NCBI GenBank assembly: GCA_004431415.1
Contig: QPMI01000395.1
Span: 434,001 to 498,000 of the forward strand
Direction of reading: 5' to 3'
DNA: 64,000 nt
From: Cyanophora paradoxa CCMP329
Lineage: Eukaryota; Plantae; Glaucophyta
Part shown: positions 1-64,000 of the stretch, one piece after another
How positions within the stretch are numbered: the stretch's first letter is position 1
How the letters are laid out: each line of letters begins with the position of its first letter
The notes under the pieces: model-generated
Told to the model about the DNA's origin: nothing
What the model saw: the letters and a program-made list of their open reading frames with translations, nothing else
Database searches by the model: none
Program-made: the position numbers and the translations under genes

Positions 1-49
1 GTCAGAAGTGGGCAATTGTTTGCTGCACTCAAAGCCCGAAGGCACGCAC

Positions 50-3000
50 TAGGATACGAGGTCGAGAACGACGAACTTGCTGTCCATGCGGTGGAGATAC
101 GAGAAAATGTTGACCATGAACGAGTACACCGACGGCGACGGGACGCAGAACTGAGGAAATGAAACGTCATCGAAATGAACGAGGGCTAGCCCTGCGCGGC
201 TGCTGCAGGGCGCACCGGCTCTCCGACGGCCTGGCCGATGGAGATACCCTTCGAGTTCCTGATCACACACGTCTGGTTGATGTTGAGGTCTGTGCTGTTG
301 AGGCAGAGACCTGCGAAGACACGAGCTTGAGCAAGTACAAGCGCACAAGATCGAGCGCTCGGGGCGCATGAAATGAAACGGACCGCAGAAGTCGGGCACG
401 AGGCCAGCCGTGCACTCGCTGACGGCGAGGGTAAAGTTGATGGCTTGGGACTCGCGGAACGGGTCGTTGCTCGACAGATTCAGATGCAGTTCCTGGTACT
501 CAGATGCGCGCCGACTGCTCATCGAAACCGCGTAGGTCGCCGTCTGTCCCGGCGCGACCGTTTGCGTCGTCGTCGCGCCCACGCCGGCGATGACGAGCCA
601 CGAGGCCCCGTTGTAGGGGTTCTGGCTGGCGGCCGAAAGGCTCCAAGTCAGGTCCCGGTTGCCCTGGTTGGACACCGACAGGACGGTGCTGAAGGACTCC
701 CCTCGGACAAGGCTCGCGCTGAAGCCGGTGCGCGTCATGGCGAAGACTGGCGTCCGCACGGTGAGTCTGGGCGCTAGCGTGTAGTTGCCACGGAAGCTGT
801 TGCCGTAGACGACCAGCCCCGCAACGTTCACTCCGACCTTTTCCGGGGCGCCGTTGGCGGAGAACATGAACTCCACCAAGACGGATCCGTTTGCGGTGGG
901 TGGCAGCGTGCAGCCATGGGTGGTGCAGGCGCCGGTCGAGCCCTGAATCGCGTAGGCCATCCAGGGCGGCCGAGTCGCCGTGTCGAAGGCGAACGTCAGC
1001 TCACCGTCTCCGGTGTTCGAGAATGCGACGGCTTGGCTGTCGACGCCGTCTGGGTAGGGCAGGGCGAGCGTCTGGAGGCGTGGCACGTCCTGCACGGAAA
1101 GGATGCCGCGCTGCACGGTGAAGGTGTAGGTGACCGACAGAGTCACGGGAGTCACGGAGCCGGCAGAGGCGTAAGCGTTCGTCGAAATCTGCACAACGGT
1201 GGAAACGCTGCTGACGCTGCCCGTGTGGATGCTCTGGAGCTCGACGTGGACGCTGTCGGAGGCGCCGGCTGGGACCGAATCGTTGGCCGTCCTGCTCAGC
1301 GAGAGCCACGGCGGGAGGGCGGACGAGAGGCGCCAGGAGAGGACGCCGTCGCCGGCCTCGTTCGAGATCGTGAGCGTGGTTGAATTTGCCGCCGGCCAGA
1401 GCGTGACGAACGACGCCGAGCTGCCTGCCGGCTGCGCAATGGCAGCCGCCGCGCGGAGCACCGTGACGGTGAGGGCGACGCTCGTGTTCACGACGGGACG
1501 CCGGACGAATGTGACCGTCGCATTGCGATTCGTCAAGCCGAACGGCAGCTTTGAGCTTTCCGCCGCGACGAGGAGCGTAACATTTGCATTTACGGCAATC
1601 GCTGGGAAGTCGAGAGCACCGACGCCCACAAAGCCCGTCGGAAGGATGAGGCGGCCGTCGGAAGTGCTGGCGTCACCCACGTTCCTGATCGTGACCTCCA
1701 TGGGCACCGACGTGGCAGGGTACTGGACGGAGCCAAACTGGATCGGCGAGGCGACGGAGGCAACGGGCGTGTAGAAGCGAACGGAGACGTTCACAGAGAA
1801 GGACGTAGAGTCTCCGAGGGTAGCCCTCAGGCTGTTGCCACCTCCGATGGTCGCCACAGGCGGTCCGTCAGAGGTCTGATTGGACTGCAGAGCCGTGACC
1901 CGCACGAGCCGTGTCCCCTGCGGAGCGATCTCCAGAGATGTAATTACAGTACCCGTGACCGGGTCATTCAGGCGGATCCAGGACGGCATCGTAGGCGTCC
2001 ACGTGAGGTTTGCCAGGATCGGGTTAGCGATGAGGAGGGTCCCGGTCGCGTCGTCGGGGCGGACCGCCTCGATGTGGAGCGTCGTGTTGGGCTCGCGCTG
2101 CTCCAGGCGCACCACGTCCATCGTGAGGTTCACGGGCAGGCGCAGCGCGACGGCGCCGTCCACAACGAAGTCGACGTCCGTGTTGTTCTGCGCCATGTTT
2201 TTGTCCTTGAAAGTCAGAGTGATCGTCGTGTTGGCGTTGCCGGCGAGGACGAATTGCGAGGGCGACACGGCGAGCCAGGCGGTGGCCGAATTCACGACCG
2301 ATACGGTTTGCGGGAGCGGGTGCGGGTTGACGAGCTGGACCGAATCCGTCGGGTCCGTGATTGTGTTGAGCGTCCGGACACTGACGGACGACAGCGAGGG
2401 CCGAAGCTGCGGCACGTATGCCCGAGACACGACCTTCTGCAGTACATTGACTTGCGCGCGGGTGCCTGACCCGGACTCGCCAATGGCGGCGACTAGCGGC
2501 CACGTTTCATCCGACAGGGGCATCAAGGAGCCGACCGCCGTCACCGAGACGGTTACGTGCGTAAGGCGGTTCACGTTCGCGCTGGTCACGTTGCAGAGAA
2601 GCCAGGGGAGGCGGGTGAGGTCGAGCGTGAAGGCCAGGTCGGCGAACGAGAAGTCGTTGTGCAGGCGCAGCACGCGCGTCGTGTTGATCGGCGACAGCTG
2701 GCGGAGCTCGAGGTCCGATATGGCCGCGCCAGTGGCGACGTCCACCGCGCGCAGTGTTGCGTCGAAGACCGAGATGGAGACCTCGACTGTCAAGAGGAGG
2801 CCCTCCGCGTCCACTGCCAACAAAGTCAGAGCTGCCAATCAAAAGCATGACACATTCGAAAGAGTCACCTGTGATGGTCGCGGTATCCGTGTAGAAGGCA
2901 GAGGGATTCATCTGCCCAGACTTGATGTTGATCGCAAGGCTCACATTGCCTTTAGCCGGGATAACGGGCGCGGCGAGGACGGCCTCCAGCCAAGGCTTCC

Positions 3001-6000
3001 CGCTCTCCACAGAAACAGCAACTGCCGTGTCGGCAACGTTGTCACTCAAGTCCCTCACGTAAAGCATGCGGGTGATGTTCTCCGGGCGAATGATGTACGG
3101 CTCTTGCAGCACACGCGTCGAGAAACCGTCCCCCTTGAGGATGGTGATGATGGCTTCCTTCACGTTGACGTCGACTTGAACGGTGATGTTCGGGCTCCCG
3201 CGAAGGACCAGCCTCGCACGGGAGCTCGCGAGGCCGCCGTGCGACGTGTCGAGATTGACCGTGATGTTGAGCCGGACCAGGCCGAACGCGGGCAGCCGGC
3301 CAGAGGTGGGGCTCAGCGAGAGCCACGACGGAATTGACTGCAACGCGAAAGAGAACGGCGTGTCGAAGTCCATCTTGTTTTCGAGCACTATCTCGCGCGT
3401 GCGATTCTCTTGACTGGCTGTGCGCTGCAGCGGGCAGTCAGCAACCGAGCACGAAGATCGCGGGCTCATGATAAAACCCAATCGGCCGACTAACCTTGAT
3501 GTCCTCGTACTTAATCTCGCCTGGCGAGACCTGCACGTCCGGCGAGATGATTTTGAATGAGAGGTGGAGAGACAGAGGAAGTCCTCCTTGCGTGCCCTGC
3601 AAATGAACAAACATCAGGGCACGCACTATCCAATAAATGGCACATCTTTATGGCAACAACGCACGTTAAGGATGATCTCTGTGATGTTACGGAAGAACGA
3701 CGGATCTTCCGTGTATAGTGTAACGGTGATCGCCTGGCTCGCGCCCGGCTCGAGTCGCCCGGCCAAAGGCACCACGGAGAGGTACGTCGGGAGCGCGTCA
3801 AAGCGGAAGTCGAAGGCAGTCCAGAGGCCGTTGCGGAAGACGGTTCCGTTCGAGCCGGTGCGCGGCTCGATCGCAGTGATCGTGAGCGCGCTCGGGTCGC
3901 CGGCGTGGTAGACGTTCGGAGAGCCCACGCGCACGGTGACGTTGAAGGAGGACGGCACCCCCTTGCGCTCGCCGATGCCGAAGACGCTGTACGCGACGAC
4001 GAAGGTCTGCAGCTCGGGCGCTGCGGCAGGCACGTCCGCGCTCGCGAGAGCGACCCTGATGGAGGCCGTCGACAACACATCGGCCAACGAGAACGAGAGC
4101 GGCGCGATCGTAATGAAGGGCGGCAGGCTCGAGGCGTTGATGGCGACGGTCACGCCGACGAGCGCCGTGGCAGGCAGCGACGCTGCAATGCTCGCGGAGA
4201 CGTTGTCCGGGCGGAGGGCCGAGAGCGAGATCGAGGTCTCGCTGAGGACCACCTGCGGCCTGCGGACGCGTGCCGTGATGGTGATCCTGTTCGCGAGCCA
4301 CGGGCGGCCCTGCGCACAAATTATGAATCAGGTTTTGTTTTCCGGGGACCGAACAGTTATCGAGGAGCGCACGGCAATCTCTCCAACGAGCGTGACCGAG
4401 TCCGACTCGGCGGTCATGAGCGTCGAGTCTACATCGAACCGCAACGCGATCGAAGAGTTGGCCGGGATCGTGAAGTTCTGAGCCAGCGAGCCGTCCGGAA
4501 GGGCGATGGCGAGGTACGGCGGAATGAGCGTCGTGTTGAGCCGGATCTCGATGTCCAGAGGCTGGTTGTTGGTGACCGTCGTCGTGCCGTTGGCGCGGTT
4601 CGGGAACGTGGCGACGATGGCCACGGTCGCCTGGCTGACGGAGACGCGATCGAGGGCGTACACCGCGCGGAACGGAAGCTGGTACGGGAGCGACGCCTGC
4701 ACATCGGCGCCGCGCACGCCGTACGAGATAGCGCCCGAGTTGACTTGTGTGACCGCCCGATCCGTGTCGAAGGCCCAGAACAGCGTCTCAGACGCGTTGG
4801 CGGCAATGGCGAGAGTCAGTTGCGAAGGCGTCAGCCAGAGGCCGAATGTCGGGTGCGTAGGCAGAGTCAGGCCGTCGATTTGGAACACGATGGGATAACT
4901 AAAACAAACAGTCAATAAGCAACCGCGCACGCAGAAGATGAAATGACACGCACTCGTTCGGGTTGGTGATCGTAATGGTGTGGTTGATGATGCCCGGGCC
5001 GAAGCCACGGACGTCTAGCCCCGCCGACGGAGCGAAGTCCACGCGCGGAACGCGCACATCCACAGCGACGGGCACGCCAAGCGTGGGCAGGGCAGCGGCC
5101 GGCACCGACAGGGGCGCCACCGTCGCGTTCAAGACCGTTTCGTTGCGCGAAACGACCCGCGCGAGAGCGTTGTTCAACGCCGTCAGCGTAACGGTGAAGT
5201 TGGCGCCAGGCAGCAGGGTGAATTCGGCGGGGGACGCGAGGAGCCAAGAAGGCAGCGACGCCGTCGCGAGGCGGACGGCCTGCTCGGCGCCCTCGAAGCT
5301 GTACGGGTTGCCGTACACGATGGAAAGCTGGGCATCATTCGGCTGAGAGAGCACCAGCAGGGCCGCGGTTGGCTCCACGACGGCCGGCACCCTAGTCTCC
5401 AGGCTCAGACTGAAGGACACGTTCGCGAAATTGCTGCGCTCAAGCAGACCAACGACCGACTGCGCGAGGCTGCCATTGTACTCGAGCGGGAAGCTGCCGG
5501 ACGAGAAAGTGACGTTGACAGTGTAGTTCGCAAGAGGCGAGACGGTAGCCGTCGGCGGGTCGAGCGAGACCCAAGCGGGCAGGCAGCAGCGGAAGTCGAA
5601 TTCGATGGGCGCCCACGCGATCGGGTTGGAGAACTCCAGACGGGAAGAGCGAGCCGCCGGGAGGATGGCAGTGATTTGGACCGCGTTCAGGACTGTCAGC
5701 GTCGGAGTGCGCGTCTCGGCCGTCAGGTTGACCGAGACGAGCGCGGTGCCGCCCTCAATCGAGAGCGCGAGCGTGAAGTTATCGTAGTCCTCCGCCAATC
5801 CCATGGTGACCAGCGTCAGCGTCAAATTCAGAGTCCCCAGCGGAGGCACGCTGCCCGCCGCCGGTTCCACAGCGAACCAGGCCGGAAGGCCCTGCGCCGG
5901 GGCAACCACTTCGAACGCCACCGGCACGAAGTCGATCTGGAAAGGGAACCGTCAAGAAAAAGCAGGTGGGTGCAGGCAGAGGATCGAGAAACCACGCACG

Positions 6001-9000
6001 GGGTTCGAGAGCAGCAGCTCGTACGTGTAGTTGAGGGGCCGCAGGCCGCGGAGGGCGAGAGCGCCCGGGGACGGGACGACGGTCGGGTCCGCGACCATCA
6101 GGTCGTAGTGGAACGAGCCCTGCCGCGGGAGAGTCAGAGTCAGGGCACGTGGGAGCTCTGAGCGTGAATTTCAAGTGGAAGAAGCGGCGCACGGGGTACG
6201 CGAAGTCGCCGGGCTCAAGCCCGCGAGAGACGGCGTACGTGACCTCAAAGCTGGCGAGGCCACTCCTCGGCAGCAGCGTCGTGTTGAGCTCGATTGCGAG
6301 CTCGACCGTGCTATTGGCGGGCACGACAAAGACTGCCGGATAGACGACCGCGACCTCAGCAGAAGCCACCGACCCGTTGAGCAGAATGGACGAGAAGGCG
6401 ACAACAATCGGCTCCGGGAACGGGTTGGAGGCGTTGATGGACACGTTGAAGCGCTTGTTGTACAGCGCGGAGGAGAAGCGGTCCGCGATGCGGACGCGTG
6501 GCGTCTGGACATCGACGGTCACGTTGACGGAAGACGGATAGAAAGCGGCCAAGCTGGCGTCCGAGACCGCATAGAGAGCGGGGAAGGTCCGATGCCCATC
6601 CGCCGTCACGTTCTCCGCGAGGAGACGAGCTGAAACGTTCATGCGTTCACCGGGGCCCAGCATGCCGTCCGCGGGAAGGGCGACGAGCGGCCACGACGAA
6701 TCGTTCAGGAAAGCAAACTGCAAGGGCGACACCAACATGAGAAGCAAGCAGAACCGGATGCATGCAGACGGTTGGGGCGCACCGTCACGTTCGAGAACGA
6801 AACCGGGTTGAAGATCTCAAACGAGAAGGTGAGCGCGCTCGAGCGCAGGCGCGTTCCCAGCTCCACGGGCGACGGTGCGAAGCCCAAGGCCGGGTCGAGG
6901 GCGGAGACGTTGACCGAGAAAGCGAAGACGGTCTCGTTGAACCCGTCGCGGCGGCGGATGCCGGCGACCTGCACGAAATCCTGCGCCGGTGCCGAAGCCG
7001 AGAGGAATTCCACCGTGAAAGACGACGTGGACATCACGGGGAGGACGCCGGCCGCCGGCGTAACCGCGATCCACGACGCGTTCAGGACCTGCAGCTCGAA
7101 CGGCACGTCCAGGTCAAACGTGTTGTTCACCTCCACGCGCTGCGAGCTGGCGACCGGCCGGAGGTGCGAGAAAGCGAGCGCGGACGGGACGGCGTCGAAA
7201 AGCGCGCGGTACACGCGGACTGCGACCTTGAAGAGGTCGGACTTGACCTCGTAGACGCCCTCGCGGCCGTACACGCGAAGCGAGCACGCGACGGAGAAGG
7301 ATGACGCGTAGCCGTACGGCAGGACCCCCGAGTCGAGGGTGAGCCGGAATGTGCCCACGCTTCCAGGGGCCAGCCGCGAGGCGTTGGCCGGGGAGGCCTC
7401 CAGGAACGCCGATCCATTCAACGCCGCGTCCGCCACAAACGGCCAGGCCGACGCGAAAACGCCGACGTCGATCGCGTATTCCATGACATTTGTAACGTTG
7501 ACGTAGTGGTCGACGCGGTCTGGCTTGTACGCCACAATCGCAAATACAGAAGGGCTTCCGACAACGTCTGTCGGCTTCAGCACTTGGACAGATACGGACG
7601 TGGCAGCCACGACGACGCCTGCTGCCCGAAGAGTGATTCGAGCGATACCTCTGCTGCGTAGAGCGACGAACTGAACGGAAGCGGAGCTGACAAGAACACC
7701 AGAGGTCGCCAAAATGACTCCACGGGTGGATTCGATGGAGAAGGCATCAAAGAAGACGGGCGCTCCATTCTTCGCGAACGTAAAGTTGCATCGGGTCGAC
7801 TCGCCTGCCCAAACGGCAAGGTCGTCACACACGATCGATGAGGTGCGATCAGGCACAGCTGCGGTGATAAAAAACGATTAGCAGAGGGTAGCGAGAGAAA
7901 TCCCACGGCTGGGCGAAAACTGACAGAGAATATCAATGCGCGAAGAAGCGACCATAATGCTGAAGTTGAATGCCCTAACAACGCGAATGTCGACACCGGT
8001 CGAATTAGTTCCGTTCGAAGAGCCAGCCCACACGCTGAACACGAAAGCGGACGAGGAAGAGCTTCCCAACGAAACTGTACGGGTGCCATTGCTTGCAAGT
8101 ACCACCACGAGCTCCGATGGATTGACAATTACAGCGACACCGCACGAACGAAGCTCCAGTGTGCAGTTGAGCAACGTGTTCGGCCGCACGACCGTCTTCT
8201 CGCACAGCAGCGTCGACGTGCTGTCCGGCACCGCATCTGCGCGCAGCAAAGGCGTCGGAAACGTGCATGCCCAAATCACATAACTGGACGTCGCTGCTTA
8301 TGATCAGGCGCACCTCTGGGCTTGGGCGCGGCGCCCGTCGCCGGCCAGGACGGCGGCGACGGCCAGTTTGGCTTCGGGAAGAGCGTTCCCAGCTCGAACA
8401 CGAACGCCGACACCGCCACCAGCACCTCTTCACGGCCTTCCACCACCAGCCGCAGCGTCGCCGAGCTCGCCCCCAGCGCCGCCCGCCGCGAGTCCAGCGT
8501 CACTGCCAGCTCCACGCTCTCGTTCGGGCCCACCGAGCCCCGCCGCGGCCACACCTGCACGTGCGCCGGTACGCTCGCCTCGTCCACCTCGAACGAAACC
8601 GCCGTGAACTCAGCTGGGTTCCGCAGCCGCAGCCGCTGCATGGATGAACGCGGCCGCGGCGCGCTGAACTTCAGCTCCGCTGCGCTCGCCTCCAGCCGCG
8701 CGGGCACCACCGTCACGTTCACCCCCGACGACCGCGCCGGGAACCGCAGCTCGCCAGGCACCCGCGACGACGACGCCTCCCCGTCCACCGCCACCAGCCG
8801 CGTCCCGTCCAGCACGCCGACGCCCGCGCCCCGCACCAGCGCCGTCGCCGCCGCCTGCCCGCGCGCCGGCACCACCACCGTGGACGGCCACACCGACACC
8901 GCCGGCTCGCTCCGTGCAAAGATCGCCACCACCGGCGACCCCAGCGGGTTCGTCAGCCGCATCTCCACTTGCGACACCTGCGTCGACAGCACCGAGACGG

Positions 9001-12000
9001 CGCCCAACAGCAGCTCCACGCTCAGCTGCGGCGTCTGCAGGTCCACCGACAGGTTGAACGCCATCGGGTACTTCCGCAGGCCCCAGCCCCAGCCCCAGTC
9101 CGCATCCGCCAGATCCAACATCACCGGCACCGCCTGCGGGCCGTCCAGCACCACGCTCGCCGACGGCACCTCCGCCTCCACGGGAAGCGCCGCCCCAGCC
9201 TCGACGCGGTCCGACGCCGGCCACAGCCGCCCCGTCGAGTTCGCCGACACCGCGTACGCCACCGCCGCGAACGAGTACGGGTTCCGGAGCACCACGGGCT
9301 TGCTCATCCGCCTCGCTCGCAGCAGCACGCCGAAGTCCGTGTTCTGCGCCTCCAGGCGCGGCGTACGCGCCTCCGACGCCAGCGGCACCGCAAAGACCGC
9401 GAGCTCTGTCCCGTTCGCCAGCCGGCGCCTGCCCGTGATCGTTTCGCTGACCAGGTCATCTGCTTGATACTCGCTGAGCACCGTCACCTCCAGATAGGCG
9501 GAGCCGTTGGCCGCAAGATACACAGTCGACGGCTGCACCGACACGAACGGCACCGTTGCGCCCACCGACATGACCATGCTCACGGGCTTCGCGTTGATGA
9601 CCCGCATCCACATCGGACGCGCGACTGGCCGCAGCTGTGTCACGTTCAGGCTCGCAGGCTCCGTCTCGAACCGCGCCTCGAACGACTCCGCAGTCACCGA
9701 GAAGAGCGTCACGGCCAGCGCCCCCGTCGCCCGCGGCGCCTTGATCACGCCACGCACGGGGATCGCGCCGAGCGGCGTGAGCAGCCCCGGCGCCGCCCGC
9801 CACGATACGAAGGTTGCATTGATGTGCACAGATTGCTGCGACCCCAGTGTCCCGTTGCTCGGCGACACCGACAGCCATGACGAGAGCGGCTCCACGGAGC
9901 GGTCCGCCGACCAGTCGATCGCGAAGTCCGTCGGGTTGCTGCGCGACCCTCCGTCAGCGCCCCGAATCCCCGACGACAGCCAACAGCCCACCGCACCTCA
10001 CGTTGAGGAGCACCGTCTGCGTGTCGAGGTGGAAGACCTGGAAGCCCACTTGCCGAGGCGAGACCACGATGTCGTTGACAGTGAGCACCTCCACGCGGAT
10101 AGTGGTTCTCGCCACCACCTTCCCGTTCGCGAGAGCAACAATGACAGCGTTTCCGCGCGACCGTCCAGCGAGGAACACGAAGGACGTAGAGCTGAAGATC
10201 GACGGCAGCTCCCCCGACACCTCGCCATTTCTCACGGCCAGCGACACGCCATCCCAGGCCACCGCCGCCCCGGCCCGCCGCAGCTGGAGCGTGCACGTCG
10301 TCGTCTCGCTGCCCCACAGGCCCGTCGAGCTGCAGTGCAGGCTCGAGCTCTGGTCCGGCATCCCTGCGCCCCGCGTCCCGCATCAGCTCCTGAGCTGCCG
10401 CCCGCCGCCCCGCAAAACGCACCCAGCATCTCGAGGGCGAACGAAGCCAGACGTCCCGCCGTCAAGTTGAAGCCAACGCGCTCCGCGACGACCGTTGCAT
10501 TGGCCGTCGCGTTCGTCGCGTTCGCGGCCCCGCCGATGGGCACGCTCAGGAAGAACTCGTGGGAGGCCAGCGGCCCGAGCCACACGCTGTTGCCGGTCGC
10601 ATTGCGCCCCGAGATCACCGCCACCCGCAGCGACGACGGGTCCGCCTGCACGGGCACCCCGCAGGACCGCAGCGCCAGCGTGCAGTTGAGCAACGTGTTC
10701 GGCCGCACGACCGTCTTCTCGCACAGCAGCGTCGACGTGCTGTCCGGCACCGCATCTGCGCGCAGCAAAGGCGTCGGAAACGTGCATGCCCAAATCACAT
10801 AACTGGACGTCGCTGCTCATGATCAGGCGCACCTCTGGGCTTAGGCGCGGCGCCCGTCGCCGGCCAGGACGGCGGCGACGGCCAGTTTGGCTTCGGGAAG
10901 AGCGTTCCCAGCTCGAACACGAACGCCGACACCGCCACCAGCACCTCTTCACGGCCTTCCACCACCAGCCGCAGCGTCGCCGAGCTCGCCCCCAGCGCCG
11001 CCCGCCGCGAGTCCAGCGTCACTGCCAGCTCCACGCTCCCGTTCGGGCCCACCGAGCCCCGCCGCGGCCACACCTCCACGTGCGCCGGTATGCTCGCCTC
11101 GTCCACCTCGAACGAAACCGCCGTGAACTCAGCTGGGTTCCGCAGCCGCAGTCGCTGCATGGATGAACGCGGCCGCGGCGCGCTGAACTTCAGCTCCGCC
11201 GCGCTCGCCTCCAGCCGCGCGGGCACCACCGTCACGTTCACCCCCGACGACCGCGCCGGGAACCGCAGCTCGCCAGGCACCCGCGACGACGACGCCTCCC
11301 CGTCCACCGCCACCAGCCGCGTCCCGTCCAGCACGCCGACGCCCGCGCCCCGCACCAGCGCCGTCGCCGCCGCCTGCCCGCGCGCCGGCACCACCACCGT
11401 GGACGGCCACACCGACACCGCCGGCTCGCTCCGCGCGAAGATCGCCACCACCGGCGACCCCAGCGGGTTCGTCAGCCGCATCTCCACTTGCGACACCTGC
11501 GTCGACAGCACCGAGACGGCGCCCGACAGCAGCTCCACGCCCAGCTGCGGCGTCTGCAGGTCCACCGACAGGTTGAACGCCATCGGGTACTTCCGCAGGC
11601 CCCAGCCCCAGCCCCAGTCCGCATCCGCCAGATCCAACATCACCGGCACCGCCTGCGGGCCGTCCAGCACCACGCTCGCCGACGGCACCTCCGCCTCCAC
11701 GGGAAGCGCCGCCCCAGCCTCGACGCGGTCCGACGCCGGCCACAGCCGCCCCGTCGAGTTCGCCGACACCGCGTACGCCACCGCCGCGAACGAGTACGGG
11801 TTCCGGAGCACCACGGGCTTGCTCATCCGCCTCGCTCGCAGCAGCACGCCGAAGTCCGTGTTCTGCGCCTCCAGGCGCGGCGTACGCGCCTCCGACGCCA
11901 GCGGCACCGCAAAGACCGCGAGCTCTGTCCCGTTCGCCAGCCGGCGCCTGCCCGTGATCGTTTCGCTGACCAGGTCATCTGCTTGATACTCGCTGAGCAC

Positions 12001-15000
12001 CGTCACCTCCAGATAGGCGGAGCCGTTGGCCGCAAGATACACAGTCGACGGCTGCACCGACACGAACGGCACCGATGCGCCCACCGACATGACCATGCTC
12101 ACGGGCTTCGCGTTGATGACCCGCATCCACATCGGACGCGCGACTGGCCGCAGCTGTGTCACGTTCAGGCTCGCAGGCTCCGTCTCGAACCGCGCCTCGA
12201 ACGACTCCGCAGTCACCGAGAAGAGCGTCACGGCCAGCGCCCCCGTCGCCCGCGGCGCCTTGATCACGCCCCGCACGGGGATCGCGCCGAGCGGCGTGAG
12301 CAGCCCCGGCGCCGCCCGCCACGATACGAAGGTTGCATTGATGTGCACAGACTGCCGCGACCCCAGTGTCCCGTTGCTCGGCGACACCGACAGCCATGAC
12401 GAGAGCGGCTCCACGGAGCGGTCCGCCGACCAGTCGATCGCGAAGTCCGTCGGGTTGCTGCGCGACCCTCCATCAGCGCCCTGAATCCCCGACGACAGCC
12501 AACAGCCCACCGCACCTCACGTTGAGGAGCACCGTCTGCGTGTCGAGGTGGAAGACCTGGAAGCCCACTTGCCGAGGCGAGACCACGATGTCGTTGACAG
12601 TAAGGACCTCCACTCGGATAGTGGTTCTCGCCACCACCTTCCCGTTCGCGAGAGCAACAATGACAGCGTTTCCACGCGAGCCGCCGGCGCGGAACACGAA
12701 GGAAGTCGAGCTGAAGACCGGCGGAAGCTCCCCCGACACCTCGCCGTTCGTCACGGCCAGCGAAACGCCGTCCCATGCCACCGCCGCCCCGGCCCGCCGC
12801 AGCTGGAGCGTGCACGTCGTCGTCTCGCTGCCCCACAGGCCCGTCGAGCTGCAGTGCAGGCTCGAGCTCTGGTCCGGCATCCCTGCGCCCCGCGTCCCGC
12901 ATCAGCTCCTGAGCTGCCGCCCGCCGCCCCGCAAAACGCACCCAGCATCTCGAGGGCGAACGAAGCCAGACGTCCCGCCGTCAAGTTGAAGCCAACGCGC
13001 TCCGCGACGACCGTTGCATTGGCCGTCGCGTTCGTCGCGTTCGCGGCCCCGCCGATGGGCACGCTCAGGAAGAACTCGTGGGAGGCCAGCGGCCCGAGCC
13101 ACACGCTGTTGCCGGTCGCATTGCGCCCCGAGATCACCGCCACCCGCAGCGACGACGGGTCCGCCTGCACGGGCACCCCGCAGGACCGCAGCGCCAGCGT
13201 GCAGTTGAGCAACGTGTTCGGCCGCACGACCGTCTTCTCGCACAGCAGCGTCGACGTGCTGTCCGGCACCGCATCTGCGCGCAGCAAAGGCGTCGGAAAC
13301 GTGCATGCCCAAATCACATAACTGGACGTCGCTGCTCATGATCAGGCGCACCTCTGGGCTTAGGCGCGGCGCCCGTCGCCGGCCAGGACGGCGGCGACGG
13401 CCAGTTTGGCTTCGGGAAGAGCGTTCCCAGCTCGAACACGAACGCCGACACCGCCACCAGCACCTCTTCACGGCCTTCCACCACCAGCCGCAGCGTCGCC
13501 GAGCTCGCCCCCAGCGCCGCCCGCCGCGAGTCCAGCGTCACTGCCAGCTCCACGCTCCCGTTCGGGCCCACCGAGCCCCGCCGCGGCCACACCTGCACGT
13601 GCGCCGGTACGCTCGCCTCGTCCACCTCGAACGAAACCGCCGTGAACTCAGCTGGGTTCCGCAGCCGCAGCCGCTGCATGGATGAACGCGGCCGCGGCGC
13701 GCTGAACTTGAGCTCCGCTGCGCTCGCCTCCAGCCGCGCGGGCACCACCGTCACGTTCACCCCCGACGACCGCGCCGGGAACCGCAGCTCGCCAGGCACC
13801 CGCGACGACGACGCCTCCCCGTCCACCGCCACCAGCCGCGTCCCGTCCAGCACGCCGACGCCCGCGCCCCGCACCAGCGCCGTCGCCGCCGCCTGCCCGC
13901 GCGCCGGCACCACCACCGTGGACGGCCACACCGACACCGCCGGCTCGCTCCGCGCGAAGATCGCCACCACCGGCGACCCCAGCGGGTTCGTCAGCCGCAT
14001 CTCCACTTGCGACACCTGCGTCGACAGCACCGAGACGGCGCTAGACAGCAGTTCCACGCTCAGCTGCGGCGTCTGCAGGTCCACCGACAGGTTGAACGCC
14101 ATCGGGTACTTCCGCAGGCCCCAGCCCCAGCCCCAGTCCGCATCCGCCAGATCCAACATCACCGGCACCGCCTGCGGGCCGTCCAGCACCACGCTCGCCG
14201 ACGGCACCTCCGCCTCCACGGGAAGCGCCGCCCCAGCCTCGACGCGGTCCGACGCCGGCCACAGCCGCCCGTCGAGTTCGCCGACACCGCGTACGCCACC
14301 GCCGCGAACGAGTACGGGTTCCGGAGCACCACGGGCTTGCTCATCCGCCTCGCTCGCAGCAGCACGCCGAAGTCCGTGTTCTGCGCCTCCAGGCGCGGCG
14401 TACGCGCCTCCGACGCCAGCGGCACCGCAAAGACCGCGAGCTCTGTCCCGTTCGCCAGCCGGCGCCTGCCCGTGATCGTTTCGCTGACCAGGTCATCTGC
14501 TTGATACTCGCTGAGCACCGTCACCTCCAGATAGGCGGAGCCGTTGGCCGCAAGATACACAGTCGACGGCTGCACCGACACGAACGGCACCGTTGCGCCC
14601 ACCGACATGACCATGCTCACGGGCTTCGCGTTGATGACCCGCATCCACATCGGACGCGCGACTGGCCGCAGCTGTGTCACGTTCAGGCTCGCAGGCTCCG
14701 TCTCGAACCGCGCCTCGAACGACTCCGCAGTCACCGAGAAGAGCGTCACGGCCAGCGCCCCCGTCGCCCGCGGCGCCTTGATCACGCCCCGCACGGGGAT
14801 CGCGCCGAGCGGCGTGAGCAGCCCCGGCGCCGCCCGCCACGATACGAAGGTTGCATTGATGTGCACAGACTGCTGCGGCGCCAGCGTCCCGTTGCTCGGC
14901 GACACCGACAGCCACGACAAGAGCGGCTCCACGGAGCGGTCCGCCGACCAGTCGATCGCGAAGTCCGTCGGGTTGCTGCGCGACCCTCCATCAGCGCCCT

Positions 15001-18000
15001 GAATCCCCGACGACAGCCAACAGCCCACCGCACCTCACGTTGAGGAGCACCGTCTGCGTGTCGAGGTGGAAGACCTGGAAGCCCACTTGCCGAGGCGAGA
15101 CCACGATGTCGTTGACAGTGAGGACCTCCACTCGGATAGTGGTTCTCGCCACCACCTTCCCGTTCGCGAGAGCAACAATGACAGCGTTTCCACGCGAGCC
15201 GCCGGCGCGGAACACGAAGGAAGTCGAGCTGAAGACCGGCGGAAGCTCCCCCGACACCTCGCCATTTCTCACGGCCAGCGACACGCCGTCCCAGGCCACC
15301 GCCGCCCAGGCCCGCCGCAGCTGGAGCGTGCACGTCGTCGTCTCGCTGCCCCACAGGCCCGTCGAGCTGCAGTGCAGGCTCGAGCTCTGGTCCGGCATCC
15401 CTGCGCCCCGCGTCCCGCATCAGCTCCTGAGCTGCCGCCCGCCGCCCCGCAAAACGCACCCAGCATCTCGAGGGCGAACGAAGCCAGACGTCCCGCCGTC
15501 AAGTTGAAGCCAACGCGCTCCGCGACGACCGTTGCATTGGCCGTCGCGTTCGTCGCGTTCGCGGCCCCGCCGATGGGCACGCTCAGGAAGAACTCGTGGG
15601 AGGCCAGCGGCCCGAGCCACACGCTGTTGCCGGTCGCATTGCGCCCCGAGATCACCGCCACCCGCAGCGACGACGGGTCCGCCTGCACGGGCGCCCCGCA
15701 GGACCGCAGCGCCAGCGTGCAGTTGAGCAACGTGTTCGGCCGCACGACCGTCTTCTCGCACAGCAGCGTCGACGTGCTGTCCGGCACCGCATCTGCGCGC
15801 AGCAAAGGCGTCGGAAACGTGCATGCCCAAATCACATAACTGGACGTCGCTGCTCATGATCAGGCGCACCTCTGGGCTTAGGCGCGGCGCCCGTCGCCGG
15901 CCAGGACGGCGGCGACGGCCAGTTTGGCTTCGGGAAGAGCGTTCCCAGCTCGAACACGAACGCCGACACCGCCACCAGCACCTCTTCACGACCTTCCACC
16001 ACCAGCCGCAGCGTCGCCGAGCTCGCCCCCAGCGCCGCCCGCCGCGAGTCCAGCGTCACTGCCAGCTCCACGCTCCCGTTCGGGCCCACCGAGCCCCGCC
16101 GCGGCCACACCTCCACGTGCGCCGGTACGCTCGCCTCGTCCACCTCGAACGAAACCGCCGTGAACTCAGCTGGGTTCCGCAGCCGCAGTCGCTGCATGGA
16201 TGAACGCGGCCGCGGCGCGCTGAACTTCAGCTCCGCCGCGCTCGCCTCCAGCCGCGCGGGCACCACCGTCACGTTCACCCCCGACGACCGCGCCGGGAAC
16301 CGCAGCTCGCCAGGCACCCGCGACGACGACGCCTCCCCGTCCACCGCCACCAGCCGCGTCCCGTCCAGCACGCCGACGCCCGCGCCCCGCACCAGCGCCG
16401 TCGCCGCCGCCTGCCCGCGCGCCGGCACCACCACCGCGGACGGCCACACCGACACCGCCGGCTCGCTCCGCGCGAAGATCGCCACCACCGGCGACCCCAG
16501 CGGGTTCGTCAGCCGCATCTCCACTTGCGACACCTGCGTCGACAGCACCAAGACGGCGCCCGACAGCAGCTCCACGCCCAGCTGCGGCGTCTGCAGGTCC
16601 ACCGACAGGTTGAACGCCATCGGGTACTTCCGCAGGCCCCAGCCCCAGCCCCAGTCCGCATCGGACAGATCCAGCTTCACCGGCACCGCCTGCGGGCCGT
16701 CCAGCACCACGCTCGCCGACGGCACCTCCGCCTCCACGGGAAGCGCCGCCCCAGCCTCGACGCGGTCCGACGCCGGCCACAGCCGCCCCGTCGAGTTCGC
16801 CGACACCGCGTACGCCACCGCCGCGAACGAGTACGGGTTCCGGAGCACCACGGGCTTGCTCATCCGCCTCGCTCGCAGCAGCACGCCGAAGTCCGTGTTC
16901 TGCGCCTCCAGGCGCGGCGTACGCGCCTCCGACGCCAGCGGCACCGCGAAGACCGCGAGCTCTGTCCCGTTCGCCAGCCGGCGCCAGCCGTCCACCATCG
17001 CGCTCGCCAGGTCGTCGAGTTGGTACTCGCTGGACACCGTCACGTAGAGATCCACGGAGCCGTTCGCTGGCAGATACACAGTCGACGGCTGCACCGACAC
17101 GAACGGCACCGATGCGCCCACCGACACCACCGTGCTCACGGGCTTGACGTTGATGACCCGCAGCCGCGTCGAGCGCGCAGTCGGCCGTAGCTGTGTCACG
17201 TTCAGGCTCGCAGGCTCCGTCTCGAACCGCGCCTCGAACGACTCCGCAGTCACCGAGAAGAGCGTCACGGCCAGCGCCCCCGTCGCCCGCGGCGCCTTGA
17301 TCACGCCCCGCACGGGGATCGCGCCGAGCGGCGTAAGCAGCCCCAGCGCCGCCCGCCACGATGCAAAGGTCGCGTTGATCCGCACAGACTGCCGCGACCC
17401 CAGTGTCCCGTTGCTCGGCGACACCGACAGCCACGACAAGAGCGGCTCCACGGAGCGGTCCGCCGACCAGTCGATCGCGAAGTCCGTCGGGTTGCTGCGC
17501 GACCCTCCATCAGCGCCCTGAATCCCCGACGACAGCCAACAGCCCACCGCACCTCACGTTGAGGAGCACCGTCTGCGTGTCGAGGTGGAAGACCTGGAAG
17601 CCCACTTGCCGAGGCGAGACCACGATGTCGTTGACAGTGAGGACCTCCACGCGGATAGTGGTTCTCGCCACCACCTTCCCGTTCGCGAGAGCAACAATAA
17701 CCGCATCTCCACGCGAGCCGCCGGCGCGGAACACGAAGGACGTCGAGCTGAAGACCGGCGGCAGCTCCCCCGACACCTCGCCGTTCGTCACGGCCAGCGA
17801 CACGCCGTCCCAGGCCACCGCCGCCCAGGCCCGCCGCAGCTGGAGCGTGCACGTCGTCGTCTCGCTGCCCCACAGGCCCGTCGAGCTGCAGTGCAGGCTC
17901 GAGCTCTGGTCCGGCATCCCTGCGCCCCGCGTCCCGCATCAGCTCCTGAGCTGCCGCCCGCCGCCCCGCAAAACGCACCCAGCATCTCGAGGGCGAACGA

Positions 18001-21000
18001 AGCCAGACGTCCCGCCGTCAAGTTGAAGCCAACGCGCTCCGCGACGACCGTTGCATTGGCCGTCGCGTTCGTCGCGTTCGCGGCCCCGCCGATGGGCACG
18101 CTCAGGAAGAACTCGTGGGAGGCCAGCGGCCCGAGCCACACGCTGTTGCCGGTCGCATTGCGCCCCGAGATCACCGCCACCCGCAGCGACGACGGGTCCG
18201 CCTGCACGGGCGCCCCGCAGGACCGCAGCGCCAGCGTGCAGTTGAGCAACGTGTTCGGCCGCACGACCGTCTTCTCGCACAGCAGCGTCGACGTGCTGTC
18301 CGGCACCGCATCTGCGCGCAGCAAAGGCGTCGGAAACGTGCATGCCCAAATCACATAACTGGACGTCGCTGCTCATGATCAGGCGCACCTCTGGGCTTAG
18401 GCGCGGCGCCCGTCGCCGGCCAGGACGGCGGCGACGGCCAGTTTGGCTTCGGGAAGAGCGTTCCCAGCTCGAACACGAACGCCGACACCGCCACCAGCAC
18501 CTCTTCACGGCCTTCCACCACCAGCCGCAGCGTCGCCGAGCTCGCCCCCAGCGCCGCCCGCCGCGAGTCCAGCGTCACTGCCAGCTCCACGCTCCCGTTC
18601 GGGCCCACCGAGCCCCGCCGCGGCCACACCTCCACGTGCGCCGGTACGCTCGCCTCGTCCACCTCGAACGAAACCGCCGTGAACTCAGCTGGGTTCCGCA
18701 GCCGCAGTCGCTGCATGGATGAACGCGGCCGCGGCGCGCTGAACTTCAGCTCCGCCGCGCTCGCCTCCAGCCGCGCGGGCACCACCGTCACGTTCACCCC
18801 CGACGACCGCGCCGGGAACCGCAGCTCGCCAGGCACCCGCGACGACGACGCCTCCCCGTCCACCGCCACCAGCCGCGTCCCGTCCAGCACGCCGACGCCC
18901 GCGCCCCGCACCAGCGCCGTCGCCCCCGCCTGCCCGCGCGCCGGCACCACCACCGCGGACGGCCACACCGACACCGCCGGCTCGCTCCGCGCGAAGATCG
19001 CCACCACCGGCGACCCCAGCGGGTTCGTCAGCCGCATCTCCACTTGCGACACCTGCGTCGACAGCACCGAGACGGCGCTAGACAGCAGTTCCACGCTCAG
19101 CTGCGGCGTCTGCAGGTCCACCGACAGGTTGAACGCCATCGGGTACTTCCGCAGGCCCCAGCCCCAGCCCCAGTCCGCATCGGACAGATCCAGCTTCACC
19201 GGCACCGCCTGCGGGCCGTCCAGCACCACGCTCGCCGACGGCACCTCCGCCTCCACGGGAAGCGCCGCCCCAGCCTCGACGCGGTCCGACGCCGGCCACA
19301 GCCGCCCCGTCGAGTTCGCCGACACCGCGTACACCACCGCCGCGAACGAGTACGGGTTCCGGAGCACCACGGGCTTGCTCATCCGCCTCGCTCGCAGCAG
19401 CACGCCGAAGTCCGTGTTCTGCGCCTCCAGGCGTGGCGTCCGCGCCTCCGACGCCAGCGGCACCGCGAAGACCGCGAGCTCTGTCCCGTTCGCCAGCCGG
19501 CGCCAGCCGTCCACCATCGCGCTCGCCAGGTCGTCGAGTTGGTACTCGCTGGACACCGTCACGTAGAGATCCACGGAGCCGTTCGCTGGCAGATACACAG
19601 TCGACGGCTGCACCGACACGAACGGCACCGATGCGCCCACCGACACCACCGTGCTCACGGGCTTGACGTTGATGACCCGCAGCCGCGTCAAGCGCGCAGT
19701 CGGCCGTAGCTGTGTCACGTTCAGGCTCGCAGGCTCCGTCTCGAACCGCGCCTCGAACGACTCCGCAGTCACCGAGAAGAGCGTCACGGCCAGCGCCCCC
19801 GTCGCCCGCGGCGCCTTGATCACGCCCCGCACGGGGATCGCGCCGAGCGGCGTGAGCAGCCCCGGCGCCGCCCGCCACGATGCAAAGGTCGCGTTGATCC
19901 GCACAGACTGCCGCGGCGCCAGCGTCCCGTTGCTCGGCGACACCGACAGCCACGACGAGAGCGGCTCCACGGAGCGGTCCGCCGACCAGTCGATCGCGAA
20001 GTTCGTCGGGTTGCTGCGCGACCCTCCATCAGCGCCCCGAATCCCCGACGACAGCCAACAGCCCACCGCACCTCACGTTGAGGAGCACCGTCTGCGTGTC
20101 GAGGTGGAAGACCTGGAAGCCCACTTGCCGAGGCGAGACCACGATGTCGTTGACAGTGAGGACCTCCACGCGGATAGTGGTTCTCGCCACCACCTTCCCG
20201 TTCGCGAGAGCAACAATAACCGCATCTCCACGCGAGCCGCCGGCGCGGAACACGAAGGACGTCGAGCTGAAGACCGGCGGCAGCTCCCCCGACACCTCGC
20301 CGTTCGTCACGGCCAGCGACACGCCGTCCCAGGCCACCGCCGCCCAGGCCCGCCGCAGCTGGAGCGTGCACGTCGTCGTCTCGCTGCCCCACAGGCCCGT
20401 CGAGCTGCAGTGCAGGCTCGAGCTCTGGTCCGGCATCCCTGCGCCCCGCGTCCCGCATCAGCTCCTGAGCTGCCGCCCGCCGCCCCGCAAAACGCACCCA
20501 GCATCTCGAGGGCGAACGAAGCCAGACGTCCCGCCGTCAAGTTGAAGCCAACGCGCTCCGCGACGACCGTTGCATTGGCCGTCGCGTTCGTCGCGTTCGC
20601 GGCCCCGCCGATGGGCACGCTCAGGAAGAACTCGTGGGAGGCCAGCGGCCCGAGCCACACGCTGTTGCCGGTCGCATTGCGCCCCGAGATCACCGCCACC
20701 CGCAGCGACGACGGGTCCGCCTGCACGGGCGCCCCGCAGGACCGCAGCGCCAGCGTGCAGTTGAGCAACGTGTTCGGCCGCACGACCGTCTTCTCGCACA
20801 GCAGCGTCGACGTGCTGTCCGGCACCGCATCTGCGCGCAGCAAAGGCGTCGGAAACGTGCATGCCCAAATCACATAACTGGACGTCGCTGCTCATGATCA
20901 GGCGCACCTCTGGGCTTAGGCGCGGCGCCCGTCGCCGGCCAGGACGGCGGCGACGGCCAGTTTGGCTTCGGGAAGAGCGTTCCCAGCTCGAACACGAACG

Positions 21001-24000
21001 CCGACACCGCCACCAGCACCTCTTCACGGCCTTCCACCACCAGCCGCAGCGTCGCCGAGCTCGCCCCCAGCGCCGCCCGCCGCGAGTCCAGCGTCACTGC
21101 CAGCTCCACGCTCCCGTTCGGGCCCACCGAGCCCCGCCGCGGCCACACCTCCACGTGCGCCGGTACGCTCGCCTCGTCCACCTCGAACGAAACCGCCGTG
21201 AACTCAGCTGGGTTCCGCAGCCGCAGTCGCTGCATGGATGAACGCGGCCGCGGCGCGCTGAACTTCAGCTCCGCCACGCTCGCCTCCAGCCGCGCGGGCA
21301 CCACCGTCACGTTCACCCCCGACGACCGCGCCGGGAACCGCAGCTCGCCAGGCACCCGCGACGACGACGCCTCCCCGTCCACCGCCACCAGCCGCGTCCC
21401 GTCCAGCACGCCGACGCCCGCGCCCCGCACCAGCGCCGTCGCCGCCGCCTGCCCGCGCGCCGGCACCACCACCGCGGACGGCCACACCGACACCGCCGGC
21501 TCGCTCCGCGCGAAGATCGCCACCACCGGCGACCCCAGCGGGTTCGTCAGCCGCATCTCCACTTGCGACACCTGCGTCGACAGCACCGAGACGGCGCTAG
21601 ACAGCAGCTCCACGCTCAGCTGCGGTGTCTGCAGGTCCACCGACAGGTTGAACGCCATCGGGTACTTCCGCAGGCCCCAGCCCCAGCCCCAGTCCGCATC
21701 GGACAGATCCAGCTTCACCGGCACCGCCTGCGGGCCGTCCAGCACCACGCTCGCCGACGGCACCTCCGCCTCCACGGGAAGCGCCGCCCCAGCCTCGACG
21801 CGGTCCGACGCCGGCCACAGCCGCCCCGTCGAGTTCGCCGACACCGCGTACGCCACCGCCGCGAACGAGTACGGGTTCCGGAGCACCACGGGCTTGCTCA
21901 TCCGCCTCGCTCGCAGCAGCACGCCGAAGTCCGTGTTCTGCGCCTCCAGGCGTGGCGTCCGCGCCTCCGACGCCAGCGGCACCGCGAAGACCGCGAGCTC
22001 TGTCCCGTTCGCCAGCCGGCGCCAGCCGTCCACCATCGCGCTCGCCAGGTCGTCGAGTTGGTACTCGCTGGACACCGTCACGTAGAGATCCACGGAGCCG
22101 TTCGCCGGCAGATACACAGTCGACGGCTGCACCGACACGAACGGCACCGATGCGCCCACCGACACCACCGTGCTCACGGGCTTGACGTTGATGACCCGCA
22201 GCCGCGTCGAGCGCGCAGTCGGCCGTAGCTGTGTCACGTTCAGGCTCGCAGGCTCCGTCTCGAACCGCGCCTCGAACGACTCCGCGGTCACCGAGAAGAG
22301 CGTCACGGCCAGCGCCCCCGTCGCCCGCGGCGCCTTGATCACGCCCCGCACAGGGATCGCGCCGAGCGGCGTGAGCAGCCCCGGCGCCGCCCGCCACGAT
22401 GCAAAGGTCGCGTTGATCCGCACAGACTGCCGCGGCGCCAGCGTCCCGTTGCTCGGCGACACCGACAGCCACGACGAGAGCGGCTCCACGGAGCGGTCCG
22501 CCGACCAGTCGATCGCGAAGTTCGTCGGGTTGCTGCGCGACCCTCCATCAGCGCCCCGAATCCCCGACGACAGCCAACAGCCCACCGCACCTCACGTTGA
22601 GGAGCACCGTCTGCGTGTCGAGGTGGAAGACCTGGAAGCCCACTTGCCGAGGCGAGACCACGATGTCGTTGACAGTGAGGACCTCCACGCGGATAGTGGT
22701 TCTCGCCACCACCTTCCCGTTCGCGAGAGCAACAATAACCGCATCTCCACGCGAGCCGCCCGCGCGGAACACGAAGGACGTCGAGCTGAAGACCGGCGGC
22801 AGCTCCCCCGACACCTCGCCGTTCGTCACGGCCAGCGACACGCCGTCCCAGGCCACCGCCGCCCAGGCCCGCCGCAGCTGGAGCGTGCACGTCGTCGTCT
22901 CGCTGCCCCACAGGCCCGTCGAGCTGCAGTGCAGGCTCGAGCTCTGGTCCGGCATCCCTGCGCCCCGCGTCCTGCATCAGCTCCTGAGCTGCCGCCCGCC
23001 GCCCCGCAAAACGCACCCAGCATCTCGAGGGCGAACGAAGCCAGACGTCCCGCCGTCAAGTTGAAGCCAACGCGCTCCGCGACGACCGTTGCATTGGCCG
23101 TCGCGTTCGTCGCGTTCGCGGCCCCGCCGATGGGCACGCTCAGGAAGAACTCGTGGGAGGCCAGCGGCCCGAGCCACACACTGTTGCCGGTCGCATTGCG
23201 CCCCGAGATCACCGCCACCCGCAGCGACGACGGGTCCGCCTGCACGGGCGCCCCGCAGGACCGCAGCGCCAGCGTGCAGTTGAGCAACGTGTTCGGCCGC
23301 ACGACCGTTTTCTCGCACAGCAGCGTCGACGTGCTGTCCGGCACCGCATCTGCGCGCAGCAAAGGCGTCGGAAACGTGCATGCCCAAATCACATAACTGG
23401 ACGTCGCTGCTCATGATCAGGCGCACCTCTGGGCTTAGGCGCGGCGCCCGTCGCCGGCCAGGACGGCGGCGACGGCCAGTTTGGCTTCGGGAAGAGCGTT
23501 CCCAGCTCGAACACGAACGCCGACACCGCCACCAGCACCTCTTCACGGCCTTCCACCACCAGCCGCAGCGTCGCCGAGCTCGCCCCCAGCGCCGCCCGCC
23601 GCGAGTCCAGCGTCACTGCCAGCTCCACGCTCCCGTTCGGGCCCACCGAGCCCCGCCGCGGCCACACCTCCACGTGCGCCGGTACGCTCGCCTCGTCCAC
23701 CTCGAACGAAACCGCCGTGAACTCAGCTGGGTTCCGCAGCCGCAGTCGCTGCATGGATGAACGCGGCCGCGGCGCGCTGAACTTCAGCTCCGCCGCGCTC
23801 GCCTCCAGCCGCGCGGGCACCACCGTCACGTTCACCCCGACGACCGCGCCGGGAACCGCAGCTCGCCAGGCACCCGCGACGACGACGCCTCCCCGTCCAC
23901 CGCCACCAGCCGCGTCCCGTCCAGCACGCCGACGCCCGCGCCCCGCACCAGCGCCGTCGCCGCCGCCTGCCCGCGCGCCGGCACCACCACCGCGGACGGC

Positions 24001-27000
24001 CACACCGACACCGCCGGCTCGCTCCGCGCGAAGATCGCCACCACCGGCGACCCCAGCGGGTTCGTCAGCCGCATCTCCACTTGCGACACCTGCGTCAACA
24101 GCACCGAGACGGCGCCCGACAGCAGCTCCACGCCCAGCTGCGGCGTCTGCAGGTCCACCGACAGGTTGAACGCCATCGGGTACTTCCGCAGGCCCCAGCC
24201 CCAGCCCCAGTCCGCATCGGACAGATCCAGCTTCACCGGCACCGCCTGCGGGCCGTCCAGCACCACGCTCGCCGACGGCACCTCCGCCTCCACGGGAAGC
24301 GCCGCCCCAGCCTCGACGCGGTCCGACGCCGGCCACAGCCGCCCCGTCGAGTTTGCCGACACCGCGTACGCCACCGCCGCGAACGAGTACGGGTTCCGGA
24401 GCACCACGGGCTTGCTCATCCGCCTCGCTCGCAGCAGCACGCCGAAGTCCGTGTTCTGCGCCTCCAGGCGTGGCGTCCGCGCCTCCGACGCCAGCGGCAC
24501 CGCGAAGACCGCGAGCTCTGTCCCGTTCGCCAGCCGGCGCCAGCCGTCCACCATCGCGCTCGCCAGGTCGTCGAGTTGGTACTCGCTGGACACCGTCACG
24601 TAGAGATCCACGGAGCCGTTCGCCGGCAGATACACAGTCGACGGCTGCACCGACACGAACGGCACCGATGCGCCCACCGACACCACCGTGCTCACGGGCT
24701 TGACGTTGATGACCCGCAGCCGCGTCGAGCGCGCAGCTGGCCGCAGCTGTGTTACGTTCAGGCTCGCAGGCTCCGTCTCGAACCGCGCCTCGAACGACTC
24801 CGCAGTCACCGAGAAGAGCGTCACGGCCAGCGCCCCCGTCGCCCGCGGCGCCTTGATCACGCCCCGCACGGGGATCGCGCCGAGCGGCGTAAGCAGCCCC
24901 AGCGCCGCCCGCCACGATGCAAAGGTCGCGTTGATCCGCACAGACTGCCGCGGCGCCAGCGTCCCGTTGCTCGGCGACACCGACAGCCACGACGAGAGCG
25001 GCTCCACGGAGCGGTCCGCCGACCAGTCGATCGCGAAGTTCGTCGGGTTGCTGCGCGACCCTCCATCAGCGCCCCGAATCCCCGACGACAGCCAACAGCC
25101 CACCGCACCTCACGTTGAGGAGCACCGTCTGCGTGTCGAGGTGGAAGACCTGGAAGCCCACTTGCCGAGGCGAGACCACGATGTCGTTGGCAGTGAGGAC
25201 TTCCACAGGGATCGCGATTCTCGCAACCACCTTCCCGCTTGCGAGGACGACGATGACCGCATTTTCTTGTGAGCCTCCGGCGCGGAACACGAAGGACGTC
25301 GAGCTGAAGACCGGCGGCAGCTCCCCCGACACCTCGCCGTTCGTCACGGCCAGCGACACGCCGTCCCAGGCCACCGCCGCCCAGGCCCGCCGCAGCTGGA
25401 GCGTGCACGTCGTCGTTTCGCCGCCCCACAGGCCCGTCGAGCTGCAGTGCAGGCTCGAGCTCTGGTCCGGCATCCCTGCGCCCCGCGTCCCGCATCAGCT
25501 CCTGAGCTGCCGCTCCCGGCCCCGCTCCGCAAAACGCACCCAGCATCTCGAGGGCGAACGAAGCCAGACGTCCCGCCGTCAAGTTGAAGCCAACGCGCTC
25601 CGCGACGACCGTTGCATTGGCCGTCGCGTTCGTCGCGTTCGCGGCCCCGCCGATGGGCACGCTCAGGAAGAACTCGTGGGAGGCCAGCGGCCCGAGCCAC
25701 ACGCTGTTGCCGGTCGCATTGCGCCCCGAGATCACCGCCACCCGCAGCGACGACGGGTCCGCCTGCACGGGCGCCCCGCAGGACCGCAGCGCCAGCGTGC
25801 AGTTGAGCAAGGTGTCGGGTCGCGCGACCGTCTTCTCGCACAGCAGCGTCGACGTGCTGTCCGGCACCGCGTCTGCGGGCAGCCCCGGGGGCGTCAGCCT
25901 CCGCCCCGCACGGTGCGGATTCGCGTTCAGATCGCGCACCGGGCATGGGGGCGGCGGCCGGCCAGGAAGACGGGGACATGGATGCTGGGTTGGAGGCGGC
26001 CGCGGCGACGTCGACGACCATGATGGAGAGGGAGGCCAGATCGACGGGCACGCGCAGGGCCGGACGGTCCGCGACGCCCACCTCGGCGCGGAGCGCGAGC
26101 GCCGCCGGGGCGTTGCGGGGCGCGAAGGCCGAGACGAGCAGGATCCGGAGCTGGAGGGTTCCGTACCCCGGCAGGCTCCCGGCGTCGGACGACGGGAGGG
26201 CCCAGGGCGGGATCGACTCCGGGAGGAGCCGCCAGCGGATCGGGAAGGGGGAGGGGTTGCGGATCTCGACGAAGAAGGGGGAGGTGGCAGGGGCGTAGAG
26301 CCAGACGGTGGAGGAGGCGGGGGACGCCACGAGGGGGACGTCCGGGATGTGGCGGACGGCGAGGCGGGCCGTGACGAAGGCGCCGCCGGGGAGCGACACG
26401 CCGACGCGCACGTCGCCGGTCAGCTGGCCCGCCTCGAAGCCGAAGTACGTGACGGAGACGAAGGGCGCGAAGCGGCCCTCGACGGCCCCGCCGTCGGAGA
26501 AGAGGCGCAGCGCGGCCTCGGGGACCAGCGCCGGCTCGCCCTCCGCCGTCCGGAGCACCAGCACGCACCGCGTCGACTCGCCCGCGTACAGCTGCGTCGC
26601 CGCGCATCGCACGGTCGAGTGCGCCGCGGACGGGTCGCCTGGCGCCGCGTCAGAGAGGCGAGGCGGGGCGGGCCGGGGCGCGGGGGGGCTCGGGGCGCCG
26701 GGGCGCACTCAGGACGCGAACGACGATAGAGGCGACAACGGTGCCGTCAACGAAGCGCGCGACTTCGACCCTCGCCTCGCGGCGGGCGCCCCAGAGCGAA
26801 AGGCCGAAGTCGAGGGCGGGGCCCCGCGCGGCCGCGGGCGCCGGGGCGTACTCGGCCGGCCGGCCGTCGACGGCGACGCGAAGGTAGACGTCGCTGTCGA
26901 AGGCCGCGGGGACGGGCGCCCCGCAGCTGCGCGCGTGGAAGGTGCAGGCGACGGCCCGCCGCCACGGCTCCACGTGCGTCGCATTGCACTCGATCGACGA

Positions 27001-27500
27001 AGTAGTGTCGACCGCTGCGCCGCGCAGAGTTCGTGAGCACGGCGAAAGGCGAAGGATAGCGGAGCGCGGCACGCACAAGGCGCAGGCGAGGAGGCGATCC
27101 GCGTGGCGGCAGACCAGTGCTCCAGCGCCCCGTTCGATTCGCCGGTCGGCTGCGCTGCCTGGAGCCAGGAACGCACAGCGTAGTACTTCAGGGTCTCCTG
27201 AAACGACACCGGCTCCTCCACGGGCGTGCGCGTCGCTGCAAGACGGTGAGGCACGAAAACGAATCGGCTTCGAGCGACAGGACAGGTCAAGCGTAGGGGC
27301 GGGTCGTCGTGGGCACCTTCGGCGACCCACGCATCGTGCGCGAAGATGATGGTGAGGACCAGGGCAGCGAGAGCGGCGCGCGACGCGCTGCCGCTCCGCG
27401 ACCCCCGTCTGTGGCGCCAACTTCGCGCGTCCTGGCTCTTCTCGACCACGCTTACGGACTTGGACTCTTCCGACATGCTTTCCATGCGTGTGCTGAACAT
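50..27500 (-). CDS. Giant multi-exon extracellular glycoprotein of tandem Ig-like (BACON/ASH-type) beta-sandwich domains and Cys-paired modules; 3' end lies beyond the left edge
   Basis: Minus-strand ORF fragments join in frame across short introns (e.g. 8237-8313, 9939-9996, 10364-10422, 311-419). Start is ATG 27500 or 27476, followed by a basic stretch and a hydrophobic segment (RAALAALVLTIIFA). ~100-aa units recur with W-L-S-V/L-S-P-x-x-G-x-L/V and N-P motifs, and N-x-S/T sequons are dense. The apparent TAG at 49-51 overlaps a GTGCGT donor. Confidence 0.85.
8161..25875. repeat. Intragenic tandem array: 7 full copies of a 2,519-bp unit plus a short partial eighth
   Basis: Anchor gtgcagttgagcaa recurs at 8161, 10680, 13199, 15717, 18236, 20755, 23274 and 25797. 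Spacing is 2519 except 2518 and 2523 where indels occur. The ORF track repeats with the same period. Confidence 0.98.
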
Positions 27501-28004
27501 TGCAACACCAGCCAGCCGCCACGAGCCAGCTGACGCGGTCGAGCAAGATCACGCGGCTCGCTGGATCGACCTCGCTATGTGTGCATGCTATCGATGCTGC
27601 AGCTGTGCCGCAGTGTGATGCTCTGTCGCTGCTCGCTGCGAGAGCTCCCTGCACGCGAATCTAGAAGCCGCTGAGGTTGCTCGCCGTCTGAGCCGAGCCA
27701 GCTTGCGGCTTGTGGTCGGCCCACCCCCCCCGTCAGTTGCCCCCCCCCCCAAGATCTTTTTTTCCCTGAGTTCGCGATCGCGCGATCGAACCGGCCACAT
27801 TCAAGCCGCGCCGTGACGCCACAAATGTCCACAATGACGCGCCCTCCACAATGAATGAGCATGAGCCCACCCCATGATCCAAATTTACTAAGTTAGGCCT
27901 ATATCATCAGGCTCTATACATCACCGTCCCATCAGTCCCATCACTCCGCGCGCACATGGTCAGCCTGGCAGCATGCGCAGGCCAGGTACCAGTCCGTGTA
28001 TCCT

Positions 28005-31000
28005 TCACAGGGCGAGGGCGGCGGGGATGGGGAGGTTGCTGGGGCGCCGGCGGGGGCCGTGCCCGGGGGAGCGCGGGTCGGAGCCGGGGCCGGAGGCCCG
28101 CGCGAGGGCGGCGCGCTGCTTCACGGCGGCGGCGAGCAGGTCCGACGGGACGTGGCCCGAGGGCGCCGCGCCCTGCGCCTGGGGCGGCCCGAGGCGGGAG
28201 AGGAGGGCGCCCTGGGGCCGCGGGAAGAGGGGCGCGGTGGAGGGGAGCGAGTGCGGGAGGGAAAGGGGCCCGTCCCGTCGTCGAACCCGAAGACGGGCCC
28301 GCGGCTCCCCGGGAACGACGAGCCGCTGGCCGTGTGGGCGAGCCGCCGCAGCAGCTGCTGCTGCGGCTGCGGACCGGGCGAGCCCACCGCGCGCGCGGCG
28401 AGGAGGGCCGCGGCGCTGCGGGAGGCCCGAGGGTGGGCAGGGCCTCCGGGGCAGCGAAGCGGGCGCGCCGCGCGGCTGGGGCGGCCCCCGGCCGCCGGGC
28501 CGGGGCCCGGCGAGCCGCGCGAGGCGGCGGTGGAGGGCGTGTCGGGGTGGTGGCCATGGGCGGGGAAGGGGCCGGGCGAGAGGGGCGGGAGGGCGGGGCC
28601 GGCGGGGGCCGTCCCTGGGGCGAGGGGCTGCGCGAACGCGTCCCGGGAGAACGAAGCGGAGAAGAAGGGAGGGCGGCCGTGGGCGCCGTGAGGGGCGGCC
28701 CCGCGCCCGGGCCGCGGGGGCCCGCCGGCCCGCGCCGCCGGCCGCGGGGTCGTAGGATCCCCCGGCGGGGGCCGCCGGAACGGGGAGAGGGCCTCGGCGC
28801 GGGCGGCGCGGCGCTCGGCGCGGGTGCGGGCGAGGTCGGGCGTGCTCTGGCGCCCGGCGGAGGCGTCGTCCATCCAGAAGCGGCCCTCGATCGCCAGCAC
28901 CTCCCGCGCCTCTTCCAGCGCCGCCGCCGCCGCCGGCGACTGGCGCGGCGGCGGCGGCGGCGGCGCGCGCGCGAGGCCTCCGGGGCCGGGGGCGAGGGGG
29001 CCGCCGGGGCAGCGCGGGGCCGAGGCGGAGGGGCGGAGGGGAGGGCCCGGGCGGAGCCCGAGGTGGGCCGCCCAGGAGGCGGGCAGGAGCCCGCCGGCGG
29101 CGGCGACGCCGGGGGGAGGCGGCGGGATGGCGGGCGGGGGCGGCGGCAGCTCGATAGGGGTGGCGGGGGCGGGGGCGGCGCGGGTGTCGGGCCGGGAGAG
29201 CGCGGCGAAAAGCAGCGCCCCGGCGTCCAGAAGGGACCCGTCCCCTCCGCCTCCGCCGGAGCCGGAGCCGGCCCCGGCCCCGGCGCCGCCCCCCAGACCC
29301 AAAGCCCTCCGCAGGACCGACCGGACGTGCTCCAGCGACTCGGGGGGTACCTGGGACAGGAACTCGCCCCGCCTCTGCTCGAGAATGAGTTCGAACGGGG
29401 GGGAGGGAGCGAAGGGGGGTACGCGGGTTCGCCTGCGGGTCGGAGAGCTCGGAGACGAGGATGCGGACGGGGGCGCTCCGCCGCTTGAGGGCCTTCAGGG
29501 CGGCCCGCCGGCGCTGCGTCCCGCGCGAGGCCACGCCCCGCACGGAGATGCCGCCGGGCCGGCCCCTGCTCCCCGGCCGCTCCCTGCTCCCCGGCCTCTC
29601 TCGGCTGCCGGGCCTCTCCCTGCTCCCCGGCCGTTCCCTGCTCCCCGGCCTTTCCCGACTCCCGGGCCGCCCTCGGCTCGCCGGGCGCACCCCGCCGGCG
29701 CTCCGCAGCACCCGCCGCTGCGCCTGCGGGGTGCCGTGCGGTCAGGAGGTGGATGAGCGGCCGGGGGGTACGCGTTTCGCGCCTTCACGAGGGCCTCTAC
29801 GGCTCGCTCGAGGACCGCCTGCTCCACCGTGGCTCCCGTCCGGGGTACTGCGGCCCGGCCCGAGCACGTGAGAGGGGGGAAGAGACGGGCAGGGGTAGCG
29901 GAAGGAAGCCGGTCACCTTTCGTGTGCGGCGGGAGGCGCGGGCTCGCTCCGCCCGACGGGGACACGGCGCCCGTCGCCGGCGCGGCGGGCGGCGCGGAAG
30001 GACCCTGGCCCCCCGGGCCGGCGGCGCCGGCGGCGGGAGAGGAAATGGAGGCGGCCGATCTCTCGGGGGCGCCGCCGGACCCGCCCGGGGCGGGCGACGG
30101 CGACTGGCCCGCGGCCGCCCACTCGTGCGCCCAGAGCCACCGCAGCATCTCCCCGCCTGCAATCGACGACGACGACGGGGCGCGTGGGCGGGCAAGGAGA
30201 AAATGGAAGCGGGCGCGGGGGCGGGAGCGCACGGCGGGCGCGGGAAGCCCCCGCGGCCTTGAGCCTCTCCAGGACCCGCAGCTGGCGCTCCGTCGCGCCC
30301 CTGCGCGCGCAGCTTGTCCCCGCGGCGGCGCGGCGATGCGCAAGCTTCTGCGGCTGCATCGCACCGGCCGCGCCGCTCCGACGACGCGAGGCGCTTCAGG
30401 CGGCTCGCATGCGCCGCGTCCCACGGGTTCCGCTTGTGCGGGCCGGCCGCCACCGCCGCCGCCGCCTGCACCACCTCGTGCGCGCCCGCCAGCTCCGGCA
30501 GGCCCTCCATGAACTGCGAGCGAAGCAGCCGCCGGGTCGGACAGGAACGGGGGGTAGAAGAGGGATGGGGGGGTACGGGCCTTGGGCATGGCGGCGCGCT
30601 CGGCGGCGGCCGCCTCGAGCCGCCTGCGGAGCTCCCCCGCGAGCGGGTCGGTACCCCCTCCTTCCCCATCGGATTCATCCTCCTCGTCCGACTCCTCCTC
30701 CTCCTCGAGGTCGTCCAGACTCTCGCTCCCTTCCTCCTCCTCCTCCTCTTCCTCCCGGAAGAGCCGCGGGTTCCTCGCGATCTCGGCGAAGATGGCCCGC
30801 GCCTCCTCCAGCGTGGCCTTGGCGCCGACGACCATGCCCGTGCCCTGCAGGCCCCGGAAGAGCGCGCTGGCGGTCGTCTCCGCCATCGGGTCGCTCGAGG
30901 GCGCCCCCAGCGTCGACGAGAAGACCGCCGACGAGGCCGTGTTCTGCGAGGCCGTTCTACGGCCGAACTGCAGAACTGAACGGGGAACGGGCGGACCTGC

Positions 31001-34000
31001 AGGGAGAGGGACGCGGGGCGGGAGTTCTGCTGCTGGAGGTGGATGGATGCGGGGCGGGCGTGCAGGGGGAGGGACGGGGGCCGGGAGGAGGCTCCCGCCC
31101 CGGGCCCCACCCGCGCGGGCGCCGTCGCCACCGCCGCGCGCCCCGCGCGGCCCGCCGCTCCGGCCTCGGCCTCGGGCGGCGGGGAGGCTCCCCCGCTGGA
31201 CGGCGGGGATCGGGAGCGGGAGCGGCCCGACCCGCCCGCGGGCCCCGCCTCCTCCGCGATTCCTCCCCCCGGACCAACGAGCCCCCGCTGCGAACGAAGC
31301 CACGCCTCAGCTGGCGAACGAACGTTCGGGAGAACGCTCGGGCGAACCTTGGCCATCTCGCGGTGCCAGAGGCGAACGATCTCCTGGGCCTCGGCGTGGT
31401 TGCGCCCGGCGAGCGCGAGGGTCATCCGCAGCAGCTTGCGCGACTCGCGCTCCTCGCGGGCGCGCCGCCGCTCGGAGTGCGCCGGCGCCGTCGACACGGG
31501 CTTCTTCGCGCCGTGCTGGTGCACCTTGGGGCCCACGCCGGCGTACTTGCGGCGAACGCTCTCCGGAACGGGCGCAAGCTCCCGCGCCTGCGCCGGGCGC
31601 CCGCCCCCGGCGAGCCGCCCCGAGGAACGTTCCTCCCGCGCCCTCATGCGCTCGAGCTCCCGTTCCTCCGCCCACGTCATCTCCCTCAGCTCTGCTCAGA
31701 TTCAGATGACGGAAAGAAACGTCAAGAATCCAAAGGGGTACGGCACGCACCGCCGTCGGGGCCGTCGAAGTACCCCCCGCCGATCCCGGAGTGCTTCCAG
31801 ACCTTGCCGCCGCCGCCGCCGCCGCTCCGGGGGGAACGGCCCGGCGAAGCCGGGCTCCACCCCCCGAAGCCCTGGTCGTACCCCCCCGCGTCCTCTTCCG
31901 GCCCAGCCGAGAGCGAGTTGCGCCCCGACCGCCAGGCGGGCCCGTCCGAGCCCTTCTCCCAAGGGCCGGCGCTCCAGTCGCCGGTCCCCGCGGGGCCGAG
32001 GCCGCCGGGGTCGGGCGCGCCCCCCGCGGCGCGCCCCCACTTCCACACGGGCCGCTCCCCGCCGGCCCCGGCGCCGGCGCCCCGCAGGGGCTCCCGTTGG
32101 GGCCGATGCCCCCCTTGTCAAAGCCGCGCCGGACCGTACCCCCCGCGACGAAGGTCCCTTCGGGGTGCGAGCTGGGCCTCCGTTCCGGCCCCCCCTCCGC
32201 TTCCGCCGCGGCCCGTCGCTTCGCCTCCGCCGCCTCCGCCGCCGCCCGCGCCGCCTCCTCCCCGGCCTCTCGCCTGCGCACCTCCGCCGCCCGCCGCTCG
32301 GCCTCGCGCGCGCGCGCCGTCCTCGCCGCCGCCTCCTCCGCCTCGCGCGCCGCCTGCGCCGCCGCCTCCTTCGCCGCCTGCGCCGCCTTGGCGGCCTCCA
32401 TCCTCGCCACGATGCCGGCGGCCCTTGGCTTCTTGCCCTTGCCCTTCTTTCCCTTGCCCCGGGACGACTTGGCTGACTTGGCGGAGCGCCCGGAGCGCGC
32501 CGAGCGGGCCGAGCGGGCCGAGCGGGCCCGCCGCCGCCGCCGCGCCGTCCGGCCGCCCGAGGAAGAGGACGAGGACGAGGAGGACGAGGAGGAGGAGGAA
32601 GTGAGCGAGGACCAGTCCCTGCGGGGGTACGGCGGAGGGCGCGTAAACGAGCCGCTGGAGAGCGGCGGCCCCGTACCCCCCCACGAACCCGCTGCTGAAA
32701 GAAGCCTCGCCATCGTCGTCCCCGGGAGGCGCATCCTCGTTGATCTGCGGGGGGTACGCCCGTCAGAAAGGCGGGGTGCACCGCTCGACGGGCCCCGCCC
32801 CGCGCGCCTGTACCCCCTTCTTCTTCCTCAGGATCTGCTTCTCCTTGGCCAGCTGCCTGCGGACGGGCTTCGAGCGAGAACGGAGGGGGGGATGATGAGG
32901 GGGGTACAGGCGCACTGCCGGAGGACCTGCGTGGTCGCCGCGACGAGGCGCTGGACGTCCATACCCCCCGCGTCGGCCCCCGCCCCCGCCTCGCCCTCGG
33001 CTGCGCGCACGCGTGTACTCCGGGTCAGACCCACCAGAGGAGGAAGCAGGAGCCCGGCCCCGCTCGCGGACCGGGCGGCGCGTGCTGGGCCGCGTCCGCC
33101 TCCTGCTCGGCCCGCGCCGCCGCCGCCTCGATCTCCCTCCGCTCCTCGTCGGAGTCCACCTGCTCGCCGGCCCGGCGCCGCTCCTCGATCCGCAGCTGCG
33201 CCCTCCGCTTTGCCTCCAGCGCCGCCTTCCGCCGCGCCGCCGCCGCCGCCCGCTCCGCCGCCCGCTCCACTTCCATCTCCATTTCTGATGAGGGCGGAGG
33301 GATCCGTCGTCAAGTTGCTACCGTTCTCCACGAGAGGAAGAGGTCGGCGAAAACAATAGCGTACCCAGGACGTCCTCCATCCAGTGGCGCAGCTCCTTGA
33401 AGGCCGCCTCCTGGGGCGTGTACCCCACCTGCTTCAGCACCTTCAGGACCTGCGGGGAGGGAGGCAGAGTCAGCGAACGCTGTACCCCCTGACGCTTCTT
33501 CCCCTCCCTCAATCCCCTCAAAAACGCGCCTTGAGCTCGCGGATGCGCTCGGCAACGACTGCGGCGAACGAGACTCCCTTCTTCCGCCGCCGCCGCGACG
33601 CGACCGACCGCCGCTTGTCTGCCGCCCCTCTTAGAGGCGGGAAGGGGGGAAGAGGAGGGGGGGATAGGGGAGGGGGGGGGGGGGGGGGGGCGTACACTTC
33701 TCGGTGATGTCGAGGACCACACCAAGGAACAGCTCCTCGCTGATCTCGACGTAGCTGCGCGGCGTGAGGGGGGGGTGGGCGGGCGGGGGTACGCCGCGCC
33801 GCGCCGCGCGACTCACTCGTGCACGTCCAGCGACGGGTTCCACGTGTCTACCCCGAAGGGAGTCAGGCGAGGGGGAAGGGAGGGACGGGGGTACAGGACC
33901 GGCGGACGGCGCACCGATTAGCTCGAAGAAGCCTGCATAGAACTGCTCGTACGCCATCGCGGTAGCCCCCTCGCCCGCGTCCAGCCGCCAGTCCTCCTGC

Positions 34001-34813
34001 GCCGAAAATGAGGGGGGGGGGGGAGGGGGAGAGGGGTAGGGGGGCGCGCCTCGGCGGATTTGAGGGCCGCTTCGTCGTCGTTCTCGACCAGCATCTTGTA
34101 CATCCTGTACCCGCGTTAGAGGGATACGCGGCGGCGCGAAAAGGGGGCGTGCTTGGAGTTGAACTCGACGTAGGCGGCCTTCGGGAGGGTACCGTGCTCG
34201 TCCTTATCCATCACGTGCCACCAGAGGTCGATAACCTGCTCGTAGCGCATCGGGGGAAGCCCGGGCGCGCCCGGGCCGGTCCCCGCGCCCGCTCCGGCGC
34301 ACCCGCTTGACTTGCGGGTGCCTGCTCGCCTCCTCCCGGCGCTCTATCGCCTCCTCCGTGTACAACGAGAAATCTCCCTGCGTGCGCGCTCGGCTTAGAA
34401 GGCTCAGGAAAGAGTGCCGCGCCGGGCCCGCCTGCAAATGGATGGGGGCCGTGTCCCGCAGCTTCGGATCGAGGACCAGGTCCGTCTCTGCGGCGGCAGC
34501 GGCGGCTCAGCGCGGGGCGGCGCGTGCGCTGAGCCGCGAGCGCCGCCCGCCTTTGGTGGTCGTTGTGATGACAGACGCGAGGCGGTCCTTGAGGGCACTC
34601 CATCTGCAACGCACGGAGCAAGCGAAATCAGCGACGGGCAGAGGGAGCCCACAGGGCGGCGCGGGGCTGTACGTGTGCGCACTTTGTGTGGACAGGATCC
34701 TCAACGAAGCCCACTGAGCTCCGCCGTCTGTTCCTGCGCGCCTGGTGTGCCCCGTCCGAAGACGCCAGCGAGGAACGCCTGTTCTGCTGTCCCTCCGGAG
34801 TGGTGGCACTCAT
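28005..34813 (-). CDS. Multi-exon protein with an N-terminal EF-hand-like region and a long low-complexity/coiled-coil tail
   Basis: Spliced reading is MSATTPEG...QGDFSLYTEEAIERREEASRHPQVKRVIDLWWHVMDKDEHGTLPKAAYVEFNSKMYKMLVENDDEAALKSAEEDWRLDAGEG...YEQFYAGFFELI. DKDEHGTLPKAAY fits a degenerate EF-loop. Downstream exons are Ala/Glu/Arg helical, poly-Ser, poly-Glu and Pro-rich, and appear to link through introns to the stop at 28005. It could be two genes. Confidence 0.6.
29563..29670. repeat. 18-bp coding tandem repeat (SRERPG, about 6 copies, minus strand)
   Basis: ccctgctccccggcc-type unit is repeated; ORF 28005..29711 shows GSRERP repeats. Confidence 0.85.
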
Positions 34814-35086
34814 GGCTGCGAGGCTAGCTGCGGTGACCGGCGGGCCCCGCTTCCGCCGCCGCTCGCCTGCAGACCTCCGGGCCGCTTAAGTTAGCTAGTC
34901 CGCTATACGCCGCCTGGGGCAGGAAAGCTAGGTCCTGCCATGCTCCCAAAGGCCCAGAGAGGGTCCTGTGCCTAAGTGCTCGCCGTGCGTGCGTTGGAGG
35001 CTTGAGACTTCTTTCTCCTGTACCCGGCAAACTAGCAAGAAAGAAGCAGCGCGCAGCCCAGGCCTCAGCTCGCAGCACGCACAAAG

Positions 35087-36047
35087 ATGGAGAGCAGTGG
35101 TAGCAGCGGCGGCGGCGGCCTTTTCGGCAGGGCTTCCACCGCCTTGTCCGGCAAAGGCTTGGGGTGGATGGTGCGACGCGCTCCGACCGCGCTGTCTGCC
35201 AAGCTGAGCGGCTCCGCAGCTCGAGGTGGACGACGAGGACGACCTGGAGATGTACCAGCGCCCGCTGATGTGAGGCGGCCCATCGCGCCTGGATTCTCTA
35301 GCTGACGCCCCTCGCGGCGCAGGGAAGAGCTGGACATCGATCTCAAGGTGCAGACGAATGCGTCACGAACGGCGCCGACGCTGAGCGCCGCCCGCAGGAC
35401 ATCTTTTTGAAGGCGAAGTGCATCCTGGTGCCCACGGCCGCGAACCGCGCGGTGCTCGCGGAGGCAACGGACTTCTGGGGCCCGCTCTTCGTCGTGCTTG
35501 CTTACGGGATGCTGCTTCTCTGGCGGCACCTCTCCGTCCGCCCGCCCCCGCGTGTCCGCTCTCGGTCCTCCCGGCTCACCGCTCCGCTCCGCGCGCCAGG
35601 TCGTTTCGTGGGTGATCACCATCTGGGTCGTCGGATCTATTCTCATCTCGGTCGTCTCTCGGCTGCTCGGCTGCGAGGCGTCCTTCAGCAGGACCCTCGG
35701 CGTAACCGGCTACAGCTGCGCCCCGCTCGTCGTCGCCGCTATCGCCCTCGTCTTCTTCGGTCGCGTACCCCTCTTCTCCTTCCTCATCAAGGTGCCGTAC
35801 CCTGCCGCGCCTCCCCCCCCCCTCCCCGCCCCTCAAGGGGTACACCGTACAGGCCGGCGGCGTCTGCTGGGCGACGTTTGCCTCGGGCTCCATCATCATG
35901 GCAGGCGCTGAGGGCCTGGAGAAGAAGCGGGGAATGATCTTCTGTGCGCTGCTTGTTTCTCCTTATTCGTATTCATAGCTAACGGGCGCCGCAGACCCCA
36001 CGTTTCTCCTCTACATGTTCTTCGTGAACCTAATGAGCGGAGTATAG
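35087..36047 (+). CDS. YIPF4: Yip1-domain Golgi membrane protein, YIPF4-like
   Basis: Spliced exons give GWMLEVDDEDD...PLMEELDIDLKDIFLKAKCIL...DFWGPLFVVL...VVSWVITIWVVGS...LGVTGYS...YPTFLLYMFFVNLMSGV*. This matches the YIPF4 motifs EELDIDLKDI, DFWGPL, VVSWxITIW and the C-terminal YPxFLLY..GV. Confidence 0.95.
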
Positions 36048-36064
36048 CATTTGTACCAATGTCA

Positions 36065-38031
36065 TTAACAGCGCCACGGATTTATCTTAAGCTTCTGGAT
36101 TGCTCTACCCCGCGCACGCCTCGGAGCGCCTCGGCTCCACCAGAACTCCGCGGGGGGGCGGCACGCCCGCCGGGACCTGCGCGCGCGTACCCGGGGGGCG
36201 GGCGGGGTCAGGATAGCGCAGGCGGCGGCGCCGTCGTCGGCGGCGGGGCAGGGCGGGGGGCGGGGCGGGGCGACGCGCACGACGGAGTAGGGGTCGTACC
36301 CCCTGTCCCTGAAGAAATCCACTACCCCCGCCAGGGACCGGAGGCTGTTGAACTCCCTCCGCTCTGCGGGCGGGGGTAGGATCAAGTTAGGGGGGAAGGA
36401 GCGACTGGGGGGCAGGGGGTGCATGCAGACCGTGCCGGTCCTGTACCCCCAGGAGCATGAACATGAGGTGCGTGTGGGTTGTGGTGAAGCTCGTACCCAG
36501 CTCCGTTGCGATCCTGGGATGGGGTACAATCGGAAATCGGAAACGGCGCGGCGGGGAACAGCGGAGGCGCCGGGGGGGGGGGGGGAGGGGAGGGGGGGAG
36601 GGGGGGGAGGGGAGGGGGGGGGAGGGGGGTAGGGGCACCGGAGGAAGTCAAGCGCGCACTCCAGCGGGGGGGTATCGTGACCCGAGAAGAGCGCGGGGTT
36701 CTGAAGGAGGCCCCGGGCGGCCATGACGCCGTGTACCCCTGTCCGATCCTGGAAGTCGCGCCCGTCCTGAAGCGTGAAGACGTTCCCTGCGCCGAAAAAG
36801 GTTGACATCGGGTGGAAGGGGAGGAACGAGGGTACAGGGCTCGCGGACCGTTGCCCACGACGGGTACGGAGACGCTCTCCACGGCCTGCGGGACGTGAGG
36901 AGGCTGGGGCGAGGGACGGGGCGGGGCGGGGCGGCTCGCCAGCTTGACGCCGTCGTACTTCACGGGGTACGAGGAGGCCTCGTGGACGGTGCGTCCTGGG
37001 GGCCGCTCGAAACGCAAGGCCGGCGATGCGGGGCGGGAGCCCGGAGGGGGGTACCGTGAACTGAGAGCCAGGCCACGCCGGCCTTCTCCAGCACCTGGAC
37101 GAGCTCCACCGTCCTCCTCAGGTCGGGATCCTGCGGGGCGGGGCGGGGCGGGGCGGGGCGGGTTCGAATCCTGGCGAGGGCACTTTGGAGATGGGGGGGC
37201 GCGGGCGGGCGGGCGCGCCAGCCGTATCTTGACCGTGACGGGGAGCCGCGAGCGCTCCGTGGCGGCCCGGACCATGTCTCGTATGAGCTCGGGCCGGCGC
37301 TGCCGCGCACGCGTCGGGGTACGTGTTTGTCAGAGAGAGCGCCACGGGCCGGGCCAGGCCAGGCAGCGCACCAGCAGCGACGCGCCGATCCCGTCCTGCA
37401 GCGCCCAGCGCTGCGGACAGCCGCAGTTGAGGTCTGAGCGCCGCTCTCGTGTCAGGCGCGGCGGGGCCCCCCGGGGGCGTCGGCGCGGCGTCTGGCACCG
37501 ATCGCGTCCGCGTATCTGCGAGGGCTCGATCGGCGCTCGCGGGCGGGGCGGGGCGGGGCGGGTACGACGCGCGGCGCACCCCACCAGCTGCTCCGCGCAG
37601 CTCGCGAACTCGGATGGGTCATTCGTCGCAAACTGTGCGACGAGCGGGCGGTCCGCTGCGCAGCGCGTGAGGGCCGAGCCGGCCGCCCGCTTCTGAGAGC
37701 GCGCAGCACCTTCGTTCGTGGTGAAGTCGCAGTCCCGTGCCTTCTGCGACCTGAGCGCGCACTCGGCGAGCGCGCGGGGGCGGTCGCCGCGCGCGCGGAC
37801 CGCAAGAAGGACGCGGCTATGATCATCGGGGTGTACGCTAACTCGCATCCCCACCTGCGCGATCGGAGGCCTTTCAAAGGCGTGCGCCGTTCGACTCCGA
37901 AAGCCGCACCGCCTGACAAGGTTCCTGAAGGCCAGCTTGGAGTAGCGGACCATGGGGGCGCAAATGCGGATCGGGTCGCCGCGGCGGCGCCCCTCCCGCA
38001 GCAGCTCAACGATGTCCGCATGCTCCTTCAT
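36065..38031 (-). CDS. DUS4: tRNA-dihydrouridine(20a/20b) synthase, DUS4-like
   Basis: Motifs APMVRYSKLAFR, YTPMI, DRPLVAQF, DLNCGCPQRWA (catalytic Cys), VKIRL, VHGRT and GVMAARGLLQNPALF are spread over short exons. APMVRYSKL and NCGCPQxWA mark the DUS4 subfamily. The exact stop is uncertain. Confidence 0.93.
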
Positions 38032-38539
38032 TCTCTCGCGGCGCCGCCTGGGCAGACGGGGCGCCGGTCGATACTGGGATCAAATCAGACGCCCAGCCGC
38101 AAGTCGACGACCGTTGCACCTCCCGCTGAGCTGAGTGCGTCTTCTTGCTGCCAAGTCGCCGCTAGGAACCTGCTGCCTAGGAACCGCAGCTGCGGCCCGG
38201 TCGCGACGCGCCTGATTCTGCAGGCGTGCAGCCGCTAAGCTAGGATATGACTCACGACAAGAGAACTGCAGGAGGCGGCGGCGGCGGGACCTCGGCTGCC
38301 GAGCGAGCGTACCCCGCGACCATCGGTCCCCACGAAAACGAAGCAAGCGCTGCAGGATTGCCCCGAATCGGTGTCGGCACACGCTGAGTCGGCTTTAGCT
38401 GTGCGCGATCTGGCATCTGCGGCGGATCTGGGCTTTTGGAGGATCTTGCGCGAAGCTCATCCCCGTCAGCGCTAGCGCGCAGCAGCTTGAGGGCTCTCTG
38501 CGCGGATGTACCGGCCGCAGCGAAGATAGCTTTGTGAGA

Positions 38540-39904
38540 ATGGCCGCCAGCCCGATCGATGGGGACGAGAAAGGCGGCTGGCCGTCGGAGATCTTCGAGC
38601 CCGGTGAGGAGGCGCAGGCTCAGCGGCTCGAGCTCACATGCGCCATCTGCTGCCTCGTCATGCGAGAGCCGGTGCGCACTCGCCGCTTGGCCGCTTCAGT
38701 AGCAGCCCTTACCAGGGCCGGCGCGCGTACGTATACGACTGACGCGGCCGCCCACAGACGCTGCTGGGGTGCTCGAACGAGCACGCGCTGTGTCGGGCGT
38801 GCGGCGAGCGGCTGGCGAGGGAGGCTGGCTACCCCTTTCAGCACGAGCGCCTAAGAGAGCAGCTCAAGTGCCCAATCGACCGCGATGTCATCGACCGCGA
38901 CCGCTTCCGGCCCGCCTTGTTCGTTGCTCGGCGCATCAACGAGCTGCGAGTGCAGTGCGCGTCTTGCGGGCAAACCGCGCGCATTGAGTTGCTGGAGTCT
39001 GATGCCGCCCGCGCAGTTGCCGGTTCCAGGGGCGGGGCTGCGGGTGGCGGGGCGACGTGGGCTCCTTCGCGGCACACGTAGCGGGCTGCGCGGCGGGCTG
39101 GGGTGCGTGCGGCGGCTGCGGGGCCCGCGTCCTTCTCGACGAGCTGCCGGTGCGCTTCTTCGGATTCCCTTCCGCCTCTTGCCTCACCCGCCGCGGCCGG
39201 CAGGCGCACGAGGCGACGTGCCGGCCGCCGTGCCCCAACGCCGAGCTCGGCTGCTCCTCCCGGCTACCCCGCTCGGAGCTCCCGGCGCACCTCGGCGCGC
39301 CGCTTCCTCGCGCTCCCTCTCCGACCCGCGCCTCCCCTGACCCGGCGCGGCCCGGGGCAGAGCGCTGCCTGCGGGAGCTCGTGGTGCGGCTGAGGCGCGA
39401 GAACGGCGACCTCGCCCGGGAGAAGGACGACGTCGTCGCCCGCCTCACGCGCTCCAAGGACGACCTCGCCGCCCGCCTCACCCGCGACAAAGGTCCGAAA
39501 GGAGATTTGATCCGAGCCTTCTTCCGCGCCCGCTGAGCGGCGCGGGGCGGGGCGCAGGCGCGCTGGAGCGGCGGGTGGAAGAGCTGTCGGCGCAGCTCGA
39601 GGCTATGAGGCACCGGGCCGAGGCGGCCGAGGCGCAGCCGGGCGCAGCGCCGCAGCGCGGCTCAGACGGGGCCCACGGGCATGGCCAGCTAAATACAACG
39701 CGCCCAAGGCCCAGCGTGCACGCGCACGCGCCTCCCGGCGCAAACATCGTGGACGCTGCGAGGCGCATGATGGCTGACAGGCATTTCGACTAGCTTGGCC
39801 ATGGCCCCCGGCGTGTGCGTTGGAACGTTCCTCCTTTGCCTCGGCTGCCCGCTCACCGGGGCGGGCGCGGGTCCGCAGGCACAGCGATCAGGCTCGTGCA
39901 CTAG
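38540..39904 (+). CDS. RING-finger / TRAF-type zinc-finger protein with coiled coil (probable E3 ubiquitin ligase)
   Basis: RING: CAICCLVMREP-TLLGCSNEHALCRAC...KCPIDR. This is followed by INELRVQC..GCGWRG....AHVAGC and CPNAELGC...ELPAHL (TRAF/SIAH-like fingers), then heptads. The 3' end is uncertain (39793 or 39904). Confidence 0.85.
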
Positions 39905-40524
39905 GAGGAATCCGGAGGCCTGGCAGCCAGGACAGCGGGGCAGCGCTAGCGCAGCGGCTGGCAACCGACGAGCGCGCGCGTGGCGCCCTCTGCCGCTGTG
40001 ACCAGAGGCCTAGGCGGTGGCCATGCGCATGTGACCTCGGCCCGGCCCCAGTATCGATATCCCGTGGCAGCTCATGAGATCTAGATCTGGAATCTGCGGT
40101 CTCTCGCCCATCTCGATCTTCTCCAAGGCGCCGGCTCGTTCCCTTCCCTCCAAGGCTCTTTCCCTCATTTATGTGAACTGGTATTAATATTAATCTACAC
40201 TTCGTCATGTATGCGAAATGCGAACTCTGATACTCTGGGCAAACAGTTGCGATTCTCTGCAAATAGCAAGCTGATATCGATTGCGCGGCGACTCAGTGAA
40301 ATAAAGCGAGTCCGAACGTCCGACGGCCTGCTTCTAACTTCATAGTCTACGCCGAAAATTGAGGAAAGGAGGGCACACGATGCGGCGAACATCACATTTT
40401 CAAGGCTATGAATAAATACTACGGCACTGTACATGATGGATCTTCACTGCATAACTGAATGAGATGAATTACATGATAAAGCTTAAAACTAAGTGCGAAA
40501 CTCGACAAGGAAACGAATGCGCTT

Positions 40525-40602
40525 TTATCTTTTGATCTTCGAATCGAAAAGCCATGGCCAAGTCACTGGGCGGGCTACAACAAGAGACCTACAAAGCGGG
40601 GT

Positions 40603-40643
<41 letters not shown>

Positions 40644-41915
40644 CTCGCCTACGGCTCGAAGTCGCTCTCGTCGCTCTCCGCGAAGCTGCGGCGGGCGCAG
40701 CGGCGCTTGGGGCGGCCCTCGCGGGCGCCGGCGCCTCCGCCTCCGAGTCGCTCCCGTCGCTCTCGTCCCGGGCGCGGAGCGCGCGCTTGCGCTTCGGGCG
40801 GTCCTGGCGCGGCGCCGGGGCCGCCTTGCGCATCGTGGAGCCGTGGCCGCCGGCGTTGCGGTCCGCCGTGTTCGCCTTGCAGTAGCAGCCTGGGCGCGCC
40901 CGTCGACGTCAGCGCGGGGCGGGGGTGGGGCGGGCGGCGGGCGGCGCACGGTAGGCGGGCGTGGTGCCCTCCGCGACGACGGCGGCGGGGGCGCGCGGCG
41001 TGGCGCAGCGCGTGACGACGAGGCGGCAGCGGAGCAGCTCCTTGTGCGGCTTGTACGCCGCGAGGTCCTTCGCCTTCAGCCAGAGCCGCGCGCTCACGCG
41101 CATCGCCTGCCGCGCGCGCTCCGTCAGAGGGCGCCAGGCGAACGCGGCGCGGGGCGCGGGGCGCGGGGCGCGCACCCCGTCCTCGTCGTAGGCGATGTCG
41201 CCGGTGTCGAGGGCGGGCGCGATGAGCTCGGGGCAGAACTTGTCGCCCAGGAGCTCGCGCCCCGGCACGGGCACGAAGGCGTCCTCGCCGACGCACATCT
41301 CCGGGATCAGCACCAGCGCGTACGCGCCGGGCCGGCCCCAGCCGGGGAAGGCCCGCCCCAGGCCGATCCTGGCGCCGCCGCACTCGGCGGTGACCGCCAG
41401 CTCCTGGATGTGGTTCTGCACGACCGGCCCATTCTGCACGGGCGAAGGCTGCGTCAGGTGAACAACGCGGCGCGCGCGGGGCTCACCTCGGCCCACCCGC
41501 AGGCGATGCGGAGCGCCACGGGTGCGGCCACGGCAGACGGGGCCAGGCCCGAGCCTTGGGTCTTTGTGCCTGGTGCATAGGATAGGCGCGGGGCCGCAAC
41601 CATCTGCACACCGGCTGCAAACGACCCTGAGCTCGGTGCCGTCGCCGCCAGCGCCATCGCGTCCTCGGAATCGTCGTCGGAGTCGTCGCCCACGTCCGTC
41701 GAGGTCGGCGACGCCGGGCGCGTGCCCGGATGCGCGTTCGCCTGCTGCTGCGAGAACGCGAGGCCGGCCTGCAGCTTCTCCATGGCGACCACGTCCAGGC
41801 TCTCGTTGAGCACGTCGAGGATGTCTACGTCGCTCTCCTCCGAATCCGTGGTGTCCGGGGTCGCCGGGTCGAGCTCGGGCGCAAAGGTAACGTGGTGGGC
41901 TGCGGCAGACGACAT
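40525..41915 (-). CDS. Hypothetical protein: acidic N-terminus, globular core, basic NLS-like C-terminus
   Basis: ATG at 41915 (MSSAAAHHVTF) and at least three exons joined by GT-AG introns near 41450-41490 and 40890-40950. Codons are GC3-rich and a PKRKR motif is present. No family recognised. Confidence 0.6.
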
Positions 41916-42843
41916 CTTCGCCGAGGTTGATGGAACGCAAAACCGAAATGCTTCGCGCGGCTGCCTACTTAAAGAATCGTGCGAGGGCTCAAGCTCAGGC
42001 GCTTCACATGAATGAACTGTGGGACCCAGCCGACCGCTGTACCCCTTCGGCAAACGACCGCCGCAGCTCCGCGCCCGCAAATCGACCAGTCCGGCGATGC
42101 AAGAGAATCGAATGAGCGAGGCCGGCGAGTTGGCGCAGAAGATGCGCAGGGGCGGGATGCAGCAAGCGGGCTCCAGAGAGCCGGCAGCGGCGCAGCTCCC
42201 GGCCGACGTCCTCGCTCCTCGCTTCTCGTTCCTGGAGATGTGCCACCGGTCTGGTACCCGGCTTTGTGTCCGCAAGTGGCGGGAGGCCGGTCGCGGCCCG
42301 CCGAGTTAGCGTTCTCGTCCTGAGGTACGCGAGCCGGAGAGGCGCAGACCGAATTCCCGCGCGCTCTGAGAGCTAACAGAAGTCGCGCAGCAGCGATGTG
42401 GCCGTGCCGTTAGAAATGTGCAGCGGGACGTCGACCCGTCCTGCGTCGACCCGGAAGCCGCTCAGCAGCGATGTGGCCGGGCTGCGGATCTGAAACGCAT
42501 TTGCCTCGTCCTCGGACACAGCGAGGCGACCGCGGCGACTGCGGCGCCGCTCACTGCGGCAGCGTTGGAGCCGGGGTGCGACGCGTGCGCAGCCTCGACC
42601 CGCCGCCCGCCCACGCCCCCGCGCGTCTTAGCTTCCTAGCGGCCCTTGGCGCAGGCTTGGATCTCCGTGCTGGCCCGCTGCGAGCCTGGGCGGGCCTGCG
42701 CCCAGGCTGGAGGCCGGGCGCTGGGTCGAAGGCGGCGTCGCCCCGGGCTCCAGGCCGCCCCCGGCCGGGTCCCGGCCCTCCCACTCGGCACCGGGCCCGA
42801 CTATGTCCGCTTCCCCGCAGCGCGGCCGCAGTCCGCCCGCACA

Positions 42844-42876
<33 letters not shown>

Positions 42877-44467
42877 GGCCGAGGCGACCGGCGCCCCTCC
42901 GCCCTCCGGCCCCTGCGCCGCTTCACGCGAGGCGCGGGCGAGCTCTAGCCCGCCGAGCCCCGCCCGCCGCCCCGCCGCCTCAAGCCCGCCCCGGCGCGGC
43001 GCGCCCGTCGCCCCAGCGCCCCGTCCGGTGTCCTCGGCTGCGACTGTGCGCCCTCGCTGCGCGGCGGCCCGCCGGCGCCGGATCGGAGGCGGGGCCCCGA
43101 ATGGGCGGAGGATGCATCAGGAAGCGGAGGCGCGCCGCCCGGCGCCCGGCCCCCCGCGGCCCCCGCGCCCGCAGCTGACGCCCCCGCGATCCTCAGGCCT
43201 GTTACTTGGGGAGAAGGGCGGGCGCGGGCGACCCGCGGGCGGCGGGGCCTGATGTCTTCTTTCGCCCCGACGGCTTCTCGAGTCTTCTCTTCAGCGCCCA
43301 TGCCGCGGTGAGCTCTCCCCAGCGCTCATGCCCCCCCCCCCCCCCCCCCCCCTCCCCCCCGCACGCCCCCGCACCCCCTTCCCGTCCCCCTTCCCTCTCC
43401 CCCTCCCTCCCCCGCCCTCGCCTTCCTCCCCCCTTCCCTTCACCCCCACAGCGCTGCGTCTGCTCGCTGAGGGGTACAGCAGCACGGGCGAGGGCCCCGG
43501 CGCTAGTGGAGGGATCGAGCTTCGCGCTGGCGGAGTATCCCCGGGCTCGAAGCGCTCGGGGATACCGTGCCTTGAGCTTTTCCTCCGCTGGAACGCCGGC
43601 GGGTACCCGACGACCGATTCGGGTACCCCGACGACCGATTCGGGTGCCCCGCGCGCTCCCGGGCCGCCCCCGGCGCTTCGGTACCCCTGACGCTTCGTTC
43701 GCAGGGGCGGCTTCGTCCCTCGAGCTCGCCAGGCGGCGACTGGCGACCCGCGGCTGGCTTCCGGCTGGAGGCGGGGGGGCGGCGGGCCGGCGCCGCTGGA
43801 TTCTTCTTCTCCGCCCTGATCGAGCTCCTCTACCCCCCGCTCCTCCTCCCGCGGCGGCCTTTGGGCCCCGCCCCGTCGACTCCTCCCAGGCCCCGCGGCC
43901 GCTGGTCCCTGTCCTCCTTGATCGTCATCCGGTGGGGCCGGTGGCCGCGGGGGGACGGGGCTCCTCCCGGGCCCCCGGGCGGGGAGACGAGGGCTCCGGC
44001 CCGCCAGGCCGCCCCTGCGCTGGCCCCGCCCGGAGCCGCCCCCTACCGCGGGGCGCGCCCCCTACCGCGGGGAAGGCCGGCCGCCCCCTCCCCCCCCCCT
44101 CCTCCCCCTCCCCCTGTGAGGACAAGGCGGGGGCGGGGCGGGCGCGGTGGAGGCGCCGGCCGGCCCGGGCGCCCCGCCCCGCCCCGAGGCCGGCGCGGCG
44201 CCCCAAGGCCGGCCCGGGGAGCGGCGCGGCCCGGCTAGCGCCGGGAGCGCCAGACGCAGCACCTGCCGGGCGGCATCCCGGGCCCGCCCGCCCGCCGCCG
44301 CCGCCGCTGCAGCCGCAGCTTAGCCAGCCTCGGCCTTCCCCCCCCCCCTCCCCTGGCGCCCGGCCGCCGCGTGCCTTCCTCTCTAACCTAAACCCGGGAG
44401 ATAGCGAGTGACTGAGTTGGAGAGGCTGCAGCTTATTGGGCCGATATCGATGCCATACGTGCGATTG

Positions 44468-44612
44468 TCCAGATCTAGATCTACTAGGGTTAGCTATATG
44501 GGTCGAAAATGGGTACCTAGGTCCATAAATCAATTTGTCTATAAAATCAATAGATAGGCACAGACCTAAGGGCCTCTCCTTTCCAGATCTAGATCTACTA
44601 GGGTTAGCTATA
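44468..44612. repeat. 31-bp perfect direct repeat pair in AT-rich intergenic DNA
   Basis: tccagatctagatctactagggttagctata occurs at 44468-44498 and 44582-44612. Confidence 0.9.
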
Positions 44613-45081
44613 GACCTGCGAGACTTAACTCAGCTGCTACTTATACTGCAGCTGGCTGGGCTGGCGCACGCGCGGCTGTATGCGGGCGCCGCCGCGCGCT
44701 GCGCGGCTAGATTCAGATCCGATGATCTTGGCTGGAGGGCTCTAGATCTGGCGCGCGACGCCTGCGCTGGCGCCGGCGCGCGCCGCGGCGCGGCCGGCTG
44801 CAGCTGCCGCGCGCGCCGGCGCGGCTTTATATATAGCTAGCGCTGCATCCGCAGGCGCGGAGGCGGCCCGGCCGCTGCGCATGCGCGTGGCCGAGCCGTG
44901 GCGCGGCGCAGGGCGCCGCAACGAATTCGAAGCATGCAGCGGCCTCAAACCAGACGCCCGCCTGGGGTACGACAATTCGGGTCCGCCAGCACCGGCGGCA
45001 GTTATATAATTAGGGGCCGTCGACACCGACTAGCGATGAGAGGGAAGTGCAGTAGCAGCTGAGCGCCTCGCCCACGTATCC

Positions 45082-48000
45082 ATGGCTGCCGCAGTGACCG
45101 TCAGTTACCGCTTTGGGGTAACTGAGGCGCTGCGGCTCCGGATTCTCGCCGCCCGCGCCGAGGCTGAGGAGAGCTCGAACCAGAGTCCAGCTGCGCTCGC
45201 GGCTCTCGACCGGCTCGTGTCCGGCGTGAGCAAGTTTCCGGGCGCGGCGCCGGCTGGCCATGGCGCCGTGCACGTGGCGACCGCCGGCGTTCGCAGCTTC
45301 CTAGCGCGAGAGATCCTGCAGAAGGCGGGAGCTCCGGGGTCGGTGCCGGCGGAGGATCTTGCGATCCTCCAGCTGCGGGCGCCCGGCGTCTTCAAACAGC
45401 TCGCCACGGACGAGGCGCGCTCGCCCGAGCCCCCTCGCGCGAAGCCTCGCGAGTCTCAGAGTCTGCTCACGCCGGCGCGCGCGGCGACGTGCGCAGGCGG
45501 TGAAGGGCGCGCTGGAGGAGCACCTGCGGCTGGAGAGCCGCGGGCACGCGCTCGTCTGCGACGCCCTTTTCTTCCTGGCGCTGGAGCGCGGGGAGAGGGC
45601 CCCCAGGCGCGAGCGGCTGGAGGCCGACCCGCGCTTCGCGCCCATCGTCGGCTTGATGCGGGAGGAGCTGCAGGACGAGCAGACGGCGCAGGCGGCCGCC
45701 GCCTCCGTCGTCGCCCCGGACGCGGAGCCGCCGGCAGCGGCAGCGGCATCGTCGTCAGCAGCAGCATCAGCATCAGCAGCCCCCAAGCGTCGGCGTCGCG
45801 ACCGGGAGCGGGAGCCTCCCCGCGAGAAGGTGCGCGTCACACGGCGTGCTGCTGCAGCCTGCGCGCGGCCCCTTCAGATCTAATTCTTCGCCTCTCCTGA
45901 TACACCCGCCCCGCATGGGCTGTCCACGCACAAACGCAGAAAAATAACAAGCGTGACTACGCCGATTCCTACCGCACTGCCTTATTCTTCAACGGGGATG
46001 AGGCCGCGTACCTCAGATCATATGAAGTGAGTGCAATATTAATGATCTGTAGCCGAGAAACTTAATAATGTACATGTGACACGTGCATGACTCAGCACGG
46101 CGCATGCTTAGATCTAGAGTATCTCTTTTATATTACAAATGTGTCGAAGTCCATCGCATTCTTCCTTTTCAAATGCCATGATGTATTAGTATTTTGCATC
46201 TAGCCATATGCATCTAGCCTAGTAGAGCTATATATAAGCAGCGCTCGCGCTCTTGTCACGAGATTCTCTCTGATGGATGGGATCGGGGACAGGGCGTAGT
46301 GAGCGTACAAATCCCTCGAGCCATTTTCGTCGCGGCGCGCCCGTTGCTCGAGGAAGTCAAGTCAAAGAGTCTTACCAGTTTTGGAAAAGCCTCCCTCGAG
46401 ATGATGGATCTGATGTGCGCCCCCGGGCCCGCGGCCTTCCCTCGAATCCGTTTCAAAGCAAACTATGTCGCTGGCCCTCCATTGCTTTGAAGTGATTTCC
46501 TTGCAGATACAACCTGGCGACAAGCCGCGAATCGACCCTGAGCTCCATGGACGAGGCGACTGCGACGCGCCTCGCATTGTACATTATGTACATAGACAGG
46601 CACATCATCCCGGTGCTCCAGTCGCGCTTCCCCGCCCCCGGCGGCCCCGCCGAGCTCAAGGCCGTCTACGAAAAGAACCGAGAGAAACTTGCAGCGTACG
46701 CCCCGGCCCGTTTGGACGTCGATCGAAATTTTTGTCGAATTTGAAGCATCGGGCTGATGAGAAAGTCATTCGTTCCGTGCAGCGTGGTGGAGAGAACCGC
46801 TGCGCGCCGCCAGGAGCTGGCTGCCGAGCGAGCTCTCAAGAGCGCGGCGAAGGAAAGGGGCACGCAGGCTTCAAACGAGTGCGCCCAAAGACCCCGCTCT
46901 TTATGATCAATTGCAATTGCGAGATTCGCTCCTCTGATTGATTCTTCTGCGCGATCTCAAGGGATACAGCTGCCGGGGGCTCGTCGAGCTCGAGCGGCTC
47001 TTCGGATGCACCGGCCCCGAAAGCGCCGAAGCTCACCCATCGCAAGCAAGTCGAATCTCAGGGCCGGGGTATCGATTTATTCTTCGGCGGGGATGAGGCG
47101 GCGTTCCGCGCATCGTACGAGGTGAGTGCGGTGTATGTGATGTGATGTGATGCGATATTCGGCCGAAATTCTTTAAACATTGACACATACATGAGCATGT
47201 GCTTGCTTCCAGTTCCTCCGATGATTTTACGTGCGAGATCCATCGCATTTATACTATGATATTCTTTATAATTTATAGTAGTTGTGTCATTTCATCATGA
47301 TCATTGCCGAAGCTCCCATTCACATCTAGTGCCCATGCACTTTCGAGTTTTCACGATATATCAAAGTGATCTCTCTGATTGTGGGGCATCGGGGACAGCG
47401 CAAGACCCCCGGAAACATCCCGCGGGTCATCTTTATCACAGTGCGGCCGTTACTCGAGGAAGTCAGGCCGCTGCACATCGCCCAGTACGGGACATCTGCC
47501 CTGGAGATAATGGATCTGCTGTGCGCCCGCCGCAGTCTCTTGAGTTGCATTTGAAGCCAATCATCTCGTCGCGCCGGCCTTTCCTTGCAATTTATTGCTT
47601 TTCTCGCAGATACAACCTGGCGGCAGACCGCGAATCGGCCCTTAGCTCGATGGACAAGGCAACCGAGAAGCGCCTCTCACCATATATTAAGTATGCGGAA
47701 GACTTTGTCGTGCCACGCCTCCGGACCTACCACCCCGGCGGCCTGGCCGAGCTCAAGGTTTTGTACGAGAGGAACCGCGAGAAGATCGCAGCGTGCGTTC
47801 AAGCGTCGCCCCAGCCCGATCGGATGAAAAAACATTTAAGCATCGGGCTGATCCTGAATTTGATTTTTTCGTCCGGTGTAGCGCGGTGGGGAAGAACGAG
47901 GCGCGCAGGCAGGAGCTGGCCGCCAGGCGAGCCCAGAAGAACAGCGCCAGCACGAGCGTGGCAACGGGCGCGGAGGCAGGCGCGCCCGATCCAAGCGAGT

Positions 48001-51000
48001 GAGCCCGCGGACCTCGCTCTTCAGGCCTCGCTTCGTCGCCTCTGATTTGATCTCTGCTGCTTGCGTCGCCTCTAGGGAGACGGCTGCGGGGGGCTCGTCG
48101 TCGGGCTCGGGCGACGAGGGCGGCCGCGGGGCCCGGGCGGATGCGGGGGGCGCACCCGCGGGCTCGGGTGGCGCCGCCGACGTCGACGTCCAAGGCCAAG
48201 GTCCGAATCGCGATCGAGCTCGCGATCGATTGCGAGCCCCGTCGCAGGCGCCGGCGTCGGCCCCGGATCGGCTCCTTCGAACGTTAACTCGGCGAGGTCG
48301 GACGGCCCCCTCAATAAAAAGGCGCGCTCATATGATCAATCGTGCAGTCTCCGCCCTTCCGGGTATAAGAATCCGCCCTAGTGCTCTTGGACTCGTCGAT
48401 TTGAGATCTCAAGACCACGTTGAACATAGCCCTGCCGTGACGGGCTCGCCGTGACGGGCCCAGCGCGCAGCCATCAAGGCATGATGTAGACAGGGGGCTC
48501 TACCTTTATGGCACCGCTTTGTTCTTCAACGGGGATGAGGCGGCGTTCCGCGCATCTTACGAGGTAAGTGCGGTGCATGTGATGTGATGTGATGCGATAT
48601 TCGTCAGAGTCTTTCAATTTATACCTTAACAAATGCGTGATCACGTGCACGTGTATTCATGATCATTTGGAGTGTGATCATCATCACCTAAAGCTTCGAA
48701 TTCTAGCTAGCCTCCACACAACGATTTCGATTTTTGATGACGGGACACGAGGCGCACGGTTGTTTGAAATATGTTTAGATTTAGACACGGATAGGCTCTA
48801 GATCCAGATCATGCATATGGCGCTTGCCTACAATGCAATGGCGACCTCCGTCGCATAAATTGCAGCGCCCACACATTCGCTTTGAAATCGCTCTAATTTC
48901 ATTGAATTAGAGATTATCATCGCCAATCTGTCGTGAGATTATCGCTGATCGTTCGAATCGGGAACAGGGGGTAGTGACCATGGAAATTCCCCGCACCGCG
49001 TTCCGTGCTGTGCGCCCGTTGGTCGAGGAACTCAAGCCAAAGCATTTGTCCCACTACGTAAAAGCCATCATCGAGAAGACGGATCTGATGTGCGCGCGCC
49101 CCGGCCCGGCGCCAGCCCCCGGCCGTCGACGTCTCTAGATCTTGCATTCTTTTCGGAATAAATTAAATCATTCCGCCGTCGCTCCTCCCTTTACCAGGCT
49201 TCCTTCGCTTGCAGATACAACCTGACGACAGACCCCGATCTGGCCGTCAGCCTGCTGAGCAAGCCGACTTCTTCAGCGAACGAGTCGCTGTACATAATGT
49301 ACGCGAACCAGTTCGTCGTGCCGCGCCTCCGGACCTACCACCCCGGCGGCCTGGCCGATCTCAAGGCCTTGTACGAGAGGAACCGCGAGAAGATTGCAGA
49401 GTGCGTGCACCGCCCCAGCCTAGATGGACGCACTGTTTTTGAGGCATCGGGCTCTCCTTGTGCAGTGCTGTGGAGAAGAACACCGCGCGAAGGCAGGCGC
49501 AGGCGGCAGCACGATTGCAAGCTCGGCAGAGCATCCTCAGCATGCGCGCGAGCGTCGCGGCGGCCGCGGAGGGGGGTGCGCAGGCTTCGAGCGGGTGCGC
49601 CCGCGGACCGCGCTTTTCAAGCCTAGCTTCGTCGCTTCTGATCATAAATTGATCGCCTTTAGGGAAACGGGGACTTCGCTACCACCTCAGAGGAGCGCGG
49701 CGCCGGCAGCAGCTGCCGTGGCCGCGGCCGGGGCCAGTCCCCCCGGGGGCCCGGATTCCGCACGCCAGCCGCTCGGACCGGCTTTCAGCTCGGGCCCGAG
49801 CGCGGCCCCCGCATCCGGAGCGGCCCCGCCGGTCAGCGGCGCGGCCTCTACCGGCCCCGGACAGCAGCCTCGAGCCTCCGTGCCAGTCGGGCCCGCTTCG
49901 ACCACGAGCGCAAGCGTGATCCGGATCCCCGGAGCGGCAGATCGGCGATATACCGGCCCCGGTCGCAACCGCTGGCGTCCTGCCCCTGCGGGGGAAACGC
50001 TGGCAGAGAGGGTGCGCCTTAAGCTTTTGACTATTGCAGTCTACGCACCGCAACAGACTTGACTATTTCACCTTTGATTCCTCGAGCTGATAGCTGTCTT
50101 TGATTCCTCGATATGATAACCCGGCTGATTCGTGGCCGGTGTGGGCCGGGCCCCGCGCGCAAACGCAGAAAGGGTCCGGGGGCTATCACATCGAGAGTTA
50201 CGCCGTCGCCGAATTCTTCAACGGGGATGAGACGGCCTTTCGGAAATCATTCAATGTGAGTGCACAGCCGCGGCCTCCTTAATTACCCTCTATGATTTAA
50301 AATCAAGAGTCACGGCGTTTGTTTAATGTTTTAGGTGCCTCTTTCAATCATGAATATATAGTAATCCGATGATCGCGATTTAGCGTGCTGCGTCTATAAA
50401 TGTCTAAAAATGTCGCTACATCTGCAGCTCGTGCATTTTTGCTGCCAGGCTGACTGACGCCCGTGCATTTTTGCTCGCTCCTTGTCCAGGGCCGTTTCTT
50501 CCGATTGAGCCGGGGGCAGAACGAGGCGGGCATCGACACCACGCGCCGCCTCTTCCGCGCGGCGCGCCTCCTCCTCGTGGAAGCCACGCACAAGCACGTG
50601 TCCCAACTCATGAAGGCCGCCGTTGCCCACCTTGACCTCCTGTGCGCCCGGCTCCGGATCCCTCAAGCTTGCGATATTAATGTATATTATGTAGTGGCCA
50701 GTGGCCAGTCTCCCGCGCCCGCGCTGTGCCTTGATCGGTCGCTGCAGGTACCACCTGACGGTCAGGCACGAGCCGGCGCTCTGCGTATTCGACAGGGTGG
50801 CCGCGAAGCGCCTGGACCAGGTGCTGGACCCAAAGTACATTAATTACATGGAGAAGCACATCGTGCCGCGCATCCGGACCCGCTACCCCGGCGGCCTGGC
50901 CGAGCTCAAGGCCTTGTACGAGAGGAACCGCGAGAAGGTTCTAGAGTGCGTGCACACCACGCGCCGCCCTCGCCTAATTGGAGGGCTGCCATCCATTTAT

Positions 51001-53685
51001 TCATTTAGCTTAGAGACAATATTTATTCTTTTCGCGGGGATTCGGGACAATATTTATTCTTTTCGCGTGCTCGCTCGCGCAGGGCGGTGCTGAAGAACGA
51101 GGGGCGCAAGCAGGTGCTCTTGCCCGAGCCGGGAGATAGCCTAATTACCTGCTCTTAACTCTAAATTTAGTTAGAGAATCATATGATGGCAGGCCTTGAT
51201 GACAGATCTTATATGCGGCACCTTAAGCTCAAGCTGTCCCTCGGCAGGTGCTCCTGGCCGAGCGGGCGCGCCAGAAGAACATCGGCGCGGGGGGCGCCGG
51301 CGGGCCCGCGCCCCTGCAGGGCAGGCCGGCGCCGGGGGCCCCGGGGCCCGACCTCCTCCCGTGGTCGAACGCGTACGAGTGCGCCGCGCCCGCCCGCCGA
51401 CGTTCCCCCTCATCCCTCTAGCTGGATCTCTTTCCTCTAGCTGGATCTCATTCTTATTTCATTGATACTATTCTCATTCAGTAACATACTCCTCTCATTA
51501 CCATTCTCAGGGAAATGCACTCGTGGATCTCGAGCTCGTCGTCGAGCTCGAGCGACGAGGGCGGCGCGGGCCGCGGCGCGGGGCTCGGCCCCCGGAGCTC
51601 CGCCCCGCCCTGGCCGTCTCCCCCGGGCGCCCCCAGGGCCCCAGAACCGTTCGGGGGAGCGCCGATCGCCAGCTCGAGCGCAATCCCCCGAGCGGTCCCT
51701 GGAGCAACCCCCGCGGCCGGCCGCGCGCCGATCGCGAGCGCGAGCTCCATGCCCGGAGCGGTCCCCGGAGCAGCCCCCGCGGCCGGGCGCGCGCCGATCG
51801 CGAGCGCGAGCTCCATGCCGGGAGCGGTCTCCGGAGCAGCCCCCGCGGCCGGCCGCGCGCCGATCGCGAGCGCGAGCTCCATGCCGGGAGCGGTCTCCGG
51901 AGCAGCCCCCGCGGCCGGCCGCGCGCCGATCGCGAGCTCGAGCGCAATCCCCCGAGCGGTCCCCGGAGCAGCCCTCGCGGCCGGCCGCGCGTCGATCGCG
52001 AGCGCGAGCTCCATGCCGGGAGCGGTCCCCGGAGCAGCCCCCGCGGCCGGGCGCGCGCCGATCGCGAGCGCGAGCGTCATGCCTGGAGCGGTCCCCGGAG
52101 CAGCCCCCGCGGTCGGGCGCGCGCCGGGCGCGAGCGCGAGCGTCATGCCCGGAGCGGTCCCCGGAGCAGCCCCCGCGGCCGGGCGCGCGCCGGGCGCGAG
52201 CGCGAGCGTCATGCCCGGAGCGGTCCCCGGAGCAGCCCCGCGGCCGGCCGCGCGCCGATCGCGAGCTCGAGCGCAATCCCCCGAGCGGTCCCCGGAGCAG
52301 CCCTCGCGGCCGGCCGCGCGCCGATCGCGAGCGCGAGCTCCATGCCGGGAGCGGTCCCCGGAGCAGCCCCCGCGGCCGGGCGCGCGCCGATCGCGAGCGC
52401 GAGCGTCATGCCTGGAGCGGTCCCCGGAGCAGCCCTCGCGGCCGGCCGCGCGCCAATCGCGAGCACGAGCGTCATGCCCGGAGCGGTCCCCGGAGCAGCC
52501 CCCGCGGCCGGCGCGCGCCGATCGCGAGCGCGAGCGTCATGCCTGGAGCGGTCCCCGGAGCAGCCCCCGCGGTCGGGCGCGCGCCGGTCGCGAGCGCGAG
52601 CGTCATGCCTGGAGCGGTCCCCGGAGCAGCCCCCGCAGTCGGGCGCGCGCCGATCGCGAGCGCGAGCGTCATGCCTGGAGCGGTCCCGGAGCAGCCCCCG
52701 CGGCCGGGCGCGCGCCGATCGCGAGCGCGAGCGTCATGCCTGGAGCGGTCCCCGGAGCAGCCCCCGCGGCCGGCCGCGCGCCGATCGCGAGCGCGAGCTC
52801 CATGCCCGGAGCGGTCCCCGGAGCAGCCCCCGTGGCCGGCCGCGCGCCGATCGCGAGCTCGAGCTCCATGCCTGGAGCGGTCCCCGGAGCAGCCCCCGCA
52901 GTCGGGCGCGCGCCGATCGCGAGCGCGAGCGTCATGCCTGGAGCGGTCCCCGGAGCAGCCCCCGCGGCCGGGCGCGCGCCGATTGCGAGCGCGAGCGTCA
53001 TGCCCGGAGCGGTCCCCGGAGCTGTCCCGCTGGTCAACGCTGCGACCGGCCTCGGCCACAGGCAGCAGCAGCAGCAGTGCGCCCGCCCCTCCCTCCCCGC
53101 GCCCGCCCGCCTCGAGCTCGAGGCTTCCCCGCCTCACAGTGAAGCGCAGCTCGAATCGCGCGGGCACGGCCGCTGCGGGGCCGGGGGCCGCGGCCGGGCG
53201 GGCCCTGCCGCCCCCGCCCCCGCCTGTGGTGATCGTCAACGGGCCGTCGGTGTGGGAGCGGTACCAGGAGGTCACGGGCAAGGTCGCCGAGCAGCGCCTC
53301 GCCCTCACCACCGCAATGTCAGCGCCGCCCTTCCTCCTGCGCCGTTGAAGTAACGTGTCCGCTAAGTTCGAACTCGAATCGCGCAGGATCCAGGCGGGCA
53401 AGGTCGACCTGGGCTTGGTCAAGCACCTGATCCGCGAATTCGTCCTCACCACCTACGTGAGCCGAGCTTTTAGTATCGATGCACACCCCGCACTGCGGTT
53501 TCTGCGGCTCCGCCCTAGGCTTGTAAATAGTCAAGCCTCGCCTCTGCTTTAGTGCAACCTAGCCTCCGATCCGATGCGGGGCGCAGGGGGCCGAGTTCTG
53601 GGACGAGTCCTCGGGCGGGCTCAAGCCGTGGAACGTCGTCGCGTCGATCCCGTACCCAGGCCGTGGGCCCGGACCTGGCTTCTAA
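45082..53685 (+). CDS. Multi-exon protein with four tandem copies of an unrecognised helical domain and a 22-aa Ala/Pro/Gly repeat array
   Basis: ATG at 45082. The module (L/E)FF(N/G)GDE(A/T)A(F/Y)xxS(Y/F)(E/N) / I-P-R..F...RPLLEE..DL / YNL..YI.Y...VP..R..YPGGLAELK.LYERNREK / helix occurs at about 45.9-46.9, 47.1-48.0, 48.5-49.6 and 50.2-51.1 kb with conserved intron positions. Some linkers need frameshift correction, so the single-gene model is partly inferred. Confidence 0.65.
51661..53025 (+). repeat. 66-bp coding minisatellite, about 21 copies (PIASAS(S/V)MPGAVPGAAPAAGRA)
   Basis: Unit gccgatcgcgagcgcgagc..atgcc.ggagcggtccccggagcagcccccgcggccgg.cgcgc has a 66-bp period. Three copies are 1 bp short (near 52236, 52510 and 52686). 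Confidence 0.95.
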
Positions 53686-54143
53686 TCGCTCGCGGGCGAG
53701 CGAGCCGCATCATGATCACCGAGTGCGCTCGCGTTCCCCGCATAGCCGAGCCTCGGAGTGCGCTCGCCGGCGCCCGCGCTCGCCGCGATCGTGAGAGGTC
53801 GCACCTGAATTTCGAGAGGCAGCATTTCACCCTTCACCCCAACCACGTACCCCCCCGCCCTGTCCCGCTTCTGCCCCCCGCCCCCATCACCGAGTGCGCT
53901 CGCCGGCTCCGGCGCTCGCTGCAATGTCAAGTGGCCACACCTGATTCTCGAGGGGCATGCGCAGCATTTCGGCAGGGTCGACACATGCACTTTCGCTTGT
54001 ACCCCCGACTCCAAATGCCTACCCCTCCACCCCCAACCCTCTACCCCCCAACTCCGCCCCCGCCCCTGGCCCCTCACCGCTTCGTCCCTGCCTCCGTCTC
54101 CGCCCCACTGCCCCCCTGCCCCCCTGCCCCCCTCTCCGTCTCC

Positions 54144-54189
54144 GCCGGGGGGTGGGGGGTGAAGTGCACTTCACCCCCCACCCCCCGGC
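54144..54189. repeat. 46-bp perfect palindrome with no spacer
   Basis: gccggggggtggggggtgaagtg|cacttcaccccccaccccccggc. The ORF track shows GGWGVKCTSPPTP on both strands here. Confidence 0.95.
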
Positions 54190-54306
54190 CCTCTCCTTCC
54201 CCATACACACTACAGTCAAAGAATCAATCTTTGTGATCTTTTAATATTACTACCTACGGAGTGGTCGCCCGACTCGCCCCAGCCTGGCCCCGGCCCCAGG
54301 TACCTA

Positions 54307-54589
54307 CCGTGTGGCACTATAATACCGCGCTCATTTAATTACTGGTAAAACGCGGTAAAAACGCGCTCATAATACCGCACTATAATTTGGTAAAACGCGG
54401 TAATTTAGTACCGCGGTAATTCGCTGCTGAGAAGTCCCCCCATACAGTACCCCCCCCCGAATAACCGCCCCATACAAGCCTCAAGTTTTTTTAAAACGCG
54501 GTTGGTACCGCGGTATTTTGGCGCCGGCCACCCTCGGGCCGGAGTTTCTAACGCGGTAATTTATGCCGCGGTAATTTAGTGCCACCCGG
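54307..54589. mobile_element. MITE-like non-autonomous TIR element (283 bp)
   Basis: Left end CCGTGTGGCACTATAATACCGCG against reverse-complemented right end CCGGGTGGCACTAAATTACCGCG (20/23 match). The interior has many cgcggta/taccgc motifs and no coding capacity. No clean TSD. Confidence 0.7.
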
Positions 54590-55158
54590 CCCCGCGGTAC
54601 GTTTATACGGTCAAATTATACATACGGAGCTCGCCCGGGGCCCCAGGTACCCGGTACCGAAATCCGCCAATGGGCCGTACACTTCTGAGTCTTTTGAGTA
54701 TTTTCCCGCGGCCGGGGATATCGATCATCGATGGCCATTCGAAATTCATATATATGCATTTTCGCACTCATATGGATCGAAACTCTCAGAGCCGGAGTTG
54801 CCAGTGACTTGCCACGGAGTCACGGGCCTCACGGCACGGACCACGGTTGTCCACTTACTAGGGCTCTTAGTAGCTGAAACGCTCGTCGGCGCCGACTCGA
54901 TCGGATCGGCCGGGCGGCGCGGCCCCGGGGCCCGGGCGCCCGGGGCCCCGGCCGGGCCGCGGCCCGCGGGCCGACACTGTGAGTCTGTGACAGCGGCCCG
55001 GGCCCCGGGCCGCCGGGCCGGCGCCGGCTACTAGTAGCCGACGCTCGAGTACTAGTAGCCTACTACTTAGGCTATTACCCGCGCCATGGGCCATGGCCAG
55101 TTGGCCACTGGCCAGTCACTGAGTGACTCAGTGAGCCTGAGCAGCTGGCAGTGAGCAC

Positions 55159-55648
55159 TAGGGCTGGGTTCAGTGGAGCCCCCGGGTCCACTCAGTCAGT
55201 GGACTTTTTGCGTCAAACTCACTCAGTGACTACCAGTGAGTGGGGGGTACGTGCTCTTTTACACGAAAAACGACCAAAAACGACCTAAATCTCGCTGAGC
55301 TTTCAGGCACTACGTGCCTTAACTGTTTCCACGGGCTTTCGATGTGTTTAGAGGTCATTTGCAACGCAGGCCATTGTCAGAATTGCAGTGCTTCTCGACG
55401 CTGCACACCCTTCGCGCCGCGGCCTGCGGCACTCCGACGTTAAGTACCCCCACGACGTTCCACCTAAATTGCTATAGGTGGCGGATGGGTCCTATTTTTT
55501 GGCGCCGGATACCCCCCCTATGCAGCGCTGGCTGAGGTCCGGCTCACTGGCCTCATACATTTTTCTTTGTGCGAGTGAGCCAAAATCTCCACTGAGTCAG
55601 TGCAGTGGGACCCTCGACCCTCCACTGGTTTCACTGGACCCAGCCCTA
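55159..55648. mobile_element. hAT-like MITE (490 bp)
   Basis: Left end TAGGGCTGGGTTCAGTG against reverse-complemented right end TAGGGCTGGGTCCAGTG (16/17 match). The 8-bp flanks gtgagcac and gtgatcat match at 6/8. Subterminal cactca/cagtg/tgagt motifs sit at both ends. TAGGG termini with an 8-bp TSD are typical of hAT. Confidence 0.8.
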
Positions 55649-56130
55649 GTGATCATGAGCACTGAGCACCGCGGCACTGATGAGCAGTGAGCACTGAGCA
55701 GTGAGCACTGAGCAGTGATCACTCTGCAGCTGTGAGCATACTGCAGCACTTAGCTAGCGTTTCTCAGCGGCTGCTTCGGTCCTTCGCCTTCGGCCGCGGG
55801 TCGCATTACTCCGAGGCTCAGGCTAGAGGTCGCCGATCGAGAGAACTCCGGATCCCGTACGCGTGCGCCAGCCGCCCGCCCGCCCGCGCGCGCGCGCGTT
55901 AGACAGCTGCGCGCATAAATATGCAGGCCTAGGCGCCCCCCGGCCCGACTAGACTAGGCTGGGCCTCAGGACCTGACGAACGGGAACGTCAACGGATCGA
56001 ATAGGAACGTTAACGGCCCGTTCGATCTGCTGCTGCTGCTGCGACCCGGCCCGGCGGCCGCGGCGAGCTTCATCGCACTGATTTCGATCCGCCGAGCGCA
56101 GCCGCACCAGCCGCTACAGATCTAGACGCC

Positions 56131-57121
56131 ATGGCATCGTGCATCGCGCCCACCAAGTTCTTCGTCGAGCGCTTCGCCGACGCCGTCGCCGCGGACCCCG
56201 TCGCGGAACGGTCGTACCTCGCCTTCGATGTTCAGGTGCGCATGCGCCTTCGCCATCGCGCTTGCAATTAATATTCGCGATGGATGCTTCGAGTTTTGGG
56301 CCGCGGCCGCCCCGCTCATTTATAATATATATATGTAACATTAACATTCCTCCTCTACCGCCTCCTCTTAGCAGGGATGGATGCTCGGGCCGCCCCGCTA
56401 ATAACATGTATCTGTTATCTATATACATGTACCATTGGGATGCTTGGGCCTTCTCATTCATCTGTAGTGACGTTGACACTCCGCCTCTGCCGCAGACGAA
56501 GTGCATTACCGAGCTGATGGACTACATGAAGTGCGCCTGCGGCGACCCCGCCGCCCTCGGCATCGACTTCTCCAACCCGACGTCGCCGGCCTTCCAGGCC
56601 AGCCACGGCCGCCCGCGGCCGGCGCCCGGCGCCGCCGGCGGGGCTTGCGATCGATTCGAATTCATAGATTCGACCTTTAGGGCGTTCAATTCGAACTTTA
56701 GGGCGTTAAATTCAACCTAAAATGACGATGCCTTGATCATGAAGAGTGACACGGGGCCCCGATCGCATTCGCAGGAGTGGGACGCGTGCGTGCGGCCGCT
56801 GATGACGCAGGGCCAGCAGTGCCGCATCGACTGGGAGCTCGTCTACGCCCCCGACTCGACCAACAACGGGCAGGCCGGCATGGTGCAGGCCGAAGAGGTC
56901 GAGGTGGTGCGCCGGCGCCCTGCCACGCACGATATCGATGTCCAGTTAATGTTTCCCCGTGCCGCACACCTCCCTAGACCTATTTTTGAGCCCCGGCGCC
57001 GCTCTCGTGGCTACGAGCTCTCCTAAGCTCGCCCCGCGCGCAGGAGGGGGAGGACTTCGACTTCGCGGAGGCCATCGCCGCCGCCGACGCCGAAGCCGCC
57101 GCCGCCGACCTCGCCGCCTAG
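56131..57121 (+). CDS. Small hypothetical multi-exon protein
   Basis: GC3-rich exons MASCIAPTKFFVERF...AFDVQ | TKCITELMDYMKCACGDP... | EWDACVRPLMTQGQQCRIDWELVY... | EGEDFDFAEAIAAA...* are bounded by GTGCGC/CAG sites with AT-richer introns. Confidence 0.6.
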
Positions 57122-57727
57122 CCGCCTAGCCGCCTACTAGCTAGCCGCCCGCCCGGCATCGCGCGGCAGCGAGCGCGGCCGCTTGCGATTGCGATATCGA
57201 TATCGTTCACGATCGCCCGCTCCCGACCGTCGGACTTCGTTGAAATATCAATGGCATTTCTTCTGGAATGGCCACGACCGTCGGACACAGAACCGAAACA
57301 GGGAAGGGGTACCAGGAATTCGATCGCGAGGTGGATCTCGCGCTTCCGACGGTGGCGGCTGGGGCTCGGGGGGAGGGGGGAGGAGGAGGAGGGGGCCCCG
57401 GGGGGGGGGGGGGGGAGGGGGAGGGAGGGGAGGATCCGGAGGAGAGGAGCTCGAGGAGAAGCGGGAGGGAGGGGGGGGGGGGGGGGGGCGAACAGGACAG
57501 CTGCAGGGCCCGGCGCGCGCGGCAGCTGAAGATCTAGAGAAAAGAATGTGGACATCGAAAAAGCCCAGCTGCAGATCTAGAGTGAAGAAAAGCTCGTAAT
57601 CTGTCTTGCTTTTGGCTGCCTCCGGCTCAGCTTGAGTTTTCAGGAAGATCGAATGAAGCTATAATCGCGCGTCGTCGCCCGCACTGGCCCCGCGACGCGG
57701 CGCCAGACTGTCGTCATCCGGCTGCGC

Positions 57728-58696
57728 ATGCTCTCCCTGGGCGACGTCGAGGAGGTCATCGACAACAGGCACGACGTCGTCGAGCTCGAGGCCACCCTAG
57801 GCCTGCCGCTCCCCGTCATCATCGAAGGTGGCATCGCGGGCACTATCCCGTTCACCGTCGCCCGCGCGCGACCAGCCCCGCGAAGTCCGCGGTCTAGAAT
57901 TTTTCGGCATGACGTTCGAGGAGATCCGCGCGCATCCGAACATCACGGCGGCGGGTCTGCGCGGCTTCGACGGCACGCTGTTAGCGACGGGGATCCGCCA
58001 GCTCGCCGCCGCGGTGGGCATCACGCCCGCCGCCGACCCGTCCAACCCCAACAAGCTCTGGACGCGCCAGGTGGTCCCGGCCGCCGGGGGACCGTCGGAC
58101 GGGTCACCATCGGCCGCGGCATGTTCGTCGTGTACGGCACCCGGGCCGGCGCCCGGGTCCGGGCGAAGGAGTTCACTGTCGTCACGGCCAGCGAGGGCCA
58201 GTCACAGGTCAAGGCCGCCCTCCCCATCGCGTACCCCACCGGCGAGCAGCCCAAGAAGAAGGGCCGCAAGGGCCGCCTCGGCGAGATCGACCGCCGGCTC
58301 GAGGCCGTCCAGGCAGCGGTAATGGCGCTCCACAGCGGTTGAGCGGTAACAGCCGCCCCCGCCCCCGCGGCAGCCGCGTGGCCCGCAGCCGCAGCCCGCC
58401 CCCGCTCCCCCCTCGCGATCGGCCCCCGCCCCCGCCAGCGCCCCGACCGCAGGCACGAAGCGGACGCACGAAGCGGACGCATGGGAAGGGCCCGCGGGCC
58501 CAGCCCGCCCTCCCCGCCCACGTCCCCTACCGCCCCCTGGCCCCCTCCATCTCGACCGGCGGCGCCCCCGGGGCCCCGCAGTTCGGCTTCGCCCCGTCCC
58601 TGACCGCCGCGTCCCAGACGGCGGCGAAGCTGGGGACCGCTCCGGCGCGGCCGGCCATCAGCGCCCAGCCCCCGTACGCCTCCCCCCCCTGCCGCC

Positions 58697-58733
<37 letters not shown>

Positions 58734-59310
58734 GCCTCCGCGGCCGCTGCCGCCCCCCCCCCCCCCCCCCCCCCCGCCTTCGCCGCCACCACCGCCGCCG
58801 CCCCCGCTGCCCTCGCCACCCCCGCCACGTGCACCCCCGCCGCCTTCGCGACCGGGGCGGGCGGGGCAGACGTCCTGGGGTAGTAGCGGAGTACGGCCTC
58901 CAGGCCGCGGGCCTCACGGGCCCGGGCCTCGCCCCCTCCCCGACGTCTACGCCGGCCCCGTGGCCGGGGCTATCAGCCCTGAGGCCGCCGCCGCCCTTCG
59001 GGCCTCCCTCGCCGCCCAGCGTGCCGCCACGGGCGCCGAGCAGCCCGCCGGCGCCCCGTCGGCCCCGGCGGTCCCGACGGCGGCCCCGCCCCCAGCCCCT
59101 CCCGCCCCCGCGCCCGCCCCGGCTCCGGCCGGGGCGGCCGCCGGAGGAACCTCGGCCCCCCCCCCCCCCCTCCGAGCAGGGCCTCTCCGACATCCTCGGC
59201 CTTCTTCAGACCCTTACCGCGCCGGCCGCCGCAGCCGAGTCGGCGCCGCCGGCGCCAGGCACCCAAAGCACCTGCGGGGCCTTGCCGCCCTCCTCGGCCT
59301 CGGCGTGTAG
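57728..59310 (+). CDS. Hypothetical protein or pseudogene: globular N-terminal part with frameshifts, then Pro-rich tail
   Basis: Protein-like GC3-rich sequence switches frame near 57865 and 58088 (LGDVEEVID.. / EVRGLEFFGMTFEEIR.. / GTVGRVTIGRGMFVVY..KKKGRKGRL). There is a stop at 58342 and then poly-Pro ORFs. Confidence 0.4.
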
Positions 59311-60019
59311 AACTTTACCCCTCTCGGCTCCCCGTCCTTCCCCGCTGTCTGCCACATTTCTTTCCTTCCCTCGCCTAGCTCGTCAGCAAGTAGCATCGCA
59401 CCATTACCCCCGCGTTCAGAGCTAGATAGTGTTGGACAGATCCCGCGGCGTCCCGGCACCGGGCCGGCTCTAGGTCTAGAACCACATAGTCCCCCTACCT
59501 TGATGTCGGCGCCTAGCGCCACCGCACCGCCAGGTCTCTGTCCGTCCCATTGGGCGGGGGGGCCGAACGAGCAATTTACACCGTGGGGGCGATGCCCTCA
59601 CCCCTCCTGGAAAAAAAAAGCTTGAGGGGCGGATCCGGAGGGGCGCAACAGCTGCAGGAGCCCCATGGAGCGTTTTGCACGGAGCGGATGAAGAATTGTC
59701 TTGACTCGACTGTGAGGGAGAAACTGAAATTAAGATCACTCAGCAATTTGCATTTCACTTCACCACACGGATCGTACATCGATTCGGAGTTTATCGAGCC
59801 CTGGGCCTCGCTTTGAGCTTGCCGGCAACAACAGAGCCGGCAGATTCGCCAATCTTCGTGAGCTTCGTGAGGGCAGACTGCAAGCCACCGGATCCGGCAT
59901 TCTTCCTCCGGGACTGCCCCCCCAGCTGCACACGTGCACGCCCCACCGTTAGCTGAGTCGAGGGAGCCGATCGCGCGAGCGTGCATGCACGCGCGCGCGC
60001 GCGCGACGGCGAAATCTTA

Positions 60020-63000
60020 TTATAATTCGAGGAACTTGAGCTTCACCTGGACTTCCTCGCCGCAGACCTCTTCGAACATCTCCTGCATCCGCTCCAAGGC
60101 GGGCTTCGACGATTTCGGGAGCTCCTCGATGATCGCTTCCACCTGGGCGACGCTTCTGATTAAACGCTAGCACTCGCGTGCACATGCTTATATAATTACT
60201 AGCGCGCGCACGCGATATATTATATATATACATATATATGTATTGTCTATAGCTATCATGCTTGAAATGTTTTTAATTAATCCATCACAAGTTCGTGCTC
60301 GTAATCACCCTGTGCACTTCGGGGCTGTGTAGGCCAAGTTCTGCCTTGAATACCTCCAGCACAATCTGATTGTATGCGTGCATATGCATGAGCGCTCTTT
60401 CAGCCTTCAAATAAATAAATAGTGCTCGAGGAATGTCCTTCCGCGCTTCGAATTCACTCTACATTTTGTATTGCGAACGCACCATGAGAATCTTTCGTGC
60501 GTGCTCGTAGTCGGCTTGGATGCGATGCACCTCGGCGATCTCGAGGTACGTGCGCGCCGTCTCGACGTGCAGCTCTCCGTACAACGCCCGCTGGATTCGG
60601 AGCGCTTCCTGCGGAGAAATTCCGTTTATTAGACGCCCTAGGGTGGTAGCTAAGGAGGAGTGCAATTTGTATAGAAGCGCGGGGGAGAAATTCCACAATT
60701 TAGAGGCCGGTAGCTAAGGAACAGTGCCGCAGTGCAACGTATGTAGAAGCGGACCTCGAAATGGTCCATAGCGTATTTGAAGTGGGGCAGTTTTCCTTTC
60801 TCTTGTGCGAAACTCTTGCCGTAGTTTCGGTGGACGAGGGCCACTTCGTAGTGGTGGGGGCCGAACAGTCGCTTCGCAATTTTGAGCGTTTCCTGCGGAC
60901 CGATCGCGAATGTTCGATTCAGTGTCAGTTTCATGACCAGTGTCGGTTTCGCGGCTAGCTTCAGTAGGAATTGAAAGTTTTATATATTGCACCTCATACT
61001 TGTCCTTAGACTTCTCCGTCTCGCCCAGCGTTTCGTACACGAAGGCGAGGTCGCCATTTATGGCCGCGAACACCTTATCTTCCACCTTGATCACTTTCTT
61101 GTGCTGCTCGAGCGCATTCTGCTCGAGCGTATGCGTTAGCGATAGATTAAATTTAGCGTGTAGGCGGTTTTGCGTTTCATTTTGGAGTCCGTGGGTGAAT
61201 CCGAAAGCACCTCGAGTGTGGATTTCGCGTCATTGAAGAAGCCGAGATCGACTTGCGAGAGTGCCACGCGGCGCATCGCCTCCGGAACGCTGGAGTCCGT
61301 GGGACCAAGATGCGTTCGCCGAGCTTCTACGTTCTCCTGCGATTGAAAAGCACAGTTCAATGAAAATATCGCGATCAAAATGGTAGACACCGAACAGAGC
61401 TGGCTCAATTTCGAATTCTTTGCACCTTACGAAGTTTCAGGCGAGTGTGCTTGTTAATGTGTACCTGTTTGAAAAGGTCATCGGGAAACGCACCCGGAAG
61501 AGATATCGATTTCAACATTTATTTATACATGTACAGTCGCACCCGAGCGAGTCGCTCTTTGGCCTCGGTAAATTCAATGACGAGCCTTTTGCGTTCCGAC
61601 GGGTCCCGCTCGTATTCGGTCGACTTGTTAAAGGCTTCGATATCGCGGTGGCGTGCGAGAACCTCCTCCTGCATGCGCAATTCCAAGTTAACGTTGCGGC
61701 TGCAGAATCTAAGAGGTTTTCTTTATCGAGGCACGCGCACCACGGCAATTCGGCGGCTCGAGTTGGGATAGTTCATGTGGATAAGGATGTTGTACGCAGA
61801 CGCCATGTGGTCAGCGGTTACATCGGGACCGGCCGCGGGGCCGACGAGGGCGAGCTTGTACTGCTTCGCCATCTGCACATGCCGGGGGTGCATTGGCCGC
61901 CGAATCGCGATCGCACACGTGCGCGTGCGCCGTGCGATGAATTGTCGGCGACATGTACCTCTGGCGACATGCGTCCGGTGCAAGTCCACAGCGCGATGAC
62001 CTCGTATTCGTCCAGGACCGAGAATACCGCTTCAAACAACACCCAAGCTTCAGAATGTATTTTAGATTCGCCCTTAACGGGCGCCGCGCACTGGGATCAA
62101 GAAGGAGCTCGACGAGCTTGTCGGCCGCCCGCTTTTCCAGCGTGGACTCCAGCTCGTGCAGGGACTCAGCGACGCCCCATGCCGCTTCCGCGTCTTCTGT
62201 CGCGAGCTCCATTTGCTCCCGGAGCTTCTCGAGTTTCGGCTTGTCCAGGCCGGCGCCGGCCCTTGCGTACGCCCACGTCGCCTCCTCCGCGCGGCGCTCC
62301 GGACTGCATTCGGTTCTCTTCGACTTGAAGAAGTCTCCCAGAAGCTCGTGCATTGCCTTGCGCTTCGGGGTCGGCTTCTCCTGCGACCCGAGGTCCCACA
62401 GCTCCTCCACCGCCTCTCGCGACGCCAAGTGGAAGAAGCCGAACAGCTCGCCTGCAGCATTATGTAAGGAATTAAAGAGAAAACTGAACATCATCATTGC
62501 GGCGCGGGTGCCAAGCTTAAGAGCCATCATTCGCAAACACTGCGCATATGCATGCATGCCTTTCTCGATGAGAATGCGTTTCAGATCGGCCCACATGACA
62601 GAGAACGCCATCTGCGAAATTGCAATCTCCAATGAGAAATAGTAAATATTAATGCCACCTTGAGATTAAGACTTGATCGTGGAATATTAATAATGCCTGC
62701 ACGCGCGCACGGAAGACGGTCCAGACCCGCCCGGCTCTCCAACGTGCAGAAACCCCATGAGCTCCGACTCGGCCTAATTATCATCGATATCAAGATCAGT
62801 ACTAGTGGTCCGTATCCAGGCCTAGGGTAACGTTTAAGCGCTGCATCGCGGTTCGAATTCGAACCTCACTCAAAAAAACGACGCACGATTCCTCGGCGGG
62901 ACAGTGCGATGCACGAGGTCGAGTACTCGACCAGCGCGTCCCCGTGGCGGTTTGCAAGGCGGCGCAGGATGTGTACAAAGAGCTGTTTCGAGTCTCGACA

Positions 63001-64000
63001 GCCGAGGTACGTCTTGACGTCTGCCTCCAGACGGGCGTGAATGGAAATCATGGACAGTTCCTCCATCATCGTCTGCAGGAAAAGCTGCGCATACCCCCGC
63101 AATCAAAGAACGATATCGATCATTGCAAAAATGCGCATAATTTATAAGCAGCATCGTCCTGTTGCAGCTGGGGCTATATATATATATATATATATACCAG
63201 TTGCGCACCGGATTCTTGCAAGCGGGCGCGGCCGCTATCTTTTTGCGGAGGTCGCTTGGCAGATCAGGCTTCTCCAGCTGCTGCTTGATGATTCCGTCGA
63301 GTATGAGCTCTGTCTGGGATGGCTGGCCTTTCGGCATCTCCAGCATCTGCACCTGCACCTTGATGTTCGCCTTCTCGAGCGCTGCGCTCAGGGCTGCGCT
63401 TGGTAGGCCAGAGACGATGACTCGCAGCTTCTTGCTGGCTTGCGGAAGCCAGGAGAGGTTGAGCGCAGACGGACCGCCCTGCAGCTGGTCGATTCCATCT
63501 ATGACCAGAACAGTGCGTCCGGGCCGGTCGTCGTCTTTCGCGATGTCCTCGAGGAACAGTCGGAGCATCACGGCCACGGCGACCTCGTCCGATGAAGGCG
63601 TTTCGCTGGTGTACGCCATCCCCTTCTTCCCCGCGTCCGGCCACATGGCGACAATCTCCTCGCTGATGTGCTGGTAAATGTTTCGAAGAAATGCGCTCCC
63701 ATCTGAGCTCCCGATGAAGTGCGCGATGACGAGCTCTTCGCGATCGGCTGGAGCATTCTTCGCCCTATCTTCAACCCAATTCGCGAGAAGCGCTGAGTGA
63801 AAAATAATTACGTCAGCTGGATACCGGGCTCCAACCGCAGATCTAGAGCCAGATGCACCGCTCTTTCCGCATCCATTGTCGCCGGTCACGACCAGAATTT
63901 CGGACTGCGCAGAGCCTTCCGCCTCCGCCCCGCCCGCCGCATACGAATTGAGAAGATCGAATTGGACTTCGTCTTTGACGAAGACGCGCTGGAGGCGATA
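60020..64000 (-). CDS. NACHT/STAND P-loop NTPase with C-terminal TPR repeats (NPHP3-like architecture), 5'-truncated
   Basis: Walker A VVTGDNGCGKSALLANW (split by an intron), HFIGSS, Walker B VLVIDGIDQL, WLP, RVIVS and NP motif. KLC-type TPR exons: ETLKIAKRLFGPHHYEVA, EALRIQRALYGELHVETARTY, VFKAELGLHSPEV. Stop TAA at 60020-60022. Confidence 0.88.
63175..63197. repeat. (TA)n microsatellite in an intron of the NACHT-TPR gene
   Basis: About 11 TA units seen directly. Confidence 0.9.

Follow-up and report, generated by a model that had tools for sequence, protein, structure and literature searches.

Organization of the gene and its N-terminal region

In the window, i.e., the whole 64,000-nt stretch of the Cyanophora paradoxa genome that was analysed, the minus strand carries an intron-rich gene that runs from a first ATG at 27500 to beyond the left edge. 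The encoded protein is at least 8,250 residues long (~8,250 aa lie within the window), with a predicted total of ~74 beta-sandwich domains. From the N- to the C-terminus, it consists of a hydrophobic segment, a CysA-CysB-Ig-linker module, seven near-identical cassettes and ~20 diverged Ig-like domains; a census by iterative HMM search gave 1 + 7x5 + ~20 Ig-like domains and nine CysA/CysB pairs. The first-pass annotation of this DNA had described a very long modular gene with a CysA-CysB plus Ig array, and the repeats, the exons and the HMM census all agree with that description. The gene contains ~36 short GT-AG introns with host-type donors (GTGCG) and branch sites (CTGAY), its GC3 of ~0.9 matches that of the host, and the expected frame is stop-free across ~25 kb.

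Exon 1a (27317..27500; this and all features below are on the minus strand) contains ATGs at 27500, 27485 and 27476, the last of which is the start of the public model. It encodes a charged n-region of ~33 aa followed by a 13-residue hydrophobic core (27339-27377); the peak hydrophobicity of the protein falls in a 13-residue window ~33 residues past the annotated start (Kyte-Doolittle 2.75). An 81-nt intron (27236..27316, GTGCCC...TTGCAG), which is used by the public model P0001, leads to exon 1b (27077..27235), which encodes ~55 aa ahead of the first CysA and has no domain assignment; a donor at 27176 was discarded for its wrong phase. Module 0, comprising CysA, CysB, one Ig and a linker, begins after a 62-nt intron (27015-27076) with the CysA0 exon (26709..27014), which encodes three Cys, and continues after a 70-nt intron (26639-26708) with an exon for CysB0, one ASH-like Ig domain and a Pro/Ser linker (25940..26638).

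The tandem cassettes and the region past the array

Seven tandem cassettes occupy 8314..25939, in units of 2518-2523 bp. The 2,519-bp cassette comprises 775 codons and three introns: the junction intron precedes the CysA exon, a second intron separates this from the CysB exon, and the third is followed by a single exon for five ASH-like Ig domains and a Pro-rich linker of ~25 aa. In the reference unit 3 (18389..20907), these are a 77-nt junction intron (20831-20907), the CysA exon (20498-20830), a 59-nt intron (20439-20497), the CysB exon (20072-20438), a 58-nt intron (20014-20071) and the Ig exon (18389-20013). The exons of this unit total 2325 nt, i.e., 775 codons, the reading frame is kept from unit to unit, and three of the splice junctions recur in the public protein P0001. 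A 30-nt version of the junction intron was discarded, given that translation across it meets a stop, in favor of the 77-nt version, which keeps the frame and agrees with P0001.

Identity among the seven units is 97-100% in most blocks and 89-92% in two. Alignment of the units shows 206 variable columns and separates two subtypes, units 1-4 and units 5-7. All cassette boundaries are phase-compatible introns, with neither a start nor a stop signal from one unit to the next. Purifying selection acts on the units: pN/pS between the subtypes, from substitution counts in the unit exons, is ~0.4. The seven-fold cassette is probably the result of a recent duplication, in tandem, of one block of exons and introns, and gene conversion may keep the copies alike. 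If so, the gene would illustrate cleanly how a protein is lengthened when an entire exon-intron cassette is copied in tandem.

The array is followed by a ninth, diverged CysA exon (7925..8236), a 66-nt intron (7859-7924) and an exon encoding the ninth CysB and ~2.5 ASH-like Ig domains (6783..7858). About 17 more diverged ASH-like Ig domains are encoded at 500..6717, in approximate exons whose boundaries were placed from sequence only (6717-6193, 6119-6000, 5936-4954, 4898-4373, 4309-3665, 3424-2869 and 2813-500). A distinct Cys-containing C-terminal region, made of short exons, begins at 1..383. That the gene remains open at the left window edge, as had been noted before, is borne out by a donor at position 49, where the gene leaves the window; its C-terminus lies beyond.

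Frame breaks and the public gene model

As assembled, the frame is interrupted at two G-runs, near 23838 and near 14270, each with a 1-nt deletion. At 23834..23842, unit 1 has GGGG vs GGGGG in the six other units, and at 14266..14274, unit 5 has GGG vs GGGG in the six others. In addition, the junction at 6120..6192 has no clean splice: it is either a canonical 73-nt intron, which, if used, deletes the last strand of one Ig domain, or a third frame error. The earlier proposal of one spliced frame thus holds with regard to a single modular gene and fails with regard to an uninterrupted frame, which is broken at 23838 and 14270 and is not cleanly spliceable at 6120-6192.

With these frameshifts, the protein is truncated at ~1,080 aa. 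This is the length of P0001 (EukProt Cyanophora paradoxa tig00020510_g9872.t1), the RNA-trained public model g9872, which corresponds to the N-terminus of the gene and ends exactly at the first frameshift. The genome (67.6% GC) was assembled from PacBio RSII reads with Illumina polishing and annotated with BRAKER1 gene models (PMC6704402). Because the units are 98-100% identical, the short reads used for polishing cannot be placed uniquely, and we take the frame breaks to be assembly errors. The reference assembly probably contains two or three homopolymer errors that break a giant gene, which the public annotation shrinks from a candidate of 8,000+ residues to a 1,080-aa fragment. Supplementary table S6 of the genome paper (PMC6704402) lists a 4.8-kb Trinity transcript with a 1,613-aa ORF, which is tied to the neighbouring model g9871.

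Family and fold of the Ig-like domains

When a profile built from 21 Ig domains was compared with solved structures, Hydin was matched with E values of 1.9e-20, 7.6e-19 and 1.3e-16 and FAP47 with 5.7e-8; CFAP65, VAP/MSP and PapD-like chaperones matched more weakly, and no BACON chain was found at E<=1. On the unit exon, Pfam PF22544, PF24507 and PF25249 exceed their cut-offs, with HYDIN_VesB_CFA65-like_Ig and the CFAP65 Ig families among the Pfam families that pass. The AlphaFold2 model of Ig1 has a mean pLDDT of 62 and is confident for residues 21-72 only; in a Foldseek search with this model, the first ten matches, at E values of 3e-3 or weaker, were all MSP, OCRL-ASH, Hydin, CEP192 or PapD-like, as were most of the listed matches (MSP/ASH/PapD-like). 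The Hydin-type profile and the MSP/ASH fold matches thus favor the previously suggested assignment of these domains as Ig-like beta-sandwiches.

The label "bacterial/phage-like BACON-type", given to the same domains in the first-pass annotation, is not supported. The domains do share the W-L-S-V-S-P-x-x-G-T-L stretch with BACON_2 and BACON, and BACON_2 (PF19190), the only entry in the precomputed Pfam list of P0001, exceeds its cut-off of 25 bits, with scores of 36.8 and 35.5, but only on the Ig domain that comes first in a unit. The remaining Ig domains score 17-20 bits, and even at E<0.1, only 4 of the 21 domains are matched. Canonical BACON (PF13004), at 12.5-16.1 bits, stays under its cut-off of 25, and neither the PHROGs scan nor the NCBIfam scan of nine exons produced a match, whereby "choice-of-anchor D" was also dropped as a candidate identity. 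Judging by these profiles, the Ig domains are ASH/PapD-like, of the Hydin/CFAP65 type, and not bacterial or phage BACON.

The resemblance to Hydin, CFAP47 and CFAP65 extends from the top sequence-profile matches to the very long arrays of ~100-aa ASH-type beta-sandwiches and the conserved Asn ahead of the W/F-x-x-x-P...G-x-L strand. Unlike those proteins, which are cytosolic or axonemal and lack a signal sequence, glycosylation and CysA/CysB, the Cyanophora protein has a hydrophobic N-terminus, a three-fold excess of sequons and nine Cys-domain pairs. A large HMMER search with the 358-aa exon that encodes the ninth CysB, against 1.84 billion representatives, retrieved no Hydin, bacterial or viral protein at E<=1e-3; full-length orthology to Hydin, which had been named as an alternative, is not borne out by this search, nor is exon-level orthology to the Hydin group, and at the level of sequence the gene is not a Hydin orthologue. 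From these 1.84 billion representatives, and from 5.8 billion clusters, nothing was recovered except the gene's own annotated fragment. Word-based protein searches, which are restricted to proteins between 0.55 and 1.75 times as long as the query, gave no match for the unit Ig exon and the 770-aa C-terminal exon, and self only for P0001:100-1080. The earlier remark that no such architecture has been described fits the recovery of nothing other than this fragment, and an architecture without a described counterpart is supported by the searches.

The CysA/CysB modules

CysA and CysB can be aligned with each other, with Ser8, Cys12 and Cys25 invariant. The conserved cysteines number three and two per CysA/B module, and those elsewhere are isolated (exons C1, C3 and C7 have one, two and three, respectively, and the Ig exons of the units have none). 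Neither Pfam on the CysA and CysB exons nor a CysA/B profile compared with PDB sequences yielded a match. The AlphaFold2 model of CysA (pLDDT 72.8) is a seven-strand sandwich that resembles macroglobulin MG domains, FdeC and invasin (Z 8-10, TM ~0.7). It superposes on MG domains (MG2 of C4/C3/alpha-2-macroglobulin) and FdeC/InvD at the fold level only, with 9-14% identity, and the Cys12-Cys25 pair is particular to CysA/B compared with the MG and invasin/intimin/FdeC domains. The best explanation of this model is that CysA and CysB are disulfide-type Ig-like domains with a macroglobulin/invasin-like fold.

Signs of export and glycosylation

In 3,458 non-redundant residues, there are 82 N-x-S/T sequons vs 27.4 +/- 4.5 in shuffled sequences, a three-fold enrichment that lies ~12 SD above expectation; the maximum over 1,000 shuffles was 45. 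The candidate signal sequence is recognized from hydropathy alone, and its n-region is charged and unusually long. By the same measure, the part of the protein inside the window contains no TM-type hydrophobic 19-mer. Together, the sequons, the hydrophobic N-terminus and the near-confinement of cysteines to CysA/B make the glycosylated extracellular filament proposed at the outset a likely one, and in our reading the product is a glycoprotein filament that is either secreted or tethered.

Alternative explanations

The frame breaks could also be real, in which case the gene would be decaying or truncated and only the first ~1,080 residues would be made. The two 1-nt deletions, the ambiguous junction and the end of the public model at the first deletion fit such a scenario, which we nevertheless consider rather unlikely: both deletions affect homopolymers of G, the assembly was made from PacBio RSII data and polished with short reads that are not uniquely placeable in the units, and the downstream sequence retains a GC3 of ~0.9, over 20 kb free of stops in the expected frame, a pN/pS of 0.2-0.6 and the enrichment in sequons. 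It is unlikely, too, that the region comprises several adjacent genes or transcripts, or that the number of cassettes is an assembly artefact. A 17.6-kb array of 2.5-kb units is indeed hard to assemble, and the public annotation divides the region, but the phase-compatible introns at the cassette boundaries, with no start or stop between units, argue for one gene, and the 206 variable columns and two ordered subtypes are unlike a collapsed or inflated repeat.

With regard to the nature of the protein, a Hydin-like intracellular protein of the axonemal central pair, with an incidental hydrophobic segment at the N-terminus, comes to mind given that the nearest solved relatives of the repeat domain are Hydin, FAP47 and CFAP65, that Cyanophora is a flagellate and that known ASH-domain proteins are intracellular. 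We regard this as quite improbable in view of the ~12 SD excess of sequons, the interspersed CysA/CysB modules with conserved Cys pairs, the N-terminal hydrophobic core, the failure of the 358-aa exon to reach any Hydin, and a public model for which BACON_2 is the only precomputed Pfam entry; furthermore, general scanning of exons revealed no recognizable Hydin-type non-ASH region in those covered. A BACON-domain surface protein of bacterial or phage origin, acquired by horizontal transfer or present as a contaminant, would account for the BACON_2 scores above the cut-off on the first Ig of every unit, but it is highly improbable for a gene with ~36 short GT-AG introns, host-type splice signals and host GC3, with PHROGs and NCBIfam empty, bacterial and viral relatives absent at E<=1e-3, canonical BACON under its cut-off, and profile and fold matches to the eukaryotic ASH/MSP superfamily.

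A candidate filament of the glaucophyte cell surface

We consider it probable that the protein is a giant exported glycoprotein, the product of a single gene of Cyanophora paradoxa; its export, rod shape and cellular role are inferred from the features described above. The predicted N-terminal signal peptide or signal anchor would direct the protein to the secretory pathway. Nine CysA/CysB pairs would alternate with runs of ASH/PapD-like Ig domains, with short Pro-rich linkers within the array, and the ~74 domains with ~170 N-glycan sequons could form a stiff, sugar-coated rod of a few hundred nanometres. Such a rod might serve as a structural surface filament, be it a cell coat, an adhesion or tether fibre, or a component of flagellar hairs or mucocysts.

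In eukaryotes, ASH domains are so far known mainly from intracellular proteins of cilia, centrosomes and the Golgi, whereas here intracellular-type ASH/PapD-like modules occur in a seemingly extracellular, glycosylated array. The Chlamydomonas mastigoneme protein MST1 and similar flagellar-hair glycoproteins are secreted, heavily glycosylated proteins with tandem Ig-like domains and disulfides. They offer a functional analogy, namely a filament of tandem Ig-like domains, with the Cyanophora protein likewise predicted to be glycosylated; the latter is about four times longer, and no sequence similarity to MST1-type proteins was detected. The cell surface, flagellar hairs and extrusomes of glaucophytes, one of the three primary-plastid lineages, are to our knowledge almost uncharacterized in molecular terms. 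Cyanophora bears two kinds of flagellar hairs (PMC6704402). It is a tentative and, on the present evidence, doubtful suggestion that a glaucophyte has turned Hydin-type ASH domains to a new use, namely as repeating units of an N-glycosylated filament that is exported. If true, the protein could be the one that has long been sought for the mucocyst thread or for either type of flagellar hair in Cyanophora. The gene provides a candidate structural component, of 8,000+ residues, for the little-known glaucophyte surface.

Gene anatomy and the tandem array

The gene, on the minus strand, has three candidate start ATGs (27500, 27485 and 27476), and its N-terminus consists of a charged stretch followed by the 13-residue segment with the highest hydrophobicity in the whole protein (Kyte-Doolittle 2.75). 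A CysA exon comes next, and then an exon that holds CysB, one Ig-like domain and a Pro/Ser linker, CysA and CysB being paired Cys-bearing Ig-like modules. Seven tandem cassettes (CysA, CysB, five Ig-like domains and a Pro-rich linker) follow at about 8.1-25.9 kb, spaced by 2518-2523 bp. Each cassette contains three exons of 333, 367 and 1,625 nt, in total 2,325 nt or 775 whole codons, so that the units succeed one another in frame; the three GT-AG introns (77, 59 and 58 nt) have GTGCG-type donors and CTGAY branch sites 15-21 nt from the acceptor. The coding frame has a GC3 of ~0.9, in a window of 62-82% G+C. Downstream of the array, also on the minus strand, the ninth CysA has an exon of its own (8236-7925), the ninth CysB shares a 358-codon exon with further Ig domains (7858-6783), and a series of exons extends to ~500, with boundaries below 6.7 kb drawn from sequence alone. 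Beyond the final Ig domain, the sequence changes to another Cys-containing type, in small exons, and the donor at position 49 shows that the gene runs out of the window.

An iterative HMM built from exon translations detected 1 + 35 + about 20 Ig-like domains which, together with nine CysA/CysB pairs, amount to ~74 domains and ~8,250 residues within the window. The anatomy proposed in the first-pass annotation is right in detail, but its single spliced frame is not one clean frame as assembled. The GGGGG run near 23838 in unit 1 and the GGGG run near 14270 in unit 5 are each short by one G, which shifts the frame, and the junction at 6192-6120 is either a canonical 73-nt intron, which would delete the apparent last beta-strand of a domain, or a third frame error. 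The C. paradoxa genome (67.6% G+C, intron-rich) was assembled from PacBio RSII data and polished with Illumina reads mapped at 95% identity; its annotation came from BRAKER1 (PMC6704402). Homopolymer deletions are the expected error type in the array because polishing reads have no unique placement in 98-100% identical units, and we infer that the frame-breaking G deletions are of this kind.

The copies are 97-100% identical in most blocks and 89-92% identical in two. The array probably arose when an exon-intron block was duplicated in tandem, and recently. Intron sequences of units 2-7 show 0-2 differences in 194 positions and synonymous divergence of exons between subtypes (units 1-4 vs 5-7) is 6-7%, a combination that fits patchy gene conversion. 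Across the array (8314-25939), differences concentrate at unit residues 330-410, a pattern compatible with mosaic gene conversion or with variation being maintained in a single Ig domain. In the ASH-like domain, introns repeatedly fall at one position, right after the conserved Asn-Pro motif (4899-4953, 5937-5999, 6718-6782 and 20014-20071), as fits array growth by block duplication. Antisense to the cassettes are stop-free 408-aa ORFs (19651-20877 and 22170-23396, plus strand), probably a by-product of the 70% G+C; many overlapping ORFs of this kind are listed in table S6 of the genome paper (PMC6704402).

Just upstream of the gene, G+C reaches 82% (28000-30000), and an 18/54-nt tandem repeat is present in about 7 copies (e.g., 29553-29692). 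Farther on, a plus-strand exon (35579-35830) with an above-cut-off match to the Yip1 domain (PF04893, 34.3 bits) marks a predicted conserved neighbouring gene.

Identity of the domains

In Pfam scans, single exons gave weak but mutually consistent matches to CFAP65 Ig domains, HYDIN_VesB_CFA65-like_Ig, Cep192, MSP, ASH, OCRL-ASH and BACON_2. A profile of 21 Ig-like domains from the gene, compared with sequences of solved structures, retrieved Chlamydomonas Hydin (1.9e-20 and 7.6e-19), mouse Hydin (1.3e-16) and FAP47 (5.7e-8), followed by CFAP65, VAP MSP domains and PapD-like chaperones. When the first Ig of a unit was modelled with AlphaFold2, confidence was confined to the core (mean pLDDT 62); in Foldseek, the first ten and most of the listed matches of this model are MSP, OCRL-ASH, Hydin, CEP192 or PapD-like, all with E of 3e-3 or weaker. 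In the alignment, a nearly invariant Asn precedes the W-x-x-x-x-P motif, which is the order of the ASH/MSP pattern. Together, these observations identify the repeating domain as a Hydin-type ASH/PapD-like domain.

The domain had initially been read as a bacterial or phage-like BACON module. BACON_2 does pass the Pfam cut-off, but in each unit for the first Ig alone, and canonical BACON stays below it in every exon scan. The profile that leads to Hydin matched no BACON chain among solved-structure sequences, and PHROGs and NCBIfam scans returned no match, so that this reading is unsupported.

The CysA and CysB modules share homology with one another: Ser8, Cys12 and Cys25 are invariant, and CysA has a third Cys. 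Neither module has a match in Pfam or among PDB sequences. The CysA model (pLDDT 72.8, pTM 0.67), a seven-strand sandwich, superposes on macroglobulin MG domains, FdeC, invasin, filamin and IPT domains (Z 8-10, TM ~0.7), and an independent feature search for CysB likewise pointed to Big_2, NUP210 and invasin Ig domains. The modelled fold is accordingly generic Ig-like, with its own predicted disulfide pattern.

Public model and relatives

Exons were searched singly, and the only spliced sequence used in searches was a public protein. When the 358-aa exon was compared by full HMMER search with 1.84 billion representative proteins, its sole match was this protein, EukProt Cyanophora paradoxa tig00020510_g9872.t1 (E=2.5e-15, 27% identity), which is the N-terminus of the same gene. 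The public model begins at the third ATG, breaks off precisely where the G run of unit 1 has its deletion, and agrees with our gene model at three splice junctions (linker-CysA, CysA-CysB and CysB-Ig). Additional word-based protein searches matched nothing except this protein itself. The exon has no identical self-match among these representatives, so that past the first frameshift the gene either lacks annotation or is concealed by g9872 as cluster representative. Table S6 of PMC6704402 ties the adjoining model g9871 to a Trinity transcript whose ORF of 1,613 aa is open at either end; this may be a continuation of the gene and, if so, may provide RNA support.

Selection, and proposed export and role

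Between the unit subtypes, pN/pS is ~0.4 (0.2-0.3 outside the variable patch and 0.6 within it), and in the diverged C-terminal third the frames are still open and GC3 is high, which is evidence, at the sequence level, for purifying selection. The 3,458 non-redundant residues contain 82 N-x-S/T sequons vs 27.4 +/- 4.5 in composition-preserving shuffles (maximum of 45 over 1,000), or ~170 when scaled to the protein. Conserved cysteines belong to CysA and CysB (three and two per module, respectively), and the unit Ig exons have no Cys; isolated cysteines outside CysB occur in the diverged C-terminal exons C1 (one), C3 (two) and C7 (three). The sequon excess, this cysteine distribution and the hydrophobic N-terminal core together point to a predicted protein that enters and traverses the secretory pathway, and they speak against a Hydin-like role in the axoneme.

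We propose that the protein would be an extended, glycosylated rod, a few hundred nanometres long, in which ~74 beta-sandwich domains follow one another with short Pro-rich linkers between cassettes only. The rod would be either secreted or anchored through the C-terminal part beyond the window. In Cyanophora, the plasma membrane is knobbly at its surface, and the cells carry mucocysts and two kinds of flagellar hairs (PMC6704402); any of these could be the site of such a filament.

The domain family is already known, as are giant tandem-Ig surface proteins as a kind. New are the lack of detectable relatives of the gene, given that the 358-aa exon recovered only its own N-terminal model among 1.84 billion representatives, and the CysA/CysB pair, which falls outside the families of Pfam and PDB sequences. 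ASH domains have been described from proteins of the cilium, centrosome and Golgi, in which they serve as modules (e.g., PMC4094338); the occurrence of Hydin-type ASH domains in an apparently extracellular, glycosylated array is also new.
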